Sequence record: ON190025.1
DNA: 64,000 nt
Direction: 5' to 3' (one strand)
The notes beneath the pieces are model-generated. The model had not been told where the DNA came from and searched no databases. It worked only from the letters and a program-made list of their open reading frames with translations. The translations under genes and the position numbers were made by a program. Below, one piece after another: positions 1-64,000 of this stretch; positions within the stretch are counted from its first letter, which is position 1, and every line of letters begins with the position of its first letter.

Positions 1-1
1 A

Positions 2-838
2 GAGCAACTACTTGAAGCTGTATCGCAAGACGATGCAAAAATCACTACTGCTTTGGATGGCATTTTTGAATCAGTTGAACTTTCCGAAGATGTTCGTAAT
101 AAGTTCAGCACTGTTTTCGAAAGTGTAATCAAAACTAAAGCCGTTGAGCTTGCTGAAGCACATATCGCTGAAGCTGCTGAAAAGGCAGAAGCAGTAATCA
201 ACGAACACAAAGCAGAGCTTGATGAAGCCGCTGAAAAATACGGTGAACATCTAGCAGAGCAAATGTCGAATAAACTAGATTCATATCTAGACCACGTTGT
301 TGAAACATGGATGACTGAAAACAAACTAGCTGTTGAAAACGGTCTAAAAGTTTCAATGTTCGACGGGTTGATGGAAGGCATGAAGAATGTATTCATTGAG
401 AACAACGTTCACTGTCCAGACGAGAAGATCGATATGATCGAAGCTCTTGAAGAAAACATTCAAGATCTTGAAGGTCGTCTAGATACAGTTGTTATCGAGA
501 ACCGTCAACACAAAGAATACGCTAACTACGTAGAAAAAAATATCATCATCGAGCGCGTGACTGCTGGTATGGCTGACTCTCAAAAAGAGAAAGTTTCTGA
601 CCTAGCTGAATCAATTCGCTTCGACGAGAACTTTGAAGACAATCTAAATAGTGTTATCAAGTTCGCATCAGGCATCAAACTTGCTGAAAAAGAAGATATG
701 CCAAGTGATGACGACAAAAAACCGGCTGATAAAAAAGACGGTGAAGACGACGCTGACAAGAAAGACGACAAAGATATGAAAGAATCCGCAGTACCATCTA
801 TGGCTGCATACTTGAAAGCTGCTCGTACTAATCGATAA
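2..838 (+). CDS. 22: Prohead core scaffold protein gp22 (5' truncated)
   Basis: Frame is open from the window start. Acidic helical protein with YLDHVVETW...ENKLAVENG motif, directly upstream of gp23. Confidence 0.93.
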   Translation, partial: EQLLEAVSQDDAKITTALDGIFESVELSEDVRNKFSTVFESVIKTKAVELAEAHIAEAAEKAEAVINEHKAELDEAAEKYGEHLAEQMSNKLDSYLDHVVETWMTENKLAVENGLKVSMFDGLMEGMKNVFIENNVHCPDEKIDMIEALEENIQDLEGRLDTVVIENRQHKEYANYVEKNIIIERVTAGMADSQKEKVSDLAESIRFDENFEDNLNSVIKFASGIKLAEKEDMPSDDDKKPADKKDGEDDADKKDDKDMKESAVPSMAAYLKAARTNR

Positions 839-862
839 GCAATAAAACGTCAAAAAGCGTTA

Positions 863-870
863 TATAAATA
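863..870 (+). promoter_or_regulatory. T4-type late promoter TATAAATA
   Basis: Exact consensus 38 nt upstream of the gp23 ATG. Confidence 0.9.
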
Positions 871-908
871 CATCTATAAATTTTAGAACAAATTAAGGAA
901 TCATTCAA

Positions 909-2453
909 ATGAACCTAACTGAAAAATGGAAAGAATTGCTTGAAGCAGACGGTGCGGAAATGCCAGAGATTGCGACTGCAACTAAGCAAAAAATCATGTC
1001 GAAAATCTTTGAAAACCAAGATCGCGACATCAACAACGATCCAATGTACCGTGACCCACAGTTAATCGAAGCATTCAATGCTGGTCTAAACGAAGCTGTA
1101 GTTAACGGTGACCATGGTTACGATCCGTCTAACATCGCTCAAGGTGTTACTACTGGTGCAGTAACAAACATCGGTCCGACTGTAATGGGTATGGTTCGTC
1201 GTGCTATTCCTCAGCTTATCGCATTCGATATCGCTGGTGTTCAGCCAATGACTGGCCCAACTAGCCAAGTATTCACACTTCGCTCAGTATACGGTAAAGA
1301 CCCGCTAACTGGTAAAGAAGCTTTCCACCCGACTCGTCAAGCTGACGCTTCGTTCTCTGGTCAAGCTGCTGCATCAACAATTGCAGATTTCCCAACTACT
1401 GGTGCTGCAACTGACGGTACTCCGTACAAAGCTGAAGTAACTACTTCTGGTGGCGACGTTGACACTCGTTACTTCCTAGCACTTGGCGCTGTTACTCTAG
1501 CAGTTGCAGGTGAAATGACTGCTACAGAATACACTGACGCAGTTGCAGGTGGTCTTCTAGTTGAGATCGACGCTGGTATGGCAACATCTCAGGCTGAACT
1601 ACAAGAGAACTTCAACGGTTCAAGCAACAACGAGTGGAACGAGATGTCATTCCGCATCGACAAACAAGTTGTTGAAGCGAAATCACGTCAATTGAAAGCT
1701 CAATACTCAATCGAGCTTGCACAAGATCTACGTGCTGTACACGGTCTAGACGCTGACGCTGAACTTAGCGGTATTCTTGCTAACGAAGTTATGGTTGAGC
1801 TTAACCGCGAAATCGTTAACCTAGTTAACTCTCAAGCGCAAATCGGTAAGTCTGGTTGGACTCAAGGTCAAGGCGCAGCGGGTGTATTCGACTTCGCAGA
1901 CGCTGTAGACGTTAAAGGTGCTCGTTGGGCTGGTGAAGCTTACAAAGCTCTACTAATTCAAATTGAGAAAGAAGCGAACGAAATCGGTCGTCAAACTGGT
2001 CGTGGTAACGGTAACTTCATCATTGCATCACGCAACGTAGTTTCTGCACTATCAATGACTGATACTCTTGTTGGCCCTGCTGCACAAGGTATGCAAGACG
2101 GTTCAATGAACACTGACACAAACCAAACTGTGTTCGCGGGTGTTCTAGGTGGTCGCTTCAAAGTGTTCATCGACCAATACGCAGTGAACGATTACTTCAC
2201 AGTTGGTTTCAAAGGTTCTACTGAAATGGACGCAGGTGTGTTCTACTCACCATACGTACCGCTGACTCCACTACGTGGTTCAGACAGCAAGAACTTCCAA
2301 CCTGTAATTGGTTTCAAAACTCGTTACGGTATTCAAGTTAACCCATTCGCAGATCCTACTAAGGCTGCTGAAAAAGTTGGTAACGGCGCGCCTGTTGCTG
2401 CTTCAATGGGTAAGAACGCGTACTTCCGCAGAGTATTTGTCCGTGGCCTTTAA
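909..2453 (+). CDS. 23: Major capsid protein gp23
   Basis: LNE|AVVNGDHGY processing site, GVQPMTGPT, KSRQLKAQYSIELAQDL and YVPL motifs; 514 aa. Confidence 0.99.
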   Translation: MNLTEKWKELLEADGAEMPEIATATKQKIMSKIFENQDRDINNDPMYRDPQLIEAFNAGLNEAVVNGDHGYDPSNIAQGVTTGAVTNIGPTVMGMVRRAIPQLIAFDIAGVQPMTGPTSQVFTLRSVYGKDPLTGKEAFHPTRQADASFSGQAAASTIADFPTTGAATDGTPYKAEVTTSGGDVDTRYFLALGAVTLAVAGEMTATEYTDAVAGGLLVEIDAGMATSQAELQENFNGSSNNEWNEMSFRIDKQVVEAKSRQLKAQYSIELAQDLRAVHGLDADAELSGILANEVMVELNREIVNLVNSQAQIGKSGWTQGQGAAGVFDFADAVDVKGARWAGEAYKALLIQIEKEANEIGRQTGRGNGNFIIASRNVVSALSMTDTLVGPAAQGMQDGSMNTDTNQTVFAGVLGGRFKVFIDQYAVNDYFTVGFKGSTEMDAGVFYSPYVPLTPLRGSDSKNFQPVIGFKTRYGIQVNPFADPTKAAEKVGNGAPVAASMGKNAYFRRVFVRGL

Positions 2454-2470
2454 GCTATAGGTAAATCTCA

Positions 2471-2496
2471 AAAAAAGCTCCTACGGGAGCTTTTTT
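2471..2496. terminator. Bidirectional intrinsic terminator
   Basis: A6-GCTCC-TACG-GGAGC-T6 between convergent 23 and cca. Confidence 0.9.
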
Positions 2497-2500
2497 GCGT

Positions 2501-3598
2501 TTATAGACTATGCAAATATTTGTAGGCTATATTAACACGTTCATCTGTTAGAGCTTCGCCGTATGCAGGACCTGGTTCAACGTCAACTTTGACATTTCGA
2601 GTCAAGTCGATTATTTCAGTGATTACAATTCGTTTAACTTCATCAGTAATCTGGGAAAGTGCAACTTGGAATGGTAGATGCCCTTTGTATGCGCCTATTT
2701 TCTCAAGAATTAAAATGATTGTTTCATCAAAAACACTTGCATATTCCATCTGCATTAGCATCTGAGATGCCTTTCTGAATTGCTTAGTTTCACCGAAGTA
2801 TGAACCGAAACGTTGGCGACGGTTTAACGCAGCCCATTTTGCCATCAACTGAACATCTTCACAGTGAAACGGCATTCGTCTGAAGTGTCGAAGAGATTGA
2901 AGCTCATGTACGGTTGGTCTCGGTGAGAACCCAACCTGACTTAGAAACACAAAGTACATGTGCGCGTCTTTCTCTGATAGTGCTTTTTGAGTCTCTAACC
3001 AAACACGTTCTTTCGGTAGATTCTCAAGCATACCGTCGTTGATCATTTTCTTGCATAGCTCAACTGTCTCTTCTGCGACTGTGAATCCCATGCTGTAGTA
3101 TCGAGCATAGAAACGAGCGACGCGCAGAACACGTAACGGGTCTTCGGCAAACGCTTCAGTTGTATGACGAAGAATCTTGTTCTTCAAGTCATCTAGACCG
3201 CCGTACGGGTCGATGACATCATCAGTCGAACCAAACATGAACAAACTATTTGGCGTCATGTCAGGTATAGCCATTGAGTTGATAGTCAGATCTCGTCGTG
3301 ATAAGTCATCTTCTAACGTGACACCTTCCGTTGTGAAAGTGAAGTCAGTAGTTTTACCGCCAGTGCTACGCTCTACACGAGCAAGCGCGACTTCATTGTT
3401 GTCTTTATCGAGCCAAACAGGGAAATCAGCGCCGATTGGTTCACCGTACATAGACATCATTTGTTCGTGTGTACAACCAGTGACGACGTAATCAATATCT
3501 TTCGGGAAGCTAGACCAACCATCTACGTGTTTCAGAATAGAGTCGCGTACTGCACCCCCGACAATGTATTTTTGCATCAAGTTCATTTTCGCTTTCAT
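2501..3598 (-). CDS. cca: CCA-adding tRNA nucleotidyltransferase
   Basis: YIVGGAVRD, KDIDYVV, DLSRRDLTINSMA and EDPLRVLRVARF class II motifs; GGAG RBS. Confidence 0.95.
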   Translation of the reverse strand: MKAKMNLMQKYIVGGAVRDSILKHVDGWSSFPKDIDYVVTGCTHEQMMSMYGEPIGADFPVWLDKDNNEVALARVERSTGGKTTDFTFTTEGVTLEDDLSRRDLTINSMAIPDMTPNSLFMFGSTDDVIDPYGGLDDLKNKILRHTTEAFAEDPLRVLRVARFYARYYSMGFTVAEETVELCKKMINDGMLENLPKERVWLETQKALSEKDAHMYFVFLSQVGFSPRPTVHELQSLRHFRRMPFHCEDVQLMAKWAALNRRQRFGSYFGETKQFRKASQMLMQMEYASVFDETIILILEKIGAYKGHLPFQVALSQITDEVKRIVITEIIDLTRNVKVDVEPGPAYGEALTDERVNIAYKYLHSL

Positions 3599-3622
3599 TT
3601 TTATTCTCCAATGTGAACCTAT

Positions 3623-3651
3623 ACTGTACAGGACTAAATAATATAAGTCAA
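3623..3651 (-). promoter_or_regulatory. Sigma70-like promoter for cca
   Basis: TTGACT-17-TACAGT on the minus strand. Confidence 0.6.
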
Positions 3652-3655
3652 CCTG

Positions 3656-3663
3656 TCTAAATA
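3656..3663 (+). promoter_or_regulatory. Late promoter variant TCTAAATA
   Basis: 30 nt upstream of inh; the same variant recurs before other late genes. Confidence 0.65.
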
Positions 3664-3693
3664 TAAACGAATGATTAAATTTGGAGATTCACA

Positions 3694-4182
3694 ATGAGTC
3701 AATTGAAAAAACATGCAGAGTCGTTAACTAAAGAAAAACTAGACGAGTTTGCAAAAGAATATTACGGCATCGAACTTGACCGTCGTAAATCAAAAGGCGC
3801 AATGACTAAGAAGCTTGTAGAAGAAGCTGAAGGTAAAACGCCATTGAAACAACTACCATGGGAAGAACTTCTGGTAGAGACTAAAGAAGAAATCAAAGAA
3901 ATTTCTGAAGTGAAGCCTGAAGTCGTTGAGAAAGTAGAACTACCAAACGATGAATCTTTTGAACCAATGCCATTGCCATTCCGTCGTGGTCGTGAATTTT
4001 TCATGACTGCTTCTGATAGCGCGGTTAAATCTGCGAAAGCTATTATCGCAGGTGATGGTTCGCTTGATGATGTACTTGCATCAGATCTTCGCGTAGTTAA
4101 ATCAATCTTGCATTATGTCGAGAAAGACGGCAAGGTGCTAGTGCGTGAAACTCGCAACAGTCAATTCATCACAATTAAATAG
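3694..4182 (+). CDS. inh: Inhibitor of prohead protease (Inh)
   Basis: C-terminal ILHYVEKDGKVLVRETRNSQFITIK matches T4 Inh LIYYINRDGSVLIRETRNSSFVTLK. Confidence 0.88.
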   Translation: MSQLKKHAESLTKEKLDEFAKEYYGIELDRRKSKGAMTKKLVEEAEGKTPLKQLPWEELLVETKEEIKEISEVKPEVVEKVELPNDESFEPMPLPFRRGREFFMTASDSAVKSAKAIIAGDGSLDDVLASDLRVVKSILHYVEKDGKVLVRETRNSQFITIK

Positions 4183-4190
4183 GAACTGAA

Positions 4191-4538
4191 ATGACAACAC
4201 CAATCTATACTGATATGAACCTTGCAGTCGAACTTGATGATGCGACTGTAGCAGCGGCAGACGCTGCGAAAAGTGGGTACGATGATGTAACCACGTCTGT
4301 GCTTAATCACTCAGGCGAGTCTTACATTATTGTAGACAAGCAAACTTATGAAGAGCTTAAAGCTGCGATTGAAACTGATAGTCCGTTGAGTTCAATAACT
4401 GATCTGTCTCAAGAATGCGTTGACATTCTTGCAGGCGCGGTTGATTCAACAACTACACTTTGCAGAGAACATACCAATAGCAGATTCTTCCGAATCGCTT
4501 GGACTGTTGCTACACCTGAGACAGCACCTGCTGAATAA
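4191..4538 (+). CDS. Small acidic Inh/Hoc C-terminal-like head protein
   Basis: Co-transcribed with inh; ends TLCREHTNSRFFRI, resembling the RETRNS/ESRNG motif. Confidence 0.5.
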   Translation: MTTPIYTDMNLAVELDDATVAAADAAKSGYDDVTTSVLNHSGESYIIVDKQTYEELKAAIETDSPLSSITDLSQECVDILAGAVDSTTTLCREHTNSRFFRIAWTVATPETAPAE

Positions 4539-4539
4539 T

Positions 4540-4567
4540 AAAAAGCCCGCTCATCGCGGGCTTTTTT
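4540..4567. terminator. Bidirectional intrinsic terminator
   Basis: AAAAGCCCGC-TCATC-GCGGGCTTTTTT between convergent genes. Confidence 0.88.
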
Positions 4568-4595
4568 GTGTCTCTAAATCGAGCTGTATGCGTTT

Positions 4596-5780
4596 CTAAG
4601 CGACGAACGCTACACGCTGTACGATTGTCTGTTTTTCGTCGCGAAACTCTTCGTGCGCTTTTACAGTCGCTTTTACAGTTACTGAAACGCCTTTCTCAAT
4701 CGCTTCGCCGTCGTTATCACGTAGACGCTTTGAACCAAACCACACGATTAGATTGTTTTGTTCATCGCGAAACTTGTGAATGAACGTGTCACCGTAGTAG
4801 CCTTCAGAAACGATAACCGCTTCAAGAGTGACATTAAAGTTCTCGCGTTTTTTGATAGTACCGACGTACTCAGATTCTGGCAAATCTGCTTTACGTTCAG
4901 CTTCGCGTTTAGCTAGAATCTCGCGCTCTTTTGCTTTGTTGAAAGCTAAGATAGCCGCTGCAATGTAACCAGTTTGTTTGTACTCGATGAATGGTGCAGA
5001 ACAAGACGCGATGACGTTATGCATGAAATCGTTAGTCGCTTCTTGAGTTGCAACCCATTCTAAAATCTCTTTTGCTTGCTCTTCACAATTGTCGTAATCA
5101 TATTCATCTAACATTGCATCGCGTTCGGTACGAAGTGCAGGTGTACCTGCATTAATCATGTCAAGAACCCATTGACGAGTCACACCGCCACCGTGATAAC
5201 AACCTTTGTGTTCAACATACATAGCAGCCCAAGCAAGAATCTGAAGCGCGTTATATGAAATTTTACGAGAACCACCACCCCAAGACTCTTCATCACCGAA
5301 ATCAGCGATTGCAGTGTAGAACGTCGCTAGTGAGTCGATAGATTTAGTCGGCAAGTAGTATTTCAAGCATGAACCACCGACGCGCATTTCTTCTTTAGTC
5401 TCTTCATTCTGAATGACGTAAGTTACATTGCGTTGACGATTAGAGTTACAGTGATCGCATGTTGTGTCGCCTAGAAGATGACGGTGATTTGTTTCGTTGT
5501 TTGAACGAATAAGATTTGTCGCGTGGTCAAGTTGAGTCAAGAAAGACCAACCTTTAGTTGACGGGTATTCACCGCGAATAGTAACATCAACGTAGTATTC
5601 ACGATGCTTTTGGTGATTGATAATAATGACTTTTGAGTACACTTCACCGAACTCAAATGTAATTTCAGCAACACCGAGACGTTTTGCAATCTTGTTAGTA
5701 GATGCAATACGCGCTTCAAACTCGCTCATGTAGATTGATTTGATTGTGTAAGTGTTTTCGAATTTGTTTAGTGAAGTCAT
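4596..5780 (-). CDS. Early protein with Zn-binding CxxC...C motif and C-terminal OB-fold-like domain
   Basis: CDHC...VGGSC motif; C-terminus YVGTIKKR...FRDEQNNLIVWFGS...TVKATVKAH...QTIVQRV is beta-barrel-like; class I promoter upstream. Confidence 0.6.
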   Translation of the reverse strand: MTSLNKFENTYTIKSIYMSEFEARIASTNKIAKRLGVAEITFEFGEVYSKVIIINHQKHREYYVDVTIRGEYPSTKGWSFLTQLDHATNLIRSNNETNHRHLLGDTTCDHCNSNRQRNVTYVIQNEETKEEMRVGGSCLKYYLPTKSIDSLATFYTAIADFGDEESWGGGSRKISYNALQILAWAAMYVEHKGCYHGGGVTRQWVLDMINAGTPALRTERDAMLDEYDYDNCEEQAKEILEWVATQEATNDFMHNVIASCSAPFIEYKQTGYIAAAILAFNKAKEREILAKREAERKADLPESEYVGTIKKRENFNVTLEAVIVSEGYYGDTFIHKFRDEQNNLIVWFGSKRLRDNDGEAIEKGVSVTVKATVKAHEEFRDEKQTIVQRVAFVA

Positions 5781-5851
5781 AATGTTCTCTCTTGTAATGG
5801 ACGATTCGTTTCGTTGATAGAGATATTACGGCTTTTTGGTGTTGTCGTCAA
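5781..5851 (-). promoter_or_regulatory. Class I early promoter with conserved leader
   Basis: TTGACG(5846-5851)-17-TAATAT(5823-5828), then CTATCAACGAAACGA...AAGAGAGAACATT-ATG. Confidence 0.85.
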
Positions 5852-5862
5852 CCAATAGATAC

Positions 5863-5889
5863 AAAAAAAGCGCAAAAATGCGCTTTTTT
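5863..5889 (-). terminator. Intrinsic terminator
   Basis: A7-GCGCA-AAAA-TGCGC-T6 hairpin. Confidence 0.8.
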
Positions 5890-5953
5890 ATTATCAAGCA
5901 GGTACGAAATCTGCTGAATTCATGAAAATCTTGAAAATGTTTTCATTGCTCTC

Positions 5954-6874
5954 TTATTTTCTAATGAAATATGTTTTAGTCGAGGCTTTCCCTTCGACCG
6001 TTTTATATGTGTAATTCGGTAATGTATCAGCATATCGTTTTACTAAACGATTGTATAGTTTTATTCTCGAATCACTGTCGTTTTTTATATCTCGCTCTGC
6101 ACTGAAATAAATTGTTTCTGGCTCTCGCTCGTCTATAAATTCACGCATACCGCTCATTACTGTCGCAAACACACCATACATATTGCCTCGACCTGTTGCG
6201 CTGTAAGTATAATCACCCGAACTGTTCATACCTAAGAACACAAGTTCCCATGCATCGTTTTGTTCTTGATACTGCATTGCAATCGCGTATTCGTCCCCGT
6301 TTACCGTGAACGTACCACCCCAACTGTGAATTCTCTTCTCAACCCAGTGTATTTTAGATGGTCGGTCAAATGCCTCAGTCAAGTTAACTGAAGATAACCA
6401 TTCACGCCATGTCTTCTTATTACCGATCTTGGCAAATGGGATATCGTCATGATCTAGCCACTGAGCCGAGCGGTCATATGACTGAGAAGTATCAAACCCT
6501 CTATAATCATCACCAACCCACAACCATTTGTGATGCCATATTTGGTTTACTTGACGTGGTTTGGAAACAACACCGTCTCTATAAGTAATCATCATACCCG
6601 CGGCTGGTTCTTGTACAGTATCAAATTCAACTGAATCGTAGAAAGCAACTCCACCTTTCTTGTAGTCAATTCGTACTACATTCGGAGTAAATTGTGAGTT
6701 TGCAATTGATACTTGAGTACGAGCATCAGCAACCATTTGCTTGAACTCATCGGGAACATAGTTAATGTGAACATATAATGAACCGCCAATGTCTTTACCC
6801 ACGCCCCACTTGCTGCGTTTTACTGCACTACCTTTTCGAGTTTTCAATGTAGCGCGTTCAAAAATTATGCTCAT
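5954..6874 (-). CDS. Putative internal head protein: Dnd-associated methyltransferase N-domain-like plus Alt-N-like domain
   Basis: N-half VGKDIGGSLYVH...IWHHKWLWV...KIGNKKTW; internal LTE|AFDRP; C-half homologous to ORF 51973; lies in a late operon. Confidence 0.6.
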   Translation of the reverse strand: MSIIFERATLKTRKGSAVKRSKWGVGKDIGGSLYVHINYVPDEFKQMVADARTQVSIANSQFTPNVVRIDYKKGGVAFYDSVEFDTVQEPAAGMMITYRDGVVSKPRQVNQIWHHKWLWVGDDYRGFDTSQSYDRSAQWLDHDDIPFAKIGNKKTWREWLSSVNLTEAFDRPSKIHWVEKRIHSWGGTFTVNGDEYAIAMQYQEQNDAWELVFLGMNSSGDYTYSATGRGNMYGVFATVMSGMREFIDEREPETIYFSAERDIKNDSDSRIKLYNRLVKRYADTLPNYTYKTVEGKASTKTYFIRK

Positions 6875-6876
6875 TA

Positions 6877-7470
6877 TTACCTCGTTGCTGCGTTTGTAAT
6901 ATTGCGAATCATACGAATTGCGTATTCAGTATCGCCAGTCATAGCCGATGACGCTGCTTTATCGACGTAAAATGTGCTATCTTCAATCATGTTCAAGTGA
7001 TGGTAAATCTCACGAAAATCATGACGGTCGTATTCTTTCACATTAAAACGAAACGCACCTGCCTGCTTATCTTCGTCATGAACACGCTTGTATTCATCTA
7101 CGACACGAATCATTTCGGTTGCGTATTTCTTCATTTCCATGTTATCAAGCTTTAAACGCTTTGCAGCTTTCATTACTTCGTCACGAGGACGTTCAAGCTC
7201 GATTACGTCTTTAAGAACATTCAGACTGTGAATTGTGTTCACTGCTGCACGCTCCATTCTTAGCTTATGATCTTCTAGTGACTTATTGTGCTTTCTAAGT
7301 TCACCCGATGCTGTCGCACTCGCGATCAAACCTGCAAACACACCCCAGAAGCCACCTTTGCGCTGCATACGCTTTTTAACTTCACCTTTCGAACCCGATG
7401 TTGCTGCTTTAAATTGAGCCCATCTACCGGTTTGTTTAGCTTTGTCCATTTCTGTTAAAAATTCTATCAT
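6877..7470 (-). CDS. Putative internal head protein (helical, Gly-rich hydrophobic segment)
   Basis: N-terminus MIEFLTE resembles a capsid-targeting sequence; first gene after late promoter 7493-7500. Confidence 0.55.
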   Translation of the reverse strand: MIEFLTEMDKAKQTGRWAQFKAATSGSKGEVKKRMQRKGGFWGVFAGLIASATASGELRKHNKSLEDHKLRMERAAVNTIHSLNVLKDVIELERPRDEVMKAAKRLKLDNMEMKKYATEMIRVVDEYKRVHDEDKQAGAFRFNVKEYDRHDFREIYHHLNMIEDSTFYVDKAASSAMTGDTEYAIRMIRNITNAATR

Positions 7471-7492
7471 TGTTAACCCCTTTGTTTACTAT

Positions 7493-7500
7493 TATTTAGA
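7493..7500 (-). promoter_or_regulatory. Late promoter variant TCTAAATA
   Basis: TATTTAGA on the plus strand, just downstream of terminator 7509-7536 in the direction of transcription. Confidence 0.7.
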
Positions 7501-7508
7501 CGCAAACG

Positions 7509-7536
7509 AAAAAAGGGTGACTTCGGTCACCCTTTT
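7509..7536 (-). terminator. Intrinsic terminator (UUCG-type loop)
   Basis: AAAAAGGGTGAC-TTCG-GTCACCCTTTT. Confidence 0.9.
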
Positions 7537-7548
7537 AAATTGGTTAAT

Positions 7549-8175
7549 TTAACCGTATACTGATTTGATATTGTCGAAAAACGCAGTTGAACCGTGTAGT
7601 TTCGCTACAACATACGATGCATTCTGACGAACAAGTTGTTTAACGTTCAGTTCTTTCAACTGCTCTTTTGACAAGTTCGCGCTATGTACAAGCGTAAGAA
7701 TAGAACGTGCGTGATCTGACAATGCAAGCGTTGAAATATAACGAGCTTGCTGTTTCGGTTCAAGCTTTTTAAATGCATCAACCGCTTGTGGACCCGCAAC
7801 AGCTACTGCACGCCCCAGACCAAGATTGAGAACACGTGTCAATAGAGATTCCATCCCTAATACAGGCTTACGTGGCGACTCGCGTTTTGGCATGAGTACT
7901 TCTAATTTACCGTCACCTTTCAACGTGTATACAGGAATCTCGGTGTGACCGAACGTTTCGAATCGAGTGACCATGATTTCAGGTGCATTCTGAACGTTAG
8001 CTTGAACACGACGACGAAGACGCTCATCATATTCACCGCCATTAAGTGAATATACAATCTCTGCAACTGTCAAGTCACGCTTTTCAAGCAATTGAATTAC
8101 TGCTTTGCGGAAGTTACGACGCTTAGGTGACTCGTTAGTTGCAAGTGCTTTACGTACGATGTCTAAATCTTTCAT
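7549..8175 (-). CDS. Early protein with probable N-terminal winged helix-turn-helix
   Basis: RKAVIQLLEKRDLTVAEIVYSL...RRRVQANV...PVYTL pattern; GAGAG RBS. Confidence 0.55.
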   Translation of the reverse strand: MKDLDIVRKALATNESPKRRNFRKAVIQLLEKRDLTVAEIVYSLNGGEYDERLRRRVQANVQNAPEIMVTRFETFGHTEIPVYTLKGDGKLEVLMPKRESPRKPVLGMESLLTRVLNLGLGRAVAVAGPQAVDAFKKLEPKQQARYISTLALSDHARSILTLVHSANLSKEQLKELNVKQLVRQNASYVVAKLHGSTAFFDNIKSVYG

Positions 8176-8190
8176 AATATATTTCTCTCA

Positions 8191-8457
8191 TTAAATTACG
8201 ATTGGCTCTTGAATAGCCATGAATGTCTTGCCAGTGAATTCTTGATATGCTTCATGAAAGCTGTCAAGTTCATCGTCAACAATTATTTTTTCACCAGTAC
8301 CAAATGAATATAAAATACTGTCATATTTACCTGTTGCAGTATTAAACATCGGTTCAGTTGTGAATTTAACGCCACACGGTGTATAAAACTCTCTAGGTTT
8401 TTCAACAGGAACTTGTACAGCGTTATGTTCAGCAAAAGCTGTTTCGAGTTTGTTCAT
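8191..8457 (-). CDS. Hypothetical early protein
   Basis: 88 aa, first gene after a class I promoter, GAGAG RBS. Confidence 0.75.
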   Translation of the reverse strand: MNKLETAFAEHNAVQVPVEKPREFYTPCGVKFTTEPMFNTATGKYDSILYSFGTGEKIIVDDELDSFHEAYQEFTGKTFMAIQEPIVI

Positions 8458-8523
8458 ATTCTGCTCTCTTAGTTATGTTGTGTTAACGATGACTATAATA
8501 AGCAAAAACATTTGAGTTGTCAA
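8458..8523 (-). promoter_or_regulatory. Class I early promoter
   Basis: TTGACA(8518-8523)-17-TATTAT(8495-8500), then AGTCATCG...AAGAGAGCAGAAT-ATG. Confidence 0.85.
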
Positions 8524-9012
8524 CTACTTTCTTCGCCATCTCTCAAGTTTTTCATCATATTCGCTATGCTTCCATAAGTCGAATACGATTGTACCTCTCT
8601 GAAACCACCAGACCAATGAAATAGTATCATTTAACTTAGGGTCTTTTGGGTTTTTCCCTGAATAAAATTCACTACTAGGGTGTGAGTGATAAATCGACTT
8701 TTTAACTGCGAACTTATACCCACCTTCAGGTTTACCGACTTCTTCTGGCGGGTATAAGTTACCTAGATACGCAACTTGATATACAGTGTTCTTGAATACG
8801 ATTCGACTTGAATCAATATTGAAGAGCAAGTTCTGATATTGAGCAGCATTCGCAGCAATCTTCCACGGGTGCTTCGGTTTCGTTTCTAGTAACTCATCGA
8901 TTTTCGGCTCAGGGATTAGTTTGGCTAGGTTATGATTACCCCACCCCTCTTCAAGTGATAAACTCAGTTCGATACCGTAAAGCGTGTTTTCATATTCATT
9001 AAATCGTAACAT
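8524..9012 (-). CDS. Putative internal head protein with HigB/RelE-like C-terminus
   Basis: MLRFNEY...LSLEE N-terminus; C-terminal YHSH...ISLVWWFQRGTIVFDLWKHSEYD. Confidence 0.45.
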   Translation of the reverse strand: MLRFNEYENTLYGIELSLSLEEGWGNHNLAKLIPEPKIDELLETKPKHPWKIAANAAQYQNLLFNIDSSRIVFKNTVYQVAYLGNLYPPEEVGKPEGGYKFAVKKSIYHSHPSSEFYSGKNPKDPKLNDTISLVWWFQRGTIVFDLWKHSEYDEKLERWRRK

Positions 9013-9015
9013 AAA

Positions 9016-9528
9016 TTACCTCAGATAAATGAAGCTGTTCGAAAGACGGTCGTGAACTAAAAGATGACCATTTCGCTTAACCCAATATTCAATCGTCTTC
9101 AATTCGTGAGAGTCGCGTCGACCTATATTCCAATCATGAATCACATCATGCGCAACTGGCTGATATAGCTCATCACCACGGCGATAAGTAGGCATCCATT
9201 TAGGCTTGAATTCGTCCTTGATTACTAATGTTACGTTTTCATCACCTAAAGGGGCATTAGCAGAAACACCTTCTAATTCTTTCTTAACGTCGTCTGAAAG
9301 CTCTTTGACTACAATCGCGTCCGATTCATCGACTGATTCACAGCGCGTCTCAGACTCGATTACAGAGCATTCTAGTGGTAGTTCTTTAACCTCGCGTAGC
9401 TCGTGTGTGAATAACTCGTCGATCATCTTGCTTTTAGTCAGAGATTTATCAAGTTCGATGTCGTAGTACTCTTTTGCAAATTCTGCAACTACGCGCTTGG
9501 TTTGTTTCTTTAGATATTCTTTAATCAT
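9016..9528 (-). CDS. Inh paralogue
   Basis: EFAKEYYDIELDKSLTKSKM closely matches EFAKEYYGIELDRRKSKGAM of inh (3694); C-terminal KTIEYWVKRNGHLLVHDRLSNSF. Confidence 0.8.
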   Translation of the reverse strand: MIKEYLKKQTKRVVAEFAKEYYDIELDKSLTKSKMIDELFTHELREVKELPLECSVIESETRCESVDESDAIVVKELSDDVKKELEGVSANAPLGDENVTLVIKDEFKPKWMPTYRRGDELYQPVAHDVIHDWNIGRRDSHELKTIEYWVKRNGHLLVHDRLSNSFIYLR

Positions 9529-9537
9529 AGTTTTACC

Positions 9538-9747
9538 TTAGCATTCAATTGTTACCCACACATTTCGATTTAAATCGAAAAATGTAAGTTCATTATCTGC
9601 ACCGTTTTCATTTTTACGTTGTTCTTCTCGATTGCAATCAAGATGTGGTAGATAATGCTTGCATAAAGTCGCGTGATATTTCTTGCCTTTATGCTCAAAC
9701 TTAAAGCAACCATCTTTCATCTTGTAAAACATTTCGTCTCTTGTCAT
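9538..9747 (-). CDS. Small hypothetical protein (SH3/WYL_2-like pattern)
   Basis: GCFKFEHKGKKYHAT...TFFDLNRNVWVT; first gene of a late operon. Confidence 0.5.
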   Translation of the reverse strand: MTRDEMFYKMKDGCFKFEHKGKKYHATLCKHYLPHLDCNREEQRKNENGADNELTFFDLNRNVWVTIEC

Positions 9748-9760
9748 GAATTTAGACCTC

Positions 9761-9786
9761 TATAAATACAGTTATACATATTTAGA
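9761..9786. promoter_or_regulatory. Back-to-back late promoters
   Basis: TATAAATA (+, 9761-9768) before uvsW; TCTAAATA (-, 9779-9786) before the 9747 operon. Confidence 0.75.
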
Positions 9787-9811
9787 CAAAACTCGCATAG
9801 AGAGAAAAATC

Positions 9812-11341
9812 ATGACATGTGACATTAAAATTGAGTACCACGATGAGAGTTATGCGAGAGTCGTAGCCGAGCCAAGCATCACTCACGAAATGATTGACTA
9901 TTTCTCATTTCTAACAGATGGGTACAAATTTAACCCGAAATTTAAAATGGGCATTTGGGATGGCAAAATTCGACTAATGACGTATCAAGGTCTATTGCCA
10001 TACGGTCTAGTCGGACAAGCTAAAGCGTTTGCATCAAATATGATGTATACGATTGAAACCGATCCAATGCTAGATCCGATTGAGAAAATTTCTCGTGAAG
10101 ATTTCGAAGCATGGGTTGAGTCTATTGACATCTACTCAGGGTCGAATAAGATTTCACCGTATTGGTATCAGATGGACTCTGTGTTTCACGGAATTAACAA
10201 CCAACACAGTCTATTGAATCTACCAACATCTGCGGGTAAATCATTAATTCAGTCGCTGATTACTAAATGGTTCTTAGCACAAGAAGAGCACGAACTTCAG
10301 AAAGTATTAGTGATTGTACCTACAACTGCACTTGTCCAGCAAATGCGCGATGACTTCTTAGATTATCGTTTATTCGAACACAACGACATTTATCAGATTC
10401 GTGGTGGGGTTGATCGAGACGCAATCGGTGACTGCCGAATCGTTGTATCTACATGGCAATCTGCTGTAAAACAACCGAAAGAATGGTTTGACCAATTCGG
10501 TATGCTTTTAGTCGATGAGTGTCACTTGGCAACAGGTAAGTCATTAGACGGTATAATCAAGAAAATGACAAACTGTGAATACAAAATCGGTCTTACTGGC
10601 TCACTTCGAGACGGTAAAGCGAATATTCTACAGTACGTTGGTTCATTCGGTGATATTTTCCGACCTGTTTCAACTGCACAGCTAATGGAAGAAGGGCAAG
10701 TAACAGATCTGAAGATAAACTGTTTAATGCTTGAATACCCACAGCCGTTACGTGATGAAATGAAGGGCAGTTCGTATCAAGAAGAAATGAAATTCATTCT
10801 TGAGAACAAGCAGCGAAATCGTTACTTGATTAAGCTTGCGCATCATTTAAGCGCGAAGAAAGGCGAAAATACGTTATTGCTATTCAAGAACATCAAACAC
10901 GGTAAATTGCTTTACGAAGCGTTGAAGAGCGTATATGACCCAGAGAAAGTGTTCTACGTATCTGGTGAAACTAAAACTGACGACCGTACGCATGTTAAGA
11001 AGATTGCAGAAGATATTGACGGGGCTATTATCGTAGCATCGTATGGTGTATTCTCGACTGGTATCAGTATCAAGAAACTACACAACGTAATTTACGCACA
11101 TCCCACAAAATCAAAAATACTCACGCTGCAAAGTATTGGGCGTATTCTTCGTAAGCACGGTTCTAAAGTTACTGCAAAATTGTTTGACATTATTGATAAT
11201 TTGGGTGTCAAGTCAAAGCGCAAGAATGCTAAGAATCCATATAGTCATGTTAACTATACGCTAAAGCATGGCATGGCTCGCATTGAGCTTTACAACCAAG
11301 AGAATTTTCGCTATGCTGTAAAAAAGGTTGACTTGGAATAG
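9812..11341 (+). CDS. uvsW: UvsW DNA helicase (SF2)
   Basis: FSFLTDGYKFNPKFKMGIWDGKIRL, LPTSAGKS, DECH and QSIGRILR motifs. Start moved to 9812 by RBS and T4 alignment. Confidence 0.97.
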   Translation: MTCDIKIEYHDESYARVVAEPSITHEMIDYFSFLTDGYKFNPKFKMGIWDGKIRLMTYQGLLPYGLVGQAKAFASNMMYTIETDPMLDPIEKISREDFEAWVESIDIYSGSNKISPYWYQMDSVFHGINNQHSLLNLPTSAGKSLIQSLITKWFLAQEEHELQKVLVIVPTTALVQQMRDDFLDYRLFEHNDIYQIRGGVDRDAIGDCRIVVSTWQSAVKQPKEWFDQFGMLLVDECHLATGKSLDGIIKKMTNCEYKIGLTGSLRDGKANILQYVGSFGDIFRPVSTAQLMEEGQVTDLKINCLMLEYPQPLRDEMKGSSYQEEMKFILENKQRNRYLIKLAHHLSAKKGENTLLLFKNIKHGKLLYEALKSVYDPEKVFYVSGETKTDDRTHVKKIAEDIDGAIIVASYGVFSTGISIKKLHNVIYAHPTKSKILTLQSIGRILRKHGSKVTAKLFDIIDNLGVKSKRKNAKNPYSHVNYTLKHGMARIELYNQENFRYAVKKVDLE

Positions 11342-11345
11342 CGAA

Positions 11346-12143
11346 ATGAATTACGAACGAATTTATACCGAAATAATCGAAAATGCAGTGAACAGAGGGT
11401 GGACAAAAGAGTCTGCCCCTTGTTACACCGAACGGCATCACATTTTACCAAAGCGTGCCGGCGGAACGGACGATGAAAGTAATCTCGTTACGCTAACTGC
11501 AAGAGAACACATTATTGCACATCTTGTTCTAGCTAAAGCTAGAGGTGGGATATATTGGAGATGCGCTTCTGGTATGTTGATGAACGGTAATGGGTATAAT
11601 CGAGCCAATTCAGTTTCGTCAAGAACGTTAGCGTCAATTCGCGAGAAACACGCAGAACACATGAGTGATACTATGAAAGGTAACACGAATGCAGCGGGTG
11701 TTGTTTTTTCGGACGAACGTAAGAAAAATATTTCGAATGCAAAGAAGGGACGTTTTTCTGAGAAGCAGAGACGCGCTCTTGAGAAAAACTGGGATAGCGC
11801 GAAAGGTAGAAAAGATTCTGACGAAACTAGAAAGAAGCGTTCAGATGCAATGAAATCTAACGGGTTTGTGCCAGTTAAAGCAGGAGATTTCGAAACATGC
11901 TCGAACGCGGGTAAGGCAAATAAAGGAGTTAAGAAGTCGTTTCGTTCAGAAACACACATCGAGAACCTTAAAAAGTCTTTACCACGAGGAAAAGATCATT
12001 CGTGTGCGAAATCACTATACGTAGATGGGGTTTCGTACGATACAATGAAATCTGCCGCCGAAGCCTTAGGTATAACTGTTGATGCTATTCGCTATCGCTG
12101 TAAATCAAAATCTAAGAAGTTTGAGAATTATCAATTCGCATAG
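11346..12143 (+). mobile_element. Free-standing HNH homing endonuclease (Mob-like, NUMOD3 repeats)
   Basis: ERHHILPK-x-GGTDDESNLV-x-LTAREHIIAH; NUMOD3-like SDERKKNIS and SDETRKKRS; C-terminal HTH. Confidence 0.9.
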
Positions 12144-12148
12144 ATACG

Positions 12149-12177
12149 AAAAAGGGAGCAAATTGCTCCCTTTTTTT
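12149..12177. terminator. Bidirectional terminator
   Basis: A5-GGGAGC-AAATT-GCTCCC-T7. Confidence 0.9.
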
Positions 12178-12178
12178 A

Positions 12179-12289
12179 TTAGTCTGAAAAGATTGCTGAG
12201 AGAATCGCACCGATTAACTCAAAAAATAATTCAAATGGCGCCCATAGCCAGTCGAAGAACCCGCGATCTCGTTTACGATTCTTACTCAT
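12179..12289 (-). CDS. 36-aa basic/amphipathic peptide (not in ORF track)
   Basis: MSKNRKRDRGFFDWLWAPFELFFELIGAILSAIFSD*; starts 4 nt after the uvsY.-2 stop and ends at the terminator. Confidence 0.6.
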   Translation of the reverse strand: MSKNRKRDRGFFDWLWAPFELFFELIGAILSAIFSD

Positions 12290-12293
12290 ATCT

Positions 12294-12464
12294 TTACCCG
12301 TTTAGTAGTTGTGTTTCTACAAGTTGCGTTTCGCCACCAGACTCAGAAATCGACATTTCTGATAAATGTTGCTGGCATTGACCTGCATGGACTGTGCCTT
12401 GTGGCGTATCAATAGTGACATCGCCTTCTTTAATAGGTTGTTTACATACAACACAATGTGCCAT
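12294..12464 (-). CDS. uvsY.-2: UvsY.-2-like protein
   Basis: CVVCKQPI...GTVHAGQC...SES...ETQLL matches T4 uvsY.-2. Confidence 0.88.
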   Translation of the reverse strand: MAHCVVCKQPIKEGDVTIDTPQGTVHAGQCQQHLSEMSISESGGETQLVETQLLNG

Positions 12465-12628
12465 TAGTCTAACCCCTTTTTTATAAGTGATTGATAGAGA
12501 TAAAACCCATCGACTTGTAAAGAGCCATGAAGTTCCCATCCCTCGTTAAGTAGTTTCTGCACTTCCTCTTCAAAAGTTCTTGAATTATTGCCATGCACTA
12601 CTTTGTATTTAATGTAATCAGTCTGCAT
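12464..12628 (-). CDS. 54-aa DUF1737-like protein (not in ORF track)
   Basis: MQTDYIKYKVVHGNNSRTFEEEVQKLLNEGWELHGSL...; TAATG coupling to the next gene. Confidence 0.65.
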   Translation of the reverse strand: MQTDYIKYKVVHGNNSRTFEEEVQKLLNEGWELHGSLQVDGFYLYQSLIKKGLD

Positions 12629-12629
12629 A

Positions 12630-13043
12630 TTACAGACCGATTGCTAGTTTGAACAACTGAGACGCCTTACCACCATCGAAAACTTTACCTGTAGCTTTTA
12701 GAGCGCCCATTAGTTTACCCATGTCACGCATAGAATCAGCACCAGTTTCTAGAACAAAGTTAGAAACGAACGTGTCTAGATCTGATTCAGAGATTTTTGC
12801 AGGTAGTAGAGACTCAAGAACTGCGTTTTCTGCGTTCAGAATGTCTACATGATCGCCTTGTGCGTGTTCAAGAGCAAGTTTGTTGTTGTCAATCGCGCTT
12901 GAGATTACTTTGATGCAAGACTCGTCATCGTGTTTTTGACGACGGTCAAGTTCACCCATAATGACACCGAGTACAGACGCAACTGCGTTGTTACGGTCTT
13001 TACGAGCTTGTAGGCGTGTTGTTTTAATTGTTTCGATGATCAT
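12630..13043 (-). CDS. GatB/YqeY-domain protein
   Basis: AENAVLESLLPAKISESDL...MRDMGKLMGALK...DGGKAS. Confidence 0.85.
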   Translation of the reverse strand: MIIETIKTTRLQARKDRNNAVASVLGVIMGELDRRQKHDDESCIKVISSAIDNNKLALEHAQGDHVDILNAENAVLESLLPAKISESDLDTFVSNFVLETGADSMRDMGKLMGALKATGKVFDGGKASQLFKLAIGL

Positions 13044-13453
13044 ACTATACCACTCTCAATTTTTCTGTTGTCAATAATGTGTTTGATTGTGAAGCCCATT
13101 TGACTAATGCCTTTCAAAGCTTCTTCGATGAATGATAACACATCTTTCATGTGTTGAAAAGTAGCAATTGCACGTTGAAGATATTCATCACCCGCAAGAG
13201 CATATTTCATTTCACTCTTTTCTACGATGAAATCACAAACTTCATCGTCATGTTTGCCGCTATAAAAGAGCCAGCGGTCTTTTCTCACAGCTTCCATTTT
13301 CATTTCAGCTTTGATAAGTAGTTGTCTTGCATCGGCTCGGTATGCAAGCCACTTCGCATGAAGAACGGGAATTCGAATAGCTGCTGTTTCTAAAGCAGTT
13401 GTGTCAATTTTCACGTCTTCGTGATATTCAATTTTTAAATCTTGTAGCTTCAT
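13040..13453 (-). CDS. uvsY: UvsY recombination mediator
   Basis: EDVKIDTT-x-LE...LHAKWL...FYSGK...KSEMK...GFTIKHI; 137 aa. Confidence 0.96.
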   Translation of the reverse strand: MKLQDLKIEYHEDVKIDTTALETAAIRIPVLHAKWLAYRADARQLLIKAEMKMEAVRKDRWLFYSGKHDDEVCDFIVEKSEMKYALAGDEYLQRAIATFQHMKDVLSFIEEALKGISQMGFTIKHIIDNRKIESGIV

Positions 13454-13471
13454 AATAACCTCGCGTCATCA

Positions 13472-13501
13472 AGTATACATTTCATCATTGGTTGCTTAAA
13501 C
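13472..13501 (-). promoter_or_regulatory. Class II (GTTTA-type) promoter for uvsY
   Basis: GTTTAAG-17-TATACT. Confidence 0.65.
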
Positions 13502-13502
13502 A

Positions 13503-13572
13503 CTAATCCCTCTAATACTTCTAATATCACTAAAAGCACTAATACTACTAAGATGAGACGGAATTTTTCCGC
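13503..13572. repeat. 9-bp periodic CTAA array plus short palindrome; 61 bp duplicated (inverted) at 56161-56221
   Basis: CTAA at 13503, 13512, 13521, 13530, 13539, 13548, then GACGGAATTTTTCCGC; 60/61 identity with copy 2. Confidence 0.95.
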
Positions 13573-13598
13573 CTCTTACCGTTTTTCGCTTCGCGTAT

Positions 13599-13624
13599 AA
13601 AAAAAGCCCCGAAGGGCTCTTTTA
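13599..13624 (-). terminator. Terminator of the 34-35 operon
   Basis: Minus strand AGCCC-TTCG-GGGCT-T7. Confidence 0.9.
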
Positions 13625-16315
13625 TTTCATTGCAAAGTCGATTGCAGTGAAGTTGTCTTCAAACGAACTAGCAACATTGACTTCAGTAACAATTGGGAAA
13701 GCCCACATTACTTGATTTTCAACGGCTGTTTCATCTTTGTATCGAAGTATCAACTTATCATCATCAGCATTCCATCTAAAAGACTTGTCTGCGTTTGTGG
13801 TGTAATAACCTACACCCTTTGATGTCTGATATGTCGGATCATCTTCTGGGTTTATTACACCGAAATAGTTGTTAAACTTATCAGCAAACGCTTGATGTTG
13901 TGCATCTGTCCAATCATGTGGTAGAATATACCCCTGCAATAAAACCCATTGATTGTTTGAAGCAGGAAACCCGTACACTCTGTCAACATTGATATATGTA
14001 GATGTTCGACTACCGTCTGATAATCTCAGAGTTCTATAGTCACCAGATGAATTCTTGACACGTACACTGAAATATAAGAAGCTATTTTGCTTGTCTATAG
14101 CATTAACCCATAACGATAAGAAGTATGGTCGAGATGGATCGATTGATACTTCTTGCATTTCAATTGGAGATGATGAGCCTGCTGTACGTGTGAAACACTT
14201 TTCACCGCCTGAAAGTACATAATTACCCCATTGAACGTTGTCAATTTCTTGTACTGGCATATTAATACCTGCATACAAGTTTGAATCTGCGTTATATGCT
14301 CGCCACCAGCTATCGTCATCAACTACGTTACCTGTAATCGGTGAATTGACAATCTCTTGAGCAGCGATACCGTTTATGTTCGAAATCATATGAGGTATAC
14401 CACTCGGGGTTGACATTCCGCCTTTAGTCAATATGACGTAATCAAAGTACTCTGGTTGTAAGTCAGACCAAACTCCAAATTTAACTGCACCTGTTGGTAC
14501 TTGTACGAAAAATTCTTGAGTTTCTTTTTTCTCTGCACTGTAAAAATGAATATTCTGTCTGCCTACTTCATCGCCAACTACGTTGTAGAATCGAAGATTC
14601 GCCATTTTGTCTGCATTCGCGATTGCTGAATTTCGATCAATACATGCACGAGCTTTGTAAATCAAGTACTGTCCGTCGATTACACCATAATCTGAAAGAA
14701 GATAACGTTTATCAGTAGGAACAGTCATTGTTTCGAGTAAAGGAATTCCGTACCCGTTTGAACCAATCCCTGCTTTATCTTCGAATGCAGTATCAACAAC
14801 ACTGTCACCGTCAGATTCATGGTCGAACATACAACGATCATATACAATACCTAATTGGCCTGTCCCGAATGCACAGTAACTATAACTGTATTGACTGAAG
14901 TAAGAGCTACCGCGATACTCAATCGGGTGATACTGTTGAATTGCAGCATCTACCGCAGAATCTGCGTACATTGACCCATTTGATAGAATAACAAACGGCT
15001 CTGTTGTTAACCCGTTCAGCCCGTTGATGAAGTTGCTACGTTCTGTAGAACTACTCAGAAGATATTTTCTATTAGTTTTGACTGTCATATCGTCGTTGAA
15101 TATAATCAAACGAACTTGATATTGTTGTTTAGCTTCGGGTGTGAATAGACTAACATCATTCAAATAACATGATGCTAGATTCGAACTACCGTTCGCGACA
15201 CCTGTTGCTAACAGTCTGATATTATTATTTGAAAAATCTCTGATATGTCTAGCCGACACTTCATATTCACCGATTCTTGAACCGACGGGAGCATAAATCC
15301 ATAATTCTGCTATATTTACGTTAATACCCGGTCCCGGGAATGTCGTAGTCGCGTCTGGCCAAGAACGTTTAGCACCGATAGCCCAATACCAATTTGATAT
15401 ATCGACTGAACCATCTGCTAAAGTACTAGCTGAAACGCTGAATTCAATACCACCCCAATCGTTTGCAGTGCTTTCGATGTAAACAGGTTCATAACCCCTA
15501 ACCCCACGAGCGGTAGCATCGTAATCGCCAGTATAGTTCTTGACGATTTGCGAATCCGTGATCATGAAGTTCGTCAACCAACGTTTTCCTGTTGGTAATT
15601 TCCCAGCATCGTTTGTGTAGCAACAATACCAGTACATGCTACTTGACGAAAGAGTACTAGGCGTTGTGAAACGAGCATAGTGACGTTTCCAAAGAATCCC
15701 GTCAACTATTATTTCGTTTCCTGCTGATTCGAACACGTCACCCGCAGTATGTTCGCCTAATGTATAATCATTATTGGAACCGTCATACCAACGAGCGTGA
15801 AATATAGCTGCTGTGTCGTGATCAGCGTCTACTTCATACCCAACCCAACATGACAATGTGTATGTTTTGTTTGGTTTTAAACGCGATTGTGGCACTTGAA
15901 AACGTAATTGGTCTTCTAGTGCCGCAGTCGGTTGCTCAACGACGTATTTTGATGACCCTGGGTTTTCTTTCTCAACAATAACCCAAGAACCGATTTTTGC
16001 ATTTTGTTCAGTGACGTATTCCCCACCCGCTAAGTTACCGTTTGTAAGATATTGACCTACATCAATAGCTGCAAAGTTACTACTTTGCTTCCAGATGTTT
16101 GTTACATCCAATTCTGGGTAATGAAGCTTGAATTGGAATTTGCCGTCTTCACGGCGAAATTCCTCAAGTGAGTTCAACGCACTGAATTTTTGTTCAACGT
16201 CGGGATTTGTCCCGACGCTGCGTGCTTCAGCATCGGAGGTGAAAAACACACCTCCTGTTGAATCATGGCGAAAGATTAATAGCCAATCGCCGTCACGTTT
16301 AAGTCTTTCGTACAT
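13622..16315 (-). CDS. 35: Long tail fibre hinge gp35, expanded with extra domains
   Basis: Central region matches T4 gp35 (LSDYGVIDGQYLIYKA...NLRFYN...VQVPTGAVKF...GGMS...NGI); follows gp34. Confidence 0.85.
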   Translation of the reverse strand: MYERLKRDGDWLLIFRHDSTGGVFFTSDAEARSVGTNPDVEQKFSALNSLEEFRREDGKFQFKLHYPELDVTNIWKQSSNFAAIDVGQYLTNGNLAGGEYVTEQNAKIGSWVIVEKENPGSSKYVVEQPTAALEDQLRFQVPQSRLKPNKTYTLSCWVGYEVDADHDTAAIFHARWYDGSNNDYTLGEHTAGDVFESAGNEIIVDGILWKRHYARFTTPSTLSSSSMYWYCCYTNDAGKLPTGKRWLTNFMITDSQIVKNYTGDYDATARGVRGYEPVYIESTANDWGGIEFSVSASTLADGSVDISNWYWAIGAKRSWPDATTTFPGPGINVNIAELWIYAPVGSRIGEYEVSARHIRDFSNNNIRLLATGVANGSSNLASCYLNDVSLFTPEAKQQYQVRLIIFNDDMTVKTNRKYLLSSSTERSNFINGLNGLTTEPFVILSNGSMYADSAVDAAIQQYHPIEYRGSSYFSQYSYSYCAFGTGQLGIVYDRCMFDHESDGDSVVDTAFEDKAGIGSNGYGIPLLETMTVPTDKRYLLSDYGVIDGQYLIYKARACIDRNSAIANADKMANLRFYNVVGDEVGRQNIHFYSAEKKETQEFFVQVPTGAVKFGVWSDLQPEYFDYVILTKGGMSTPSGIPHMISNINGIAAQEIVNSPITGNVVDDDSWWRAYNADSNLYAGINMPVQEIDNVQWGNYVLSGGEKCFTRTAGSSSPIEMQEVSIDPSRPYFLSLWVNAIDKQNSFLYFSVRVKNSSGDYRTLRLSDGSRTSTYINVDRVYGFPASNNQWVLLQGYILPHDWTDAQHQAFADKFNNYFGVINPEDDPTYQTSKGVGYYTTNADKSFRWNADDDKLILRYKDETAVENQVMWAFPIVTEVNVASSFEDNFTAIDFAMK

Positions 16316-16323
16316 AAATCACC

Positions 16324-19300
16324 TTATATAGCGTGTCCGTACGTAAACTCCAACACGCCTTGATTATTAGTTGACATTCTTACAGAACCAACTTGAATGT
16401 AGTCTCTGTATTTAACGCTCTCACCTGTACCACCGTCTGGCGTGAACAAGTCGATACGCTCAGATAGAGTCTTACCAGCACCAGCCGATAGAGCTTGGTG
16501 TGGGTCTGAAGCATTCACTGGGTCTGCTGTACGCACGTCACTTGTTACTTGTACAATACCCTGATTCGTGCGGCTTGATTTGCGCAGACGATCATTGTTA
16601 ATTGTACCCGTTGTGATGTTCTCACCTGAGTGAGCGTGACTGTAATCATTAACTTGAATGTTTGTAGTAACGTTTCCGCTACCATCTAACGTAAAGTTAC
16701 CAGACAAGTCGCCGGTGAACGTTACTGTACGCGCTGTAACCCACTTCTCAGACGCTTTAGCTACGTTGTTAATACCCAAGTACTTCTGACGAAGTGAACC
16801 GCTTGACGGGCTCGAATAAGACCCGTATGTTGTATCAACGTTAGCAGTCGCTTCATTTTCATATATTGTATCACCGAACGATGCCCCACCTGGTTGAGTC
16901 GTATAACCAGTTGAGTTTACTTGCCATCGAGTTGTGTCACCTGCCCCTGCGATTGAGAATGGTGAAGAAGACCCGTTACCACTACCGCCCACACGAATGC
17001 GAGGTTCGTCATTAAACCAGTCGAGTTTTACACTCGCTGCGTCGTTCGTTGGGTTTGCAACTAAGAAATAACCGCCACCTTTCGTTTGCACGAATTCGCC
17101 ACTAAACGTATACGTGCCATTGATTGTTTGGTCGATGTCACGACGTGCAAATTGTGTACTGTTCAAGCCATCTAGTAATTCTGAGTCATCAGCTTTAGCG
17201 TTTAGCGGTAAGTAGTTGCGCAATGCATAATGCAGACCGTAAGGTGAAACTGCATATGGAACACGCAAGTACGACGTATACGCTTGTGTTGAACCGTCTG
17301 TACTGTTACCAACAAATGTTTCTGCTGGTGTTGCGATTTGTACGTTACCATAACGACTTTCATTTGCACGTGAGCTGTCAGAGTAACGAGTCCAGTGTAG
17401 CAAATCACTCGGAGTAACAACAATTTCATTACTAGCTGTCGCTGCTTCGACTTCAGCTTGAGTCGCAAGACGCACGATACCCGTTTGATTTTCTGTAGCA
17501 CGACGCGCATTTAACTTCTGTGGTGTGATGATTACATCATCAAGCGCACCAGCTTGGGCATTCGCTTCTACTTGAGTCGCAACTTGTAGTGTACCACGTT
17601 GTGTTTCAGTCGCTGACGCGATGCTGAATGTAACGTCGCCCCACACTGTACCAGTATGCGATAGACCATCTGTTCCTGCCGTCACGAAATGGTCACGATC
17701 AAGCCATGTCTTCAGTTTAAGTGGTGAAACAATACGAGTATCGTCTGTCCCTGAGTCAACTTCAGTTTGAGTTGCGATTTCCGCAACACCACGACGTGAT
17801 TCAGTTGCTGTTCTGCTATTCAACGTTTCTGGTGTGATGAAGACTGTTGTCCACGATTCACCAGTTCCTGTTGTTGCATTTGCTTCAGACTGTGTGGCAG
17901 AACGAGCAATACCACGAACCGTTGAGCTTGCTTTCCACGCTGCTAATTTCTTAGGCGTGATGATCGCGTTATCAACTGTTGAGTCGTTGATGCGGAGTTC
18001 ACTGCTCTTAGCAACCCATAATGTACCAGGTTGATTCTCTGTAGCACGATACTCATCAAGCATTTTTGGCGTTACGATACGCAGATGATCAGTTTTATCA
18101 TATACTGTATTGTCAAGACCATTTACTGAACGGTCTGAACGCATATTCGCTGTTGATGTAACAATACCACCAGCATTGATGTTGTTCGACGCTTCGACTA
18201 GTTTTGCAACACCTGTTAGATCTTCTTCAGCTTGTGCAGCGTGGAATTTCATCGGTGTTAGAACTTGAACATCGTTAGTTGTGCTTCGCGTCTCGTTTTG
18301 AGTTGCGATTTCAACTACACCGCGACGTGTTTCAGTTGCTGTACGCGCATTCAAACTACGTGGTGTTATGAACAGATCATGTCTGAAGTTTGTATCTGGG
18401 TAACGAACAAACGTACCAGAACGCGATTCTTCAAGAGCTTCATCAGTTCCAAGAGTAGCAACACGAGCCATACCAACTTGCTGTTCACCTGCACGACGAG
18501 CGTCAAGCGTCTCTACCGTGATTACGTGGTCTTTCAGTGGGTTTTGATCAGCCCAAGGGTCTGCTGCATCTTCAGGGTGCGCATATTCAATCCCGTGTGC
18601 TAGAGCTTCCGTTGGGTCAGCTAATGGCACGATACCCGGGCGTTTACGGTATAGTTCATCAGCGATATCGATACGAGTCGCGATGTTACCGAACGACCAT
18701 ACTTTACGACTCGCGTCGTAGTATAGAACTAGTGAATAACCGCTGTCATAATCACTAATTTCGAATGATTCAACGAAGAATGGAACGAAATCAACGTAAT
18801 GACGGTATTTTTGATAACGATATGTTTCAAAGTCCAAGAATACTTTGTATTCATCGGGACCATGACCGGGGTCATCATCACCGAAATTCGGGTGAACTTG
18901 AATCGTTACTTTCTTATGAGCTGTTTTGTTGTGTGAGATCTCAATCCAGTCACCATCTGCTGGGTTTTCTGGTAGTGTGATCGTCATTGCAGGAACAGCA
19001 TCTGCGATTTCGATAGCGTAACGAGAACGAGGCTTCAATTCAACCGCGCTTGAATCCCCGACATAGTTCCATAAATGCGGGTTGTTCGCGATTGTGATTA
19101 CCCATACGCCAGTACCGTTATCATCGATAAATGTGATATCAGCGCCGCCGATAGTATCAAGACTGATAACAGAACTACGTTCGCCTGAAATAGGGTCTTG
19201 AATAACCTGACCCGTAGCAGTCGGGTTCACACCGATTTGAATCGACGTTTGATTCTCAAGATACGCAACATCTTTAAGATGAATTGTATCGCCCACGTTC

Positions 19301-20031
19301 GGGTTCAGTGGTACAGAAATTGCAATTTTCTTAACTGAACCGTCATATGTGACTGTCTCGCCAACGTTAGTGAAATAACCACCAGTTGATAAGTACCCAC
19401 CCTGTTGAGTTGGGTGACTGTCGTCGATATACGTATTGTATAACTCTTGATTGATCTGATATGTCCATGCAATACCGTTGTACACTAAGAATATAGTGCT
19501 GTTAGGGGTATTGAATGAAATACTCGGTTTAGACTCAATTGAACCGTCAATGCCGTAATGTTGAATCGTCAAGCCGCCCGCTGCTGCAATCGTACAAGGG
19601 TAAGTTGTAAGAACGCCTTTACCGTCTTTGATTGTAACTGTGTCACCTGTTAATGGTGTTTCAGGCAGTGTAATAGTGATTGCCGAGCTTGCTGTTAACA
19701 ACAAGAAGTCACCGACGTTTGCGCCTACCGATGAATCAGTATCTTCCCATTCAGGGTCGGTACGCATTTTCTGCCACTTCTGCGAGTCAAAAGGTTCAGG
19801 TGCATTGATTTCGGTAATGTTTTTGTATAGACGTTGATTGAACTCAACGATAAAGTCTACTTTATAGTGATCTCGTGTTGGGTCATACTCTTGAACAGTG
19901 TTCTCTTCAATAAAGTAGCCTTGGTTAATACCGTCGAACAATTCATTTGCTCGTGGGTCTGCTACGTTAATGACATTCTGACCACTTGCATCAAGACCTG
20001 ACGCACGAAATGCTCTGCGGAATTCTGACAT
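16324..20031 (-). CDS. 34: Long tail fibre proximal subunit gp34
   Basis: MSEFRRAFRASGLDASG...EENTVQEYDPTR matches the T4 gp34 N-terminus; ATE-x-RRG-x-x-EIATQ repeats; AAGGAG RBS at the 20031 start. Confidence 0.95.
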   Translation of the reverse strand: MSEFRRAFRASGLDASGQNVINVADPRANELFDGINQGYFIEENTVQEYDPTRDHYKVDFIVEFNQRLYKNITEINAPEPFDSQKWQKMRTDPEWEDTDSSVGANVGDFLLLTASSAITITLPETPLTGDTVTIKDGKGVLTTYPCTIAAAGGLTIQHYGIDGSIESKPSISFNTPNSTIFLVYNGIAWTYQINQELYNTYIDDSHPTQQGGYLSTGGYFTNVGETVTYDGSVKKIAISVPLNPNVGDTIHLKDVAYLENQTSIQIGVNPTATGQVIQDPISGERSSVISLDTIGGADITFIDDNGTGVWVITIANNPHLWNYVGDSSAVELKPRSRYAIEIADAVPAMTITLPENPADGDWIEISHNKTAHKKVTIQVHPNFGDDDPGHGPDEYKVFLDFETYRYQKYRHYVDFVPFFVESFEISDYDSGYSLVLYYDASRKVWSFGNIATRIDIADELYRKRPGIVPLADPTEALAHGIEYAHPEDAADPWADQNPLKDHVITVETLDARRAGEQQVGMARVATLGTDEALEESRSGTFVRYPDTNFRHDLFITPRSLNARTATETRRGVVEIATQNETRSTTNDVQVLTPMKFHAAQAEEDLTGVAKLVEASNNINAGGIVTSTANMRSDRSVNGLDNTVYDKTDHLRIVTPKMLDEYRATENQPGTLWVAKSSELRINDSTVDNAIITPKKLAAWKASSTVRGIARSATQSEANATTGTGESWTTVFITPETLNSRTATESRRGVAEIATQTEVDSGTDDTRIVSPLKLKTWLDRDHFVTAGTDGLSHTGTVWGDVTFSIASATETQRGTLQVATQVEANAQAGALDDVIITPQKLNARRATENQTGIVRLATQAEVEAATASNEIVVTPSDLLHWTRYSDSSRANESRYGNVQIATPAETFVGNSTDGSTQAYTSYLRVPYAVSPYGLHYALRNYLPLNAKADDSELLDGLNSTQFARRDIDQTINGTYTFSGEFVQTKGGGYFLVANPTNDAASVKLDWFNDEPRIRVGGSGNGSSSPFSIAGAGDTTRWQVNSTGYTTQPGGASFGDTIYENEATANVDTTYGSYSSPSSGSLRQKYLGINNVAKASEKWVTARTVTFTGDLSGNFTLDGSGNVTTNIQVNDYSHAHSGENITTGTINNDRLRKSSRTNQGIVQVTSDVRTADPVNASDPHQALSAGAGKTLSERIDLFTPDGGTGESVKYRDYIQVGSVRMSTNNQGVLEFTYGHAI

Positions 20032-20071
20032 TTCATTGCTCCTTTGTTTAGATATGCAATTCGCTATGATA

Positions 20072-20079
20072 TATTTAGA
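20072..20079 (-). promoter_or_regulatory. Late promoter variant TCTAAATA for gene 34
   Basis: TATTTAGA on the plus strand, 40 nt upstream of the gp34 ATG. Confidence 0.7.
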
Positions 20080-20109
20080 CACACGATATAAACATATAGG
20101 AAATGACAC

Positions 20110-21042
20110 ATGAGTTTAGAGGGGTTCTTCAAGCGAAAGACAAAATCGTTTGATGGTATGCCAGCGGGTGTTAATCTCGTTGACTTCAGTCAGATTGTCT
20201 TGAGTACAATCATGGCAACATACAAACCGACTGATCTATTAACAGTTGATTTGATTCGTCATATCGTTCTTAACACGCTACGTAGTAACGTGCTAAAGAA
20301 CAAACTCAAATACCCGCGTATTATCTTGTGTATTGATAATGGTAAAGGCGGTTATTGGCGCAAGAAAGAAGCGTGGTACTACAAATACAAACGTAGTGAG
20401 CAGCGTGATGACTCTGGTTGGGATTTCGAAACGATTTTCAACGCAATGGCGCAGATTAAAGAAGAAATCAAAGAAAACATGCCGTATTACGTAATGGACA
20501 TTGAAGGCGTTGAAGCCGATGACCATATTGGTGTTTTGACTAATTATTACGTGAGTAAAAACGTTCCAGTTTTGATTACTTCTTCAGATGGTGACTTTAC
20601 TCAGTTACACACAAGCAAGCTTGTACGTCAATGGTCTCCGATTCAGAAGAAATGGGTCAAGCCGAAGCATGGTTCACCAGAAATGGACATCATGTTTAAA
20701 TGCATCAAAGGTGATAAAAAAGACGGTATTGCACCGTTGAAAGCGCCGAATGATCACTACACACATGGCGATGGTCGTCGTGCACCATCTGTTCGCAAAG
20801 AAGAGTTGCGCACGCTAATGACATCAACGCCAGATGAGCTTAAAAAGCTCTTAACTGAAGAGCAATTTGCTCGTTATGAAGAAAACAGAAAATTGTTAGA
20901 TTTTGCGTTTATTCCTAAGAATATCAGTGATAGCATAATCGAACAGTTTGAAGCGCAGAAGCCAGCGCCTAGAAGTAAAATCATGATGTATTTTGCTTCT
21001 AAGAAGTTAGATAAGCTTATTGAAAGCATGAGCGAATTCTAA
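20110..21042 (+). CDS. rnh: RNase H (5'-3' exonuclease)
   Basis: LVDFSQI, EADDHIG, ITSSDGDFTQL and KGDKKDGI motifs. Confidence 0.96.
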   Translation: MSLEGFFKRKTKSFDGMPAGVNLVDFSQIVLSTIMATYKPTDLLTVDLIRHIVLNTLRSNVLKNKLKYPRIILCIDNGKGGYWRKKEAWYYKYKRSEQRDDSGWDFETIFNAMAQIKEEIKENMPYYVMDIEGVEADDHIGVLTNYYVSKNVPVLITSSDGDFTQLHTSKLVRQWSPIQKKWVKPKHGSPEMDIMFKCIKGDKKDGIAPLKAPNDHYTHGDGRRAPSVRKEELRTLMTSTPDELKKLLTEEQFARYEENRKLLDFAFIPKNISDSIIEQFEAQKPAPRSKIMMYFASKKLDKLIESMSEF

Positions 21043-21050
21043 AAAAAATT

Positions 21051-21079
21051 GTTTAGAACAACATGTGCTGCTGTATAAT
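21051..21079 (+). promoter_or_regulatory. Class II promoter
   Basis: GTTTAG-17-TATAAT with TG extension. Confidence 0.7.
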
Positions 21080-21125
21080 GAGCAGCACGAAACAACGACA
21101 TTGAACAAAACATATTGAGGTAACG

Positions 21126-21407
21126 ATGGACATTCTTGAATACGAAACAATCTCTACTCCGCAAGATAAGCAAGAAGTAGTTAACATGGTTAAAGAAGCG
21201 TCTGCTTCCATGTTGCGCATTGATTCTGAACGCGATCTAATGAAAGACATTGCGAATCGCGCAAAAGAAGAGTTCGAAATCAAACCTGCCGATTTCAACA
21301 AAGTTGTGAAGATGTATCACAAACAAAACCGCCAAGAAGAACAGGCGAAGTATGAAAAGGTAGACAATCTATACGAGAAGCTTTTTGACGATGCAGATGA
21401 TGAATAA
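21126..21407 (+). CDS. dsbA: dsDNA-binding protein DsbA
   Basis: KEAS...IKPADFNKVVKMYHKQNR; T4 synteny rnh-dsbA-33-59-32. Confidence 0.9.
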   Translation: MDILEYETISTPQDKQEVVNMVKEASASMLRIDSERDLMKDIANRAKEEFEIKPADFNKVVKMYHKQNRQEEQAKYEKVDNLYEKLFDDADDE

Positions 21408-21693
21408 AGACAACTACGTTTTAAAAGAAGAGCTTGGTGATTTAGTTCCGCCTATTAAAGGCAGTCTTAGACAGCAAATCTCTCTAGAAATTGAAGAGAT
21501 TTATAATAGCTGTCCCGCCATGACCTATCTTGAAGCGTGTCTGTTCTTCATTGAGCAATACGATTACGACATTAGTCGCTTCCCGTATCTGATTAATCAG
21601 ACGTTGAAAGACAAAATTGAGACTGAGGCGATAAATGAAAAGACTATTAGAAGTCGATTTGGTTCTGCCTCGGACTTGGGTCAATGGGTATAG
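21391..21693 (+). CDS. 33: Late transcription co-activator gp33
   Basis: TYLEAC...LKDKIETEAINE; synteny. Exact start uncertain (21391, 21397 or 21400). Confidence 0.88.
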   Translation: MQMMNKDNYVLKEELGDLVPPIKGSLRQQISLEIEEIYNSCPAMTYLEACLFFIEQYDYDISRFPYLINQTLKDKIETEAINEKTIRSRFGSASDLGQWV

Positions 21694-22288
21694 CGTATTT
21701 CGTGTTTATTGTGCTGTAAAGGCGCATATGGGCGGAAAGTACGACATCTCCAAGTATAAACTCGGAATGAAAACACCTAGATCTGCGTTCGAGAAGCGTT
21801 CAGATAAGGTGTTTTTTGAACGGCTAGCCAAACGGCTAACATTGAATGATTGCTATCAGTTGCTTGTTAGTAACTTAGCAGCGAACCCCAATGCGATTTC
21901 TTATGAGATTGCAGGTGCTGACGCTCATGAATTCTGGTTGAAACATACGGGATTTATGGAAATTTACAGTCAGCACTACAAAAATGAACTACTTTCGATT
22001 TTTACTCTTATAAATAGAGAGAATAAAAAATTCAAAGATTTGTTTAGAGGCGAAGGGCATCCCGTTATAATGCAACTCGTGTTACGAAATACTATCTCAA
22101 TTGAGACGTTCGTAATTCTGAATAGATTATTGAACTTCGTACCTGTAATCGACAAAGATTACGGAGACGATATCTTCTGGCACGAGTTCAAGACACGAGC
22201 TTTAGCATACGATAAGTTGCTGAAAATCGACGAAGTTCTTGCTAAAGAAATGTTTATTCAAATAAAAAATCAAAGTAAAATACAATAA
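21635..22288 (+). CDS. 59: Helicase loader gp59
   Basis: KAHMGGKYDISKY, KRSDKVFF, SNLAAN and ISIETF motifs. Confidence 0.95.
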   Translation: MKRLLEVDLVLPRTWVNGYSVFRVYCAVKAHMGGKYDISKYKLGMKTPRSAFEKRSDKVFFERLAKRLTLNDCYQLLVSNLAANPNAISYEIAGADAHEFWLKHTGFMEIYSQHYKNELLSIFTLINRENKKFKDLFRGEGHPVIMQLVLRNTISIETFVILNRLLNFVPVIDKDYGDDIFWHEFKTRALAYDKLLKIDEVLAKEMFIQIKNQSKIQ

Positions 22289-22338
22289 CACACTATACGA
22301 TACTATATCATACTATAAAATACAAGGTAAAATACAAT
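22277..22338 (+). promoter_or_regulatory. Repetitive unstructured gene 32 leader (putative translational operator)
   Basis: ACTATA x3 at 10-nt spacing and AAAATACAA x3 directly before the ATG. Confidence 0.5.
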
Positions 22339-23265
22339 ATGTCTATGTTCAAACGCAAATCTCCAGCAAAACTTCAAGAAAAACTAGAGCAAATGTCAAG
22401 CAAAAAGTCATTCGACAATGCTGACGAGTGGAAACTTTCTACTGACAAGCTTGGTAATGGTTCTGCGGTGATTCGCTTCCTGCCTGCTAAAGGCGAAGAC
22501 GACCTACCATTTGTAAAAATCTTCACACACGGTTTCAAAGAAAACGGTAACTGGTACATCGAAAACTGTCCTTCGACTATCGATCTTCCATGTCCATGCT
22601 GCCAAGCTAACGGCGAGCTTTGGAAAACTGAAAACGAAGATAACCAAAACATTGCACGTAAACGCAAGCGTACTCTTTCTTACTGGGCTAACATCGTTGT
22701 AATCAAAGATGAAGCTGCACCAGAAAATGAAGGCAAAGTTTTCAAATACCGTTTCGGTAAGAAAATTCTTGACAAGATCACTCAAGCTGCTCAAGCAGAT
22801 GAAGATCTAGGTGTACCGGGCATGGACGTGACTTGTGTATTCGATGGTGCTAACTTCAGCTTGAAAGCTAAGAAAGTATCTGGTTTCCCTAACTACGACG
22901 ACTCTAAATTCGGCCCAAGCACTGAGCTATACGGCGGTGACGAAGCTAAACTGAAAGAAGTCTGGGACCAAATGCACGACCTAAACGCAATCATTGCACC
23001 GTCTGCGTTTAAATCTGAAGCTGACCTTCAGAAGCGTTTTCTTCAAGTGACTGGCGCTGCTCAGTCTAAAGCATCTACGGCTGCTCAAAATCTTGAAGCT
23101 CAACTGAACACTGGTGCTCCTGCTCAAGCAAATGCACCTCGTACAGTTGCTAAACCAAGCGCAACTATCGACACTGACGACACTCCTGCTTCACAAGAGC
23201 CAGTGACTGATTCTGTCGATGACGAGCTAGACGCACTACTAGCTGACCTAGAGCTAGACGAGTAA
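22339..23265 (+). CDS. 32: Single-stranded DNA-binding protein gp32
   Basis: MFKRKS, GNGSAVIRFLP, HGFKENGNWYIENCPST, CPCC and acidic tail. Confidence 0.98.
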   Translation: MSMFKRKSPAKLQEKLEQMSSKKSFDNADEWKLSTDKLGNGSAVIRFLPAKGEDDLPFVKIFTHGFKENGNWYIENCPSTIDLPCPCCQANGELWKTENEDNQNIARKRKRTLSYWANIVVIKDEAAPENEGKVFKYRFGKKILDKITQAAQADEDLGVPGMDVTCVFDGANFSLKAKKVSGFPNYDDSKFGPSTELYGGDEAKLKEVWDQMHDLNAIIAPSAFKSEADLQKRFLQVTGAAQSKASTAAQNLEAQLNTGAPAQANAPRTVAKPSATIDTDDTPASQEPVTDSVDDELDALLADLELDE

Positions 23266-23271
23266 TGATTT

Positions 23272-23296
23272 AAAGGGGCTTAATTGCCCCTTTGTT
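23272..23296 (+). terminator. Intrinsic terminator
   Basis: AAAGGGGC-TTAATT-GCCCCTTTGTT. Confidence 0.75.
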
Positions 23297-23314
23297 CTCT
23301 TTATAGGAGATTAA

Positions 23315-23860
23315 ATGAAAGTTCAAATCGTTTTCGCTCACGGTATGAGTAAATCCCCGCACGCGCCCTTCGGCAATCAAAACAAACTCCCTTGGAAACA
23401 TAACAAAGAAGACTTGGCTCGATTTAAAGCAGTTACTATGAATAGCGTGCTTGTAATGGGCTCTAAGACATTCGAATCACTTCCCGGTAAACTAGCAGGC
23501 CGCCCGCACGTTGTGCTCAGTAGCAGCGATACAGCGACTGCAAAAAACGGTCAAAAAGCCGATGTTTACTGCAAGTGTGACTCCTTTCAAGACCTGATTA
23601 AAAACATCGAAAATGTTTATCTGATAGAAGGTTTTGATAAAATAAGTGTTATCGGTGGCCCTAGTGTTATCGAGTCTGCATTACCTTTTGCAGACCACAT
23701 ATATAAAACTACAATCGTTGATGAAATCGAAGCGTACGACGTTACGATTGATTTAACTAAAATTTTCTGGTATTTCCCACACAACGGGGAATCAGAGATC
23801 GTCGAATGCCAGAACGGCTCTACGATTTTCATCGAAAAGTTAACAAAGGGTGACTTATGA
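23315..23860 (+). CDS. frd: Dihydrofolate reductase
   Basis: LPWKH-x-KEDL, VMGSKTFESLP and VIGGP motifs. Confidence 0.95.
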   Translation: MKVQIVFAHGMSKSPHAPFGNQNKLPWKHNKEDLARFKAVTMNSVLVMGSKTFESLPGKLAGRPHVVLSSSDTATAKNGQKADVYCKCDSFQDLIKNIENVYLIEGFDKISVIGGPSVIESALPFADHIYKTTIVDEIEAYDVTIDLTKIFWYFPHNGESEIVECQNGSTIFIEKLTKGDL

Positions 23861-24573
23861 TTTTTAAAAATAACATTGGATGGTACGCAGGGGCTGGTTC
23901 TGTACGTCATGATTTCTACATCAACGGTGCGATTGAAGAGCCGAATGATTATGAAGAAATGCTTCAAATTCTGCATACGGCGTCCGAAACAGACGTGATT
24001 TACTTGCACTTGAATACACCTGGTGGTAACTTCTATGCTGCATGTCAAATTTGTGATGCAATTATGCAATCTAAAGCAGGTGCAGTCATCGCGTGCGCAG
24101 AGGGTGAAGTGTGCAGCGCAGGTACAATGATTTTCTTAGCTTGTAATGGTTGGCACGTATCCCCATTTGCAACGTTCATGTTCCATACATCGAGCGGCGG
24201 TCAAATTGGTAAAATGCCAGACACGTTGAAACAAGCTAAATCTCACGAAGAGCATTTAAACCGCGTATGTGGTCTTCTTTATGAACCGTTCTTTGATGCT
24301 GACGAGATCGACGAAATCATCAACCATAACCAAGACTTATGGCTGACGCCAGAAGAGGTTACAGAACGTCTTCAAGAAATGTCGAAGAAGTTCGAAGATG
24401 AAATGAAAGAAGCTGAAGCTCAACTTGCAGGTGACATTGAATCTCAACTTGAAGAACAGATTCAAGAGCGCGTAGCTGAAGAGCTTCGCAAACTAAAGGT
24501 CGACCCTGAAGATGAAGAAGTTGAAGATGAGCCCGTAAAGCCAAAACGCAAGCGTGCTGCAAAGAAAGCTTAA
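23857..24573 (+). CDS. ClpP-like serine protease (S14)
   Basis: LHLNTPGG, CSAGTMIF (Ser) and FMFH (His); acidic coiled C-tail. Confidence 0.85.
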   Translation: MIFKNNIGWYAGAGSVRHDFYINGAIEEPNDYEEMLQILHTASETDVIYLHLNTPGGNFYAACQICDAIMQSKAGAVIACAEGEVCSAGTMIFLACNGWHVSPFATFMFHTSSGGQIGKMPDTLKQAKSHEEHLNRVCGLLYEPFFDADEIDEIINHNQDLWLTPEEVTERLQEMSKKFEDEMKEAEAQLAGDIESQLEEQIQERVAEELRKLKVDPEDEEVEDEPVKPKRKRAAKKA

Positions 24574-24639
24574 TTTAATCTCAGTTGTAATTTAAGGGGT
24601 AGCATTTTGCTGCTCCTTTCTTAGTTAGAAGGTAAAATA

Positions 24640-25740
24640 ATGTCAGATTTAATGAAATCGTTGAAAAAATCAAGCACATCTGGTTACGCGCAAGTGTTAT
24701 CAGAAAGTCAGTTTATGTTCGAAAAAGATCATACACGTACTTACGTGCCTGCGATTAACATTGCTTTTAGTGGTGAAGTAGATGGTGGTTTAACTTCTGG
24801 GTTGACAGTACTAGCGGGACCGTCAAAGCACTTTAAATCGAACTTGGGTCTAGTTGGCGTAGCTGCTTACTTGAAGAAATACCCTGAGGCAATTTGTGTA
24901 TTCATTGATACAGAATTCGGTATCACACCGTCTTATTTGCGCTCACAAGGTGTTGACCCAGACCGTGTTCTTCATATACAATGTGAGAGCGTTGAGCGTA
25001 TGAAATTCGAAATGGCGAATCAGCTTAAAGACCTTGCAGAACGTAAGCGAGCTAAGAAAGCGGGTGACGAACCAGACCGCGTAATTTTCTTTATTGACTC
25101 GGTAGGTAACGTTGCTTCTGCAAAAGAAATCGATGACGCGCAAAACGAAAAGTCAGTTGCTGATATGTCTCGTGCGAAACAATTGAAATCATTGTTCCGT
25201 ATCATCACACCATATTTCACAATGCTCGATATTCCTTGTATCGCGATCAACCACACGTATCAAACTCAAGAAATGTACTCTAAAACTGTCATGTCTGGCG
25301 GTACGGGTATCATGTACTCTGCTGATACGGTAATCATTCTTGGCAAACAGCAAGAAAAAGACGGCAAAGAGATTGTCGGCTATCACTTCATTATGAATAT
25401 CGAGAAATCACGTTTCGTGAAAGAGAAGATGAAAGTTCCGTTGACGGTTACATACGAAAACGGTATCGATATGTTCTCTGGTCTACTTGATATTGCACTT
25501 CAAACCGGTCATGTTGTTAAACCATCTAATGGTTGGTATCAACGTGCAACTGTTGATGAAGAAACTGGCGAAATGATCGTCGAAGAAAAGAAATATCGAG
25601 CGAAAGAAACACAAACGCTTTCTTTCTGGAAAGACATCATCAATTCACCGACTTTCAAAGAAGGCGTGAAACGACTTTACTGCTTAGGTCAGTTAGACGA
25701 GTCTGAATTGAATGATGAAATCGATAGCTTATTCGATTAA
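24640..25740 (+). CDS. uvsX: UvsX RecA-like recombinase
   Basis: GPSKHFKS P-loop, DTEFGIT, DMSRAK and SGGTGIMYSAD motifs. Confidence 0.98.
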   Translation: MSDLMKSLKKSSTSGYAQVLSESQFMFEKDHTRTYVPAINIAFSGEVDGGLTSGLTVLAGPSKHFKSNLGLVGVAAYLKKYPEAICVFIDTEFGITPSYLRSQGVDPDRVLHIQCESVERMKFEMANQLKDLAERKRAKKAGDEPDRVIFFIDSVGNVASAKEIDDAQNEKSVADMSRAKQLKSLFRIITPYFTMLDIPCIAINHTYQTQEMYSKTVMSGGTGIMYSADTVIILGKQQEKDGKEIVGYHFIMNIEKSRFVKEKMKVPLTVTYENGIDMFSGLLDIALQTGHVVKPSNGWYQRATVDEETGEMIVEEKKYRAKETQTLSFWKDIINSPTFKEGVKRLYCLGQLDESELNDEIDSLFD

Positions 25741-25794
25741 CGATACTGGCCCGCTTAATTGCGGGTCTTTTTCACCTTAGACGGGACGAATCGT

Positions 25795-26097
25795 ATGACT
25801 CCGAACCAAGTAACAGAAATGCTAACCGAGCTTCAAGAGCGCGTGAAATTTAGTATAATGATTGACGATATTGAAGTTTATATTACTGACATTCTAGTAG
25901 ATAATAGCGGCAGACTCAAAATTGAATTTGTAACTCAACATCCAGACAAAGAAGAACAAATTCGTCCGCATGTTGAGGCGTGTATTATGAAACTTATTCG
26001 TGAAGAACAGAACAAGAATGGGGTAAAAGAACAATGCAAATCGAGAAGTCGATTTTCTCAAATCTTATCGAAAATCAAGAGTACTTTGCTACCGTAA
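25795..26097 (+). CDS. 40: Head vertex assembly chaperone gp40
   Basis: IRPHVEACI matches T4 LAPHVEKCI; synteny uvsX-40-41. Confidence 0.85.
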   Translation: MTPNQVTEMLTELQERVKFSIMIDDIEVYITDILVDNSGRLKIEFVTQHPDKEEQIRPHVEACIMKLIREEQNKNGVKEQCKSRSRFSQILSKIKSTLLP

Positions 26098-27434
26098 TCC
26101 CTCACTTGAAAAAAGAATACTTTCAGTCAACTGCTCATCAGCATATCTTTATGATGATTAAGAACCACGCAGACGAGTACAAACGTCGTGCGACACCTGA
26201 AGTTTTGAAAGTATGTCTTGAGTCATTGACAGGGATTAGTGAATACGACTATGCAGAGATACAACAAACAATAAATGAACTAGAACCTCACCCGAGTCAC
26301 GACCTGAGATGGTTGATTGACACGACTGAACAGTTCTGTATCGAACAGAGCGTTTTTAACGCGCTTAGTGAATCACTTGCTATTCAAGAGAATGCAGCTA
26401 AACCACTTGATCAACAAAACAAACGAATGAAAACGCTTGGTGCGATTCCCGATTTGATGCGTGATGCATTGAACGTTTGTTTTGACACATCAGTTGGTCA
26501 TGATTATTTTGCAGATTGGGAACCTCGATACAAATCGTATATCGAGAAAGCAGCAAAAATCCCATTCAAAATGAACATTTTAAACAAGATCACTCAAGGT
26601 GGTGTTGAAAGAAGTACTCTGAACCTACTTCTAGCGGGTTCTAACGTGGGTAAATCACTTGCGTTGTGTCATTTAGCAACTGAGTATCTTCTACAAGGCT
26701 ACAACGTTCTATACATCAGTATGGAAATGAGTGAAGCGGCAGTGTCGAAGCGTATTGATGCCAACTTAATGGACATCAGTATGGACGATTTCGATACTAT
26801 TACTGAAAAAACATACGGCACTAAGATTCAGAATCTTGAGAAGAAAACTCAAGGTAAATTATTCATTAAACAGTTCCCGACTGCGGGCGCGAATGTAACT
26901 CACTTCAATACGTTGATGAATGAGCTTCGCACCAAGAAAGACGTAATCCCAGACATTGTGATTGTCGATTATCTTGGTATCTGTGCAAGTTCACGTGTTG
27001 CAAGTTCAGAAAATACATACGTTCACGTTAAAGCTATTGCTGAAGAAATTCGTGGTTTTGCTGTTGAACATAACGTTGCTGTTTGGTCTGCTGCTCAGAC
27101 TACACGTAACGCATGGGATGCAAGTGACATGGGAATGGGTGATATTGCTGAATCGGCTGGTCTTGCTCATACTGCTGACTTGATTCTCGGTATTATGGAA
27201 ACTGAAGAAACTGTCGCGCTCGGGCAACAACGAGTGAAACAGATTAAGTCTCGTTATGCTGACCGTAACCAAGACCAGACATTTATGATTGCTGTTAACA
27301 AAGGTAAACAACGTTGGGGTGATGTAGATGGTACTGCGAGTTATACGGCGCCTGCTCAATCTCAAACGCAATCGGCGACTCCTTTCGCGCAGAAGAAAGA
27401 ACAGACGCAGAAAGCAGAGGCGGTAAATTGGTAG
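26034..27434 (+). CDS. 41: Replicative helicase gp41
   Basis: GSNVGKS, ISMEM, VDYLGIC, WSAAQT and KSRY motifs. Confidence 0.97.
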   Translation: MQIEKSIFSNLIENQEYFATVIPHLKKEYFQSTAHQHIFMMIKNHADEYKRRATPEVLKVCLESLTGISEYDYAEIQQTINELEPHPSHDLRWLIDTTEQFCIEQSVFNALSESLAIQENAAKPLDQQNKRMKTLGAIPDLMRDALNVCFDTSVGHDYFADWEPRYKSYIEKAAKIPFKMNILNKITQGGVERSTLNLLLAGSNVGKSLALCHLATEYLLQGYNVLYISMEMSEAAVSKRIDANLMDISMDDFDTITEKTYGTKIQNLEKKTQGKLFIKQFPTAGANVTHFNTLMNELRTKKDVIPDIVIVDYLGICASSRVASSENTYVHVKAIAEEIRGFAVEHNVAVWSAAQTTRNAWDASDMGMGDIAESAGLAHTADLILGIMETEETVALGQQRVKQIKSRYADRNQDQTFMIAVNKGKQRWGDVDGTASYTAPAQSQTQSATPFAQKKEQTQKAEAVNW

Positions 27435-27673
27435 AGATTATCGGGTCAAAATATTGTTTAGCTTGTCGCAAGTTGTGCGACTCGCTAAATGATAGAAACA
27501 TTAAACATATTTTTTATGACGCATTTGTTCCTAGTGAACGCTATAAAGAACTTCAGAAAATCGCTGAAGATGATGGTTATATTGCCCACCCAATAGCGTT
27601 TTACAATGGCGAATGTCTAGGCGAGGGTGTGAGCGTCTTATCTCGCATCGACAAATTGTTAGAAGAGGAATGA
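27428..27673 (+). CDS. Glutaredoxin-like protein
   Basis: CLAC near the N-terminus, HPIAF...CLG; upstream of nrdD. Confidence 0.7.
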   Translation: MVEIIGSKYCLACRKLCDSLNDRNIKHIFYDAFVPSERYKELQKIAEDDGYIAHPIAFYNGECLGEGVSVLSRIDKLLEEE

Positions 27674-29509
27674 ATGAAACACGACATTTTAGACATTGTT
27701 AGCGGTTCGGGTAACAACAAAGAGAATGCAAATAAAGATTCGAAAGTAATCCCTACAATGCGTGACTTAGTAGCTGGCACAGTGTCGAAACATTACGCAC
27801 TTGAAGACTATCTACCGAAGCATATTGCAGATGCACATATCGACGGCGATATTCATTTTCATGACCTTGACTACAGCCCATTATTCCCGCAATTCAACTG
27901 TATGCTTATTGATATCAAAGGCATGTTTGAAGGCGGTTTCAAAATGGGTAATGCTGAAATCGAAGAACCAAACAGCATTAGCACTGCTGCCACTGTTGTA
28001 ACTCAGATCATTCAGCAAGTAAGTAGCCATATCTACGGCGGTAACACGATCAATAGAATCGACGAAGTCCTAGCACCTTATGTTCGTAAGTCATATTATA
28101 AATGGCTCGAAGTAGGTCGCGAAGAACATCCCGACTCTGATTCTAAAGCTGCTATCTTTGCACGAAAGCGTGTTGAAAAGGAAACGTTCGATGCATTCCA
28201 GACGTTTGAATATCAAGTCAATACGATGCAGACTTCAAACGGTCAGACACCATTCACGACAATCAACTTCGGGTTAGGTACGTCGTGGGAAGAAAAACTT
28301 ATTCAAAAAAGTATTCTTCAGAATCGTATTGCAGGTCTAGGTAAGACTAAGAAAACTGCTATTTTCCCTAAGCTTGTTTTCACATTGAGAGACGGCGTGA
28401 ACCTAAAAGAAGGCGACCCGTGCTACGGCATCAAAAAGTTAGCTCTTGAATGTGCAAGTAAGCGTATGTACCCAGACATTTTGAACTATGACAAACTAGT
28501 TGAAACGACTGGTGGGTTTAAGTCTCCAATGGGCTGTCGCTCATTCTTGGGTGACTGGAAGAACGAAGATGGTGAAACGGTATTCGATGGTCGTAATAAC
28601 TTAGGCGTCGTCTCAATCAATATCCCGCGTATTGCTATTGAAGCATCGGGTGATACTGAACGCTTCTTCGAGATCTTACACGAGCGTTGTACACTAGCTT
28701 ACGAAGCATTGATGTTGCGTATTAAGCGTTTTGATGATGTAACTGCATCAGTTGCTCCGATTCTATACTGTGAAGGTGCAATGGGCGTGCGCTTGAAGCC
28801 AACTGATAAAGTCAGTGAAGTTTTCAAACACGGTCGTTCAAGTATCTCGCTTGGTTATATCGGGTTACACGAAGCAGTAACGTTGCTTTCGCCAGATAAA
28901 GACATGCATACGTTTGAGTCACAGCACAAACAATTCCTCGCTGAAAAGATTGTGGAAACTCTTAGAGCGTACACAGATGCATGGAAAGAACTGACGGGCT
29001 ACGGTTTCAGTCTGTACAGTACACCAAGTGAATCGCTGTGTGATCGTTTCTGTCGTCTCGACCAAGAGAAATACGGTGTCATTACAGGTATCAATGACAA
29101 AGACTATTACACAAACTCGTTTCACTTAGACGTGTTCAAGAAAGTTAACCCATTTGAGAAAATTGATTTTGAAGCTGCATACCCAATTCATGCAAACGGT
29201 GGTTTCATCTGTTATGCTGAGTTCCCGAATATGCGAGATAACATCAAAGGTCTAGAGCGCGTATGGGATTATGCTTACACTAAAGTAGCTTACTTCGGTA
29301 CGAATACCCCGATTGATCAGTGTACGTGTGGTTGGTCTGGTGAAGCTCATGGTGATTCGCTGGGTTATTCTTGTCCTGTTTGTGGTGAACGCGACCCTGA
29401 AAAGCTCAATGTAACGAGACGTGTCTGCGGTTATCTCGGTAACCCGGGTGCTCGTGGGTGGAATCACGGCAAGACTGTCGAAATGCAAAATCGAGTTAAA
29501 CACTGTTAA
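27674..29509 (+). CDS. nrdD: Anaerobic ribonucleotide reductase NrdD
   Basis: NANKD, HFHDLDY, MGCRSFL, STPSESLC and RRVCGYLG motifs; uninterrupted. Confidence 0.98.
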   Translation: MKHDILDIVSGSGNNKENANKDSKVIPTMRDLVAGTVSKHYALEDYLPKHIADAHIDGDIHFHDLDYSPLFPQFNCMLIDIKGMFEGGFKMGNAEIEEPNSISTAATVVTQIIQQVSSHIYGGNTINRIDEVLAPYVRKSYYKWLEVGREEHPDSDSKAAIFARKRVEKETFDAFQTFEYQVNTMQTSNGQTPFTTINFGLGTSWEEKLIQKSILQNRIAGLGKTKKTAIFPKLVFTLRDGVNLKEGDPCYGIKKLALECASKRMYPDILNYDKLVETTGGFKSPMGCRSFLGDWKNEDGETVFDGRNNLGVVSINIPRIAIEASGDTERFFEILHERCTLAYEALMLRIKRFDDVTASVAPILYCEGAMGVRLKPTDKVSEVFKHGRSSISLGYIGLHEAVTLLSPDKDMHTFESQHKQFLAEKIVETLRAYTDAWKELTGYGFSLYSTPSESLCDRFCRLDQEKYGVITGINDKDYYTNSFHLDVFKKVNPFEKIDFEAAYPIHANGGFICYAEFPNMRDNIKGLERVWDYAYTKVAYFGTNTPIDQCTCGWSGEAHGDSLGYSCPVCGERDPEKLNVTRRVCGYLGNPGARGWNHGKTVEMQNRVKHC

Positions 29510-29510
29510 G

Positions 29511-29534
29511 AAAGCGCCTTCGGGCGCTTTTTTT
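29511..29534 (+). terminator. Intrinsic terminator
   Basis: AAAGCGCC-TTCG-GGCGC-T7. Confidence 0.9.
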
Positions 29535-29556
29535 GTTTTTTTGACGAAGAAAAAGG

Positions 29557-29628
29557 TTGCAACACGAATCATAAGTGCGTAATATTAACTTCATCGAGAC
29601 GACATCGACTAACAGAGAGAGAAACATT
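29557..29628 (+). promoter_or_regulatory. Class I early promoter with leader
   Basis: TTGCAA-17-TAATAT, CATCGAGACGA, AGAGAGAGAAACATT-ATG. Confidence 0.85.
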
Positions 29629-30045
29629 ATGCTATACATCAACTTGACAACTTGCAGCGTTATCGACGAACACTCAGTAGCTGAACAGTGGCGCCAAGAG
29701 GGTCACACTGTTGAATCTCGTAGAGATTGGAAAACATTAGAGCGAGTTACTGAAGTCTGCAACATGCTCGACCAAGATCTATACATGGTTGTGGACGCAG
29801 GTTCAGGTTGCTTGCCGCGCTTTGACATTATCAAAAAGCCACGTGTAGGTGATTCAGTTAGCTATTGTTTCAATGGTGACAGTCATCCCGACGGTGTAAT
29901 CACGAAGATTTCAAAAACAATGAAGATGATCACGACATCAACGGGTGGCAAATACTATCGCCGTAAGTTGTCTGGTCAATGGGTTCGGGGCGGCTGTTGG
30001 ACGTTAGTACATGGTCACACGTCTAAAATAAATTGGGAGTTTTAA
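29629..30045 (+). CDS. Hypothetical early protein
   Basis: 138 aa from the ATG after the leader; C-terminal PRVGD...GQW...G beta domain. Confidence 0.8.
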   Translation: MLYINLTTCSVIDEHSVAEQWRQEGHTVESRRDWKTLERVTEVCNMLDQDLYMVVDAGSGCLPRFDIIKKPRVGDSVSYCFNGDSHPDGVITKISKTMKMITTSTGGKYYRRKLSGQWVRGGCWTLVHGHTSKINWEF

Positions 30046-30046
30046 A

Positions 30047-30649
30047 ATGTTTACGCAAAAAGAACGAAGAATACCTACATACACGCCGACAGCTTTAGAA
30101 ATTGGTAAAGATGTTAGAGTATACGTCGAACCTATGAGTAGTAGCAGCTTGAGTTTAAGTGCGAGTGATACTATAGATGCTCGATTTATATATCAAGACG
30201 AATCTGGCGACTGTGTTTTGTATGATTATATGAGTTCTTTGACGTTTATTGTTCAAGGCAGTCGAGTCAGCGATAATTCTAGCTTTGGTATCATTTCACG
30301 TTTTGAAGAACGAGAAACGTTTCAAGAATTGTTTAATCACGACGGTGTGCTGTCATACAATAAAGAAACGATTGAAACGAAGATTGAATATGTTCGTATC
30401 AACGAAGGTGACACGATTGACGTATACTTGAACTGTCAATTCGAGCCGAGACAAGAAGAAGCAACAGTTGTGTTTTGTAATGATGATTTCATCACAGTTG
30501 TTGCAGATGATGTACCGTTTACATTTTCTCGACGCGAAGCTATGAACAAAAATATTGTTCATGTATCGAATGATGGTATCAAAAAATCTTGTCGCCTCAA
30601 TATTGATGTTTTTGCGGGATGGCAGGTAAGTGAAGTATCAGAAGATTAA
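30047..30649 (+). CDS. Hypothetical protein
   Basis: 200-aa ORF, tightly packed in the operon. Confidence 0.7.
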   Translation: MFTQKERRIPTYTPTALEIGKDVRVYVEPMSSSSLSLSASDTIDARFIYQDESGDCVLYDYMSSLTFIVQGSRVSDNSSFGIISRFEERETFQELFNHDGVLSYNKETIETKIEYVRINEGDTIDVYLNCQFEPRQEEATVVFCNDDFITVVADDVPFTFSRREAMNKNIVHVSNDGIKKSCRLNIDVFAGWQVSEVSED

Positions 30650-31106
30650 CGAATTTGATTTTGCAAACGGCGAAGGTGTTCGATTGAGCATCTTCGTTTC
30701 TGGTTGTGAGCATCGCTGTAAGGGCTGCTACAACGAATCTACGTGGGACTCGAACGATGGTATCGATTTCACTGAAGAAACGCTTAGAGACGTTTTGACG
30801 AGCTTAGAGCAGCACGATGGGCTGAGTCTTTCAGGAGGTGACCCGTTGCACCCGAGCAATCGCGACGAAATATTGCGTATTTGTAAATCAGTGAAAGAGC
30901 GATATCCCGATAAAGACATTTGGTTGTGGAGCGGTTACAAATTATCTCATGTTTATCATTTAGAGATAATGAATTATATTGATGTTTTCATTGACGGACG
31001 ATACAAGAGACATCAACCAACGCAGAAAGCGTGGCGCGGCTCTGATAATCAAATCTTGTACGTTCGGGTAAATGATGAAATGGTTATTGATAAAGAGAGA
31101 AATTAA
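30630..31106 (+). CDS. nrdG: Anaerobic RNR activase NrdG
   Basis: GVRLSIFVSGCEHRCKGCYN (CxxxCxxC), LSLSGGDPL and WRGSDNQ motifs. Confidence 0.97.
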   Translation: MKYQKINEFDFANGEGVRLSIFVSGCEHRCKGCYNESTWDSNDGIDFTEETLRDVLTSLEQHDGLSLSGGDPLHPSNRDEILRICKSVKERYPDKDIWLWSGYKLSHVYHLEIMNYIDVFIDGRYKRHQPTQKAWRGSDNQILYVRVNDEMVIDKERN

Positions 31107-31630
31107 TGAGTTGTGTTTGGATTACAAGTGATCTGCATTTAGGTCACAAAAATATTGGTAAGTTTCGGGATGACATTGAAGACACTCAAGCGAATACCGA
31201 CTGGATTGTTGACTTCTGGTTGAAGAACGTTCGCAAGCGTGACACTGTGATTATGCTTGGTGATACTGCATTTACTGAAGAAGCTGTTGGAATTCTTGCT
31301 GGTTTACCGGGTCGTAAAGTACAATATGGCGGGAATCATGACGATCTTCCTGTTTCAAGCTACATGCGTGCGTTTGACGTGATTCGCGGTTGTGAAAAGT
31401 ACAAAAAGTTGGGTTGGTTGAGTCATTTTCCATTACACCCCGATGAACTGCGTGGTCATTTCAGCATTCACGGGCACGTGCATTACGCAACGATTGATGA
31501 CTATCGTTACGTGAACGTTTGTTGTGATAACTTGCAGCGTAACATCGGTCAGCCGATGATTCGTTTAACTGATCTGCGACAACTTCTTGACAAACGTCGT
31601 GAGTCCAAAGAGGTAAGTTACGACTTCTAA
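31106..31630 (+). CDS. Calcineurin-like metallophosphoesterase
   Basis: SDLHLGH, LGD, GNHD, SHFP and HGHVH motifs. Confidence 0.9.
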   Translation: MSCVWITSDLHLGHKNIGKFRDDIEDTQANTDWIVDFWLKNVRKRDTVIMLGDTAFTEEAVGILAGLPGRKVQYGGNHDDLPVSSYMRAFDVIRGCEKYKKLGWLSHFPLHPDELRGHFSIHGHVHYATIDDYRYVNVCCDNLQRNIGQPMIRLTDLRQLLDKRRESKEVSYDF

Positions 31631-31653
31631 GTGGTAGTCTATCTGCATGAACA

Positions 31654-31661
31654 TCTAAATA
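31654..31661 (+). promoter_or_regulatory. Late promoter variant TCTAAATA
   Basis: 33 nt upstream of ORF 31695. Confidence 0.65.
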
Positions 31662-31694
31662 CTGGTATGGTATTAAAGATGGTGTTCATGCACT

Positions 31695-32540
31695 ATGATA
31701 GATGTTTTGTTAAGATATGACGCGAGAATTATCAATAGCCGAAAGATCGTTATCTACACAGATGAAAATCGACTTGGTCTAATTGTTAAACTTGCGAAAG
31801 AGCTTGACGGGACGTACAAGAAGTGCGACCCAGGCAGTTCAATTGGTTGTATACAGATGGAAAAATGCAGAGTATACGTCAAACCAACATCTAATCCGGG
31901 CATCGAGAATGAACGCAATTTCTATAATATTGTAAAGCAACACATTGATTCTGGCTGTACTCGGATTAAAATTGGTCGACGAGTAATAAAAGGTGTTCAG
32001 TCGATTGAAATGACTGGTCACGACACAAAAAACAACAAAAAAGCCGATATGGTATTGAAGACCGTAAGCGGCGATTTTCCGATTTCGATTAAAAAATCAA
32101 ATGCCGAGCGTTGGGCTAGTACTGACGTTATTCACGGCACTGAAGCTCGTAAGCTTTTATCACAAATGATAGTCAAGAAAATGGTTACATTATCGGACTA
32201 TTCTGACGATGGTAAAGTGAAGAGACTTAGCCAGCCAATCGCACGCAGACTAAGAGACGACGAAATAAATCATGTTGTATTTGGTTCAGACATTCTCAAT
32301 AACGGTCTTGTTGTAGTCAATAGCTTTACACTAGATGATTTTGTATTCAAACGCGGTACCTTGCATATTAACGGTGATGTTTTGTTGAACGCGAAAGATA
32401 TTAAAGATACTGTATATCACCCGTATATGTTGATTAGAAATGATGCATGTCGCCGTTCTAAGGCATTGCCTTATGGTGTACGTGTTGAAGTTGTATTCGA
32501 ATCAAGAATTACTAAAAATACGATTGTTTACGAGGAGTAG
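31695..32540 (+). CDS. Putative PD-(D/E)xK nuclease-like protein
   Basis: ENE...KKADMVL...FPISIKK...W pattern. Confidence 0.55.
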   Translation: MIDVLLRYDARIINSRKIVIYTDENRLGLIVKLAKELDGTYKKCDPGSSIGCIQMEKCRVYVKPTSNPGIENERNFYNIVKQHIDSGCTRIKIGRRVIKGVQSIEMTGHDTKNNKKADMVLKTVSGDFPISIKKSNAERWASTDVIHGTEARKLLSQMIVKKMVTLSDYSDDGKVKRLSQPIARRLRDDEINHVVFGSDILNNGLVVVNSFTLDDFVFKRGTLHINGDVLLNAKDIKDTVYHPYMLIRNDACRRSKALPYGVRVEVVFESRITKNTIVYEE

Positions 32541-32543
32541 CTA

Positions 32544-33368
32544 ATGGCTATCAAAGATAAATTGGAAGAACTTATTGCGTCGGTTCACCAATGTACTACC
32601 AAAGACGGTGTAGTTGAAATCGAGAAACTATATACGCAAAAGAAAAAAGAACTCGGGGCGAACATCACACCGATGATGGACATTCGTGTTCGAGACGCAA
32701 TTCGCGGCAAAATCACCATGTTTGACAAAGAATCTGCTGCTGAAAAAGAAGAAGCAACGATGAAGAAACAACAACAAGAAGCTGAAGCAATTGCAGCTAA
32801 ACTTGATGAGGGTCTATTTGTCGTTTCGGAAAAAGATTTCTTCGAACATGAAACCGTTGTGAATGAGTGTGCGATTGACGCTGCGTGTATCATGGACGTG
32901 GATTCAAGCATTCCTTCAGTTGGTCATAAAGAATTGACTAAAACATTATCTGAAGCGTGTGAACACGTTGGTGCTGTTGGTAAAGTGTTTGTACCTGAAG
33001 CTCAGAACAAGGTTTTATCACTTCAAGAGCGCGTTGAATTATTTGAATCGTTCTCTGATGTCGATGTTGCACCGAAAGGCGTGATGTTTGCTGAAGTAGA
33101 GACTATGATTCAAAAAGGTATCACTCGCGTGTTTGCATTTGTAGAAGCGAACAAAGTAGCTGAGTATCGCCGTCTAGGTCGTCACTTCCTACGTGTAGGT
33201 GGAACACGATTCGAGATCGTTGAAGTCAAGAACAAAGTACCATCTAGTACTATTGAAAATCTGATTCGCGAAGATAATCTGCACGAATTCATGCGCAGCG
33301 TACCATTACCACTTGATGAAGCAGAGAAGATCTTTGATCGTCAACTTGAGCAAATCTTGGGGGCATAA
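32544..33368 (+). CDS. UvsW.1-like domain fused to degenerate HIGH-family nucleotidyltransferase-like domain
   Basis: N-terminus CTTKDGVVEIEKLY...DIRVRDAIRGK vs T4 UvsW.1 CQTLEGLEELEAYY...DISVRDALAGK; C-terminus IPSVGH...SSTI...FMRSVP. Confidence 0.65.
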   Translation: MAIKDKLEELIASVHQCTTKDGVVEIEKLYTQKKKELGANITPMMDIRVRDAIRGKITMFDKESAAEKEEATMKKQQQEAEAIAAKLDEGLFVVSEKDFFEHETVVNECAIDAACIMDVDSSIPSVGHKELTKTLSEACEHVGAVGKVFVPEAQNKVLSLQERVELFESFSDVDVAPKGVMFAEVETMIQKGITRVFAFVEANKVAEYRRLGRHFLRVGGTRFEIVEVKNKVPSSTIENLIREDNLHEFMRSVPLPLDEAEKIFDRQLEQILGA

Positions 33369-33847
33369 TGAGTGTAGCTAAACGTGGTGCAGATGGTTTT
33401 TATGCTCTTCGTCTGTCTCGTTTGCTTCATCTTCGTTTTGAACGTTGGGAAGCATATCGAATGGGTATCATCGACGCAGATGGTAAGAAGTTGCGTGACC
33501 CTGTAACTGCACAAGAGAAAAGTAACTGGACGATGTTTCATGTTACTGTGAGAAATATCAAGCGCATGGTTGGTGCATTACCAGGTGGTAAAACAGCACT
33601 TGATTATGGCGCGTCTTATTTGTTGCTGATTGAGCTTGCAAAAGAATACGGGTTATCTGAAGATTTCGCGAAAGAGTGTATTCGAGTCGAAGAAGCTGTT
33701 GTTGCAGGTGATGCGGGTGACGGTAGTAGCTCACCAGAGTCGATTGCTTCTGGTGAAACGACTGGTGCTGTAACTAATGCAGGTCCTGAAACTATCGGTA
33801 AGAAAAAGAAAAAGAAAAAGCTGAAGAAGTTCAGACATTTCGAATAA
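33368..33847 (+). CDS. Conserved T4-like protein (often annotated gp61.1-like) with gp23 N-arm-like C-terminus
   Basis: WEAYRMGIIDADG...FHVTVRNIKR; C-terminus AVVAGD...IASGETTGAVTNAGP plus poly-Lys. Confidence 0.75.
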   Translation: MSVAKRGADGFYALRLSRLLHLRFERWEAYRMGIIDADGKKLRDPVTAQEKSNWTMFHVTVRNIKRMVGALPGGKTALDYGASYLLLIELAKEYGLSEDFAKECIRVEEAVVAGDAGDGSSSPESIASGETTGAVTNAGPETIGKKKKKKKLKKFRHFE

Positions 33848-33848
33848 T

Positions 33849-33906
33849 AAAACGCCTCGGAAACGGGGCTTTTTTATGTTTATCGTATCGTGATGCCGTG
33901 TATAAT
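33849..33906 (+). promoter_or_regulatory. Terminator followed by class II promoter for primase
   Basis: Hairpin plus T6 (33849-33875); GTTTAT(33878)-17-TATAAT(33901). Confidence 0.7.
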
Positions 33907-33926
33907 CACTACACGGAGGTTGAATT

Positions 33927-34985
33927 ATGCAAATATTGATTGATATACAATACGCCAAGATGCTTCAGCATCGATTACTACTCCCTACGGTGCATAGTCA
34001 TCGTCCATTCAAAATCAATGCAAGATGCCCGATTTGTGGTGACTCGAAAAAGAACAAGTACAAGACACGTTTCTGGATTAATGAAGTTAAGACACGTTCT
34101 GGTGAGATTCATTTACGTTGTAGTTGCTGGAACTGTGACTATAACGAATCGCTGTATACTTTTTTGAAAGATCACGAACCATCGTTGTTTTCTCAGTATC
34201 GCGTCGAGTTATTCAAAGAGCGCAATTCTCGTGAGCGTAAAGAACGCGAACCTGAACCAGTCGTTGAAAAGAAAGAAGCGACTGTCGTTGAGAAAGAACA
34301 AGAAGAGCAACTTTTCTATAATATCACTGCCCTTAAAGATGGTCATGTGATGCACAAATACCTCGAATCTAGAAAAATCCCTAAAGACAAGTGGCATTTG
34401 CTTGGGTTTACTCGTGGCTGGTCTCAAATGGCTAAGACGCTTCGCCCAGATTTGTACGAAGGTGAGATTAGAAATGACCACCCTCGATTGGTAATACCTA
34501 TCTATAACAAAGAAGGTTTGATTGCTGTTCAAGGTCGTGCGTTGACAAACAAACATGCTCAACGATACATGACCATTAAAATTGACGACGATTTCAACAA
34601 GATATACGGCACAGAGCGTATCAATGAAGATGACCCTGTTATTTTCGTTGAGGGCCCGATTGATAGTTTATTCCTCTACAATTGCTGTGCTATAGTAGGT
34701 GGACAAGTCAGTCCACAAAATGCACCCTATGCGGGGAATCGCATTTGGGCGCTTGATAATGAGCCTCGCCACCCAGACGTTGTAAAGCGTCTTCAAGTTC
34801 TAATCAGAGCGGGTGAGCGTGTTGTTATTTGGGATAAGCTCCCACCTCAAATTATTGATAAGAAAGACATCAATGATTTTGTCAAAGCTGGTGTATCTGC
34901 TGAGTTCATTCAGCAATACATTTATGAAAATGCCGTTAGCGGTCTAATGGCTACAAATCGACTTAACAGATGGAAGAAAATTTAA
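33927..34985 (+). CDS. 61: DNA primase gp61
   Basis: CPICGDS...CWNC zinc ribbon; RLVIP, EGPIDSLF and DNEPR TOPRIM motifs. Confidence 0.97.
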   Translation: MQILIDIQYAKMLQHRLLLPTVHSHRPFKINARCPICGDSKKNKYKTRFWINEVKTRSGEIHLRCSCWNCDYNESLYTFLKDHEPSLFSQYRVELFKERNSRERKEREPEPVVEKKEATVVEKEQEEQLFYNITALKDGHVMHKYLESRKIPKDKWHLLGFTRGWSQMAKTLRPDLYEGEIRNDHPRLVIPIYNKEGLIAVQGRALTNKHAQRYMTIKIDDDFNKIYGTERINEDDPVIFVEGPIDSLFLYNCCAIVGGQVSPQNAPYAGNRIWALDNEPRHPDVVKRLQVLIRAGERVVIWDKLPPQIIDKKDINDFVKAGVSAEFIQQYIYENAVSGLMATNRLNRWKKI

Positions 34986-35482
34986 TGAAGATTATTTACC
35001 TGCCTCACTACAAAGAAAACAAAGAACTTGGTCTAAAAGCAATTGAGCCAATTGGTGTGAAAGACCCAGATGACGCGGGTATTGATCTGCGTGCTGCAAT
35101 TGAAGAGTCAATCGAGCTACAACCGGGTGATTCAGTCGTTATCCCGTCTGGTGTCAAGATTCATATTGGTTCGCACCCACTACATCGAGTATTCACTGAT
35201 TTAGGTGTATACGGCGCGATTGCACCGCGAAGCGGTCTTGGGTTCAAGCACTTCTTACGCCTTGCAAACACAATCGGGATTATCGACGCGAACTATCAAG
35301 GCGAAATCATGATCAAGATTCGCAACGAAGGCGACGACGTGCTGCATATTGAGCGCGGTGATCGTATCTGTCAGTTGATTTTCCACACTTACGTGAAAAA
35401 CGTGCAGTTTGAAGTAGTTGATGATTTCGACGAAGAAACTGACCGCGGTGCTAGTGGGTTCGGTGAGAGCGGGGTGAAATAA
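34985..35482 (+). CDS. dut: Trimeric dUTPase
   Basis: AGIDL, PRSGLG, GIIDANYQGEI, RICQL and RGASGFG motifs I-V. Confidence 0.96.
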   Translation: MKIIYLPHYKENKELGLKAIEPIGVKDPDDAGIDLRAAIEESIELQPGDSVVIPSGVKIHIGSHPLHRVFTDLGVYGAIAPRSGLGFKHFLRLANTIGIIDANYQGEIMIKIRNEGDDVLHIERGDRICQLIFHTYVKNVQFEVVDDFDEETDRGASGFGESGVK

Positions 35483-35718
35483 TGCACACGCCTATTTCTA
35501 AAACTGGTGAGATTCTAGGTTCAATGCGTTCAGTGCTCATGGACGAGCGCATTGAAGCTTCTCTTCGAATGGATATTGCACGTGACCAAGAGCAAAAAGA
35601 AAAGATGTTGATTTCGAATCGAACTAAGATTTGCGACATTGACAAACAACAAAGCAGAATCGAATCTAAGCTCGATTTGCTACATACATTACTTGACGTG
35701 AAGAAGGAAATATCATGA
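35482..35718 (+). CDS. Hypothetical coiled-coil protein
   Basis: 78 aa, TAATG coupling. Confidence 0.65.
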   Translation: MHTPISKTGEILGSMRSVLMDERIEASLRMDIARDQEQKEKMLISNRTKICDIDKQQSRIESKLDLLHTLLDVKKEIS

Positions 35719-36407
35719 GTGATAAACCCGTCTATGACATTCTAATCGACTATGAGGGATTCGACGTGACTCCCGACGCAGCGGTTATTGAACTGGGTGC
35801 AGTTGAATTCGAGCACGATTTTACGAAAGTCCCTGACTACCAAGAGCTTGTGAAAAACTCTTTTCGTTGCAAGTTTGAGATCAAAACTCAGAAAGGTAAG
35901 CGAAGCATTAACAAAGCTACTGTGCAATGGTGGTCTGAGCAATCAAAAGAAGCGAAAGAAATTCTAATACCTAGCGCAGAAGACGTGTCGGTTGAAGAAG
36001 GTCACAAGTTGTTCATTGAGTGGATCGAAGAAAACACTCGCTACGACGGTCGTTCACACTTGTACTGTCGCGGTAATAACTACGATATCCCGTTAATGGC
36101 AGATTGCTTCAAGTACAGCGGCTTGCGTCATGCAGTCATCGAACGATTCTGGAAATTCCGTGATGTTCGTACTCGTATTGAAGCATTGATGTTACAACGT
36201 GACATGTGTAAAGTGCCAATTCGTCGTGACGCAATGCCAGGTTTCATTCACCACAACGGCGTACACGACTGTGCGAAAGATGCAATGATGCTTATCATGG
36301 CAGCGCGTTACGCACTTGATTTAGAAGAACTACCCGAGAAAATGGAATGTCATGAAGTATCGGTTGATTTCACTGACGAAGAGAAAGAGGAACTTGGGCT
36401 ACTATGA
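35715..36407 (+). CDS. dexA: Exonuclease A (DexA)
   Basis: LIDYE, KFEIKTQKGKR, WCRG-like YCRG, RDVRTRIEAL and HDCAKD match T4 DexA. Confidence 0.95.
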   Translation: MSDKPVYDILIDYEGFDVTPDAAVIELGAVEFEHDFTKVPDYQELVKNSFRCKFEIKTQKGKRSINKATVQWWSEQSKEAKEILIPSAEDVSVEEGHKLFIEWIEENTRYDGRSHLYCRGNNYDIPLMADCFKYSGLRHAVIERFWKFRDVRTRIEALMLQRDMCKVPIRRDAMPGFIHHNGVHDCAKDAMMLIMAARYALDLEELPEKMECHEVSVDFTDEEKEELGLL

Positions 36408-36565
36408 TGATTGCTGTACATTTACTATCACAAGCCAAGCCAGTTGTTCATGATAATGTAAAGAACGCTTACACCAAAGACGGTCTTTACTGCTTGATGA
36501 TGAAAGACGGTATGGTTTACAAATACCCACTGATTAATATTTTCAGAATTACAGAAAATATGTAA
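36404..36565 (+). CDS. 53-aa hypothetical protein (not in ORF track)
   Basis: MMIAVHLLSQAKPVVHDNVKNAYTKDGLYC...; ATGA overlap with the dexA stop. Confidence 0.7.
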   Translation: MMIAVHLLSQAKPVVHDNVKNAYTKDGLYCLMMKDGMVYKYPLINIFRITENM

Positions 36566-36572
36566 AAAGTGG

Positions 36573-36633
36573 TTGCGTTGTCGATGTGACTTGTGTAATA
36601 TACTCACATCGACAACGAAAAGAGAACAATATT
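36573..36633 (+). promoter_or_regulatory. Class I early promoter inside a 14-bp inverted repeat
   Basis: TTGCGT-17-TAATAT, CATCGACAACGA leader; IR arms at 36576-36589 and 36604-36617. Confidence 0.85.
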
Positions 36634-36771
36634 ATGACAACGAATCGCTTAGATTGGACAATCGAAAAGAAAGCTCAGTTCATCGCGACATACAAAGACG
36701 GTACGGTTTTAGTTGCTCGTACTCGCGAAGAGCTTAATTCGCAAATCAATGAGTTTGAAAAAACGTTATGA
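36634..36771 (+). CDS. 45-aa hypothetical early protein
   Basis: ATG after the AGAG leader; MTTNRLDWTIEKKAQF... Confidence 0.7.
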   Translation: MTTNRLDWTIEKKAQFIATYKDGTVLVARTREELNSQINEFEKTL

Positions 36772-37166
36772 ATTTGCATTCGTTCATGTACAAATGGAAA
36801 AGATTTTCATTTGAATTCAACAATTACGCGATTGAGAAGCAGCGTGGCTTAGTCGGGACTGTTGACTTTGTGATGAAGAAACACTTCACACATCGAGTAT
36901 ATGACCGATTCTGTGCTGCTGAACATTCAACATTGCGTAGAATGCTGTATCATACAGTAAACAAGCACTTAGGTGAAGTTCTGTATTGGTATTACAGTGC
37001 TGAAAAGCGTGAGCTTGCTATCAAGCGTGAAGATATTTACATAATATTTGAGAAGGGAATTAAAGGTTGTATTTTGATTACGACGATATATCGTAATGAA
37101 AATAAGCAAAACCATGATAAATTCTTTTTGATTGATATAAGCAGAAAGCAAAATGAAGCAAATTAG
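36768..37166 (+). CDS. Hypothetical protein
   Basis: 132 aa, ATGA coupling. Confidence 0.7.
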   Translation: MNLHSFMYKWKRFSFEFNNYAIEKQRGLVGTVDFVMKKHFTHRVYDRFCAAEHSTLRRMLYHTVNKHLGEVLYWYYSAEKRELAIKREDIYIIFEKGIKGCILITTIYRNENKQNHDKFFLIDISRKQNEAN

Positions 37167-37398
37167 ACTTGGTGACTATATCGAGGTCACTGAAAGACTA
37201 GACCAAGAGAGCTTTTTTGGTCAGTTGGTTGATATTGCACCGTGTCTATGGGCACGTGGTGATTTTCTACGACTTGTTGATGACGCAGGTAATGAAGTTC
37301 AATTGAACACTGTGAACATCGACATGATTAATGGCACAGTTGTGAGTGAATTAACTAGAAACGCTCATGGCTTTATGTATTGTGAGGAAAAGATTTGA
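37153..37398 (+). CDS. Hypothetical protein
   Basis: 81 aa, in operon. Confidence 0.65.
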   Translation: MKQIRLGDYIEVTERLDQESFFGQLVDIAPCLWARGDFLRLVDDAGNEVQLNTVNIDMINGTVVSELTRNAHGFMYCEEKI

Positions 37399-37838
37399 AA
37401 GGTTACGTATTTGTAAATCGCTATTGTAAAGGTATTCAAGCTGGTATTCAAGGTGCACATGCGCTTCTACGTCTTGCGCGTAAAGCAGATAACCCAGTTT
37501 TCAATAAGTGGCTGAATGATCACGAGACGATTTGTGTTCTGTCAGCGGCTAGTCATGACCATCTTGAAGAAATCGAAGAGACAATTCGTGAAATGGGTGT
37601 TGTTGAAGACATTACATTTTTTCAAGAAGAAGGTTTACATCACTCACTAACAGGTGTAGCATTCATTGGCGACGACACGCTAATGCAAGTTCAAGCCGAA
37701 ATGAAAGAATGGCGTGAACTGCGTAAGATCGGCGAAGGTCTAAAGCGTCGCGACTTTGATTCAGATATGTTCTACAAATACGGTCGAACATATGAACTTG
37801 CAAAATACTTAGAGGGGTTTCATTCTCATCATGGATAA
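37395..37838 (+). CDS. Peptidyl-tRNA hydrolase 2 (PTH2)-like protein
   Basis: GIQAGIQGAHA...W...TICVL...L...FQEEGL...LTGVA pattern; TTG start with GAGG RBS. Confidence 0.65.
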   Translation: MKGYVFVNRYCKGIQAGIQGAHALLRLARKADNPVFNKWLNDHETICVLSAASHDHLEEIEETIREMGVVEDITFFQEEGLHHSLTGVAFIGDDTLMQVQAEMKEWRELRKIGEGLKRRDFDSDMFYKYGRTYELAKYLEGFHSHHG

Positions 37839-38061
37839 CTTAAATCTTAAATTGACTACTGCGACTCGCTTTGAAGAGCTAATGACAAAACCAGGTGTTG
37901 ATGTTAAAAATAGCTCTTTTGGTCCTGAATTCATTACGACTGTTTACGAGAACGGTGAATTACTTGCAGAGCGCGTATTGTACGTTTCACAAGCAGAGCA
38001 CTTTGAAGTGAAACTACCTGAAACGGCAAAGCAAGCACGCAAAACGAGCAAACTGCCGTAA
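37831..38061 (+). CDS. Hypothetical protein
   Basis: 76 aa, in operon. Confidence 0.65.
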   Translation: MDNLNLKLTTATRFEELMTKPGVDVKNSSFGPEFITTVYENGELLAERVLYVSQAEHFEVKLPETAKQARKTSKLP

Positions 38062-38097
38062 AAACTGTTTATTAACTAACTTTGTGAGTGTAATATT

Positions 38098-38301
38098 ATG
38101 AAATCTAAAGGTTTTACTCTGATCGAATTGATTGTTTTGATTGCGATTCTAGGGATTCTAGCGTCGGTAGCTGCTGGTACGTTGTTTGGGGCTGAACAAC
38201 CTACATCTTACAGTACTCAACCGCAATCAGAGACTTATGAAATTGACGGTCAGTTAATGCAATGTACTCCCGTGCAAGCAGTATGGGACGATGATTTTTA
38301 A
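38098..38301 (+). CDS. Type IV prepilin-like small protein
   Basis: MKSKG|FTLIELIVLIAILGILASVA class III signal peptide with Glu+5. Confidence 0.88.
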   Translation: MKSKGFTLIELIVLIAILGILASVAAGTLFGAEQPTSYSTQPQSETYEIDGQLMQCTPVQAVWDDDF

Positions 38302-38310
38302 AGGTAATTG

Positions 38311-39210
38311 ATGAAAAACTACTTGGAACTTTGTAAAGATATTCTAGAAAATGGTGATTTTCTTGAGAATAGAACAGGCACGAATACTGTTAGTGTTGTT
38401 TCGCGTGAGCTTCGATGGGACTTAGAAAAAGGTTTCCCGTTGCTAACGACTAAGAAAATGGCGACAAGAGCTATTTTCGGTGAGTTGCTATGGTTCTTGA
38501 GCGGTTCAGGTTCGATTTCTGAACTGAGAAAATACACTGAATTATCAGACGAAGATTTCTGTATCTGGCAACAAAATCTCGACGAGCTGAACGAGCGTGC
38601 GAAAGAAGCAGGTATTGTTCGCAATGAAGACGACCTTGGTTATGTCTATGGCAAAGTGTGGCGTAAACGTCTATCTGTAAATGCAGAGCGAGAAATTGTT
38701 GAGTTTGACCAGATTCATCAATTGCTGTGCGATATTGCAGCGGTTAATGAAGACCCGACGCAAAGTGCGCAACGTCGTATGCTTGTTGAAGCATGGGACC
38801 CGTACTTCCATACTGAAAGTAACTCAGTTGACGTAGCTCTACCGCCATGTCATTACGGCTTTCAAGTGTTCGTGCGTAATGGTAAGATCAGCTTGAAATG
38901 GAATCAGCGTTCAGTTGACACATTCTTAGGTCTACCGTTCAATATCGCATCGTATGCTTTGCTAGTGCATATACTAGCTAAATTGACTGGCTTAGGTGTC
39001 GGTGAATTGATTTTCTCTGGTGGTGATGTTCACATTTATGAAGATCATCTAATACAAGTAATGAAGCAAATGAGACGTACGCCGCGTGCGCTACCTCAGA
39101 TTGAACTTCCTGAATTTGAAACGTTGTCACAGTTGTTAACTAAACGCGCAAGTGATTTTCGCGTATATGACTATGACCCATACCCAACCCTAAAAGGTAA
39201 AATGTCGTGA
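38311..39210 (+). CDS. td: Thymidylate synthase
   Basis: NRTGT, FPLLTTKK, ELLWFL, ALPPCH, QRSVD-x-FLGLPFNIASY and DVHIY motifs; no intron. Confidence 0.98.
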   Translation: MKNYLELCKDILENGDFLENRTGTNTVSVVSRELRWDLEKGFPLLTTKKMATRAIFGELLWFLSGSGSISELRKYTELSDEDFCIWQQNLDELNERAKEAGIVRNEDDLGYVYGKVWRKRLSVNAEREIVEFDQIHQLLCDIAAVNEDPTQSAQRRMLVEAWDPYFHTESNSVDVALPPCHYGFQVFVRNGKISLKWNQRSVDTFLGLPFNIASYALLVHILAKLTGLGVGELIFSGGDVHIYEDHLIQVMKQMRRTPRALPQIELPEFETLSQLLTKRASDFRVYDYDPYPTLKGKMS

Positions 39211-39401
39211 TTAGTAAAACAGATTATTTTGAACTGAAAACAGGTACGCCGATCATTGTAATTGAGCGAATTGACACAATCGACGGTGAGCTTATCAAAC
39301 TTCCGTACAGCAAAGTTGTTGCAGCTAACGACCCGCTCATCGGCGATTCGCTAACTGACGGCAAGATTCACTATCTTTTTGACTTTGAAATTGGTGAGTA
39401 A
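39207..39401 (+). CDS. Hypothetical protein
   Basis: 64 aa, GTGA coupling. Confidence 0.6.
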   Translation: MISKTDYFELKTGTPIIVIERIDTIDGELIKLPYSKVVAANDPLIGDSLTDGKIHYLFDFEIGE

Positions 39402-39402
39402 C

Positions 39403-39609
39403 ATGAACTTAGGTGAGTTCGTAACGGGGTTGTTGACATTGATTGCGTTCGGTATCGTCGCAATGTTGGTTATTCTCGGATTGTCAGTTGGCGGGCTTAT
39501 CTTCGGTGCATGGCTCATCATTTCGGGTCATACAGTCGCTGGGTGGGTTGTATTGTTCATCTCGGCGATTGTTTTCGCTTTAATAGGCACAATAATGAGG
39601 AATTTGTAA
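39403..39609 (+). CDS. Small two-TM membrane protein
   Basis: Two hydrophobic segments; GGTGAG RBS. Confidence 0.75.
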   Translation: MNLGEFVTGLLTLIAFGIVAMLVILGLSVGGLIFGAWLIISGHTVAGWVVLFISAIVFALIGTIMRNL

Positions 39610-39900
39610 TGGCGTTACATATTTACGTAGAAGTTGACACCAATGATGGTGATTACGTTGGCGGTCTAACCGCAGCATCGAGTGAAGAAGTCGAGCGTTT
39701 TGAAACGCTTGTTCATCTTTCGGGGTGATAGTCTAGCGAGTTGGACAGAAGGCGAATGCCAAGTTCGCCCGAATTCAGAAGTATACCCGCAGTTTAGCGA
39801 AAATGACATTGAGTTCATTTCCGATAAAATGCCTTACTGCGAATACGGCTTTCACACTGTTGAAAAAATTAAGATTGTTGATGTGTTGAATACTCTATGA
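39609..39900 (+). pseudogene. Hypothetical gene with apparent +1 frameshift near 39717-39725
   Basis: MALHIYVEVDTNDGDY... stops at 39728; the +1 frame continues RGDSLASW...PYCEYGFHTVEKI to 39900. Confidence 0.55.
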
Positions 39901-40245
39901 TCAATGAAATTCTAGCTTCAAGTAAGCGAATCGACAACGGTCGAACAGTAAAAGACGTTCACATGAGCGTTGTTGAAGAAGTAGGCGAACTAGCAACTGA
40001 AGTTCGCGTCAAGTACGGTACGTCGTACAAAAAACGCTGACGTTGACGGGATTCTAGGTGAATCGGTTGATGGTATTCTGTGTCTAATTGACCTAATTTA
40101 CGTCGATAACCCGAACATCACTGAAGCTGAAATCATGAACGTTGTTCGTAACAAGCTCGCTAAATGGGAGCGAAAGGAAAACGAACACAAAGCAAAAACT
40201 GAAAAAAAAATGGTGAAAATAAATGACAAATCGTTATACATTTGA
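39897..40245 (+). pseudogene. MazG-like NTP pyrophosphohydrolase split at an A6 run
   Basis: EEVGELATEV in frame 1 (stop at 40040); GESVDGILCL...KLAKWE in the +1 frame. Removing one A at 40029-40034 joins them. Confidence 0.7.
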
Positions 40246-40519
40246 AGAAATTCTTGGTGAAGACTACGACGACAAAGACTATCTTGACTTTCTACTAGAT
40301 GGTTATGGTGACTTCCCTGGTGTGAAGTTCATCGACCAAGACGGCGGTGGTGAAGGTGGTTCTGAGTACTGCTACACGATTCTTGAAAAAGACGGTCGTT
40401 ACTTCAAGACTGAATACAGCTACTACAGCTACCACGGTTACGACAACTACGGGGATCACTTCGTTGAAGTTTACCCAAAGCAAGTTACAATCACCCAATA
40501 CGTGAGCACTCCTCAGTAA
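40223..40519 (+). CDS. Hypothetical acidic, Tyr/Gly-rich phage protein
   Basis: GGGEGG...YYSYHG...EVYPKQVTITQY. Confidence 0.75.
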   Translation: MTNRYTFEEILGEDYDDKDYLDFLLDGYGDFPGVKFIDQDGGGEGGSEYCYTILEKDGRYFKTEYSYYSYHGYDNYGDHFVEVYPKQVTITQYVSTPQ

Positions 40520-41280
40520 TGCGTATTGTTGTCGGGTCAACTGCGTTACATCATAATGGTATTCGACTGCGTAAGACCATTAAAGATCTAGATGTATTCG
40601 TAGACTCGCCCGACTCGGCTAACGACGGGGATGATTTTATTGTCATGCCCGTCGATATATTGCAGATGTTCGACGGTGATATAGCAACTGCTGACGAAAT
40701 CTACACGATAAAATGCAGTCATCTTGGTTGGGATGAGCATAAAGTCGGGTACAGTCAGTTTGGTGGTTCGACATTGTGGGACAAGCACAAGCGTGATGTT
40801 ATGGCGCTATCGCGATTCTGCAAAATCAAGCCTGAGCTATACGCAGCGTTGACAAATCATTGGCGAAAAGAGCTTGGCAATAAAGATTATCTGTGTTTGA
40901 ACAAAGACGCAGACGACTTCTTTAATGACAAAGTTCGATACGTGTATGAACATGATGAGCTTCATCGAATGGTCGCAGCACCTAACCGCCCGTTGTATGA
41001 GAAAATTCTCAAAGACGGCTGTGATGTTTTAGTCAGTAAAGAGAAGTTCGAACAGTTGTCATTTGAAGACAAGATCAATTTGTTCCACGAAGAAATTTCG
41101 GTAATCGCGATTGAGCGATACATTGTTCACGGAATGATGCCGTTGAATGCGTGGAATCATGCGTTGAAGAAGACAATTACACGGCTTACTAAGAATTGGG
41201 CATGTGATTTCATTTGTGCAAACATGAGTCATTACATGAAGCCGAAATATAATTTGAATATTCTTGAAGAAAAGGGTTGA
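40519..41280 (+). CDS. Hypothetical protein with N-terminal Pol-beta nucleotidyltransferase-like motif
   Basis: VVGSTAL...KDLDV; IYTIKCSH...WDKH. Confidence 0.55.
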   Translation: MRIVVGSTALHHNGIRLRKTIKDLDVFVDSPDSANDGDDFIVMPVDILQMFDGDIATADEIYTIKCSHLGWDEHKVGYSQFGGSTLWDKHKRDVMALSRFCKIKPELYAALTNHWRKELGNKDYLCLNKDADDFFNDKVRYVYEHDELHRMVAAPNRPLYEKILKDGCDVLVSKEKFEQLSFEDKINLFHEEISVIAIERYIVHGMMPLNAWNHALKKTITRLTKNWACDFICANMSHYMKPKYNLNILEEKG

Positions 41281-41350
41281 CTGCGGTCAGCCCTTTTGTG
41301 TATTATAGCTACATCAACACGATGTTGACCTAAAACAAAGAGAGAACATT
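41270..41350 (+). promoter_or_regulatory. Class I promoter overlapping terminator hairpin
   Basis: TTGACT-18-TATTAT; hairpin 41270-41297; CATCAACACGA and AAGAGAGAACATT leader. Confidence 0.8.
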
Positions 41351-41680
41351 ATGACTGACCAAACTAAATTCGACATCAAATTTGCTGAAATCAAAGTCGT
41401 TTATTCTATGCGTGCAGAACACCAAAAAGTAGCAATGCGCCTTGAAGATGGTACAATCATGCTGCATGAAGTGCTTTTCATGGATTCGAAAGGTTCATAT
41501 TGTGAAAGTCGCAAACTGTGGAGCACTACAGTTGAAAAGAAATGTGCATGGCCAGGTTATGAGTCAGCACAGCTTATTGACAAAATCAAAGCAGCGGGTA
41601 AAGTTTCACTTAAACATTGGCGTGCTGCTTCAGAAGCAGACTACGAAAACTTTCGTCTTATCGAATCATTTGAGGGTTAA
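41351..41680 (+). CDS. Hypothetical early protein
   Basis: 109 aa after the class I leader. Confidence 0.8.
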   Translation: MTDQTKFDIKFAEIKVVYSMRAEHQKVAMRLEDGTIMLHEVLFMDSKGSYCESRKLWSTTVEKKCAWPGYESAQLIDKIKAAGKVSLKHWRAASEADYENFRLIESFEG

Positions 41681-41682
41681 TC

Positions 41683-42084
41683 ATGTCAGAATTTTATCAA
41701 ATGTGGGAAAAGAAAATCGGGCGTCTTGAAGAGATGCACAAGAAAATCTACGACATGGGTCAACTTGCTGCTGGTGATGAAGGCAAGTATATTTTCAAAA
41801 CTGAAATGAAGCGTGAGCATCTATCACGCGAGATTTCACATGAAATTGACCATAAAGGTCTAGATCTACATCATCTTATGTACAAAGGTTTGCATGAGAC
41901 AGCACGTGAATATCAAGGTGCAATCATGATATTCTGCAAAGAAATGCCACTCGAACAGCGTCGAGAACTTTTTGACAAGATTCGCGCAGTGTTCAATATT
42001 GATGCTTACACAGACGAAGCATGGGAAGGCGTTCTTAAACGTTTCAAAGGTTCACTAGTAAGCCAAGGTATGATTGAGGAATAA
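41683..42084 (+). CDS. Hypothetical protein
   Basis: 133 aa, GAGG RBS. Confidence 0.75.
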   Translation: MSEFYQMWEKKIGRLEEMHKKIYDMGQLAAGDEGKYIFKTEMKREHLSREISHEIDHKGLDLHHLMYKGLHETAREYQGAIMIFCKEMPLEQRRELFDKIRAVFNIDAYTDEAWEGVLKRFKGSLVSQGMIEE

Positions 42085-42087
42085 ATT

Positions 42088-42795
42088 ATGAGCAGCTACA
42101 ACACAAAGAAAGCAGAGTGTGAAAAACGCGGTATTGCATTCAACTTCACTGAAGAACAATGGAAAACATTACAAAGCATGAAGAACGGTGGTCGTTGTGC
42201 ATACACAAACCACCCGTTTAATCAAAGCAGCAAGAAAATGCGTGCGACTGTTGAGCGTATTGACGAGTCTATGCCGTATGAACCAAAGAACTGTGTTCTT
42301 GTGACTCAGCTTGCAAACAACGTAAAGTGTAACTACATCGAGCAGAATCAGCCCGTGAGTAAAGCAAATGCTGAAGAAGCTCATACACTGAAGCAGATTC
42401 AACGTCTTCTTGCAGATGAGACGAAAGTCAAAAGCATTATTCAGTCATATCTTGATCGCTACAAAGGTGAAGTTATTGAAACACCGATGACTGATCTTGA
42501 GATCACTAAGCTATACGTGAAGTACGCGACTGAAGCACAGCGCCAAGGTAAACACTTTGAAATCACGATAGGCGACTTCAAACGTACTGTATCGCGTAAA
42601 CGCTGTCAGGTTAGTAAAGTACTACTGCCGAACATGAAACAGCGCGTAGTGCGCGTTATAGACGATTCTAAGCCTATTACGTGTGACAACATTCAAGTAA
42701 CTTCGCGTCAAATCGACGAAATCATGACTTCTATTGAAGAAATGGACATGACACTCGCGCAAAAACGCGCAATGATGAAATCAATTGGAGCATAA
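42088..42795 (+). CDS. Srd-like / His-Me finger-like protein with duplicated domain
   Basis: KRGIAFNFT...CAYTNHPF...VERID...Y...NCV resembles the T4 Srd N-terminus; second degenerate copy from about residue 140. Confidence 0.6.
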   Translation: MSSYNTKKAECEKRGIAFNFTEEQWKTLQSMKNGGRCAYTNHPFNQSSKKMRATVERIDESMPYEPKNCVLVTQLANNVKCNYIEQNQPVSKANAEEAHTLKQIQRLLADETKVKSIIQSYLDRYKGEVIETPMTDLEITKLYVKYATEAQRQGKHFEITIGDFKRTVSRKRCQVSKVLLPNMKQRVVRVIDDSKPITCDNIQVTSRQIDEIMTSIEEMDMTLAQKRAMMKSIGA

Positions 42796-42796
42796 A

Positions 42797-43057
42797 ATGA
42801 GCTATTTACTATCAATGCAAAAAGGTTGTTCAACTGTCGTAAACGTGAGCGGTATACCGTTAGTTGTAGACCACGAAACTGAGTATGTGACTGTTGACGG
42901 GAACGGTTACGTCACGGGATGGACTGATCGTCCTTACTTCAACGAAGAAGACCAGACATGGTCGTGTTATGAGCTTTACGGTGAAGAGTGGCATTTAGCA
43001 ACCATTGCAAACCCAACGAAACAAGCAGTCGAAACTTTAATCGAGGTATGCTCATGA
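42797..43057 (+). CDS. Hypothetical protein
   Basis: 86 aa, GGAG RBS. Confidence 0.7.
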   Translation: MSYLLSMQKGCSTVVNVSGIPLVVDHETEYVTVDGNGYVTGWTDRPYFNEEDQTWSCYELYGEEWHLATIANPTKQAVETLIEVCS

Positions 43058-43422
43058 GTGATGATTTAATGGAACGACTCGCAGATGAATATCGCAGTTC
43101 AGACGTGTATGACCCTGAATTACACTGTGATATTTTTGCCATTCCTGTTCATGAAGACGGCGAAATGGATTCGATATACATCAAAGAAGCATTGTATGGT
43201 GTATATAATGAGATTCGCCGCTATACTGGCATGACGTTAGCCGAAGCCAAAGAATGGTTTAAAGTTCAAGAAGTTGAAACGTGGTTCGGTGAATCAAATA
43301 CTGTAAACGGAAAAGTTTATAACACGTTTTTCGTGCGTTATGATATTCCTGACGAGTTAGTTAAGCAACAATACTCTGAGTGGCAACAAGGTCCCTCAGC
43401 GACAATTAAGGAATCATTTTGA
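43054..43422 (+). CDS. Hypothetical acidic protein
   Basis: GAGG RBS, ATGA coupling. Confidence 0.7.
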   Translation: MSDDLMERLADEYRSSDVYDPELHCDIFAIPVHEDGEMDSIYIKEALYGVYNEIRRYTGMTLAEAKEWFKVQEVETWFGESNTVNGKVYNTFFVRYDIPDELVKQQYSEWQQGPSATIKESF

Positions 43423-44180
43423 GAATTTTTATTTTTAGCGGTGCAGGTCTTGATGCAGAATCAGGTATCAGCACGTTTCGAGACGCAAACGGTCTGTGGG
43501 AAAACCACGACATTATGGAAGTGTGTAACATCAACACATTTGCAAACAATTATGAAGTGACACATCGTTTCTACAATGAGCGTCGTAAACAATTAGCTGA
43601 AGTTCACCCGAATTCAGCACACTACAAAATTGCTGAACTGTGTGAAAAATACGACGTTGACAACTACACTGCGAACGTATCAGATTTACTTGAGCGTGCA
43701 GGTTGTAAAGACGTTAAGCATATTCACGGTGAGTTGACAAAGATCGTGCAAGATTACACGTCAAAAGACAGTACAGTTATTGACATCGGGTACAATGAAT
43801 ACGAGTTGCGTACAGGTCGTCGTGATAAACCGGGTGTTGTGTTCTTCAATGAAGGCGCACCATTATACACTCACTTCTGGGGTGATATTGACACTCTATT
43901 GCCGACTGACATTGCAATTGTTGTTGGTTCGACGCTTGAGATTAACCCGATTCATTGGGATTTGTCTGCGACGGGCTGTAAATTCATTCTTATTAACCCG
44001 ACTGGCATTGACACTGAAAAGCATTCTGCACTAAACGAAGCGATTCGTATGTGTGACGTATTCATCAATAAGCCAGCCACTGAGGCATTCGATGAAATTG
44101 ATAAGCACATTGAAGAGCATATTTCACGCAATTTTCCTAATGGTCTACTTGACTATCGAGGGAATAGCGTTAATCGTTAG
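43419..44180 (+). CDS. Sir2/CobB-family NAD-dependent protein
   Basis: SGAGLDAESGISTFRD, PNSAH, TANVSDLLERAG, HIHG, KPGVVFF and VVGST motifs. Confidence 0.92.
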   Translation: MRIFIFSGAGLDAESGISTFRDANGLWENHDIMEVCNINTFANNYEVTHRFYNERRKQLAEVHPNSAHYKIAELCEKYDVDNYTANVSDLLERAGCKDVKHIHGELTKIVQDYTSKDSTVIDIGYNEYELRTGRRDKPGVVFFNEGAPLYTHFWGDIDTLLPTDIAIVVGSTLEINPIHWDLSATGCKFILINPTGIDTEKHSALNEAIRMCDVFINKPATEAFDEIDKHIEEHISRNFPNGLLDYRGNSVNR

Positions 44181-44322
44181 TGGAAGTGGGGCTGTTATGT
44201 CATTCATAGCAGCTTTTTTACTCATTCTAGATAAGTTGTATATTTTAGCAGGTTGTGCGTCTATACTAGGTGCATTGTTAACGTACTGCTATGTGAAATT
44301 GAGTGAGGAACATGATGTCTAA
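44140..44322 (+). CDS. Small membrane protein
   Basis: 60 aa, two hydrophobic segments. Confidence 0.55.
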   Translation: MVYLTIEGIALIVSGSGAVMSFIAAFLLILDKLYILAGCASILGALLTYCYVKLSEEHDV

Positions 44323-46108
44323 AAAAGACAACTTTCAAATTTTATCAGACAAACAACACGTTCTTAAACGACCGGGTATGTACATCGGGTCAGTTGATCG
44401 AGAAGAACATGAGCGTTTTGTCTTAGGTGATTTCAAGAAAATCGAGTACGTACCGGGTCTTGTGAAGATCATCAACGAAGTTATTGATAACTCTCTTGAT
44501 GAAGCGATTCGAACTAAGTTCAAATTTGCCAATGTTATTGAAGTGAAAATCGAAGGTAATCGAATCACTATCTCAGATAACGGTCGCGGTATTCCGCAAG
44601 ACAAAGTTCTAGACCCAGATGGTAAAGAGCTTCTTCGACCTGAAGCTGCATGGACACGTACTAAAGCAGGTAGTAACTTCGAAGATGACCGAACAACTGT
44701 TGGTATGAACGGTGTTGGCGCTGCACTGACCAACTACTTCAGTCATCAATTCATTGGTAAGACGTGTGACGGTAAAAACACAGTAACAGTAAGCTGTTCT
44801 AACAATGCAGATCGTATTTTCGTTAGAACTTCGAAAGGTGGTACGAAAGGGACTTCAGTTGAATTCATCCCTGATTTTAACCGCTTTGGTGTATTTGGTA
44901 TCTCCCCTCAAGACGAAGAGATCATCAAAGACCGTCTCGCGTCGTTGTCAGTCGCATTCCCTGAGATTACGTTCAAGTACAACGGGAAGAAACACGCCCC
45001 TACGCTGAAGCAATACGCAAAGATGTTTAACACAGAAGTTGCGTTTGAATTTGACAACGTTGCGCTGTTTGTCGCGCCGTCTGATGAATTCAGACATAAC
45101 AGCTTCATCAATGGTGTAAATACATCTAATGGTGGTACACACGTAGATTACTTCATCAATAAACTTTCAGATGAATTAATCCCGATGATTAAGCGCAAGC
45201 ATAAAATCAATGTACCAAAACCACAATTAAAGAATGGTTTGACACTCGGGTTGTTCATTCGTAACTTCACCGACCCTAAGTTTGACAGTCAGACAAAAGA
45301 GCGTCTAACTAGTTCTCAAGGTGAAGTGTCACCATACTTGAAAGACTTGGCATATGACAAAATCGCTAAGAAGATTCTGGCAGAAGATGACATCATCATG
45401 CCGATTATTGAAGCGTTACTTGCTAAACAACAAGCAGCCGAAGCGCGAGAACTAGCACGCAAACAGAAGAAAGCTCAACAAGCGAAAGTTGCAGAGCACA
45501 TCAAGGCTTCACAGCCAGGTGGTACGCTGTTCTTGACTGAGGGTAAGTCAGCGATTGGTTACTTGATTAAAGTTCGTGACAGTAAAAAGCATGGTGGTAT
45601 TCCGTTGCGCGGTAAAGTACTGAGCACATGGGGTAAACGCCCTGCCGAGATCATGAAAAACAAAGAGCTATGCGATATCATGTCAGTGCTGAACATTCAG
45701 CTCGGTAATGACGACATTCGAGACATGTACTATAAAGACATTGGTATCTTAGTTGATGCGGACGTTGATGGTAAAGGTTCGATTTTCCCGTTGTTGCTTG
45801 CGTTTTTCTACAACTGGCCAGAGCTTTACAAGCAGAAGCGAATCAAGTTCGTTCGTACACCAGTAGTCATTGCATCGAAGAATAAAGAAACGAAATGGTT
45901 TTATTCTATTGAAGAGTATCGCAAGGCGAAACTGAGTAAAACGTGGAAGATTCGTTACATTAAGGGTTTGGGTTCACTGACTGAAAAAGAATACAAAAAA
46001 GTTATTAACGAGCCAGTTTTTGATGATATTGTAATCGATGACCCAAATTGTTTTGAACTATTGTTCGGTAATGACACTGATAAACGTAAGGATTGGATGA
46101 CCCAATGA
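44312..46108 (+). CDS. 39+60: DNA topoisomerase II large subunit (fused gp39+gp60)
   Basis: RPGMYIGS, EVIDNSLDE, DNGRGIP, GMNGVG, LTEGKSA, PLRGK, DADVDG and YIKGLGS motifs. Confidence 0.97.
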   Translation: MMSKKDNFQILSDKQHVLKRPGMYIGSVDREEHERFVLGDFKKIEYVPGLVKIINEVIDNSLDEAIRTKFKFANVIEVKIEGNRITISDNGRGIPQDKVLDPDGKELLRPEAAWTRTKAGSNFEDDRTTVGMNGVGAALTNYFSHQFIGKTCDGKNTVTVSCSNNADRIFVRTSKGGTKGTSVEFIPDFNRFGVFGISPQDEEIIKDRLASLSVAFPEITFKYNGKKHAPTLKQYAKMFNTEVAFEFDNVALFVAPSDEFRHNSFINGVNTSNGGTHVDYFINKLSDELIPMIKRKHKINVPKPQLKNGLTLGLFIRNFTDPKFDSQTKERLTSSQGEVSPYLKDLAYDKIAKKILAEDDIIMPIIEALLAKQQAAEARELARKQKKAQQAKVAEHIKASQPGGTLFLTEGKSAIGYLIKVRDSKKHGGIPLRGKVLSTWGKRPAEIMKNKELCDIMSVLNIQLGNDDIRDMYYKDIGILVDADVDGKGSIFPLLLAFFYNWPELYKQKRIKFVRTPVVIASKNKETKWFYSIEEYRKAKLSKTWKIRYIKGLGSLTEKEYKKVINEPVFDDIVIDDPNCFELLFGNDTDKRKDWMTQ

Positions 46109-46287
46109 TTACAGCAAAAGAGGCAAGAGCAAAGCGGAAGAAACTTTCGCCTGCTGTTGAGAAGTCGCGAGTTGACTTCAAAACAGAAAAATTGACTGAA
46201 AGTGAGCGCGATACTATTCGTAGTATTTTGATTAGTCTCGGCTATGATGCGTTCATTACAGGTGAGAAACTTGAGGTGATGTGGTAA
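46105..46287 (+). CDS. Small hypothetical protein (local paralogue family)
   Basis: MITAKEAR...LGY...EVMW. Confidence 0.7.
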   Translation: MITAKEARAKRKKLSPAVEKSRVDFKTEKLTESERDTIRSILISLGYDAFITGEKLEVMW

Positions 46288-46502
46288 TGAGCAATTTCAT
46301 TCGAATTCTAGAAGATATGTGTCGCGAGTTTCGCGGCGAACTGAACGAAGCAGCGACAGCCGAGGTAGATTATTACCTCGTGCAGCTTTACGTCGCTATG
46401 CTATCACTAGGTTTCGGCGTACAGATTGCGATTTACATTTTGTTTTATGTCATTTTTTATCTACCAATGACCGTAATTGGTAAGCTACTAGGGATTAAAT
46501 AA
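46287..46502 (+). CDS. Small membrane protein
   Basis: Hydrophobic C-half; TAATG coupling. Confidence 0.7.
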   Translation: MSNFIRILEDMCREFRGELNEAATAEVDYYLVQLYVAMLSLGFGVQIAIYILFYVIFYLPMTVIGKLLGIK

Positions 46503-46519
46503 GAGACGGAGGTGGCATT

Positions 46520-46786
46520 ATGCTAAAGTCTTTTATTGAAATATCCCTAAACGAAATGACATACCAAGAGTTGCGTGATCTCACGATAAATGAGATCCAC
46601 GCGCTCGTTAAGAAGCTGAAGAGACAGCTTCCACAAGAGTACAAGGACATTATCGACGAACTTGAACCAGACATGTACGAAGATCTGATTGCAGAAATCG
46701 CATATGATGGTGGTTTGAAAGGTAAGAGATTTGTAAACTTAAAAATCCCGAAGCGAATCTTAGATAGGTACGCTGACTACTTCTGA
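46520..46786 (+). CDS. Hypothetical protein with capsid-targeting-like N-terminus
   Basis: MLKSFIEISLNE; GGAGG RBS; ATTAAATA upstream. Confidence 0.65.
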   Translation: MLKSFIEISLNEMTYQELRDLTINEIHALVKKLKRQLPQEYKDIIDELEPDMYEDLIAEIAYDGGLKGKRFVNLKIPKRILDRYADYF

Positions 46787-46797
46787 GAGAAAATATT

Positions 46798-47190
46798 ATG
46801 TTTGATGCTGCTAGTATGCGGTCACGCTATAAGCCGAAGCAACCGTCCGACCGTCAGTTAAAGAAAATCGAAGAATTTCAAGATTTTCTGTATAACACTT
46901 TGAAATCAATTGATAAAATAGCTGATACAGAGCTTGAGATAAAAGTCGGTATAAAAGCTGAATTTTATGAATCAGCGGTTGCAGAGTTCGAGAAATTAGG
47001 TTATAATATCAGAGCAGTGAAGAATACATTCGATATTAAAAATCGAATCAACCCTTACGAGCCGTCCGAAATTGGCTACTTGCAATACGAGACTCACAGT
47101 TTAGCACTTGCTTATGTGAATCGTATGTTGATGGAACACGGTTCTGAACGCATGATATTGACTATAATTGATTGGAGACGAAAGTCATGA
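46798..47190 (+). CDS. Hypothetical protein (local paralogue family)
   Basis: MFDAASMR...KLGY...IIDW. Confidence 0.7.
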   Translation: MFDAASMRSRYKPKQPSDRQLKKIEEFQDFLYNTLKSIDKIADTELEIKVGIKAEFYESAVAEFEKLGYNIRAVKNTFDIKNRINPYEPSEIGYLQYETHSLALAYVNRMLMEHGSERMILTIIDWRRKS

Positions 47191-47456
47191 GCATGATTAT
47201 GAAAGCAGAAGAAGCACGCGCACGCAGCATCAAAGTAATGGAAGAGAAGTTTCCCGTTGATGATCTAGAACATCTAGATGAGCGCATTGCGCAAGCAACT
47301 GATGAAATGCGCTTTGGTATTAATATCAGAATGCAAGACGAATTGCCAGGTATTGAAAGTCATAGTATGAAACGCCTATTGATTGAATATCTGCGTTTAC
47401 ACAACTACAACGCATTTTATGTCGATAATATTTTGGAGATTCGATGGCAAATTTAA
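47187..47456 (+). CDS. Hypothetical protein (local paralogue family)
   Basis: MIMKAEEAR...HNY...LEIRW. Confidence 0.7.
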   Translation: MSMIMKAEEARARSIKVMEEKFPVDDLEHLDERIAQATDEMRFGINIRMQDELPGIESHSMKRLLIEYLRLHNYNAFYVDNILEIRWQI

Positions 47457-48172
47457 AAGTTTATTACTGTAGTGATATTCACAACGACTATCACGCAGAG
47501 AACGCGCTAGAATCGATTACAGGCGACAAAGACGCTGTATTGGTAGTAGCGGGTGACATTAACAGCAAAGGGCGCACAGTGCGCGATTTAGAAGCTGTAG
47601 CCGACCGTTGGCGCGCTGTTATCGCAGTGCCGGGAAATCACGATTGGTGGGGTCTCGCGATTCACGAGCGACATAAATTTGAAACTTCGGTTGACAATGT
47701 TCACGTCTTGCTTGAAAATACAGTTCAGATTGACGACGTGACATTCTGCGGAACTACGCTGTGGCACGAAGTCAATGACTGGTTTGAGGGTCAACGTTGG
47801 AAAGACAATATGAATGACCGTCGTAAGATTCGCGGTCCGCAATGGCGACCTTTGTACGGTGAAGATGTACATGCACTTCATTGTAAATCAGTCAAATTTA
47901 TTGAGAAATGTCGCGAGATTGAAGGTAAGAAAGTGTTAATCACACATCACGCCCCTTCTCTGAAGAGCATTTCATCTTACTATGCGTATTCAAGTACGAA
48001 TAGTTTTTATTGCACTGACCTTGACCATTTACTTGAAGGGTTCAGTTTTGCAATTCACGGTCATGTTCATCAAGAATTTGACTATCACGTAAATGGCTGT
48101 AATGTACTGTGTAACCCACGTGCATACGGCTCAGAAAACCCAGAATATGGGCTTAGGATTTTCGACATATGA
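47444..48172 (+). CDS. Calcineurin-like metallophosphoesterase
   Basis: SDIH, AGDI, PGNHD, THHAP, HGHVH and NPRAY motifs. Confidence 0.92.
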   Translation: MANLKVYYCSDIHNDYHAENALESITGDKDAVLVVAGDINSKGRTVRDLEAVADRWRAVIAVPGNHDWWGLAIHERHKFETSVDNVHVLLENTVQIDDVTFCGTTLWHEVNDWFEGQRWKDNMNDRRKIRGPQWRPLYGEDVHALHCKSVKFIEKCREIEGKKVLITHHAPSLKSISSYYAYSSTNSFYCTDLDHLLEGFSFAIHGHVHQEFDYHVNGCNVLCNPRAYGSENPEYGLRIFDI

Positions 48173-48357
48173 CTTTTATTTTTGTTTACTTATTGATTGG
48201 TGCACTTTTGACAGTTGCGATTCAAGATACATTACACGAAACGTACCGCCAAAACGGTGGTCAAGCGAGTAAAACCGTGGTGAATTTATTATCGACAGTC
48301 ATCACGCCAGTACTAATGATTGCTCTAATCGTGATGAAATTGTTCAAAATTAAATGA
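48169..48357 (+). CDS. Small membrane protein
   Basis: Two hydrophobic segments. Confidence 0.65.
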   Translation: MTFIFVYLLIGALLTVAIQDTLHETYRQNGGQASKTVVNLLSTVITPVLMIALIVMKLFKIK

Positions 48358-48397
48358 TTAAATACGTGCGTCAAATAAAACAATAAAAGGTAATACA

Positions 48398-48643
48398 ATG
48401 ACGCACGATTTGAATATGCTTCTAGAGCAGTACAACCTAGCAAATTACGAATGCGATGGTGATTTTGAAGACTATTACTGGTCGGTAGCCGAATGGATTG
48501 GTCAGACTGTATTCAGTCATGGGACAATTCGTAAACATGATATTTTAGAATTGCTATGTGATTTACTAGCAATAGATGAAGACAAAATCAACGTAGATGA
48601 TGTTGATGACTTCCTTAACGAAGCGTATGAGGTAATTGAATAA
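48398..48643 (+). CDS. Acidic hypothetical protein
   Basis: 81 aa, AAGGT RBS. Confidence 0.7.
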   Translation: MTHDLNMLLEQYNLANYECDGDFEDYYWSVAEWIGQTVFSHGTIRKHDILELLCDLLAIDEDKINVDDVDDFLNEAYEVIE

Positions 48644-48702
48644 TGAAGAAATTTCATCGTAAGGAGTTGTTTCACTAAGTAATTTAACTTGGAGAAACAA
48701 CG

Positions 48703-49212
48703 ATGACTGAAGTCAAAAAATACAAAGGCGTAAAAGAAAAAGATCTACCACTATACAACTCACGCGAAATGGGACCTCATCATGTTTTCGAATTATGGGA
48801 TGGTGAATGGGTACCTGAGTGGGCTAGAACATACGTTCGTTATCAGAGCTTCTGGAGCCCAGAACGTGTTGGGTTTTACATGTCAACTAGCGCAAGACGT
48901 ATGATTGACCTAATTCGAAATGGTGAATGTCTAGCACGTTACAAAGGTAACTACGTGTTTCGTTACACGCCAGTGCCACATACTGGTTGCTACAAGAACT
49001 GGATTCATGCTCGACGCGGTAACGGTTTGATGTCTGAAATGCATCATAACAAGTTCTGTGAAGACGAGATTGAAGCCGAATACGGTAAAGTAGTTCGCAA
49101 AAAACGTGCTCATACAGTTCGCTGTCTTCTAGATTGGGATGGTCTATCGTCTTACAAATCTCCACAGCGCGGGTGGAAACGCTCTAAAAAGCGCAAACAG
49201 TGGATGAAATAA
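48703..49212 (+). CDS. Basic hypothetical protein
   Basis: C-terminal RKKR...WD...RGWKRSKKRKQW; GGAG RBS. Confidence 0.75.
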   Translation: MTEVKKYKGVKEKDLPLYNSREMGPHHVFELWDGEWVPEWARTYVRYQSFWSPERVGFYMSTSARRMIDLIRNGECLARYKGNYVFRYTPVPHTGCYKNWIHARRGNGLMSEMHHNKFCEDEIEAEYGKVVRKKRAHTVRCLLDWDGLSSYKSPQRGWKRSKKRKQWMK

Positions 49213-49214
49213 AC

Positions 49215-49250
49215 AAAAGGGTTGCAATTTGCAGCCCTTTTCATTATCAT
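49215..49250 (+). promoter_or_regulatory. Promoter overlapping terminator hairpin
   Basis: TTGCAA-17-TATCAT inside AAAAGGGTTGCA-ATT-TGCAGCCCTTTT. Confidence 0.7.
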
Positions 49251-49276
49251 AGATGCTTCAAATAAAGGAGCACAAT

Positions 49277-49474
49277 ATGATTCAAATTTTATTAGCAACA
49301 CTAGGTGTTATTCTAGTATTCGTATCAGCAACGCCATTAGTATATGTAGTCAATAAGATTATTGAAGACGAATTCGATTCAATGATAGCTAGTGTAACTG
49401 CATTGTTAGTAGCTGTTGCTGTGTTTTGTTTTACTTTTATGTTCATTGTCTTCACGGGCGCTGAATATATGTAA
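49277..49474 (+). CDS. Small two-TM membrane protein
   Basis: AAGGAG RBS; two hydrophobic helices. Confidence 0.75.
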   Translation: MIQILLATLGVILVFVSATPLVYVVNKIIEDEFDSMIASVTALLVAVAVFCFTFMFIVFTGAEYM

Positions 49475-49487
49475 CGAGAAATATATT

Positions 49488-50081
49488 ATGACAGACAAGA
49501 AACAAAAACCTACTCTAATTTTCGACGTAGATGGTGTGCTTATTGATTGGGCAAGCCAGCTACCGCTATTCTGCAAGCGATGTGGTATCGACCCCGTTCT
49601 TGCATTAAAACACTTCACTGCTAAAGAGCATGTTGACGTACGTGATTTATTCGGTGTCGAGCAGCGTTCAATAGCATTTGACTTACTTGAGAAGTATAAT
49701 CTTGAGCACGGTAAGTACATGACTGCGTTCCCTGATGCGGTAGAGAACGTTCACAAAATCGCGAAAGAATACAATCTTGTTGCGCTGACTAAATTCGGTG
49801 ATTCAACTGATCACTGGCTTGTGCGCAAGTTCAACTTAGAAACATTCTTCCCGGGTTGTTTCAGCGAATTGATTACTATTCGCGGTGATGAGAGCAAAGT
49901 CGGTTATGTCTCTCAGCTAGTATCAGATCACGACGTGATCGGTTTCATTGATGATCAGTTAGAAAATACTGAGCAAATCAAGAAGTGTTTTCACGACCTT
50001 AAAGTGGTACACCTCAATCGATATGACGAACGAGCAGACGTTCATCATATGTCAAAGCTATTAGATTTTATTCACGAATAA
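49488..50081 (+). CDS. 30.2: HAD-like protein gp30.2
   Basis: KPTLIFDVDGV...FNLETFFPGCFSE...FIDD matches T4 30.2. Confidence 0.88.
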   Translation: MTDKKQKPTLIFDVDGVLIDWASQLPLFCKRCGIDPVLALKHFTAKEHVDVRDLFGVEQRSIAFDLLEKYNLEHGKYMTAFPDAVENVHKIAKEYNLVALTKFGDSTDHWLVRKFNLETFFPGCFSELITIRGDESKVGYVSQLVSDHDVIGFIDDQLENTEQIKKCFHDLKVVHLNRYDERADVHHMSKLLDFIHE

Positions 50082-50082
50082 A

Positions 50083-50135
50083 GTTTAACACGTCTTACAT
50101 TCATCATATAATAAAGCTCCTGTCGGGGCTTTTTT
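50083..50135 (+). promoter_or_regulatory. Class II promoter with adjacent terminator-like hairpin
   Basis: GTTTAA-18-TATAAT(50107-50112); hairpin plus T6 at 50113-50135. Confidence 0.55.
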
Positions 50136-50144
50136 GGGTTAATT

Positions 50145-50444
50145 ATGATTAAACGAGCTTATATTATTCATGCTGATAGCGCACTTGCAAAACGTGCTGT
50201 TGCGTTAGATAAGCGAGAGGCAAAAGGCAAGCCGTTCTTTTCGAATCGAGAAGAATGGGAAGCTGAATTGCAAACCGATTGGCAAGAATGGAACAAAGAA
50301 GCTTGTGATTATATTGTTCACATTTACGGTGATCATATCGCAGGTAAGCCATTCTTAGTAACAATCAACAACGGCAACGTATATTTTGAGGAAAATGATG
50401 TTTGCTATACTAATGAAAAGCAACCAAGAAGTGGCGATTATTGA
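50145..50444 (+). CDS. Hypothetical protein
   Basis: 99-aa ORF. Confidence 0.65.
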   Translation: MIKRAYIIHADSALAKRAVALDKREAKGKPFFSNREEWEAELQTDWQEWNKEACDYIVHIYGDHIAGKPFLVTINNGNVYFEENDVCYTNEKQPRSGDY

Positions 50445-50598
50445 TCTCGGTGATGTTACAATGCCTGCATTGTACCTGAAAGAGCAAGATGCACTTAAAG
50501 TGTTGTACAAAAATGATTTACACGAGCAGTGCTTTGTTGCACGTGTTCGTCCTGAAATTTATATAGAGGGTCCAGATGATTCTACCAATCCTGAATAA
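50395..50598 (+). CDS. Hypothetical protein
   Basis: GAGG RBS; about 67 aa. Confidence 0.55.
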   Translation: MMFAILMKSNQEVAIIDLGDVTMPALYLKEQDALKVLYKNDLHEQCFVARVRPEIYIEGPDDSTNPE

Positions 50599-51913
50599 AC
50601 TAGCAGCAACGACTAAACGCACTGAAAAAGAAGCAATCCTGAAGTCTGAAAAAGACAATGAATTGCTAAAGCGTGTATTTGAGCTTGCATACACACCTAC
50701 GTATCAGTTTAATATGAAGAAACTGCCTGAAGTGAATGCAGGTGAAGCATATGTGCATGAATATACCGAACTAGAAGATGCACTAGAGCAAGTGTTTAGT
50801 GCGTTGGTTGTGAATCAAGTGCGCGGTCATTCTGCACAAGATTTTGTTGCTCGTATACTCGCTTCAGTTTCTGAAGACGACGCGGAAGTGATTCGTCGTG
50901 TTATATTGAAAGACCTTCGAACTGGTTGTACGGGTGGTACTGCAAACAAAGTTTGGAAGAAACTGATTCCAGAACAACCTCAAATGCTTGCAAGCCCGAA
51001 GAACGACAAACTAATTGACGCGATTCTAACTAAAATCGCATACGCTGAATTGAAAGCTGATGGTGCTCGTTGTTTCGCTCATGTTGACTTAGATGGTAAC
51101 ATTACTCTTACATCGCGTAACGGTAAACGCTATCAAGGTCTAGTCAAAGTTGAGAAAGGCTTGACTGAAATGGGTGTAAACGGCTTTGTTATCGACGGTG
51201 AGCTTGTGTACGCGCCAAACGGTTTACATGAGGTTGAAGACCGTTCGACTGGTAATGGCATTGTCAACAAAGCAAGCAAAGGTACAATCACACCGAAAGA
51301 ACAGGCTGACATTGTATTTCAAGTGTGGGATATCATCCCTGAAGACGTTTATTTCGGTAAGTCGAATGAATTGAACATGCCGTACAGTAAACGTAAACAG
51401 ATTCTTGCAGATGTTGCTATTAAAGCACGTGGTATCATCGAACCGATTCCGTGGCAGACTGTTTCTACAAAAGAACAAGCATCTGAAATCTACAATCAGT
51501 ACGTTGCTCAAGGTCTAGAAGGTATCATCTTGAAAGACCCAGATGCACTCTGGGAAAACAAGCGAAGCAAATCACTTGTGAAATACAAAGAAGTTCACGA
51601 TGGTGATTTAGAGATCATTGAAGTAATCGAAGGTGACAAGAAGAACAAAGGCAAAATGGGTGCTCTTCTTCTTCGTTCAGCTTGCGGTATGTTGATTACT
51701 AAAGTCGGTAGTGGCTTCAGTGATAAACAGCGTGCTGAAATTTGGGAACGTCGTGATGAAGTAATCGGTATGATTGTTGAAATCAACTACAACGCAATCA
51801 CACGCGCACGCAATAAAGAAACATGGTCTTGTTTCTTGCCTATTTTCGTGCAATTCCGTGATGACAAAGATGTTGCGAATGCGCTTGAAGAAATGAGCGG
51901 GTTCAAAGGTTAA
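50576..51913 (+). CDS. 30: ATP-dependent DNA ligase gp30
   Basis: MILPILN...KDNELLKRV, LKADGAR (KxDG), EGIILK and KVGSG motifs. Confidence 0.97.
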   Translation: MILPILNKLAATTKRTEKEAILKSEKDNELLKRVFELAYTPTYQFNMKKLPEVNAGEAYVHEYTELEDALEQVFSALVVNQVRGHSAQDFVARILASVSEDDAEVIRRVILKDLRTGCTGGTANKVWKKLIPEQPQMLASPKNDKLIDAILTKIAYAELKADGARCFAHVDLDGNITLTSRNGKRYQGLVKVEKGLTEMGVNGFVIDGELVYAPNGLHEVEDRSTGNGIVNKASKGTITPKEQADIVFQVWDIIPEDVYFGKSNELNMPYSKRKQILADVAIKARGIIEPIPWQTVSTKEQASEIYNQYVAQGLEGIILKDPDALWENKRSKSLVKYKEVHDGDLEIIEVIEGDKKNKGKMGALLLRSACGMLITKVGSGFSDKQRAEIWERRDEVIGMIVEINYNAITRARNKETWSCFLPIFVQFRDDKDVANALEEMSGFKG

Positions 51914-51914
51914 T

Positions 51915-51948
51915 AAAGGGGGCTTATGCCCCTTTTTGCGTATAAATA
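51915..51948 (+). promoter_or_regulatory. Terminator followed by late promoter TATAAATA
   Basis: Hairpin 51915-51937; TATAAATA at 51941-51948. Confidence 0.85.
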
Positions 51949-51972
51949 CTTTCATTTAGAGAGATAACGAAA

Positions 51973-52854
51973 ATGATCATTTTTGAACATGGAGAAACGT
52001 TAATTGAAGCGTTCGACCGACCAGTGCCATATAGATGGGATGCTATGCACAATGAAGCTAGTTTCACAGTAGGCGGGACCCAATACCTAGCAACGATTCA
52101 AGATCGCGAAACGCCACGCGGTGTAAGCATATATGTAGCTTTCCAACGAAAAGATCGTGAAACAGGCAATTGGACGCACACGCTTGCAAAAGGATCGCCT
52201 AAAGATGCCATGACAGTATTAAGTACGATTCTAGCTGCTACGTTTGAAAAAGCGTCTGAGATTAACCCTGATGAGATTGCGTTTAGTGCGTACTCAGATG
52301 AAGATCGCAATGATGCAGACAAACGTTTCCGACTGTACAAACGTATGGCTGAGCGATACGCGAACAAGATGGACTATACGGTTCACGTCATGGGAAATAG
52401 CTTCACATTGAAGAACAATAACCCACCGAAAGTTCGCAGACTGCATAACGACGGGATTCACAAAGAAGAAGAACTAACGTACGTTATTTTCCCAAATACT
52501 AACGCATTCACTTGGGCTAAGTTATTCTGGTTAGACAACGACGGAGATTTCATTCGATTTGGATTGCCACACGGTCGAGTTTACATAGAGCGAAAATCGA
52601 GTGATGTTATTCACATTGAAGCAACAACTCCGCGTGGTAAGTTCAATAACTTAGATTCGGCTGACATTTGGCTGTCAATGCTAGGTGATATTACAGTTCG
52701 CACTAAAACAGGTCGTACATTTGATATTAGTGAAAAAGGTGCGGCGCTTGATGCAGGTGATATGATTTTATGTGAGCAAGATACATTGTATTACGTCGAA
52801 TCAGAAGAAGATTTTAGTAATATCTGGGGTTATGAACTAGAAGATATTCGATAA
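51973..52854 (+). CDS. Putative internal head protein with Alt-N-like domain
   Basis: LIE|AFDRP...FTVGG...IAFSA...RFRLYKRMAERYA, homologous to the C-half of ORF 5954. Confidence 0.65.
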   Translation: MIIFEHGETLIEAFDRPVPYRWDAMHNEASFTVGGTQYLATIQDRETPRGVSIYVAFQRKDRETGNWTHTLAKGSPKDAMTVLSTILAATFEKASEINPDEIAFSAYSDEDRNDADKRFRLYKRMAERYANKMDYTVHVMGNSFTLKNNNPPKVRRLHNDGIHKEEELTYVIFPNTNAFTWAKLFWLDNDGDFIRFGLPHGRVYIERKSSDVIHIEATTPRGKFNNLDSADIWLSMLGDITVRTKTGRTFDISEKGAALDAGDMILCEQDTLYYVESEEDFSNIWGYELEDIR

Positions 52855-52857
52855 AAG

Positions 52858-52883
52858 AAAAGGGAGCAATTTGCTCCCTTTTT
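52858..52883. terminator. Bidirectional terminator
   Basis: A4-GGGAGC-AATTT-GCTCCC-T5; reverse complement identical to 12149-12174. Confidence 0.9.
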
Positions 52884-52886
52884 CGA

Positions 52887-54515
52887 TCATGGTGTTAGAG
52901 GACTACGCTCTTTTGTTAGTCTATCTGCATCGACATCTACATCAACAGAACGCATGAAATTAGCTACTTCTGAAAGCTCGTGTAAACGGTCTTGCTTTTT
53001 GAAAGCAGACAATACACCTTGCTTCGTATCTTCTTTGATTTTCAATCGAATTACAGCGTCGTATTCAGACATTTGAACAACGTCAGCTTCAAACATCGTA
53101 TTACGGTTGATGATAATCTCTTTTGAGTCTTTCATACCGTGTTTACCTGAAGCTAAAACAGGCAAGCCGCTCGCTTCTATGATGAATACAACATTCATTT
53201 TCTTATCTGACTCAAGCAGAGAACGCATATCTGATTTACTATTCTTAGCAGTTGAATCAATGATGTTCTTAGAGCTTGATTCAACGAACTTACAAGCAAC
53301 AAGAGGGTCGATTGACGTTGAGATAAACGCAGTCGAAACAAACGAGCCAGATTCAAGAATAGAGCGCACATGTTTACTTGACATTTCACAGCCACGATAT
53401 AACGTCATTCCACCAGCAATCATACCAGCTTCAGAAAACGCTTGGTCGATGCGTGAGACAATCTGTGATTCTTTATCAACACCAGTTCCGTGTAATAACT
53501 CTTCATTCACCTTCCATGAAAAACGAGTCGCGGAGTATCTAGCAATAGCCGCTTGTGTAAGTGACGATAGACCCGCAAATGAATCTTCCTGCATAAGTTG
53601 CAAAGAAAGACGTTCATACTGACTTGCATGAGCACGTGAGCGAGATTCCATGATACTATTCAGAACGCTTTGAGGCTTCTTCGATTCGGCGATATATGAA
53701 TTCAATGAAACTGCCACAGTTTCAAGATTCAAACTCATATCAATTAAACCTTTCGCAGCATTAGCAAGAACATGTTCATTGCTTTCATTCAATTGAGAAC
53801 GAACAGACGAACTTACACGCGCTTCATATTGAGGCATTTGAAGAACATCATTTGGAACACGTGCAGCGGGGTTTTCTTCTACCCATTTACCTAGTACGTC
53901 ATCTTCATAGTCGTCATACGCAGCATCGGCAGTTACGATAATCGTTTTCTTGCTTGAAATATCAGTTTCGAGTGACATTTTTAACGCAATATCGTTAATT
54001 GTTTCTTCAGATGCTTCGAATAGCTTATCGGCATTATACCCTGGTTTGGTTACAATAAAGAAGCTGTAATCTTGCGAAATTTCTTCACCACCCACGCCAA
54101 TAATCTTAGTTGTATCACAGCCGTAACGTAGCTTTTTAAACAACGTTTTAACGCGCAAGTCGAACATCTTACCCGTACCTAGTTTCTGCACACGCATTGA
54201 AACGACATTCGCACGACGTTTGATCATGAAATCTTGAACCACTTTAACAATAGTTTGTTGAAGCTTTTGTTCATCTCCCATTTCACGAATAGTAACACCG
54301 CCTTTTTTGCCGCGCATTGCTGATACAGTACAGAACCAAGAACGTTTACCGCGATTTCCGATATCTGATTTTGTTTTAGTTGTGAACGAAACAACGATGT
54401 CTCTGGCTTCGCCTTTCATGTCGATCACAAAGAATTTGTTTTCTTTGGTCGAGCGAGCCGGATAATAGTCGTACGTTGCGCTCATGTTTTCATTTAATTG
54501 TTGAAATCCAATCAT
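52887..54515 (-). CDS. alt: Alt-like ADP-ribosyltransferase
   Basis: MIGFQQLNE N-terminus; ART motifs LYRG, FISTS and SKEII; late promoter upstream. Confidence 0.78.
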   Translation of the reverse strand: MIGFQQLNENMSATYDYYPARSTKENKFFVIDMKGEARDIVVSFTTKTKSDIGNRGKRSWFCTVSAMRGKKGGVTIREMGDEQKLQQTIVKVVQDFMIKRRANVVSMRVQKLGTGKMFDLRVKTLFKKLRYGCDTTKIIGVGGEEISQDYSFFIVTKPGYNADKLFEASEETINDIALKMSLETDISSKKTIIVTADAAYDDYEDDVLGKWVEENPAARVPNDVLQMPQYEARVSSSVRSQLNESNEHVLANAAKGLIDMSLNLETVAVSLNSYIAESKKPQSVLNSIMESRSRAHASQYERLSLQLMQEDSFAGLSSLTQAAIARYSATRFSWKVNEELLHGTGVDKESQIVSRIDQAFSEAGMIAGGMTLYRGCEMSSKHVRSILESGSFVSTAFISTSIDPLVACKFVESSSKNIIDSTAKNSKSDMRSLLESDKKMNVVFIIEASGLPVLASGKHGMKDSKEIIINRNTMFEADVVQMSEYDAVIRLKIKEDTKQGVLSAFKKQDRLHELSEVANFMRSVDVDVDADRLTKERSPLTP

Positions 54516-54546
54516 TTTATAGACTCACCCTTTAGAAATATATGTG

Positions 54547-54554
54547 TATTTATG
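54547..54554 (-). promoter_or_regulatory. Late promoter variant CATAAATA
   Basis: TATTTATG on the plus strand, 31 nt upstream of the alt-like ATG. Confidence 0.55.
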
Positions 54555-54605
54555 ATTGCTCATAACACCCGTTGAAATTATTTTAAACTTTTTGTCAGAA
54601 AAAGG

Positions 54606-54673
54606 TTGCACGAAAAACAATATAGACCTAATATAGCTTCATCGAAACGAATTAACGAACAGAGAGAATAATT
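54606..54673 (+). promoter_or_regulatory. Class I early promoter with leader
   Basis: TTGCAC-17-TAATAT, CATCGAAACGA, AGAGAGAATAATT-ATG. Confidence 0.85.
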
Positions 54674-55177
54674 ATGAATGTACAATCACTGACTAACGAA
54701 CAACTTGCTGCTTACTTCAACATGACAGTAGACTCAAACGGTTTTCAAGCTGTTGATGAGAAAGGTCGTCGTCATTATTTAACAGACCTTCGTCAGAAAG
54801 CAATGAAATCTGCTAAGACGAAGAAAGCACGTAAAGTACGCGCTGAAGCACAGCCTAAAGCAACTGCTGAAGAACTACTTGCAGAACTACAAAGCGAGTC
54901 TTCAGATTTTTGGGAGATTCGAGAATCTCAGCCTGGTATGGACTCTGAAGAGCACGGTCTAAATGTATACGTGACTACTGGACTGCCTGATAGTCATCGC
55001 GTAATGATTCGTTCTAGTGTATTATCAAATAAGGAACTTGATCGCGAACTTGGACATCTAAACCCAGCAAAGCATAAAGAAGTACAGCGACGCAAAAAAT
55101 CGACAATCATATTTTCGAATCGTTCAGCGAAAGAAATCGTTGAAATTATCGAAAAAGTGAAGTCAATTAGTGAATAA
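54674..55177 (+). CDS. Early protein, possible MotA C-terminal (double-wing)-like DNA-binding domain
   Basis: Basic linker KKARKVR; C-terminal IFSNRSAKEIVEII resembles T4 MotA LDIKRSAENIEAVI. Confidence 0.4.
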   Translation: MNVQSLTNEQLAAYFNMTVDSNGFQAVDEKGRRHYLTDLRQKAMKSAKTKKARKVRAEAQPKATAEELLAELQSESSDFWEIRESQPGMDSEEHGLNVYVTTGLPDSHRVMIRSSVLSNKELDRELGHLNPAKHKEVQRRKKSTIIFSNRSAKEIVEIIEKVKSISE

Positions 55178-55208
55178 TTTGAAATAATTCACGAAAAAAG
55201 TAGTTTTA

Positions 55209-55285
55209 GGGATTGACAATAACACGTCAATCCCCGATAATAAACACATCAAGACGAGATACGAACTACTTAAAGAGAGAACATT
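55209..55285 (+). promoter_or_regulatory. Class I early promoter with 9-bp inverted repeat
   Basis: TTGACA-17-GATAAT; GGGATTGAC/GTCAATCCC; CATCAAGACGA and AAGAGAGAACATT leader. Confidence 0.85.
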
Positions 55286-56113
55286 ATGACAATCACTAAA
55301 GCAGAAATGAAAGCTATCGCAATCGACCTTATGTCTGGTAACAACTTGATGAAGCGCGATCTGATTGCAGAAGGTTGGTCATTTGAATTTTCAAAACGTA
55401 AAGCTGCACTAGGTGATTGTAACTACCGTACTAAAACGCTACGTATTTCTGAAGAATTCTTGAACGCTCGTACTAAAGAAGAGCAAATCAACACAATCAC
55501 TCACGAAATGGCTCATGCGATTGCTTACACTGATTACAACGAACGTGGTCACGGTGCTATCTGGAAGCGTGTACACCGTCAACTAGGTGGCGATGCAAAG
55601 CGTTGCTCAACTGTATCTAACCCTGATGCTGTAGATAGCAAGTACGTTGTTTTCTTCGAAAACGCTCAAGGTGAACTTGAAGTAGTTCAGAAAATGGATC
55701 GTTTGACTAAGCGTTTTCAACCAGTACACATCAAGGCTCTATACTTGAAAGGTCGTAAAGCTGAAACTGAAGGTCAACTTCGTTGCGTTGCAACATCAAC
55801 ATTCAACGCTATCAAAGCAGATCACGAAGCTAAGAAAGCTGAAAATACTAAAGCAGTTGAACCTGTAGCAGCACCTGCACCGAAAGCTGAAAAGAAAGCT
55901 GAAGCGCCTAAGCCTGCTAAGAAAGTAAACGCACGTGGTCAAGCTGCTCGTGACGCAATCGCAGAAATCGTAATGAATACTACTCACAAAGGTTGTAAGT
56001 CAGTGTCATTTGAACAGCGTGGTAAATACAAAGATTGGTACATCATTATTGAACTAGAAGCTCACACAATCGAAAAGCGTCTAGACACTTTCAAAAAATC
56101 TCACGGTTTATAA
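55286..56113 (+). CDS. SprT-like zinc metalloprotease
   Basis: ALGDC...RISE, HEMAH, GHGAIWK...GG...C; Ala/Lys/Pro linker. Confidence 0.85.
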   Translation: MTITKAEMKAIAIDLMSGNNLMKRDLIAEGWSFEFSKRKAALGDCNYRTKTLRISEEFLNARTKEEQINTITHEMAHAIAYTDYNERGHGAIWKRVHRQLGGDAKRCSTVSNPDAVDSKYVVFFENAQGELEVVQKMDRLTKRFQPVHIKALYLKGRKAETEGQLRCVATSTFNAIKADHEAKKAENTKAVEPVAAPAPKAEKKAEAPKPAKKVNARGQAARDAIAEIVMNTTHKGCKSVSFEQRGKYKDWYIIIELEAHTIEKRLDTFKKSHGL

Positions 56114-56131
56114 CATTGTTGTTCTCTTTAT

Positions 56132-56153
56132 AGCCCCGAAAGGGGCTTTTTTT
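56132..56153 (+). terminator. Intrinsic terminator
   Basis: AGCCCC-GAAA-GGGGC-T7. Confidence 0.92.
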
Positions 56154-56160
56154 GGTTTGA

Positions 56161-56221
56161 GCGGAAAAATTCCGTCTCATCTTAGTAGTATTAGTGCTTT
56201 TAGTAATATTAGAAGTATTAG
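56161..56221. repeat. Second copy (inverted) of the 61-bp 9-mer array element
   Basis: Reverse complement equals 13512-13572 with one mismatch. Confidence 0.95.
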
Positions 56222-56229
56222 TAAGATTT

Positions 56230-56259
56230 GTTTAATAACCACCTTGGCAGACGTATAAT
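56230..56259 (+). promoter_or_regulatory. Class II promoter
   Basis: GTTTAA-18-TATAAT. Confidence 0.7.
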
Positions 56260-56277
56260 ATAGGTCGAGGTGAAGAA

Positions 56278-56517
56278 ATGATAACGATATACACAATTCC
56301 CAACTGTGACGGCTGTCGTCACGCAATTTCCCTCTGTAAGTTCAAAAACGTCCCGTACACTGTAATAGAGTTACAGTCTCAATCTGATATCGATAAATTG
56401 CATGAGAAACTTGGTGGGGTGCGCAACATTCGCGTGCCTCTTGCTATGCATGGTGATACATACATAGGTCATCTTCCAGAACTCAAGCAATGGGTTGATA
56501 ACCAGACATATAAATAA
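56278..56517 (+). CDS. Glutaredoxin (NrdC/NrdH-like)
   Basis: IYTIPNCDGC, RVPLAM and YIG motifs. Confidence 0.85.
   Translation: MITIYTIPNCDGCRHAISLCKFKNVPYTVIELQSQSDIDKLHEKLGGVRNIRVPLAMHGDTYIGHLPELKQWVDNQTYK
56509..56516 (+). promoter_or_regulatory. Late promoter TATAAATA
   Basis: Upstream of gp24. Confidence 0.85.
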
Positions 56518-56572
56518 AAGAAAATAACATTCTCTCCGCTGAAATGCGGCAATAAATTAAAGGAATCATACA

Positions 56573-57469
56573 ATGACTGTATCTAATAGTAACGGTTTAC
56601 CAGACATTGTTTCTGTTCAAAAACGACTATACCCGTTAATATTTACGCAAATCGTTTCAGAACAGCCAACAACTCAACCGGTTGCGACTGCATTCGGTTT
56701 CAAATCTGTAGCTGAAGCTGATGACGCGAGTGGGTGGCTTCCCCATGGTTTCAGACTTGATCGCTGGTATGCACAAGTTCAATCATCAAAGCTAAAAACT
56801 GAAATCTCTCTTGAAACAATTCAAGATATGCAAGCACTTGGTGTCAATGAATCGATTATCACAGATTCTATTGCTGACCAAATCGCAGATGACATCAACA
56901 CTAATATCATCGACTCACTAAACAGCATTTCAACTGTTGGTTCTGCATTGACATTAGCAGGTACAAATGACTTTGAAAAGGGTCAAGATTTATACGCTAA
57001 AGTTCACGTGGCTGCTGCTGAAATTGAAAAAACAACTGGCTGTCAAGCTACATATGTTGTGGCTGGTGGCGACTGTTTCGGTCTTTTAACAGGTTGTGGT
57101 GTTGTTCAGCGAATCGGTGATACAAACGTATATAAAGCATGGTCTGGGTTATACATCGTTCATGACAAGTATGCAACGACTGACTACGTAACAATTGGTG
57201 TTAAGAAAGATCTTGGTGATTATGAAATCTCAAGTTTAGTATTCAGCCCATACAACTTTGACAAAGCAACAGACGCTGGTATTGCATATCAATATAAAAC
57301 ACAAGACCCGCAATCATTCCACCCGATTTACGGTGTTATTGCTCGATACGCATTGACCGTTGCACCATTAGAAGACAATCAAACGGGTGCAGTTGAAATC
57401 GATTGGGATAATCTTGGTGTTCTTGCGAACAGTTCTAAGCTGTCATACACTCACGCAGTAACGGTATAA
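56573..57469 (+). CDS. 24: Capsid vertex protein gp24-like
   Basis: EQPTTQPVA, QSSKLKTEISLETIQD and VFSPY; gp23/24 fold motifs; 298 aa. Confidence 0.85.
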   Translation: MTVSNSNGLPDIVSVQKRLYPLIFTQIVSEQPTTQPVATAFGFKSVAEADDASGWLPHGFRLDRWYAQVQSSKLKTEISLETIQDMQALGVNESIITDSIADQIADDINTNIIDSLNSISTVGSALTLAGTNDFEKGQDLYAKVHVAAAEIEKTTGCQATYVVAGGDCFGLLTGCGVVQRIGDTNVYKAWSGLYIVHDKYATTDYVTIGVKKDLGDYEISSLVFSPYNFDKATDAGIAYQYKTQDPQSFHPIYGVIARYALTVAPLEDNQTGAVEIDWDNLGVLANSSKLSYTHAVTV

Positions 57470-57477
57470 GGTGTGAC

Positions 57478-57990
57478 ATGAAAAATCATTATGTAGATAA
57501 TAAAGCTCTGTACGCATCGTTGTGCGAATGGAAAAACGAAATGAAGAAACACCCTGATGCTGCAATTCCCGTCCCTGACGTGGTAGCAATCAGCATCATG
57601 AAGATCAGCGAGAATTTATCTCGCCGTTACAATTTTAGTGGGTATACTGCAACATGGAAAGAAGAGATGATTGGTGACGCAATCGAACATTGCTTGCGCT
57701 ATATCAAGAACTTCGACACTGACAAGTATAACAACCCACACGCTTATATCACTCGTATTTGCTTCAATGCGTTTGTACAACGTATTAAGAAAGAAAGAAA
57801 AGATACAGCGATTAAATATAAAGTATTCTTATGTGATTCGTCTAACTACTCGATTGATGGTGAAGAAACTGATTTCGATTTTCTTCAACAGATGTTAGAA
57901 CGTGTCAATTCTTACGAATCTGGCAAGACTGCTAAAGCTCAACCAGATGAACAGAAAGAACCACTTAACTTACAGAAATTTTACGATTAA
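57478..57990 (+). CDS. 55: Late sigma factor gp55
   Basis: YVDNK, NFSGYT-x-TWKEEMIGDA, NFD-x-x-KY-x-NPHAYIT and AFVQRIKKE motifs. Confidence 0.97.
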   Translation: MKNHYVDNKALYASLCEWKNEMKKHPDAAIPVPDVVAISIMKISENLSRRYNFSGYTATWKEEMIGDAIEHCLRYIKNFDTDKYNNPHAYITRICFNAFVQRIKKERKDTAIKYKVFLCDSSNYSIDGEETDFDFLQQMLERVNSYESGKTAKAQPDEQKEPLNLQKFYD

Positions 57991-57999
57991 GGAATTAAC

Positions 58000-59445
58000 A
58001 TGTTAGGTAACTTTGACTCATTTCTGAGTGAAAATCGCCGTCAAACTCAGGGTGGTAAAATCTACCCTAAGTTTGGTCAAGTTATTGTTGAGCTAGGCAC
58101 TGCATCTACTGAGTTCAGCAAAGGCAAAGGCGTTGAAACAACTATCGGCATGATGGAAAAGGCAAATGAGCTTAAATCTATCATGAGTACTAAACTTGCT
58201 GAAGATAAAAACGTCGATGAGAAAAACTTCGATATTAATCTGAGCGAGAACGTAAGCACAATCAACTTGCTTATGGAAAACGAATTCTTATCATTGCCAG
58301 CACATGAGCTACAGCAAGTTAAGTCTATGATCATGTGTACTGAAGCTCGTCTTCCTAGCATCGTGATTAAAGGCGGTTACTTAGATCAGGTTGTTGCCGA
58401 AGCGACTAAGCTTGGTTATAAGAAAAATGACATTCACGTTGTTTTCCCTATGCGTGAAATGAAAATTAATCTTGCTGATTCTGATAAGCTTGTAATTGAA
58501 TCGCTATCAATTGATGACAATTCAGCATCTGAAATACTGTCAATGGCTGAAAACATCGAGCTTGGTGACGTTTATGTGACTGTTGAATCGGTTGATTCAA
58601 AAGCCGAACTGTCTGACATCACTGAGATGAAAATCAAGTCTGGTAAAAATGCACTTACATTGGCTGCACTGAACCGTAAAATCATGGACTTGTTCATTGT
58701 AAAAGAAGCGAAAGACGTATCATACGCTCGTGAACGTAAAGACGATACTGGCTTGCCGATGCTAGAAGGATTCAAAGCATACGATCTGAAACAGAACATC
58801 ACCATGATTGAACATGCTCAGAACGTTTTCACGAAAGAAATCGCGACTGCGCCACTGACATCGACTGCATGGCAAAATCTTGTTGATGTGAAAGAAGCGT
58901 ATTTTGACAACGGTTGGAAGCTGAAACACAACAACACAAGTATTGTTCTAACAAACGCGGAACATGCTATGCGTGCAGGTCGTGTGTGTGAAGAATATCG
59001 CGTTGAATTATCTGAAGCAGGTTACCCGCTTCTTGATATGATTGCGATGATGGAACGTAAAGGCGTGAAACGTTTTGACTGTAAAGCATTTGCTGAAGCT
59101 ATGCTATCGTTCGATGGTTGTGTTACCCCTGAGCGTCAAACAGTGACTGCATTTTCAACAATGGCTGAGTCGAATCGTGTATTCCACCCGAATATCATGT
59201 CTAGTCTACGTCCAGTGACTGAAATGGTTGATGATGTTGATTCACTGATTCGTGCTCTTGCAAATGATCAGTTCAGTTCATTCAAGGTTGGTCAATCTTT
59301 CTCTGAAGCGATGCTTGATCAAGAAACACTTTACTCGATGATGGAAAACATCGTTGAAAACGGCGTTGACGTTTCGGTTGACGGTACTTTGATTGAGTTC
59401 AGCGTTAACGCAACGAACTATCTGATTGATATTGATATTAAGTAG
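58000..59445 (+). CDS. Putative internal head protein with degenerate P-loop kinase-like N-domain
   Basis: MLGNFDSFLSE; GGKIYPKFGQV, LPSIVI and LGYKKNDIHVVF motifs; Walker A degenerate. Confidence 0.5.
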   Translation: MLGNFDSFLSENRRQTQGGKIYPKFGQVIVELGTASTEFSKGKGVETTIGMMEKANELKSIMSTKLAEDKNVDEKNFDINLSENVSTINLLMENEFLSLPAHELQQVKSMIMCTEARLPSIVIKGGYLDQVVAEATKLGYKKNDIHVVFPMREMKINLADSDKLVIESLSIDDNSASEILSMAENIELGDVYVTVESVDSKAELSDITEMKIKSGKNALTLAALNRKIMDLFIVKEAKDVSYARERKDDTGLPMLEGFKAYDLKQNITMIEHAQNVFTKEIATAPLTSTAWQNLVDVKEAYFDNGWKLKHNNTSIVLTNAEHAMRAGRVCEEYRVELSEAGYPLLDMIAMMERKGVKRFDCKAFAEAMLSFDGCVTPERQTVTAFSTMAESNRVFHPNIMSSLRPVTEMVDDVDSLIRALANDQFSSFKVGQSFSEAMLDQETLYSMMENIVENGVDVSVDGTLIEFSVNATNYLIDIDIK

Positions 59446-59452
59446 GTGCACA

Positions 59453-60100
59453 ATGAAGAAATTTGGTGAATTTTTAACTGAAGTACAAAAGTACAGTTCC
59501 GCAGCAACGTCGATACGTGGTAAAGAAGTAGCAGCACTGGTTAAACTATACAAGAAAGGTATGTTTACACCGGGTGGTACTGCTCTTGACTATGGTGCTG
59601 GTAAATACGGTCGTAACGCTGAATTTTTACGCTCTGAAGGCATCAAAACGTATGCATATGACAAATTCAATGGTACATCTGCTGATGGTTGGACTGATGT
59701 CAGTCTGACTATCCCAAATGGGGAATCATTCGATACGGCGTTTACTTCTTACGTACTGAACGTTGTACCTGAAGAAGTCGAAGCAGAGATTATTCGTGAT
59801 GTTGAGTCTCGTGCTCGTGGTAAAGTTTTCCATATCACTCGCGGTACTGACATTACTCAAACTGTGTTGAACGTGATCAGTGGTAAAAGCAAAAACGATA
59901 TCATGATGCAATTCATTGCTCAAGAATATCCAGATCTGTCTATGCAGATTGAAGCAGGTAATGCAACAAGAGACGTGGCTAAAGAAATTGCTACTCGCGG
60001 TGTAGTTACAGCGAAAGACAGCTTTCAACGTATTCCAGACCTTTCAAAGTACGGTTACAAGAAATCTGGTTCAGGTGCTTCGGTAGTTTGGACAAAATAA
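59453..60100 (+). CDS. Class I SAM-dependent methyltransferase with capsid-targeting N-terminus
   Basis: MKKFGEFLTE; LDYGAGKYG (motif I), AYD, FDTAFTSYVLNVV; AGGTG RBS. Confidence 0.88.
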   Translation: MKKFGEFLTEVQKYSSAATSIRGKEVAALVKLYKKGMFTPGGTALDYGAGKYGRNAEFLRSEGIKTYAYDKFNGTSADGWTDVSLTIPNGESFDTAFTSYVLNVVPEEVEAEIIRDVESRARGKVFHITRGTDITQTVLNVISGKSKNDIMMQFIAQEYPDLSMQIEAGNATRDVAKEIATRGVVTAKDSFQRIPDLSKYGYKKSGSGASVVWTK

Positions 60101-60117
60101 TTTGAAATTATTTGAAT

Positions 60118-60194
60118 AAAAGGGTTGCTTCGGCAACCCTTTTTGCGTATTATAGCTCTATCGAAACGAGATACGAAAACAAAGAGAGTACATT
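60118..60194 (+). promoter_or_regulatory. Class I promoter overlapping terminator hairpin
   Basis: TTGCTT-17-TATTAT inside AAAAGGGTTGC-TTCG-GCAACCCTTTT; TATCGAAACGA and AAGAGAGTACATT leader. Confidence 0.85.
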
Positions 60195-60461
60195 ATGATG
60201 ATTACTGAATCAATTCGCCTTACTACTGTACGTGATATGCTAGACTGCCCTGCTACGTCTTTCGCATTCTGGTCGCGAGAATTCATGATTATGCCTGACG
60301 AAGATTTAACAATCAAGACAGACGAAGAAAAAGTGACATTTATTCTTCTTGACTCTATGTGTGTTGTTACTGTAACATTAGACGATACATTAGAAACATT
60401 AGAAGCGGAATTCTCAGATGCACTTACAGAACGAGCAAAACGAGCAAAACGAATAGTTTAA
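60195..60461 (+). CDS. Hypothetical early protein
   Basis: 88 aa after the class I leader. Confidence 0.75.
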   Translation: MMITESIRLTTVRDMLDCPATSFAFWSREFMIMPDEDLTIKTDEEKVTFILLDSMCVVTVTLDDTLETLEAEFSDALTERAKRAKRIV

Positions 60462-60485
60462 CTGCTCGTATTTGTTAGATATAAT
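60456..60485 (+). promoter_or_regulatory. Class II promoter
   Basis: GTTTAA-18-TATAAT. Confidence 0.65.
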
Positions 60486-60508
60486 ACTCAAACATTGAAG
60501 GAAACATT

Positions 60509-60970
60509 ATGATTTATATTGAAACGAGCAACATTCTATCTGATGACACTCTTGGGTTTGCAATTGCAGGTGCGCCTCAAATCGACCAGCTTGAGAAAAA
60601 AGAGCGTGACAACGTACTCAATAAAGCAATTGAAGTCAAGCTTTATGAGCGTCTACCGTCAACTGCTGTCCTTGATTTTCTCTTAAATCAAAAGATTTCA
60701 TTCATTGCCGTTTTGAGCAAAGTTTCGGTTATTGCTGAACAACAACGCGCTTGGTTTGATACGCTCGGTAAGCAATTAAACGTTGATGTAATGTACACTG
60801 ACTTTCAAGAAGTCGAGCATACTCGCGATACACTATTGATTGCTGAAGATCGTCATGAACTGAAGCTTCACGCTCAGAAAGATGGTAAGATTCTTCCATT
60901 TTCAACACATACACAATTTCAATTCATCATCGACCATTTAAAGATTCAGGTCGATACTAAGGAGCAGTAA
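60509..60970 (+). CDS. Hypothetical protein, degenerate HAD/NT5C-like pattern
   Basis: IYIETSNILSD...VLS...AW...LLIAED. Confidence 0.5.
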   Translation: MIYIETSNILSDDTLGFAIAGAPQIDQLEKKERDNVLNKAIEVKLYERLPSTAVLDFLLNQKISFIAVLSKVSVIAEQQRAWFDTLGKQLNVDVMYTDFQEVEHTRDTLLIAEDRHELKLHAQKDGKILPFSTHTQFQFIIDHLKIQVDTKEQ

Positions 60971-61320
60971 TGCAAGAAAAGCCAGATTTACTTAAAGACG
61001 ACGAAATTGTTGATGTAGTCGATGATCAAGAGGTACAAGAATATCTCGAACAGATTAACGCTCAACGCCGTGCTTTGATTGAGAAAGAAGCTAAACGACG
61101 CATCAAAAAGAACTCGCGTGAGATTAAACGTCTGCGTAAGCACGCTGAAAAGTGTTTAATTGAAGAGAACAAAGCGGGTTATATCTACGCAATTCGTAAG
61201 CTGCGTTCTATTACTGGTCAAACTGTCGGTGACGATGTGCTTGAGACGCTTTGGGAAACAAGTCGCGAACAAGTATTGACTATCGTACGCTCTTTCGCAG
61301 AAGCGAAAGCGGGTCAGTAA
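60970..61320 (+). CDS. a-gt.4: a-gt.4-like protein
   Basis: KKNSREIKRLRKHAE...YAIRKLR...WETSR matches T4 a-gt.4. Confidence 0.88.
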   Translation: MQEKPDLLKDDEIVDVVDDQEVQEYLEQINAQRRALIEKEAKRRIKKNSREIKRLRKHAEKCLIEENKAGYIYAIRKLRSITGQTVGDDVLETLWETSREQVLTIVRSFAEAKAGQ

Positions 61321-61784
61321 TGGACATCAAATCAGGCGCTGGTTACCCAGCCAGTGCGCTGTCGAACTTTGCGCCACACGCATTCACTGTGCGTGGCGTT
61401 GAATGTGCTTCAATGGAAGGGTTTCTTCAGTCACTGAAGTTTAAAAACCCTGATATGCAACGTGAAGTCTGCAAGCTTGTAGGTAAAGTTGCTAAAGCAC
61501 GCGGTGCAAAGAAGAACTGGCAGCGCACTCAGACACTTTATTGGCAAGGTGAGCCGATTCAGAGAGGTTCGGTTGGTTATCAATCGTTACTCGATGATGC
61601 GTACGCTGCGTTGGCTCAGAACGTCAAATTTCAAAAGGCACTGCTTGCTACTGGTAAAGCTACCCTTACTCATTCAATCGGGCGTAAGAAGCAGGCAGAG
61701 ACGGTTTTAACTGTACAAGAATTCTGTAGCCGATTGACAGAGATTCGGGAACATTTGCAGAATGAAGCTTATGAACGTAGTTAA
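61320..61784 (+). CDS. 30.3: NADAR-family protein gp30.3
   Basis: ALSNFA, EGFLQSLK, TLYWQG, ALLAT, LTHS and TVLT-x-x-EF match T4 30.3. Confidence 0.9.
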   Translation: MDIKSGAGYPASALSNFAPHAFTVRGVECASMEGFLQSLKFKNPDMQREVCKLVGKVAKARGAKKNWQRTQTLYWQGEPIQRGSVGYQSLLDDAYAALAQNVKFQKALLATGKATLTHSIGRKKQAETVLTVQEFCSRLTEIREHLQNEAYERS

Positions 61785-62271
61785 ATTGATGATTCGTGCG
61801 ATCACTCGCGCTAAGAAAGCAAAGCCGATTGTTTACATTGACATGGACAATGTGCTTGTTGACTTCAAAAGCGGTATTGATGCTCTTTCAATATGGGAGC
61901 GCAATCAATATGAAGGTCGCTACGATGAATGCCCGGGTATTTTCGCTCACATGAAACCACTCAACGGTGCAGTTTCTGCATTTGAAATGTTGAACAAACA
62001 CTTCGATTGCTATATACTATCTACCGCACCGTGGGATAATCCCGGTGCATGGCAAGATAAACGATTGTGGGTTGAGCGTTACTTAGGTAAAGGCGCTTAC
62101 AAACGACTGATCTTGTCACACAATAAGCAGTTAAACTTCGGTCATTATCTCATCGACGACCGCACTAAAAACGGTGCAGGTGAGTTTATGGGCGAACACA
62201 TTCACTTTGGCACAGACGAATTCCCTGATTGGGCTTCGGTTGTGACTTACCTTACGAGTGAGAAAAAATGA
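61762..62271 (+). CDS. 5'(3')-deoxyribonucleotidase (NT5C, HAD)
   Basis: YIDMDNVLVDF, STAPW, KRLILSH and LIDDR motifs. Confidence 0.92.
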   Translation: MKLMNVVKLMIRAITRAKKAKPIVYIDMDNVLVDFKSGIDALSIWERNQYEGRYDECPGIFAHMKPLNGAVSAFEMLNKHFDCYILSTAPWDNPGAWQDKRLWVERYLGKGAYKRLILSHNKQLNFGHYLIDDRTKNGAGEFMGEHIHFGTDEFPDWASVVTYLTSEKK

Positions 62272-63311
62272 GCAAAATAGCACTGGTTGGTGACTTACAT
62301 ATCGGCATTAAAGATGACGACTTGTGGGTTCAAAACTACCAACGAGAATTCTTCGATTTTATGTTTGCTGAACTTGAAGAGCGCGGTGTAAAACAGATCA
62401 TTCAGCTAGGCGACTGGTTTGATGTTCGACGCGGTGCGACTCAAGAAACATTGATGTTTCAGCGAACGTATCTAAATGGCATGCTGAAGGGATATGACAC
62501 TCACGTTCTAGTGGGTAACCATGACATGCACTTGCGTGAATGCATTGTACCTAATACACCGTATGAAGTACTGAGCATTGTCCCTGATGTGACTATCTAT
62601 GAAAAACCGACAACGGTTGAGTTTGATGGCGTGAAAATCGACATTATTCCGTGGATTTGTAAAGAAAATGCGGTTGAAATCGATGAATTCATCAAAAAAT
62701 CGACATCTGAATACTGTGTCGGTCACTTCGAACTAAATGGTTTTGAATTTCATCGCGGTCAGAAAGCAACGGGCTGTCTTGATGCTGGCTTCTTGAAGAA
62801 GTACAAGCAAGTATGGTCTGGTCACTTTCACACTCAGTCTGAAGCAGGCAACATCAAGTATCTTGGTACTCCGTATACATTGACACTTGCAGATGCTGAC
62901 GACAAGCGTGGTTTTTGGTTGTTCGATACTGAAACTCATGAAATGGAGTTTATCGAGAACCCTAACTGTTGGCATACAAAGCTTTACTTTGATGCCGAGA
63001 CGTTTGACCCGAAAACAATCCCGAGCTATGAAAACCGTAACGTCAAGATTATCGTTGAACGTCGTTCAAGCGACAAGCGAGAAATCTCGTTTGATGTCGT
63101 CGAAGACCGTATTGCACAAATCGCACATGCGTGTCAAACGCTTGATGAATTGGATATCAAGAAAGATGTTGCCGAAGACATCAAATCGATCAAAGACATT
63201 GACGACTATGTTGCTGAGTATGCAGATACGCTTGACGAATCGACTGATGTTAAGACGAAAGTTAAATCTATCTTCTCGGCGCTTCGTGCTGAAGCTTTGG
63301 AGAATGCATAA
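62268..63311 (+). CDS. 47: Recombination endonuclease gp47 (Mre11-like)
   Basis: GDLHIG, LGDWFDVR, VGNHD, GHFE and SGHFH motifs. Confidence 0.97.
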   Translation: MSKIALVGDLHIGIKDDDLWVQNYQREFFDFMFAELEERGVKQIIQLGDWFDVRRGATQETLMFQRTYLNGMLKGYDTHVLVGNHDMHLRECIVPNTPYEVLSIVPDVTIYEKPTTVEFDGVKIDIIPWICKENAVEIDEFIKKSTSEYCVGHFELNGFEFHRGQKATGCLDAGFLKKYKQVWSGHFHTQSEAGNIKYLGTPYTLTLADADDKRGFWLFDTETHEMEFIENPNCWHTKLYFDAETFDPKTIPSYENRNVKIIVERRSSDKREISFDVVEDRIAQIAHACQTLDELDIKKDVAEDIKSIKDIDDYVAEYADTLDESTDVKTKVKSIFSALRAEALENA

Positions 63312-63535
63312 TGGAACGTGAACTAGTAAGTCCTTGTAAAATCTGCGGCAAACTTCCGTTTATTCATAAGCCGCCAGTAATGGCAAATGGGTGTAGTTTC
63401 ACAGCGTGGATTGTTGAATGTGACAACGACGATGATGATCAGCGCACTCCTCCTTTCGTTGAGCATAGTCTAGTCGTCTATGGTTCTACTAAAGAAGAAG
63501 CAGTTGACCGATGGGATGAAATAGCCAATGATTAA
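63311..63535 (+). CDS. Lar-like small zinc-finger protein
   Basis: PCKICGK...WIVEC...TKEEAVDRW. Confidence 0.5.
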   Translation: MERELVSPCKICGKLPFIHKPPVMANGCSFTAWIVECDNDDDDQRTPPFVEHSLVVYGSTKEEAVDRWDEIAND

Positions 63536-64000
63536 GTTTAAAGACGTAACATATAGTAATATCATGTCAGTAGGCAACACGCCTATTACAGTAGATTTAT
63601 CTGAGTTTAATAAGACATTGATTACTGGTACAAACGGTGCTGGTAAATCGACGTTTATCGAAGCAGTTTGTTTCGCGTTGTACGGTAAACCATTCCGTAA
63701 TATCAAAAAGACTCAGATAGTCAACGCCGTGAATAAGAAAAAGCTATTGGTTGAAATTACATTTCAAGACAATAAGCATGTTTATAAAATCATTCGCGGT
63801 ATTAAACCAAACAAGTTCGAAATCTACAAAGACGATGAACTAATCCCGCAAGAAGCTGCTGTTGCTGATTATCAAGACATGCTCGAAAAGAACATCTTGA
63901 AAATGAGTCTAAGCACGTTTAAACAGATTGCGGTGCTAGGCACAGCGGGTTATACTCCATTTATGCTTTTACCTGCGGGTAAACGTCGTGAAATCGTAGA
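63528..64000 (+). CDS. 46: Recombination ATPase gp46 (Rad50-like, 3' truncated)
   Basis: Y-x-NIMSVGN, GTNGAGKST, LYGKPFR and KQI-x-VLG motifs; runs off the window. Confidence 0.97.
   Translation, partial: MIKFKDVTYSNIMSVGNTPITVDLSEFNKTLITGTNGAGKSTFIEAVCFALYGKPFRNIKKTQIVNAVNKKKLLVEITFQDNKHVYKIIRGIKPNKFEIYKDDELIPQEAAVADYQDMLEKNILKMSLSTFKQIAVLGTAGYTPFMLLPAGKRREIV

Follow-up and report, generated by a model that had tools for sequence, protein, structure and literature searches.

Why would a KVP40-like phage encode, at two distant sites, two late proteins that recall the two modules of a bacterial methyltransferase associated with DNA phosphorothioation? The question is raised by a stretch of 64,000 nucleotides (hereafter the window) from Vibrio phage PVA23 (ON190025.1), a Schizotequatrovirus, in which window position x corresponds to record position x + 124000. 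The initial annotation had proposed that two ORFs are the halves of TIGR04096 (NCBIfam 'DNA phosphorothioation-associated putative methyltransferase'), packaged and injected, possibly to counter or mimic phosphorothioate (Dnd/Ssp) defence or to methylate a nucleic acid or protein early in infection, and this interpretation was partly supported. The ORFs themselves were found where it had placed them and with the N-termini it had given. ORF A (PVA23_192, 306 aa, 5954-6874, minus strand) begins with MSIIFE and ORF B (PVA23_273, 215 aa, 59453-60100, plus strand) with MKKFGEFLTE, and a Shine-Dalgarno sequence precedes the ATG of each. Both are hypothetical proteins in the record, and their genes lie 53 kb apart. 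All 49 full-length schizoT4-like phage records carrying either gene carried both; two records without the methyltransferase were just 157-159 kb long.

Following its 10-residue leader, ORF B was predicted to be a complete class I SAM-dependent methyltransferase. Its AlphaFold2 model (pLDDT 90.6) matched 187 PDB methyltransferases in Foldseek at E < 1e-3, and all SAM-binding motifs were retained. The (S/D/N)PP(Y/F/W) motif of DNA amino-methylases was not found in ORF B, and methylation of DNA bases is therefore not the chemistry that first suggests itself. ORF A (AlphaFold2 mean pLDDT 86.8) showed a 6-residue leader, a domain that we call nd (residues ~9-165; 6380-6850, minus strand) and a DUF6934/GNAT-like domain. 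As judged by sequence comparison, nd is a previously undescribed domain of ~155 residues with the signature WHHKW: a Pfam scan gave no model covering it and a PDB sequence search gave no match. A representative search retrieved 1126 relatives, and comparison of 66 diverse sequences revealed eight invariant residues, His-His included. In ORF A the nd motifs read LKTxKGSxxKRSKWGVGKDIGGSLYVH, EFDxxxEP and IWHHKWLWVGDDYxGF, and residues 1-167 were ~96% identical to the KVP40 orthologue.

We then asked how close the resemblance to TIGR04096 is. ORF A itself obtained no score against the profile (0 bits) and ORF B itself only 11 bits (E = 0.12), for a membership cut-off of 150 bits. Families behaved differently from these single sequences. 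With hmmscan, 15/26 ORF A relatives matched TIGR04096 positions ~320-465 (best 1.2e-10) and 56/70 ORF B relatives matched its N-terminal part (stretches between 11 and 153, best 2.6e-7), and hhalign against true TIGR04096 members returned 95.7% (E 9e-9) for the nd family and 95% (E 3.6e-8) for the ORF B family. These data support homology of ORF A and ORF B to the two conserved modules of TIGR04096, a resemblance that appears real, if remote. The proposed fits of ORF A to the non-catalytic domain, homologous to nd, and of ORF B to the methyltransferase thus held for families and profiles, but not for ORF A as a single sequence nor for ORF B as a member. The domain order had been reversed, since the methyltransferase is N-terminal in TIGR04096 and the other domain C-terminal. 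We rejected the description of the two ORFs as 'halves' or members of TIGR04096: scores fall far under the cut-off, and the central region (~150-320) has no counterpart in either ORF. Moreover, nd of ORF A was much closer to a solo partner domain of TIGR04096 (E ~1e-40) than to the TIGR04096 C-terminal domain.

A functional link between nd and the methyltransferase is supported by their fusion, by their adjacency as genes and by their co-occurrence in polyvalent proteins, which together suggest a conserved pair. The metagenomic protein P0158 (387 aa) carries both modules fused, residues 15-166 matching ORF A 9-162 (40% identity, E 5e-31) and residues 174-371 matching ORF B 6-202 (42% identity, E 2e-46). 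Among the 80 IMG/VR nd loci, the methyltransferase was fused in 19 and encoded by the very next gene (0-73 nt) in 8, that is, fused or directly adjacent in 27/80; none had it nearby yet non-adjacent, and at 53/80 it was absent within 10 kb. An ORF B-type methyltransferase was also present in ~35 of the best ~150 nd representatives and, in the giant proteins checked, adjoined nd in either order. The nd-containing giants bore hallmarks of polyvalent proteins (PMC5512222), namely LPD38, an Eco57I-type methylase, an SNF2 helicase and ART-PolyVal. In that study, Iyer et al. (2017) predicted that solo versions near structural genes are early-injected effectors; term searches of it (PMC5512222) gave no passage describing either the nd domain or the nd-methyltransferase pair, and no PADLOC model matched the proteins of the pair.

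True TIGR04096 proteins of Planctomycetota (552-612 bits) had a solo nd domain fused to them or encoded next to them, in loci that also held TIGR04095 ('DNA phosphorothioation system restriction enzyme'), DndA, DndD, DndC-like, DndB-like and PbeA-like genes. These neighbours bore out the placement of TIGR04096 in phosphorothioate-linked defence loci. They also speak for the possibility that the injected pair counters or mimics phosphorothioate immunity (Dnd, Ssp, Pbe), for example by methylating the phosphorothioate sulfur or by marking phage DNA as self. In addition, the TehB-type methyltransferases, which use chalcogen compounds as substrates, come next after TIGR04096 among the named relatives of ORF B. 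The anti-Dnd niche is open, because the literature yielded a single phage protein that counteracts Dnd, a kinase with a different mode of action (PMC12345140). Yet we hold this possibility to be unlikely. The pair occurs in polyvalent proteins of numerous phages and plasmids, far outside the range of phosphorothioate-bearing hosts. The restriction enzyme TIGR04095 is an ordinary helicase-nuclease and may merely co-occupy defence islands with dnd, and the window annotation contains no dnd-type gene.

The assignment of both genes to late operons was borne out by sequence features, late-type promoters and terminators framing both units. ORF A comes second in a two-gene unit (minus strand) made of an intrinsic terminator (7511-7536), the late-promoter-like TCTAAATA (7493-7500), PVA23_193 (6877-7470, leader LTE at residues 5-7), ORF A and a downstream intrinsic terminator (5864-5889). 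The true start of PVA23_193 is probably 7470 (MIEFLTE...) and not the annotated 7449, as the Shine-Dalgarno AAAGGGG precedes the ATG at 7470 and none precedes 7449; TCTAAATA lies 23 nt upstream of that ATG. In the window, 5/6 copies of TCTAAATA precede a start codon by 23-47 nt on the correct strand, the copies including one before the short tail fibre gene, and the element appears to behave as a late-promoter variant in this phage. ORF B closes a tightly packed unit, gp24-gp55-ORF 58000-ORF B, with intergenic gaps of 7-9 nt, headed by the canonical T4-type late promoter TATAAATA (56509-56516, plus strand). The gene before ORF B, PVA23_272 (481 aa, 58000-59445, plus strand), has no recognisable family and carries the leader MLGNFDSFLSE. 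Directly 3' of ORF B, an intrinsic terminator, AAAAGGGTTGC-TTCG-GCAACCCTTTTT (60118-60144, plus strand), was read from the sequence and is not among the entries of the consensus terminator scan. In T4, gp55 is an early/middle gene, and ORF B, lying downstream of it, may be synthesized early too. Between the two units, annotation places an Alt-like ADP-ribosyltransferase (52887-54515, minus strand; leader MIGFQQLNE) with CATAAATA at 54554-54547 (minus strand) and with Pfam PF03496 on its orthologues; its T4 homologue is a known packaged protein. Genes for the prohead protease and the scaffold lie immediately outside the window, on its upstream side.

ORF A and ORF B are, on comparative grounds, probably put into heads and injected with the phage DNA. 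The T4-style leaders pointed out on both proteins indeed behave like T4 capsid-targeting/prohead-protease propeptides. A hydrophobic-x-E motif preceded nd in 55/68 N-terminal copies with room for a leader vs 17/74 embedded copies (Fisher 2e-12), and it occurred within the first 14 residues of 91/120 ORF B relatives. Adjacent nd and methyltransferase partners had a leader on both or on neither, as illustrated by L118 (MITFKRFLVE and MITFKEYMLE) and L148 (..YVKLVES and ..FVKLVES). Leaders were conserved among relatives at 35-45% identity, while flanking residues varied. Within the window, aromatic-plus-(L/I)xE leaders were found in 7/22 late-unit proteins vs 2/72 others (p = 4e-4). A bare (L/I)xE in the first 12 residues is not rare (20/94 window proteins, ~21%), so the significance of the leaders comes from the comparative data and not from the two proteins alone. 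The gp21 cleavage rule is L/I-x-E, the T4 targeting sequence has 10 residues of which positions 4, 7, 8 and 10 matter, and the Alt propeptide has 7 residues (PMC9026906); the ORF B leader presents F4, F7, L8 and E10. A literature search found no proteomic study of virions from any KVP40-like phage.

The frequency of the bare motif would also suit ordinary cytoplasmic, unpackaged enzymes acting independently, their leaders being structural or incidental. The same can be said of gp55 preceding ORF B, of the 53 kb between the two genes, and of the helical conformation of ORF B residues 4-18 in the AlphaFold model. This seems doubtful to us, given that embedded domain copies go without leaders, that adjacent partners gain or lose them in concert, that leaders persist in distant relatives with varying flanks, and that late-type promoters precede both units.

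Another possibility, which we regard as rather improbable, is that the pair acts on tRNA or other host RNA, in repair, modification or sabotage, instead of on DNA or a defence protein. Motif IV of ORF B is of the non-DNA type, and a phage CCA-adding enzyme gene lies 2.4 kb from ORF A. One ORF B relative has a T4-type RNA ligase 1 two genes away and TROVE and Thg1 genes nearby, genes for RNA ligase and SpoU methylase are near P0158, other proteins fuse nd to NFACT-R and to a nucleotidyltransferase, and in Planctomycetota Rsr and RNA ligase are among the ORFs within 10 kb of TIGR04096. However, such neighbourhoods are few and could mirror what T4-like variable regions and defence islands generally contain. 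Within polyvalent proteins, DNA-directed modules (N6A methylase, SNF2) accompany the pair, and in bacteria its partner is a restriction enzyme acting on DNA.

The second, unrelated domain of ORF A (residues 166-306; 5957-6379, minus strand) had gone unnoticed in the initial annotation. This DUF6934-like domain, of GNAT-like fold, is a hypervariable cassette, ~20% identical to that of the KVP40 orthologue; it matched Pfam PF22028 at E 7e-5, under the gathering score, and GNATs in the PDB by Foldseek, with E from 1.6e-3. A paralogous domain is carried by PVA23_265 (293 aa, 51973-52854, plus strand; leader MIIFE), which matched the ORF A C-domain profile (hmmsearch, E 2e-12) and has TATAAATA at 51941-51948, 32 nt upstream. 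Very unlikely, in our view, is a mainly structural or packing role inside the head for ORF A and the relatives that bear DUF6934, with vestigial enzymatic homology. In favour of such a role, the domain recurs in this other late, leader-bearing protein, Foldseek against viral models retrieved Alt-like packaged proteins along with other multi-domain phage proteins, and the hypervariable C-domain lacks a conserved acetyl-CoA loop in the KVP40 group. The conservation of nd between phage groups, its eight invariant residues and the intact SAM-binding motifs of ORF B argue against it.

On balance, we lean towards ORF A and ORF B being separately encoded parts of a conserved two-module effector, proposed to be packaged and injected, whose modules are the nd domain and a predicted TehB/TIGR04096-like SAM-dependent methyltransferase. 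Each component, driven by a late-type promoter, would start with a short propeptide of the T4 type whose last residues are (L/I)-x-E. Both proteins, we infer, would enter the prohead core, be trimmed by the gp21-type prohead protease and be injected with the DNA. Early in infection, a target bound or prepared by the nd module would then be methylated by the methyltransferase. This would copy or pre-empt the 'self' function of a host TIGR04096/TIGR04095-type system, so that incoming phage DNA would be protected or that restriction class disabled; such a reading of the outcome is the most economical one. The two PVA23 proteins need not act jointly, because their genes are 53 kb apart and nd of ORF A is fused to another partner domain.

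Compared with TIGR04096, ORF B has the motif I DYGxG(K/H)(Y/G) and the VLNV(I/V) motif, and nd of ORF A shares GVGK...YVH and PDF(D/E)...P. In contrast, the phage version consists of two distant genes, lacks the central region of ~170 residues and the dnd context, and has gained leaders and a GNAT-like domain; the invariant His-His of nd is Leu-Leu in TIGR04096. With TehB / Methyltransf_23, ORF B has in common the fold and SAM-binding motifs, but this likeness is at motif level only (E ~0.01-0.5 for ORF B itself), and ORF B has, unlike TehB-type enzymes, its own conserved motifs GGTSI, HITRN and FQRIP and a helical insert. For the ORF A C-domain, Foldseek found RimL, SpeG and Naa-type GNATs (probability 0.98-1.0), yet with E-values of merely ~1e-3 and TM-scores of 0.3-0.45; the PVA23 type keeps, and the KVP40 type has lost, the G-x-G loop that precedes the long helix.

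ORF A and ORF B resemble the internal proteins and Alt of T4 in having a short N-terminal propeptide that ends in L/I-x-E, that of ORF A being close in length to Alt's. ORF B has aromatic/hydrophobic residues at the targeting (4, 7) and processing (8, 10) positions, and PVA23 has late-type promoters with matching protease and scaffold genes. In contrast, the mature parts have no sequence relation to IPI-III, and the candidate PVA23 cargo would be two enzymes instead of a small basic inhibitor. Finally, polyvalent proteins, which cover phages and conjugative elements and include P1 DarB-type injected methylases, hold the nd-methyltransferase block inside chains of 3000-6000 residues together with LPD38, ART-PolyVal and the N6A-methylase-SNF2 dyad. 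The PVA23 methyltransferase differs from the EcoKI/TaqI-like adenine methylase of PMC5512222, and the PVA23 modules are solo proteins, whose delivery would use the T4 head-core route.

Both ORFs of the initial annotation were confirmed at their positions. ORF A (5954-6874(-), 306 aa) is PVA23_192 and ORF B (59453-60100(+), 215 aa) is PVA23_273, each annotated as hypothetical in the Vibrio phage PVA23. They lie 53 kb apart on the phage genome, and their coordinates in ON190025.1 are obtained by adding 124000 to those of the window. By Megablast, the window is 100% identical to PVA23 (Straboviridae, Schizotequatrovirus); its relatives include ValKK3, VH7D and phi-ST2, at 99%, and KVP40, at ~87%.

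ORF B is predicted to be a complete class I SAM-dependent methyltransferase. Its structural model (pLDDT 90.6) had 187 PDB methyltransferase matches with E < 1e-3, and the Rossmann-like fold, the glycine-rich motif I and the acidic residue after strand 2 that define class I were all present. Invariant positions were D46-Y-G-A-G-K, D70, N103-V and a family-specific H-I-T-R...F-Q-R-I-P. The family is large, with solo proteins of ~215-240 residues from phage and metagenome contigs, and its nearest named relatives were TIGR04096 (dnd_rel_methyl, [quoted passage not shown]) and then TehB-type enzymes. Motif IV of the DNA amino-methyltransferases (N6A/N4C), that is, (S/D/N)-P-P-(Y/F/W), was absent after strand 4 in both ORF B and TIGR04096, which read SYVLNVVPE and GYVLNVIED at this position, respectively. 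Because of these motifs, DNA base N-methylation by ORF B is unlikely.

ORF A consists of two domains, an N-terminal domain that we call nd (residues ~9-165) and residues 166-306. Among 1.84 billion representative proteins, a full HMMER scan retrieved 1126 relatives of nd. Many are solo proteins of ~160-170 residues, including a second class in which the domain begins directly at the protein start, and many others form part of proteins 600-6451 residues long. Alignment of 66 diverse sequences gave the signature IWHHKWLWV-DDY-GFD, with K27, P90, H114, H115, W117, Y124, F127 and S136 invariant. We found no Pfam model for nd, and PDB sequence searches with profiles of 15 and 66 sequences returned no solved relative. 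When the full ORF A model was compared with the PDB by Foldseek, the matches were mostly to the C-terminal, GNAT-like domain; a weak WRKY/AFT2-like match (probability 0.75-0.8) was also seen. A reading of nd as a PLD/HKD nuclease (H-x-K...D) was rejected, as the spacing was off by one, the predicted secondary structure did not fit and there was no PLD structure among the top 50 Foldseek matches listed.

Residues 166-306 of ORF A scored below the Pfam threshold for DUF6934 (23.3 bits vs 27), and their model resembled GNAT acetyltransferases with a Foldseek probability of 0.98-1.0 but an E of only ~1e-3. An acetyl-CoA-type G-R-G loop was present in the PVA23 type of this domain and not in the KVP40 type. 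Compared with KVP40.0371, ORF A was ~96% identical over residues 1-167 and ~20% identical from residue 168 to the end, the boundary being sharp and mosaic. Read from sequence, the DUF6934/GNAT-like half of ORF A (5957-6379(-)) is a swapped or hypervariable/fast-evolving cassette. It has a paralogue in the DUF6934-like domain of PVA23_265 (51973-52854(+), E 2e-12). A Foldseek comparison of the ORF A model with viral models gave matches spanning 140-170 columns, both with Alt-like ADP-ribosyltransferases from several T4-like phages and with phage proteins that contain Zeta-toxin, deaminase and ParB domains. These matches suggest a module that packaged multi-domain proteins have in common. A link between the C-domain of ORF A and the N-terminal region of Alt is a lead only, which BLASTP, HMM and hhalign searches, the window's own Alt included, did not confirm.

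The two proteins had initially been read as the two halves of TIGR04096. In direct hmmscan searches against NCBIfam, Pfam and PADLOC, neither gave a significant match: ORF A matched no NCBIfam model, TIGR04096 included, and ORF B reached 11.1 bits (E 0.12) against TIGR04096, whose cut-off is 150 bits. The relation was visible only by family-wise and profile-profile searches. TIGR04096 was matched by 56 of 70 relatives of ORF B (best 2.6e-7), always in its N-terminal part (stretches between profile positions 11 and 153), and by 15 of 26 relatives of ORF A at positions ~320-465 of 478 (best 1.2e-10). True TIGR04096 members (552-612 bits) were obtained from Planctomycetota genomes and then aligned. 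Using hhalign, the ORF B family matched them at 95% (E 3.6e-8), ORF B 27-110 pairing with positions 19-90, and the nd profile of 66 sequences matched at 95.7% (E 9e-9), ORF A 21-126 pairing with positions 320-432. Both modules are thus homologous to TIGR04096 at the level of families and profiles, but neither protein is a member. The domain order had also been reversed, since TIGR04096 is a single ~480-residue polypeptide with the methyltransferase at the N-terminus, a central helical region and the nd-like domain at the C-terminus. This last domain has Leu-Leu at the position of the invariant His-His of nd.

Several independent lines argue that the two modules are functionally linked. A metagenomic protein of 387 aa (P0158) is a head-to-tail fusion, with 40% identity to ORF A 9-162 and 42% to ORF B 6-202. 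Some 35 of roughly 150 best nd representatives also have an ORF B-type methyltransferase. In the giant proteins checked, the methyltransferase adjoins nd, in either order; the nd-bearing giants have 3000-6451 residues and show hallmarks of polyvalent proteins, namely LPD38, an Eco57I methylase and SNF2 in P0167 and ART-PolyVal in P0201. Among 80 nd loci from IMG/VR, 19 had both modules in one ORF, 8 had the methyltransferase gene immediately adjacent, and none had it nearby yet non-adjacent. In the phage database, 51 records contained nd and 49 the methyltransferase; every one is from a Vibrio schizoT4-like phage, and the two records with nd but without the methyltransferase were only 157-159 kb long. 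This co-occurrence is weak evidence on its own because it is confined to one lineage.

A first genome scan with strict KVP40-type motifs gave no bacterial relative; bacterial relatives were found with a broader alignment. In Planctomycetota, true TIGR04096 genes were adjacent to a solo nd gene, divergent or in tandem, or fused to an extra nd domain (loci L033, L022, L012, L013, L018, L039, L042 and L048). The nd partner domain keeps the His-His, whereas TIGR04096 in the same loci is without it. With the Leu-Leu of TIGR04096 set against the His-His of nd, one copy in the bacterial system is degenerate and its partner intact. In six Planctomycetota loci, we scanned the ORFs up to 10 kb away from TIGR04096: three matched TIGR04095 ("DNA phosphorothioation system restriction enzyme", 1.9e-166), and others matched DndD, DndA, PAPS-reductase-type (DndC-like) proteins and a PLD-type antiphage nuclease. 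PADLOC pointed out DndB-like, SNF2 (ZorD/DpdE-like) and PbeA-like neighbours, and none of its models matched TIGR04096, nd, ORF A or ORF B. The TIGR04095, DndD, DndA and DndC-like neighbours show that the association of TIGR04096 with Dnd, as stated in the initial annotation, is real for the bacterial family. As a whole, that interpretation is partly supported: it held for module homology and for the bacterial Dnd association, and failed for TIGR04096 membership and domain order. The Planctomycetota loci have the appearance of a hitherto undescribed, multi-gene form of phosphorothioate-linked defence. According to passages of a reappraisal of Dnd systems (PMC10853773), such loci contain HKD-helicase restriction components as well as cytosine methylases; those same passages describe no TIGR04096-type methyltransferase.

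In T4, gp21 cuts after the Glu of L/I-x-E; the first 10 residues of IPIII are enough for targeting to the head, which depends on positions 4 and 7, and processing depends on 8 and 10; and a propeptide of 7 residues is removed from Alt (PMC9026906). As initially proposed, T4-style (L/I)-x-E N-termini are present on both proteins, as I4-F5-E6 in ORF A and as L8-T9-E10, with F4 and F7, in ORF B. The bare (L/I)-x-E motif is common (20 of 94 window proteins), but comparisons of nd copies, of ORF B relatives and of gene pairs lifted the leader above chance. A hydrophobic-x-Glu stands just before the domain in 55 of 68 N-terminal nd copies with room for a leader vs 17 of 74 embedded copies (Fisher 2e-12, a value that is only indicative because related sequences are non-independent). 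The motif lies within the first 14 residues of 91 of 120 ORF B relatives, typically as MK-x-x-(D/E)-(F/L/I)-(L/I)-x-E. Adjacent nd/methyltransferase gene pairs have the leader on both partners or on neither: one pair starts with MITFKRFLVE and MITFKEYMLE (L118), both partners of another carry (Y/F)VKLVES (L148), and in six other pairs both are leaderless. Within the window, aromatic-plus-(L/I)xE leaders occur on 7 of 22 proteins in late-type-promoter units vs 2 of 72 others (p = 4e-4, for a pattern chosen post hoc), the seven being the major capsid protein, the Alt homologue, PVA23_193, PVA23_265, PVA23_272, ORF A and ORF B. Collectively, the case for ORF A and ORF B as capsid-targeted proteins is comparative and circumstantial, and we found no virion proteome of a KVP40-like phage in the searchable literature. 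PVA23_265, whose gene is convergent with the Alt gene, shares its leader, MIIFE, with many solo nd proteins and is another candidate for packaging.

Two other N-terminal-type motifs were noticed. In the linker of the P0158 fusion (residues 168-180; locus L008, 3218-4381), a leader-like F-V-F-E precedes the methyltransferase and aligns with the F-L-T-E of ORF B, and a prohead protease might cut this fusion into two proteins. PVA23_237 (38098-38301(+), 67 residues) starts with MKSKGFTLIELIVLIA. This is the classic prepilin-type cleavage/methylation motif (G|FTLIE) with a hydrophobic helix behind it, and the phage may therefore encode a pilin-like protein.

The window contains only five copies of the canonical T4-type late promoter motif, TATAAATA, each of them on the (+) strand. 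In four cases a gene start follows 32-64 nt downstream, that of gp23, uvsW, PVA23_265 (32 nt, at 51941) or gp24, and the fifth (22009) is inside the helicase-loader gene, ~330 nt upstream of the gene 32 homologue. No canonical copy was found on the (-) strand near ORF A, where the variant TCTAAATA occurs instead. Of its six copies (643, 3656, 7493-7500(-), 9779-9786(-), 20072-20079(-) and 31654), five are on the correct strand and precede a start codon by 23-47 nt, namely those of inh, PVA23_193, PVA23_198, the short tail fibre gene and PVA23_224, and it looks like a genuine late-promoter variant of PVA23. The ORF A unit reads terminator, TCTAAATA, PVA23_193, ORF A, terminator. In PVA23_193 (6877-7470(-)), the ATG at 7470 stands behind an AAAGGGG Shine-Dalgarno, 21 nt upstream of the annotated start at 7449. 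This Shine-Dalgarno points to 7470; the annotated start is probably wrong, and the protein would begin with MIEFLTE..., thus with an L-T-E leader. ORF B comes last in the unit TATAAATA(56509)-gp24-gp55-PVA23_272-ORF B, in which 7-9 nt separate the genes, and is directly followed by a strong hairpin terminator with a T-run (60118-60144(+)) that a consensus terminator scan missed. Late transcription needs gp55 to be present already; the unit therefore probably has an earlier promoter too, and ORF B may also be expressed early. Late-type motifs and terminators, as sequence features alone, frame both units, and we found transcript data for neither.

We lean, by a modest margin, towards a reading in which KVP40-like phages deliver nd and the methyltransferase as leader-tagged head-core proteins and the injected pair methylates a target. 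What is fused or polyvalent-embedded in other elements would here be an effector pair made as two separate proteins: the proteins would enter the prohead core, be trimmed after Glu6 (ORF A) and Glu10 (ORF B), be injected, and methylate their target early in infection. The mobile-element version might counterfeit or block the self-recognition of the bacterial system, an economical guess because the bacterial counterpart adjoins a helicase-nuclease restriction enzyme. The methyl group may go to phosphorothioate sulfur, to a defence protein or to RNA. RNA as the target is in keeping with RNA-related neighbours and fusions (RNA ligases, Thg1, TROVE/Rsr, SpoU, NFACT-R and a nucleotidyltransferase). 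As a separate observation, T4-type RNA ligase 1, TROVE/Rsr, Thg1, an RNA ligase and a SpoU methylase are encoded near methyltransferase or TIGR04096 relatives (L005, 5698-13838; L008, 217-5395; Planctomycetota loci), a recurrence that may be coincidental or may point to RNA. A bolder version, which we consider improbable, holds that the heads of T4-like vibriophages are loaded with a two-protein enzyme, either a copy of the self-marking half of phosphorothioate-linked restriction or ancestral to it, and that after injection this enzyme marks phage DNA as host "self" or blocks the sensing of phosphorothioates by chemical means. If true, it would be the first injected anti-phosphorothioate or anti-TIGR04095 effector and would give a first function to a domain of >1000 representative protein clusters. 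Should the target of the delivered pair be host phosphorothioate-linked restriction, the pair would represent a new mechanism of counter-defence and would also reveal the role of TIGR04096.

Neither T4 targeting leaders nor polyvalent proteins are new, and the TIGR04096 name already exists. In the searchable literature, nd, its partnership with the methyltransferase, the link to TIGR04096/TIGR04095 loci and the leader-tagged solo forms in T4-like phages appear undescribed, and no mention of TIGR04096, KVP40.0066 or KVP40.0371 was found. With its 1126 representative relatives, nd has neither Pfam model, solved structure nor literature, and its partnership with a distinctive methyltransferase looks obligate. 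The same pair appears in three settings: bacterial defence islands (TIGR04096/TIGR04095 beside dnd), giant polyvalent proteins, and leader-tagged solo proteins of T4-like phages. T4-type leaders on whole enzyme families across metagenomes suggest that the arsenal injected by T4-like phages is much broader than Alt and the IP proteins, and the leader pattern can be used for mining packaged effectors.

Compared with known systems, the phage modules are homologous to those of TIGR04096 but differ from it in being encoded by split genes, in having no counterpart of the central region in either protein, and in that neither dnd genes nor the TIGR04095 restriction enzyme are annotated within the 64-kb window. 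Polyvalent proteins are proposed, in passages of PMC5512222, to be injected with phage or plasmid DNA; nd recurs inside large multi-domain members of this class, whereas the PVA23 modules are solo, and we infer their delivery with the DNA. With respect to T4 leaders, ORF B has F4 and F7 at the targeting positions, whereas the leader of ORF A is shorter and near the 7-residue propeptide of Alt. As for T4-type head proteins processed by gp21, PVA23 also encodes the matching prohead core protein protease (PVA23_184/185) and scaffold (PVA23_186), both annotated just upstream of the window.

What the first reader, a model, noticed from the sequence alone, without database searches (positions are those of the whole stretch)
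6395..6874. N-terminal domain of ORF 5954 resembles the non-catalytic domain of phosphorothioation-associated MTases
Seen motifs: VGKDIGGSLYVH, PNVVRID, FYDSVEFDTVQEP, QIWHHKWLWVGDDY, KIGNKKTWREWL. It is followed by VNLTE|AFD (E167 at 6374-6376), which fits the gp21 (I/L)xE cleavage rule. Inference: a two-domain polyprotein cleaved inside the head into two cargoes. The domain might recognise modified DNA.
Basis: partly seen in the sequence, partly recalled or inferred. Interest (0 to 1): 0.75.

Follow-up and report, generated by a model that had tools for sequence, protein, structure and literature searches.

The report
Virion-packaged two-module phage effector precursor
This gene of a KVP40-like Vibrio phage joins a widespread, unnamed domain (also found in dnd-associated methyltransferases and giant injected "polyvalent" proteins) to a GNAT-like domain. 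An orthologue is present in phage particles, and the joint between the two domains looks like a prohead-protease cutting site.

Summary
ORF 5954-6874 (-) encodes 306 aa, every quoted motif is present, and E167 lies at 6374-6376. The window is a Schizotequatrovirus, 100% identical here to Vibrio phage PVA23; the gene is the KVP40.0371 orthologue.

The link to TIGR04096 holds at family level only. The window protein does not hit that model, but 31 of 49 stand-alone relatives do (best E 3.9e-10), on profile positions about 285-462 of 478. The domain has no Pfam model and no solved structural relative, yet it occurs in at least 1103 protein clusters. It occurs alone, next to SAM methyltransferases in either order, and inside 2000-6451 aa polyvalent proteins.

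The two-domain split near aa 168 is real. The C-terminal domain is a swappable, GNAT-like module.

Packaging has outside support: the 6E351A orthologue was detected in virions by mass spectrometry (PMC12028318).

Cleavage at LTE167|AFDRP is untested. It is backed by paralogues in which the same AFDRP follows a short N-terminal leader ending LxE, including window ORF 51973.

Recognition of modified DNA has no support.

Verdict: partly supported; a probable injected two-cargo precursor of unknown biochemistry.

The parts
5954..6874 (-). Whole ORF, 306 aa, 35.4 kDa; orthologue of KVP40.0371, phrog_16075
6857..6874 (-). N-terminal leader MSIIFE (aa 1-6), ending I-F-E; candidate capsid-targeting and processing leader. 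It lies outside the folded core.
   Evidence: Residues 1-5 have pLDDT <50. Leaderless homologues start at the position of about aa 8-10. The same MIIFE heads the paralogue at ORF 51973, where it precedes a different domain, and also KVP40.0058.
6374..6856 (-). N-domain, aa 7-167, 18.5 kDa, pI 9.25. Member of a large unnamed family that matches the C-terminal region of TIGR04096.
   Evidence: AF2 model pLDDT 85.5, pTM 0.80
6527..6535 (-). H114-H115-K116, the centre of the most conserved motif (IWHHKWLWV); candidate active or ligand site
   Evidence: H114 and H115 invariant, K116 at least 90% conserved, in 49 diverse members
6374..6382 (-). L165-T166-E167, the candidate prohead-protease site at the domain junction (LTE|AFDRP)
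   Evidence: E167 is invariant in fused orthologues. The junction aligns with the leader/mature junction of paralogues. Mean pLDDT for residues 161-170 is 62.
5957..6373 (-). C-domain, aa 168-306, 16.2 kDa. DUF6934-like with a GNAT-like predicted fold; a swappable module.
6877..7470 (-). Upstream, probably co-transcribed gene (197 aa, phrog_16422) with leader MIEFLTE. Its orthologue is found in virions.
7493..7500 (-). TCTAAATA, a one-mismatch T4-type late-promoter-like box 22 nt upstream of the ATG at 7470
   Evidence: The same variant lies upstream of inh, at 3656. Weak evidence.
7511..7536 (-). Terminator-like hairpin upstream of the two-gene unit
5864..5889 (-). Terminator-like hairpin just after the ORF's stop codon
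51973..52854 (+). Paralogue of the C-domain (293 aa, PHROG 6387 type). It begins MIIFEHGETLIE|AFDRP, and an exact TATAAATA lies at 51941-51948.
   Evidence: orthologue VP6E351A_0094 found in virions
52887..54515 (-). [quoted passage not shown] Serves as an internal control for a head-packaged protein; leader MIGFQQLNE.
59453..60100 (+). 215 aa protein with a near-canonical T4-type leader, MKKFGEFLTE. Its orthologue VP6E351A_0103 is found in virions.

Best explanation
The gene encodes a late-made protein that is packaged in the phage head and carries two unrelated effector modules. Shown: there are two independently folding domains with a boundary near aa 168. Shown: the N-domain belongs to a very large, unnamed family. 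Members occur alone, next to SAM methyltransferases (the TIGR04096 architecture among them), and inside giant polyvalent proteins of the kind predicted to be injected with DNA. Shown in the literature: an orthologue is present in virions. Inferred: the short leader MSIIFE and the junction NLTE167|A168 are cut by the phage's gp21-type prohead protease. That would release an 18.5 kDa basic N-module and a 16.2 kDa GNAT-like C-module, which travel into the host with the DNA and act at the very start of infection in counter-defence or host take-over. Inferred, with low confidence: the N-module is a nucleic-acid-directed binding or catalytic unit built around R20, K27, H36, E89 and H114-H115-K116, and it normally works beside a methyltransferase.
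For: Domain boundary. The KVP40 nucleotide match stops at 6365. Stand-alone 168-180 aa forms exist. In phage 1.081.O the syntenic gene ends right after NLSESH. The KVP40 C-domain is only 31% identical.

Family breadth. 1103 cluster representatives match. Fusion partners are Methyltransf_23 in both orders, ART-PolyVal, LPD38, RadC, NlpC/P60, GNAT and CCA-adding enzyme.

TIGR04096 link..

Virion presence. VP6E351A_0018 (PHROG 16075) gave 9 and 14 spectral counts. Leader-bearing neighbours 0019 and 0022, the paralogue 0094, Alt 0095 and 0103 were also detected. Leaderless neighbours 0017 and 0020 were not (PMC12028318 Tables S4 and S8).

Leaders. 44 of the 64 homologues that have an N-terminal extension carry hydrophobic-x-E within 4 aa of the core start. 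Homologues sit in arrays of genes sharing one leader: L063, a T4-like contig, has MLSFKQF(I/L)xE; L062 has about 18 genes starting MSKAKELIxLxE.

Junction. Window ORF 51973 reads MIIFEHGETLIE|AFDRP, KVP40.0058 reads ...PLCE|AFDRP, 1.081.O gp130 reads ...ELNE|AFDR and P0023 reads ...SLTE|AFDAP, against the target's ...NLTE|AFDRP. gp23 has GLNE|A at the position that, from memory of the T4 gp23 site, I take to be its maturation cut. The phage encodes a prohead protease. The gp21 rule L/I-x-E, the 10-residue capsid-targeting sequence and the C-terminal processing of Alt are described in PMC9026906.
Against: No peptide-level data show any cleavage. The 6E351A particles were PEG-precipitated, and the list includes low-count replication enzymes, so contamination is possible. 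The leader is 6 aa, not the 10 aa of T4. (L/I)xE is common by chance. An LxE at the end of the N-domain is widespread in the family (45 of 83 against 26% background). It also occurs in stand-alone proteins with nothing to separate, so it may be structural. No exact late promoter precedes the operon. There is no fold or sequence match that assigns a biochemical activity to the N-domain.
Confidence: 0.55

Rival explanations
1. The protein is packaged in the head but stays whole. It would be a small two-domain polyvalent protein, with LTE167 serving only as the structural end of the N-domain's last helix and AFDRP as the first structural element of the C-domain.
For: G/P-[LI]-x-E closes the N-domain in many homologues regardless of what follows, and in stand-alone proteins too. 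Over 75% of polyvalent proteins are 2-3 domain proteins (PMC5512222). The proteome table gives no fragment information; the listed 37 kDa is presumably the size calculated from the sequence.
Against: In paralogues the LxE lies in a short N-terminal extension, with variable x and variable preceding residues but fixed L, E and AFDR. That is the pattern expected of a processing site. Giant non-T4-type proteins have GLPxD rather than GLxE at this spot. Linker variants carry extra F/I-x-E repeats (P0004, P0007).
Confidence: 0.25
2. The protein is not a virion component. It would be a cytoplasmic counter-defence or auxiliary protein, with the mass-spectrometry signal being carry-over from lysate.
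For: The particles were PEG-precipitated only. SSB, dUTPase, thymidylate synthase and ligase also appear in the list. Counts are modest, at 9 and 14. Only a one-mismatch late-promoter box is present.
Against: The counts equal or exceed those of the scaffold and approach those of the prohead protease. Adjacent leaderless genes 0017 and 0020 are absent, while leader-bearing neighbours are present. The C-domain homologue in PA5oct is independently annotated as a structural protein by ESI-MS/MS. The gene sits between inh and a second inh-like gene, beside the head genes.
Confidence: 0.12
3. One reading: the N-domain is a non-catalytic reader of phosphorothioate-modified, or otherwise modified, DNA.
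For: There is family-level homology to the C-terminal region of TIGR04096, a family named for its neighbourhood to dnd genes. The domain is basic, with pI 9.25. Planctomycete fusions also carry HNH_repeat DNA-binding repeats.
Against: No dnd context was seen in any locus examined. Fusion partners also include RNA-directed enzymes: CCA-adding enzyme twice, a Tpt1-like domain and NFACT-R. The invariant His-His-Lys and near-invariant Glu/His suggest catalysis or small-ligand binding rather than a passive reader. No PADLOC hit.
Confidence: 0.1

Closest known systems
T4 internal head proteins (IPI, IPII, IPIII, Alt), which have capsid-targeting sequences and are processed by gp21
   Same: The host phage is T4-related and has a prohead protease. 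The protein has a short N-terminal leader ending (L/I)xE. Its gene lies in a variable region next to the head genes. An orthologue is present in virions. Relatives in other phages lie in arrays of unrelated genes sharing one leader, as at the T-even IP locus (PMC3012670; PMC9026906).
   Different: The leader is 6 aa rather than 10. There is no sequence similarity to any T4 IP. Two modules sit in one precursor, with a second putative site between them. Processing and ejection have not been shown.
Polyvalent proteins of phages and conjugative elements (Iyer, Burroughs, Anand, de Souza and Aravind 2017, PMC5512222)
   Same: The N-domain occurs inside 2000-6451 aa proteins together with ART-PolyVal, LPD38, RadC-like JAB, NlpC/P60 and methyltransferase domains. 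The logic is the same: disparate effector domains in one polypeptide, predicted to be delivered with the DNA and to be proteolytically processed.
   Different: There are only two domains here. The N-domain matched no Pfam model, LPD models included, whether in the window protein at E<=1 or in the domain region of the relatives scanned at E<=0.1 or stricter. Processing would be by the prohead serine protease, not by a zincin metallopeptidase domain.
TIGR04096 (dnd_rel_methyl), DNA phosphorothioation-associated putative methyltransferase
   Same: The N-domain family is homologous to profile positions about 285-462 of 478, downstream of the methyltransferase part. The pairing of methyltransferase with this domain recurs in bacteria, phages and polyvalent proteins.
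   Different: The window protein has no methyltransferase domain, no direct hit to the model and no dnd neighbourhood. Even the best relatives score 48 bits or less against a 150-bit cut-off.
GNAT acetyltransferases and Pfam DUF6934 (for the C-domain)
   Same: All top Foldseek hits for the full-length model are GNATs (RimL, SpeG and others), aligned over about 133 columns. There is a weak DUF6934 match. Leader-bearing GNAT genes lie beside N-domain homologues in L062 and L063.
   Different: E-values are only 2e-3 to 6e-2 and the TM-score normalised to the target is about 0.4. No canonical acetyl-CoA-binding R/Q-x-x-G-x-G/A motif is visible by eye. DUF6934 scores 23.3 bits, below the 27-bit gathering threshold.

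Membership tests
TIGR04096 (dnd_rel_methyl) | Whole-protein score at or above the curated cut-off (150 bits) | tested here: not met
   No hit for the full protein at E<=1 or for the N-domain alone at E<=10. Relatives reach at most 48.3 bits.
TIGR04096 (dnd_rel_methyl) | SAM-dependent methyltransferase domain in the same polypeptide | tested here: not met
   Pfam finds only a weak DUF6934 match in the window protein. The methyltransferase is present in relatives.
TIGR04096 (dnd_rel_methyl) | Homology to the region C-terminal of the methyltransferase (profile positions about 285-462) | tested here: met
   Met at family level only. 31 of 49 stand-alone members hit, best E 3.9e-10, and no other family has more than one member. 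P0097, P0126 and P0093 map to positions 285-462.
TIGR04096 (dnd_rel_methyl) | Neighbourhood of dnd (phosphorothioation) genes | tested here: not met
   The neighbours are phage head genes, inh, uvsW and hypothetical genes. No PADLOC hit for the protein. The rest of the genome was not scanned.
T4-type internal head protein (gp21 substrate with capsid-targeting sequence) | N-terminal leader ending (L/I)xE, about 10 aa, with hydrophobic or aromatic residues at the targeting positions | tested here: inconclusive
   MSIIFE is only 6 aa. It is shared with paralogue ORF 51973 and with stand-alone N-domain proteins. Full-length T4-like leaders occur on homologues elsewhere.
T4-type internal head protein (gp21 substrate with capsid-targeting sequence) | Phage encodes a gp21-type prohead protease and scaffold core | tested here: met
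   PVA23_185 is annotated 'prohead core protein protease', PVA23_186 is the scaffold, and gp23 is at window 909-2453.
T4-type internal head protein (gp21 substrate with capsid-targeting sequence) | Present in mature virions | tested here: met
   Met for the orthologue only. VP6E351A_0018 was detected in two replicates (PMC12028318 Table S4). It has not been shown for this phage.
T4-type internal head protein (gp21 substrate with capsid-targeting sequence) | Cleaved after Glu by the prohead protease and ejected into the host | not testable with these tools
   Needs peptide-level mass spectrometry, N-terminal sequencing or an in vitro protease assay.
Polyvalent proteins (PMC5512222) | Two or more unrelated effector-type domains in one polypeptide, with domains shared with larger polyvalent proteins | tested here: met
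   There are two domains. The N-domain is found with ART-PolyVal, LPD38, RadC and NlpC/P60.
GNAT acetyltransferase (C-domain) | GNAT fold with an acetyl-CoA-binding motif | tested here: inconclusive
   Fold hits are consistent but weak. No Pfam GNAT hit. The motif was not seen by eye.

The most novel reading that the evidence does not exclude
T4-like and jumbo phages may build their injected arsenals from cargo cassettes. Each cassette would carry a leader ending LxE. Cassettes could be shuffled or fused in frame at that very motif, giving small polyproteins that the prohead protease resolves inside the capsid. This gene would be a caught-in-the-act example. Its N-module would be a new enzyme or ligand-binding domain (the H-H-K family) that partners with SAM methyltransferases in DNA-modification conflicts, including the dnd-linked TIGR04096 proteins.
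Probability: 0.25. Interest if true: 0.8.

Novelty: new variant of a known kind. Interest (0 to 1): 0.6.

Why it matters
First, it gives a handle on a very large domain family: at least 1103 clusters at 50% identity. No Pfam model, no solved structure and, in the literature searched here, no description was found for it. So far the family has been visible only as the unexplained tail of a dnd-associated methyltransferase model.

Second, it ties three settings together: bacterial methyltransferase fusions, giant polyvalent proteins, and leader-tagged head proteins of T4-like and jumbo phages. That points to a role at the moment of DNA entry.

Third, if the internal LTE|AFDRP junction is cut, it shows how capsid-targeted effectors can be fused and swapped at the protease motif. 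This would extend the T4 capsid-targeting concept, and the protein-packaging tools built on it, to two-cargo precursors.

Tried and rejected
Direct family assignment failed. Pfam, NCBIfam and PADLOC gave nothing for the N-domain. PDB searches by single sequence and by profile gave nothing.

Foldseek with a good N-domain model (pLDDT 85.5) found no PDB relative; the best hits were ABBA prenyltransferases at E 0.29 and TM 0.30, which I treat as noise. In BFVD it found only one homologous piece of a large viral protein of more than 1232 aa.

I considered an HKD (phospholipase-D-type) reading of H114-x-K116...D122. The spacing is off by one and no PLD fold was found, so I dropped it. I also considered a PD-(D/E)xK reading of D85/E89/K116 and dropped it for lack of any fold support.

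Searches with the C-domain among 78-248 aa and 168-535 aa candidates found almost nothing. Its relatives came only from tblastn against phage genomes.

I started a genome-wide test of leader presence against virion detection in 6E351A and abandoned it. The gene numbering of the available record (6E35-1b) drifts from that of the proteome table. The simple rule of (L/I)xE within 12 residues is also too unspecific, fitting roughly a fifth of the window's ORFs.

The exact late promoter TATAAATA is absent upstream of the operon. One-mismatch boxes are not enriched in the window: 64 found against 78 expected.

The plus-strand ORFs overlapping the gene (6260-6391 and 6409-6588) were taken as incidental without a test; they overlap a conserved coding gene on the other strand.

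Full report
WHAT IS THERE

The window is a Schizotequatrovirus, a KVP40-like T4-related Vibrio phage. The 921-base stretch is 100% identical to Vibrio phage PVA23 and 98.5-99.3% identical to ValKK3, phi-ST2, VH7D and other close relatives.

ORF 5954-6874 (-) encodes 306 aa. It is the orthologue of KVP40.0371 and belongs to phrog_16075, function unknown.

The gene lies in a minus-strand block of hypothetical genes between inh (prohead protease inhibitor) and uvsW. This block is just downstream of the head genes gp21, gp22 and gp23.

The gene abuts the upstream ORF 6877-7470, and the pair is bracketed by terminator-like hairpins at 7536-7511 and 5889-5864. A one-mismatch late-promoter-like box, TCTAAATA, sits 22 nt before the first ATG. 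The same variant precedes inh. This promoter evidence is weak.

TWO DOMAINS

The split near residue 168 is real.
- In KVP40 and its closest relatives only window 6365-6874 (aa 1-170) matches at the nucleotide level. Their C-terminal half is only 31% identical (E 2e-8).
- Many phage and metagenomic proteins of 168-180 aa consist of the N-domain alone.
- In Vibrio phage 1.081.O the gene at the same syntenic position stops right after ...NLSESH.
- AlphaFold models give pLDDT 85.5 and pTM 0.80 for the N-domain alone. The full-length model has pLDDT 82 and pTM 0.62, a disordered stretch at residues 1-5, and a dip to 62 at residues 161-170.

THE N-DOMAIN FAMILY

A profile of 14 members finds 1103 cluster representatives at E<=1e-3 among 1.84 billion proteins. 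The domain occurs in four settings:
- alone, at about 155-190 aa;
- at either end of 340-800 aa proteins;
- in the middle of 2000-6451 aa proteins;
- in bacterial genomes, mostly Planctomycetota MAGs, either alone or fused.

The window protein had no Pfam hit over the N-domain at E<=1. The relatives, scanned at E<=0.1 or stricter, had none over the domain region. No solved structure matches by sequence or by fold.

In 49 diverse stand-alone members G26, K27, P90, H114, H115, W117, Y124, F127 and S136 are invariant. R20, Y34, H36, Y39, F84, E89, K116, V120, W139 and G151 are at least 90% conserved.

The most frequent partner is a class-I SAM methyltransferase (Methyltransf_23), in both orders. 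In the giant protein P0148 it follows the domain directly. Other partners are ART-PolyVal, LPD38, RadC-like JAB, NlpC/P60, GNAT, CCA-adding enzyme (twice), a Tpt1/PARP-like region, NFACT-R and DUF5662. ART-PolyVal and LPD38 are Pfam's own polyvalent-protein families, and the other partners are enzyme types expected in such proteins. The class was described by Iyer et al. 2017 (PMC5512222) as effectors delivered with invading DNA.

THE TIGR04096 CLAIM

The window protein does not hit TIGR04096, either full-length at E<=1 or as the N-domain alone at E<=10. The family does.
- 31 of 49 stand-alone members match it (best E 3.9e-10), while every other family is matched by at most one member.
- Fused relatives align their copy of the domain to profile positions 285-462 of 478. 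P0100 aligns its upstream part (aa 195-311, before its N-domain copy) to positions 44-153.

All scores lie far below the 150-bit cut-off and the window protein has no methyltransferase domain, so it is not a member of TIGR04096.

PACKAGING

A published virion proteome of Schizotequatrovirus 6E351A lists the orthologue VP6E351A_0018. This is QZI87455, 325 aa, PHROG 16075, and the authors' category for it is 'Defense?'. It gave 9 and 14 counts in two replicates (PMC12028318 Tables S4 and S8).

Also detected:
- orthologue 0019 of window ORF 6877-7470;
- orthologue 0022 of ORF 8524-9012;
- orthologue 0094 of ORF 51973-52854 (the C-domain paralogue);
- Alt, 0095;
- orthologue 0103 of ORF 59453-60100.

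The leaderless neighbours 0017 and 0020 were not detected.

There are caveats. The particles were PEG-precipitated, and a few replication enzymes appear at low counts. A C-domain homologue in Pseudomonas phage PA5oct is independently annotated as a structural protein by ESI-MS/MS, and it starts MHLFE.

LEADERS

The folded core of the N-domain begins near residue 8. Leaderless homologues start there, with sequences like MKKLKTLKGS. Of 102 homologues with the domain at the N-terminus, 64 have an extension of 5 aa or more. In 44 of those a hydrophobic-x-E ends within 4 residues of the core.

Several extensions have the length and pattern of the T4 capsid-targeting sequence: MLSFKQFITE, MQNFKQYLTE, MPNFLEFLNE. 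In the T4 sequence, positions 4 and 7 govern targeting and positions 8 and 10 govern processing (PMC9026906).

Two homologues were placed in genomic context.
- In L063, a T4-like contig with gp2, gp19, gp53 and baseplate genes, five adjacent and otherwise unrelated genes begin MLSFKQF(I/L)xE or a close variant.
- In L062, a contig with an Rpb1-like RNA polymerase and PolA, about 18 consecutive genes begin MSKAKELIxLxE.

This is the architecture known from the T-even internal-protein locus (PMC3012670).

In the window the target starts MSIIFE and its upstream partner starts MIEFLTE. The Alt orthologue starts MIGFQQLNE, ORF 59453 starts MKKFGEFLTE and ORF 51973 starts MIIFE.

THE INTERNAL JUNCTION

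The target reads ...SSVNLTE167|AFDRPSKIHW. The C-domain has paralogues in every KVP40-like genome. In these paralogues the C-domain comes first, preceded only by a short leader:
- window ORF 51973: MIIFEHGETLIE|AFDRPVPYRW (tblastn E 2.5e-11 to the target, aligned from L165);
- KVP40.0058: MIIFEDINPLCE|AFDRPAPYKW;
- phage 1.081.O gp130: MKFSEYQELNE|AFDRAAP;
- phage 1.081.O gp128: ...QSLDE|AMDRAA;
- metagenomic P0023...QESLTE|AFDAP.

L, E and AFDR are fixed, while the middle residue and the upstream residues vary. The internal LTE|A of the target is therefore homologous to a leader/mature junction. The phage's own gp23 has GLNE|A at the position I take, from memory of the T4 gp23 site, to be the maturation cut. 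Linker variants in orthologues add further F/I-x-E units: NLSESSMFSESMD and NLSETSLIESLD.

There is a counter-argument. An LxE also closes the N-domain in many relatives, whatever follows: 45 of 83 against a 26% background. It also closes stand-alone proteins such as ...GLKESK and ...NLSESH. This could mean C-terminal trimming, as is known for T4 Alt, or it could simply be structure. Giant polyvalent proteins have GLPxD at this position instead.

THE C-DOMAIN

The C-domain has weak DUF6934 matches and matches to phrog_6387 and phrog_27801. The full-length model's top PDB hits are all GNAT acetyltransferases, aligned over about 133 columns. The E-values are only 2e-3 to 6e-2. I saw no acetyl-CoA motif. 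I call it GNAT-like with low confidence.

MOST LIKELY MECHANISM

The protein is made late and taken into the prohead core by its leader. The gp21-type protease then trims it at E6 and probably at E167. Two modules, of 18.5 and 16.2 kDa, stay in the head and enter the host with the DNA.

Status of each step:
- shown here: the domain architecture, the family relationships and the junction homology;
- shown in the literature, for an orthologue: presence in virions;
- inferred: targeting by the leader, both cleavages, and ejection;
- unknown: the biochemical activity.

My best guess for the N-module is a nucleic-acid-directed binding or catalytic unit that normally cooperates with a methyltransferase. 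Fusions to RNA-directed enzymes leave RNA as an equally open target.

NOVELTY

The kind is known: leader-tagged internal head proteins and polyvalent injected effectors. Three things are new.
- The domain family itself has no Pfam model, no solved structure and, in the literature searched here, no description.
- The family links TIGR04096, polyvalent proteins and T4-like head cargo.
- The gene appears to be a fusion of two cargo cassettes exactly at the protease motif.

Noticed in passing
window 59453-60100 (+): A 215 aa hypothetical protein starts MKKFGEFLTE, a near-canonical T4-type capsid-targeting leader. Its 6E351A orthologue (VP6E351A_0103) is fairly abundant in virions, at 31 and 79 counts. 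It is a good candidate for the main internal protein of KVP40-like phages.
   Followed up: partly
window 58000-59445 (+): A 481 aa protein starts MLGNFDSFLSE, which is leader-like. The 6E351A authors flagged its orthologue (0102) as 'Defense?', but it was not detected in particles.
   Followed up: partly
L062:111-8038: A metagenomic phage contig, carrying an Rpb1-like RNA polymerase and a PolA-UDG gene, has about 18 consecutive genes of unrelated sequence. All begin MSKAKELIxLxE or a close variant. The array includes an N-domain homologue and a GNAT. It looks like a very large array of leader-tagged cargo genes.
   Followed up: partly
window 2501-3598 (-): A tRNA nucleotidyltransferase (CCA-adding enzyme) gene sits between gp23 and inh. 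Elsewhere the N-domain is fused directly to CCA-adding enzymes (P0071, P0106). This may be coincidence or a functional link to tRNA repair.
   Followed up: no
window 9016-9528 (-) and 3694-4182 (+): Two inh-like (prohead protease inhibitor) genes flank the variable block that holds the target. Their N-terminal regions share ...EFAKEYY(G/D)IELD.
   Followed up: no
L004-L061 (genome-contig hits): By my count of the record titles, roughly 50 of the 59 bacterial or archaeal loci carrying the [WY]HHKW[LM][WF]V motif come from Planctomycetota MAGs or isolates (Pirellulaceae, Planctomycetaceae, Fuerstiella, Stieleria, Roseiconus). They are often fused to a methyltransferase and HNH_repeat units. The reason for this phylum bias is unknown.
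   Followed up: partly
window 909-2453 (+), gp23 aa 51-63: The gp23 propeptide contains QLIE|AFNAGLNE|A. The first site repeats the LIE|AF of the C-domain paralogue's leader junction.
   Followed up: no
L069:2333-2758 (Pseudomonas phage PA5oct EST35_0349): A stand-alone C-domain homologue of 141 aa starts MHLFELFDQIE. It is annotated as a structural protein by ESI-MS/MS, so the DUF6934-like module is a virion protein in an unrelated jumbo phage as well.
   Followed up: partly

Follow-up and report, generated by a model that had tools for sequence, protein, structure and literature searches.

Vibrio phage PVA23, a KVP40-like Schizotequatrovirus, probably loads a set of leader-bearing proteins into its head by the route known from T4. 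The system is a real one of a known kind, with new members. The window analyzed here is a stretch of 64,000 nucleotides (positions 124001-188000 of record ON190025.1), and all coordinates below refer to it. An initial annotation had listed eight proteins with capsid targeting sequences, here termed P1 to P8, and these reading frames and N-termini were all located where it had placed them. A Shine-Dalgarno-like sequence lies upstream of each of the eight genes.

The Prohead Protease and Its Reference Substrate

The gp21 protease recognizes the motif L/I-x-E, and the leaders that it removes are 10-19 residues long, or 6-7 residues in the case of Alt (PMC9026906; PMC5694885). The gene of the PVA23 gp21 homolog, the prohead protease (Peptidase_S77 in PMC12028318, Table S8), is situated just upstream of the window, and the protein has an N-terminal site of its own at residue 8. 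The major capsid protein gp23 (909..2453, plus strand) serves as the reference substrate. Mature T4 gp23* chains align with PVA23 gp23 from residue 63/64, and the maturation cut is therefore predicted after LNE at residues 60-62 (codon 62, 1092-1094), in agreement with the processing site named in the initial annotation. This site has the same motif as the leaders.

Leader Motif and Its Conservation

In P1 to P8, the aliphatic-x-Glu site ends at residue 6, 7, 22, 12, 5 and 12 (both in P5), 9, 11, and 10, respectively, with a leader length of 5-12 residues, or about 22 in P3. The site is kept in the orthologs of seven of the eight proteins, the exception being P4. Leaders are disordered in AlphaFold models (residues 1-12 of P8 and 1-6 of P5). 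When compared with the IpIII-IpVI leaders of phage PST, as read from KF208315, the P8 leader matches those of IpIV and IpVI at 6 of 10 residues and P7 matches loosely, whereas the leaders of P1, P2, P5, and P6 are different, shorter, and start with Met-Ile or Met-Ser-Ile; they are more similar to the Alt propeptide of 6 residues (PMC5694885). Outside the window, an 80-aa ORF in the tRNA cluster shares 8 of 10 leader residues with PST IpIV/IpVI and occupies the map position of ipV/ipVI.

The bare motif is not distinctive and does not exceed chance expectation: 95 of 388 PVA23 ORFs (24%) have an aliphatic-x-Glu that ends within the first 20 residues, and a crude leader regular expression had no predictive value for virion detection (7/19 vs. 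81/388, p = 0.09). Conserved sites are also present on many replication proteins, and 25 of the 44 ORFs with a conserved site, including RNR, gp41, gp44, and DNA polymerase, are undetected in virions. Together with the missing signal of P7 and the weak one of P4, these figures speak for an explanation by chance matches, in which the leaders are meaningless and the proteins are ordinary intracellular phage proteins. Against it, detected proteins are enriched in conserved sites (p ~1e-5): when the site is conserved between PVA23 and 6E35-1b, 19 of 44 proteins are detected vs. 27 of 207 (odds ratio 5.1, p = 1.7e-5), and with a threshold of at least 5 counts in each replicate the odds ratio is 7.7 (p = 3.4e-6). 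Moreover, leaders persist in proteins whose remaining sequence diverges, one leader has been swapped between neighboring genes, some resemble the PST internal-protein leaders, and seven of the eight homologs are in a virion list. Chance matching is thus very improbable. The leader alone is nevertheless a poor classifier, useful only in combination with conservation or proteomics, which is relevant to anyone mining genomes with it.

Homologs in the Virions of a Congener

The virion data are the published proteome of Schizotequatrovirus 6E35-1a (PMC12028318, Tables S4 and S8), not of PVA23, and the paper annotates the homologs of these proteins as hypothetical. The two phages were matched by PHROG ids and reciprocal best hits, the orthologs being 46-80% identical. 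Homologs of seven of the eight proteins were detected; the chance of at least 7/8 at the background of 94/440 is 1.3e-4. The signals of P2, P3, P5, P6, and P8 clearly exceed the contaminant range; P1 gave a borderline signal, P4 a weak one, and P7 none.

The congener particles, analyzed in two replicates, had been precipitated with PEG only, and ssb, dUTPase, thymidylate synthase, and ligase gave low counts in the same preparation. NAMPT, GTP cyclohydrolase, and dUTPase reach 0.04-0.05 counts per residue, equal to P1, as would be expected if the mass-spectrometric signals were carry-over of abundant late cytoplasmic proteins in the lysate. However, Alt, P8, P5, P2, and P3 are 2-8 times above the contaminant range and appear in both replicates. 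Their counts per residue are 0.22-0.73 of the portal's, and those of replication and metabolic enzymes are at most 0.12 of it. Carry-over also leaves the association with conserved leader sites unexplained, and we give it hardly any weight.

Packaging as initially claimed finds support for most of the set, on the evidence of congener proteomics, conserved leaders, and PST-like leaders, and fails to extend to P7, which was undetected, and P4, which is weak; these two may be outside the packaged set. The count of "at least eight" is too high for the eight proteins listed and too low for the genome, in which some ten other leader-bearing proteins detected in virions lie outside this list.

Proteins P1 to P4

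The genes of P1 to P3 lie in the interval from gp23 to uvsW, which also holds two paralogs of a prohead-protease inhibitor. P1 (306 aa; 5954..6874, minus strand) is built from two modules, a basic N-domain behind the leader MSIIFE and a DUF6934-like module (approximately residues 164-303) behind an internal aliphatic-x-Glu at residue 167. Phages D479 and 1.081.O have the P1 N-domain alone, ending at the same site as the internal one in P1. In D479, the P1 ortholog carries the leader of P2 on a conserved mature part, which is the swap between neighboring genes mentioned above. The P1 homolog VP6E351A_0018 gave 9/14 counts in the two replicates, per residue inside the contaminant range.

P2 (197 aa, basic, pI 9.6; 6877..7470, minus strand) has the leader MIEFLTE, which is omitted by the GenBank start (window position 7449). 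Because the ATG at 7470 has a ribosome-binding site, it is taken as the start. In seven phages, down to 37% identity, this leader is invariant except for one Leu/Ile change, and the homolog (_0019) gave 21/34 counts. P3 (162 aa; 8524..9012, minus strand) has a longer leader and a basic mature part; its conserved aliphatic-x-Glu, ending at residue 20-22, is followed by a conserved EWGNHN stretch, and its homolog (_0022) gave 17/14 counts.

P4 (88 aa, acidic; 46520..46786, plus strand) has LNE at residue 12, a site not kept in the 6E35-1b ortholog, and its homolog (_0082) gave 3/0 counts; it is a weak candidate. An additional candidate, PVA23_253 (71 aa; 46287..46502, plus strand), has a conserved LNE ending at residue 21, and its homolog (_0081) gave 7/6 counts.

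P5 and DUF6934-Like Modules

P5 (293 aa; 51973..52854, plus strand) has two leader sites, at residues 5 and 12; after the leader come an N-domain that is DUF6934-like and a C-domain rich in beta structure. Its homolog (_0094) gave 16/61 counts. Against the DUF6934 Pfam model (PF22028), P5 gave no direct match and P1 scored 23.3 bits, below the cut-off of 27. A P5-family profile recovers proteins that pass the DUF6934 cut-off, and 26 of 49 aligned relatives match DUF6934. From these sequence relationships, P5 and the C-terminal half of P1 appear to be DUF6934-like modules.

The family has some 1,700 clusters, and its module frequently recurs inside one protein, with 2-5 copies in some proteins, certain of which also have GNAT domains. 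The column of P5 Glu-12 is occupied by Glu in all 269 aligned DUF6934 copies (from 148 representative proteins), and in 250 of 261 copies the residue two positions earlier is Leu, Ile, or Val. Behind N-terminal leaders of 5-19 residues are 88 of the 269 copies, and 181 are internal, with up to five copies per protein. It is therefore possible, if tentative, that DUF6934 is a widespread head cargo module of T4-like phages delimited by prohead-protease sites.

The P5 fold also occurs in phage proteins named as zeta-toxin-domain protein, ParB, deaminase, and ADP-ribosyltransferase. A GNAT acetyltransferase fold for the DUF6934 module was considered and is not supported: GNAT folds were the top PDB matches, none with E <= 1e-3 (best 8.6e-3). 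The TM-score to AcrVA5 was 0.52-0.54, and a profile search of the module against PDB sequences gave no match.

P6, an Alt-Like ADP-Ribosyltransferase

P6 (542 aa; 52887..54515, minus strand), with the leader MIGFQQLNE, is an Alt-like ADP-ribosyltransferase by PF03496 and PHROG 802, as the initial annotation's reference to Alt would lead one to expect. Its ADP-ribosyltransferase domain (residues 317-495) scores 24.2 bits against a PF03496 cut-off of 23.4, and the match to PHROG 802 (Alt; 1.2e-88) spans the C-terminal half only. No match to a solved structure was found at the sequence level. The gene adjoins that of DNA ligase. P6 and its 6E35-1b ortholog share sites at residues 9 and 167 only, and the homolog (_0095) gave 122/233 counts.

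P7, P8, and the Fate of the Head Proteins

P7 and P8 come after gp24 and gp55. P7 (481 aa, acidic; 58000..59445, plus strand) has a conserved leader-like N-terminus (MLGNFDSFLSE), and its homolog (_0102) is absent from the 6E35-1a virion list (Table S4), with zero counts. P8 (215 aa, basic; 59453..60100, plus strand) has the leader MKKFGEFLTE, followed by what is modeled as a class I SAM-methyltransferase-like fold (pLDDT 89). The model has 144 PDB matches at E <= 1e-3, and the top 50 are all methyltransferases (TM 0.4-0.52). P8 itself gave no Pfam match; many of its homologs match PF13489, and a stretch with invariant D46, G48, A49, and G50 would correspond to the glycine-rich SAM loop. P8 is thus a putative enzyme, and its homolog (_0103) gave 31/79 counts.

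Some of these properties would also suit proteins that reside in the head and are not injected, acting as core, scaffold, size-determining, or DNA-condensing proteins, some of them processed and partly expelled. The acidic P7 could be a degraded core protein; P2, P3, and P8 share a basic character with DNA-associated proteins; and gp22, gp67, and gp68 of the congener have the same sort of N-terminal sites, with low counts. The gene neighborhoods of P1-P3 and of P7/P8 described above also fit such a role. On the other hand, T4 Alt is an enzyme that acts after ejection (PMC9026906), P8 has an enzyme fold, DUF6934 modules stand beside GNAT domains in one protein, and the names given to P5-fold proteins fit cargo better than scaffold. 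A purely structural role is therefore unlikely, and loading of cargo by the T4 route is the preferred reading.

Late-Promoter-Like Elements

An exact late octamer, TATAAATA (51941..51948, plus strand), is situated 32 nt before P5, after a terminator hairpin; the same octamer precedes gp23, gp24, tail sheath, and fibritin. Near-matches are found at -39 from P6 (CATAAATA; 54547-54554), 30 nt before P2, just after a terminator-like hairpin (TCTAAATA; 7493..7500, minus strand), and at -26 from P4 (ATTAAATA). P1, P3, P7, and P8 are inside operons and have no late-promoter element of their own. Such elements are thus enriched (4/8 genes vs. a genome rate of 40/388, p = 0.006), and the initial statement that most of the genes lie downstream of late promoters applies to half of them.

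Comparison with Known Systems

The textbook example of protein delivery alongside phage DNA is that of the T4 internal proteins, one of which inhibits a restriction enzyme. Like T4 IPI-III and PST IpIII-IpVI, the PVA23 proteins have short N-terminal leaders ending in aliphatic-x-Glu, mature parts unrelated to one another, and homologs present in virions; as with PST ipV/ipVI, small leader ORFs outside the window adjoin the tRNA cluster and the 57B/57A/gene 1 block. In contrast, the PVA23 genes occupy at least six loci rather than one or two islands, several of the proteins are large (200-540 aa) with enzyme folds, and half of the set has the shorter Alt-kind leader of 5-9 residues. Beyond the leader, the set has no sequence similarity to the T4 internal proteins, and cleavage and injection of its members are predicted.

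T4 Alt is a head-packaged ADP-ribosyltransferase that is cut at ITE-6 and LTE-619 (PMC5694885). P6 resembles it in its PHROG and Pfam assignments, its position beside DNA ligase, its LNE at residue 9, and its virion-abundant homolog, and differs in its length of 542 aa and in a PHROG match limited to the C-terminal half. In giant phages phiKZ, 201phi2-1, and SPN3US, head-internal proteins are likewise cut after Glu by a gp21-related protease (PMC5694885; PMC9026906), but their propeptides mostly exceed 100 residues, the motif is S/A-x-E, and the proteins are unrelated to the PVA23 set. Polyvalent and MuF-fused head-packaged effectors (PMC5512222; PMC9503650) are comparable to the DUF6934 repeats, some with GNAT, and to the recurrence of the P5 fold. 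The PVA23 proteins, however, have no MuF, and a T4-protease-type site stands before each DUF6934 module, suggesting that the modules are set free by cleavage.

P8 would be a methyltransferase-fold protein packaged in the head and delivered with DNA, the same idea as in the Dar system of bacteriophage P1. DarB of that phage is a methyltransferase-helicase. The Dar proteins are described as head-packaged anti-restriction proteins (PMC9024508; PMC12810830). P8, in contrast, is a 215-aa single domain with a T4-type leader as its predicted loading route, and the likeness is one of concept. The anti-defense role initially proposed for the set gained no support from PADLOC and NCBIfam searches, which gave no matches. 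In a literature search, no paper tying KVP40-like phages to a capsid targeting sequence was found, apart from a T4 head review.

Proposed Mechanism and Implications

A KVP40-like T4-type phage would load its head with a set of non-structural proteins, each with a short N-terminal propeptide ending in aliphatic-x-Glu. [quoted passage not shown] This cargo would be mixed, comprising the ADP-ribosyltransferase P6, the SAM-methyltransferase-like P8, the DUF6934 modules in P5 and in the C-terminal half of P1, and small basic proteins (P2, P3, and the first half of P1).

If the reading of DUF6934 as a cargo module is true, multi-copy proteins would be polyproteins that the prohead protease separates, within the capsid, into individual modules. 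The single-copy forms would then be P5, the C-terminal half of P1, another two PVA23 genes, and perhaps also Alt in its N-terminal part. Leader recognition would allow probable head cargo to be picked from sequence across a large group of marine vibriophages, and would give both DUF6934 and a widespread methyltransferase-like family of phages a first context.

Leader-bearing Reading Frames in PVA23

The window is 100% identical to positions 124001-188000 of ON190025.1, the genome of the 247-kb Schizotequatrovirus PVA23, which belongs to the KVP40 group. It starts with scaffold and major capsid genes, followed by uvsW, tail-fibre genes, and a replication block (gp32, uvsX, gp41, nrdD, primase, td, topoisomerase, and ligase), and the last genes are alt, gp24, gp55, and gp47/46. 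The eight reading frames and N-termini listed in the initial annotation were all found where it had placed them: P1 (5954-6874, minus strand), P2 (6877-7470, minus), P3 (8524-9012, minus), P4 (46520-46786, plus), P5 (51973-52854, plus), P6 (52887-54515, minus), P7 (58000-59445, plus), and P8 (59453-60100, plus). A Shine-Dalgarno-like sequence precedes each of the eight starts. The GenBank start of P2 (PVA23_193) is at 7449, which removes a seven-residue leader (7449-7470, minus strand); the ribosome-binding site belongs to the upstream ATG at 7470, and the leader is retained in seven phages with overall identity down to 37%. Paralogs annotated as prohead protease inhibitors lie on either side of the P1-P3 cluster (3694-4182, plus; 9016-9528, minus). 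The N-terminus of a 67-aa ORF at 38098-38301 (plus), conserved in 6E35-1b, resembles the leader of type IV prepilins and runs into a hydrophobic helix. The annotation of 6E35-1b (L008, L011) is in pieces, with nrdD in three, the primase in two, and the VP6E351A_0357 homolog in two.

Predictive Value of the Leader Motif

The T4 prohead protease recognizes L/I-x-E, and leaders have 10-19 residues, or 6-7 in Alt (PMC9026906, PMC5694885). In 95 of 388 PVA23 ORFs, an aliphatic-x-Glu ends at residue 20 or earlier, and the motif by itself is no more than chance. A crude regular expression (Met, early Phe, then the site), written before the sister phage was examined, failed as a classifier: the virion list of the congener 6E35-1a included 7/19 motif-positive ORFs vs. 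81/388 others (p = 0.09). Conservation of the site was then scored at the aligned position in orthologous pairs from PVA23 and 6E35-1b, a genome near-identical to 6E35-1a, with tail genes left out. Virion detection was found for 19/44 ORFs with a conserved leader site vs. 27/207 without (odds ratio 5.1, p = 1.7e-5), and for 15/44 vs. 13/207 when the threshold was set at five or more counts in each replicate (odds ratio 7.7, p = 3.4e-6). Because conserved sites associate with virion detection, the leader idea of the initial annotation has real predictive value, with 25 of the 44 ORFs undetected and several of these plainly non-head proteins. [quoted passage not shown]

Presence of Homologs in Virions

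The virion proteome of 6E35-1a comprises 94 proteins (PMC12028318, Table S4), and P1-P8 were matched to it via PHROG families (PMC12028318, Table S8) and reciprocal best hits to 6E35-1b. The two replicates gave spectral counts of 122/233 for the homolog of P6, the Alt-like protein, 31/79 for P8, 16/61 for P5, 21/34 for P2, 17/14 for P3, 9/14 for P1, and 3/0 for P4, with none for P7. At a background of 94/440, the chance of at least seven detections in eight picks is 1.3e-4. The particles had been PEG-precipitated only, and some enzymes are present at low counts. Per residue and relative to the portal protein, Alt, P8, P5, P2, and P3 reach 0.22-0.73, and replication and metabolic enzymes 0.12 or below; P1, at 0.08, is inside this contaminant range, and P4, at 0.04, is toward the bottom of it. 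Head packaging, first claimed for the whole set, is supported by virion detection of the homologs of Alt, P8, P5, P2, and P3; P1 is borderline, P4 is weak, and the P7 homolog is absent. P7 (478-481 residues, zero counts) may not be packaged at all, may be packaged in very few copies, or may be a core protein subject to degradation. All 11 aligned sequences, comprising P7 and ten homologs with identities as low as 38%, share its N-terminus, and the sequence beyond the leader is conserved as well. Homologs of both prohead protease inhibitor paralogs are absent from the 6E35-1a list. The homolog of a ClpP-like protease, encoded within the replication block (23857-24573, plus), has counts of 2/7. 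Our literature search found no second virion proteome for the KVP40-like group.

The number of candidates is larger than the "at least eight" first proposed, since judging from 6E35-1b N-termini about ten further virion-detected proteins of unknown function have the same kind of leader. One lies inside the window (46287-46502); other PVA23 genes are at record positions 203522-204973, 207024-208079, 211469-213266, and 234085-234642, and small ORFs of the tRNA region are also included.

Late-promoter-like Elements

There are only 16 exact copies of the T4-type octamer TATAAATA in the PVA23 genome. For 11 of these, an ORF begins within 100 nt downstream; several of the ORFs are major structural genes, and gp23, gp24, fibritin, the tail sheath, P5, and a baseplate gene are among them. 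The copy before P5 is at 51941-51948. Variants differing by one or two bases are located 26-39 nt upstream of P2 (7493-7500), P4 (46494-46501), and P6 (54547-54554), whereas no late-promoter-like element was found upstream of P1, P3, P7, and P8, which are all operon-internal. Half of the leader genes, rather than most as initially stated, are therefore downstream of such elements, still an enrichment over the genome (4/8 vs. 40/388, p = 0.006).

The DUF6934 Family

One family unites P5 with the C-terminal half of P1 and two further PVA23 genes; in its alignment, the Glu at the predicted cut is invariant. When the P5-family profile was run in a full HMMER scan, 1,677 clusters were retrieved at E <= 1e-3, and many of these are large proteins in which a module of ~130 residues is repeated 2-5 times. 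These multi-copy proteins surpass the DUF6934 cut-off of Pfam, and GNAT domains are additionally present in two. Among 148 best representatives with 288 module copies, 269 copies could be aligned at the cut-site column (Glu-12 of P5), and Glu was found in 269/269; two residues before, Leu (124), Ile (78), and Val (48) predominate among 261. Leaders of 5-19 residues precede the 88 copies located at an N-terminus; the other 181 copies are internal. The DUF6934 proteins are possibly polyproteins that would be cut up inside the capsid. In a tblastn search of isolated phages with a three-copy protein, only Vibrio T4-like phages matched. The contigs with multi-copy genes are short, with flanks too small to judge proximity to a protease of the gp21 (prohead protease) type. 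In three metagenome contigs (L021, L022, and L023), neighbors of multi-copy genes also start with short leaders ending in aliphatic-x-Glu, and these neighborhoods look as if they were islands of head-cargo genes.

The P5 model (pLDDT 91) has no significant match in the PDB. The best matches are GNAT folds, and because these are not significant (E 8.6e-3 and weaker), the GNAT likeness is taken only as a hint; assignment of DUF6934 as a GNAT enzyme was not retained. In a viral structure library, the fold matches proteins named zeta-toxin-domain, ParB, and deaminase, and more weakly Alt (Foldseek E 2.6e-3 to 1.2e-2, the aligned region of Alt not being given). A DUF6934-type N-terminus of Alt is a lead only: local hmmsearch gave E 0.06-0.08 in two phages, and hhalign was not significant.

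Other Candidate Cargo Proteins

P6 exceeds the cut-off for PF03496 and matches PHROG 802 at 1e-88, which identifies it by sequence as Alt-like. Aliphatic-x-Glu sites common to Alt of PVA23 and 6E35-1b are found only at residues 9 and 167, and residue 167 is also the position of the internal site of P1. Many of the 233 P8 homologs have Methyltransf_23, and one is named SAM-dependent methyltransferase. The P8 model (pLDDT 89, leader disordered) has 144 PDB matches to class I SAM methyltransferases at E <= 1e-3 (TM 0.4-0.52), and its predicted fold thus resembles this class. Distant metagenomic P8 homologs also start with short leaders ending in aliphatic-x-Glu. P2, P3, and P8 are basic, and P4, P5, and P7 are acidic.

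For P2, P3, P7, and the P1 N-domain, no match emerged to any family, structure, or defence system. Across P1-P8, PADLOC and NCBIfam searches returned zero matches, and Pfam returned only the Alt ART domain and sub-threshold DUF6934 (P1) and SAC3 (P4). Sequence searches against solved structures (P2, P3, P1 N-domain, and Alt; profiles of P5, P7, and P8) gave nothing significant. With P2 as the query, IMG/VR yielded just two loci, both in known phages, and a membrane role for P2 was dismissed, there being no segment of transmembrane-like hydrophobicity. Of the functions proposed initially, host takeover is supported only for Alt, by homology, and an anti-defence role of P1-P8 is no more than a possibility.

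Comparison with Leaders of T4-type Phages

In Yersinia phage PST, a close T4 relative (accession from PMC4122927), IpIII, IpIV, and IpVI have ten-residue leaders ending in ITE or IAE, and IpV has its site at residue 15. The P8 leader shares 6/10 residues with those of IpIV and IpVI. An 80-aa PVA23 ORF in the tRNA cluster, outside the window (record 78605-78847), matches PST internal-protein leaders at 8/10 residues; its map position is that of PST ipV/ipVI, adjoining the 57B-like/57A/dNMP-kinase block, and its 6E35 counterparts were found in virions. Small leader-bearing tRNA-cluster ORFs likewise lie by these genes in a compared stretch (L012 13214-13468 and 14163-14411). P1, P2, P5, and P6 have a second, shorter kind of leader (5-9 residues). 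This second kind is nearer to the leader reported for T4 Alt, which is cut at ITE-6 (PMC5694885).

In phage D479, the P1 ortholog (L017 4091-4618) combines the leader of P2 with a mature part that is otherwise conserved. The P1 orthologs of D479 and 1.081.O (L018 4094-4606) consist of the N-domain alone, without the DUF6934 module, and terminate exactly at the site found just before the second module of PVA23 P1. In this comparison, the leaders behave as modules.

Implications

The analysis shows that homologs of the leader proteins are present in virions, that the leaders are conserved, and that gp23 has the protease motif. On the best-supported reading, at least five of the eight are probably loaded into the head as mixed cargo via cleavable leaders, in T4 style. 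We infer the targeting, the exact cuts, and the ejection: the leader would direct the cargo into the head as in T4, it would be cleaved off at the aliphatic-x-Glu site, and the cargo would be ejected. The cuts are predicted after Glu-6 and Glu-167 in P1, Glu-7 in P2, Glu-22 in P3, Glu-12 in P5, Glu-9 in P6, and Glu-10 in P8. In the searched literature DUF6934 is mentioned in a single paper, in an unrelated context, and KVP40-like members of the leader system have apparently not been pointed out. Head loading via leaders is textbook knowledge for T4, so the kind of system is already known; what appears to be new is its members in KVP40-like phages.
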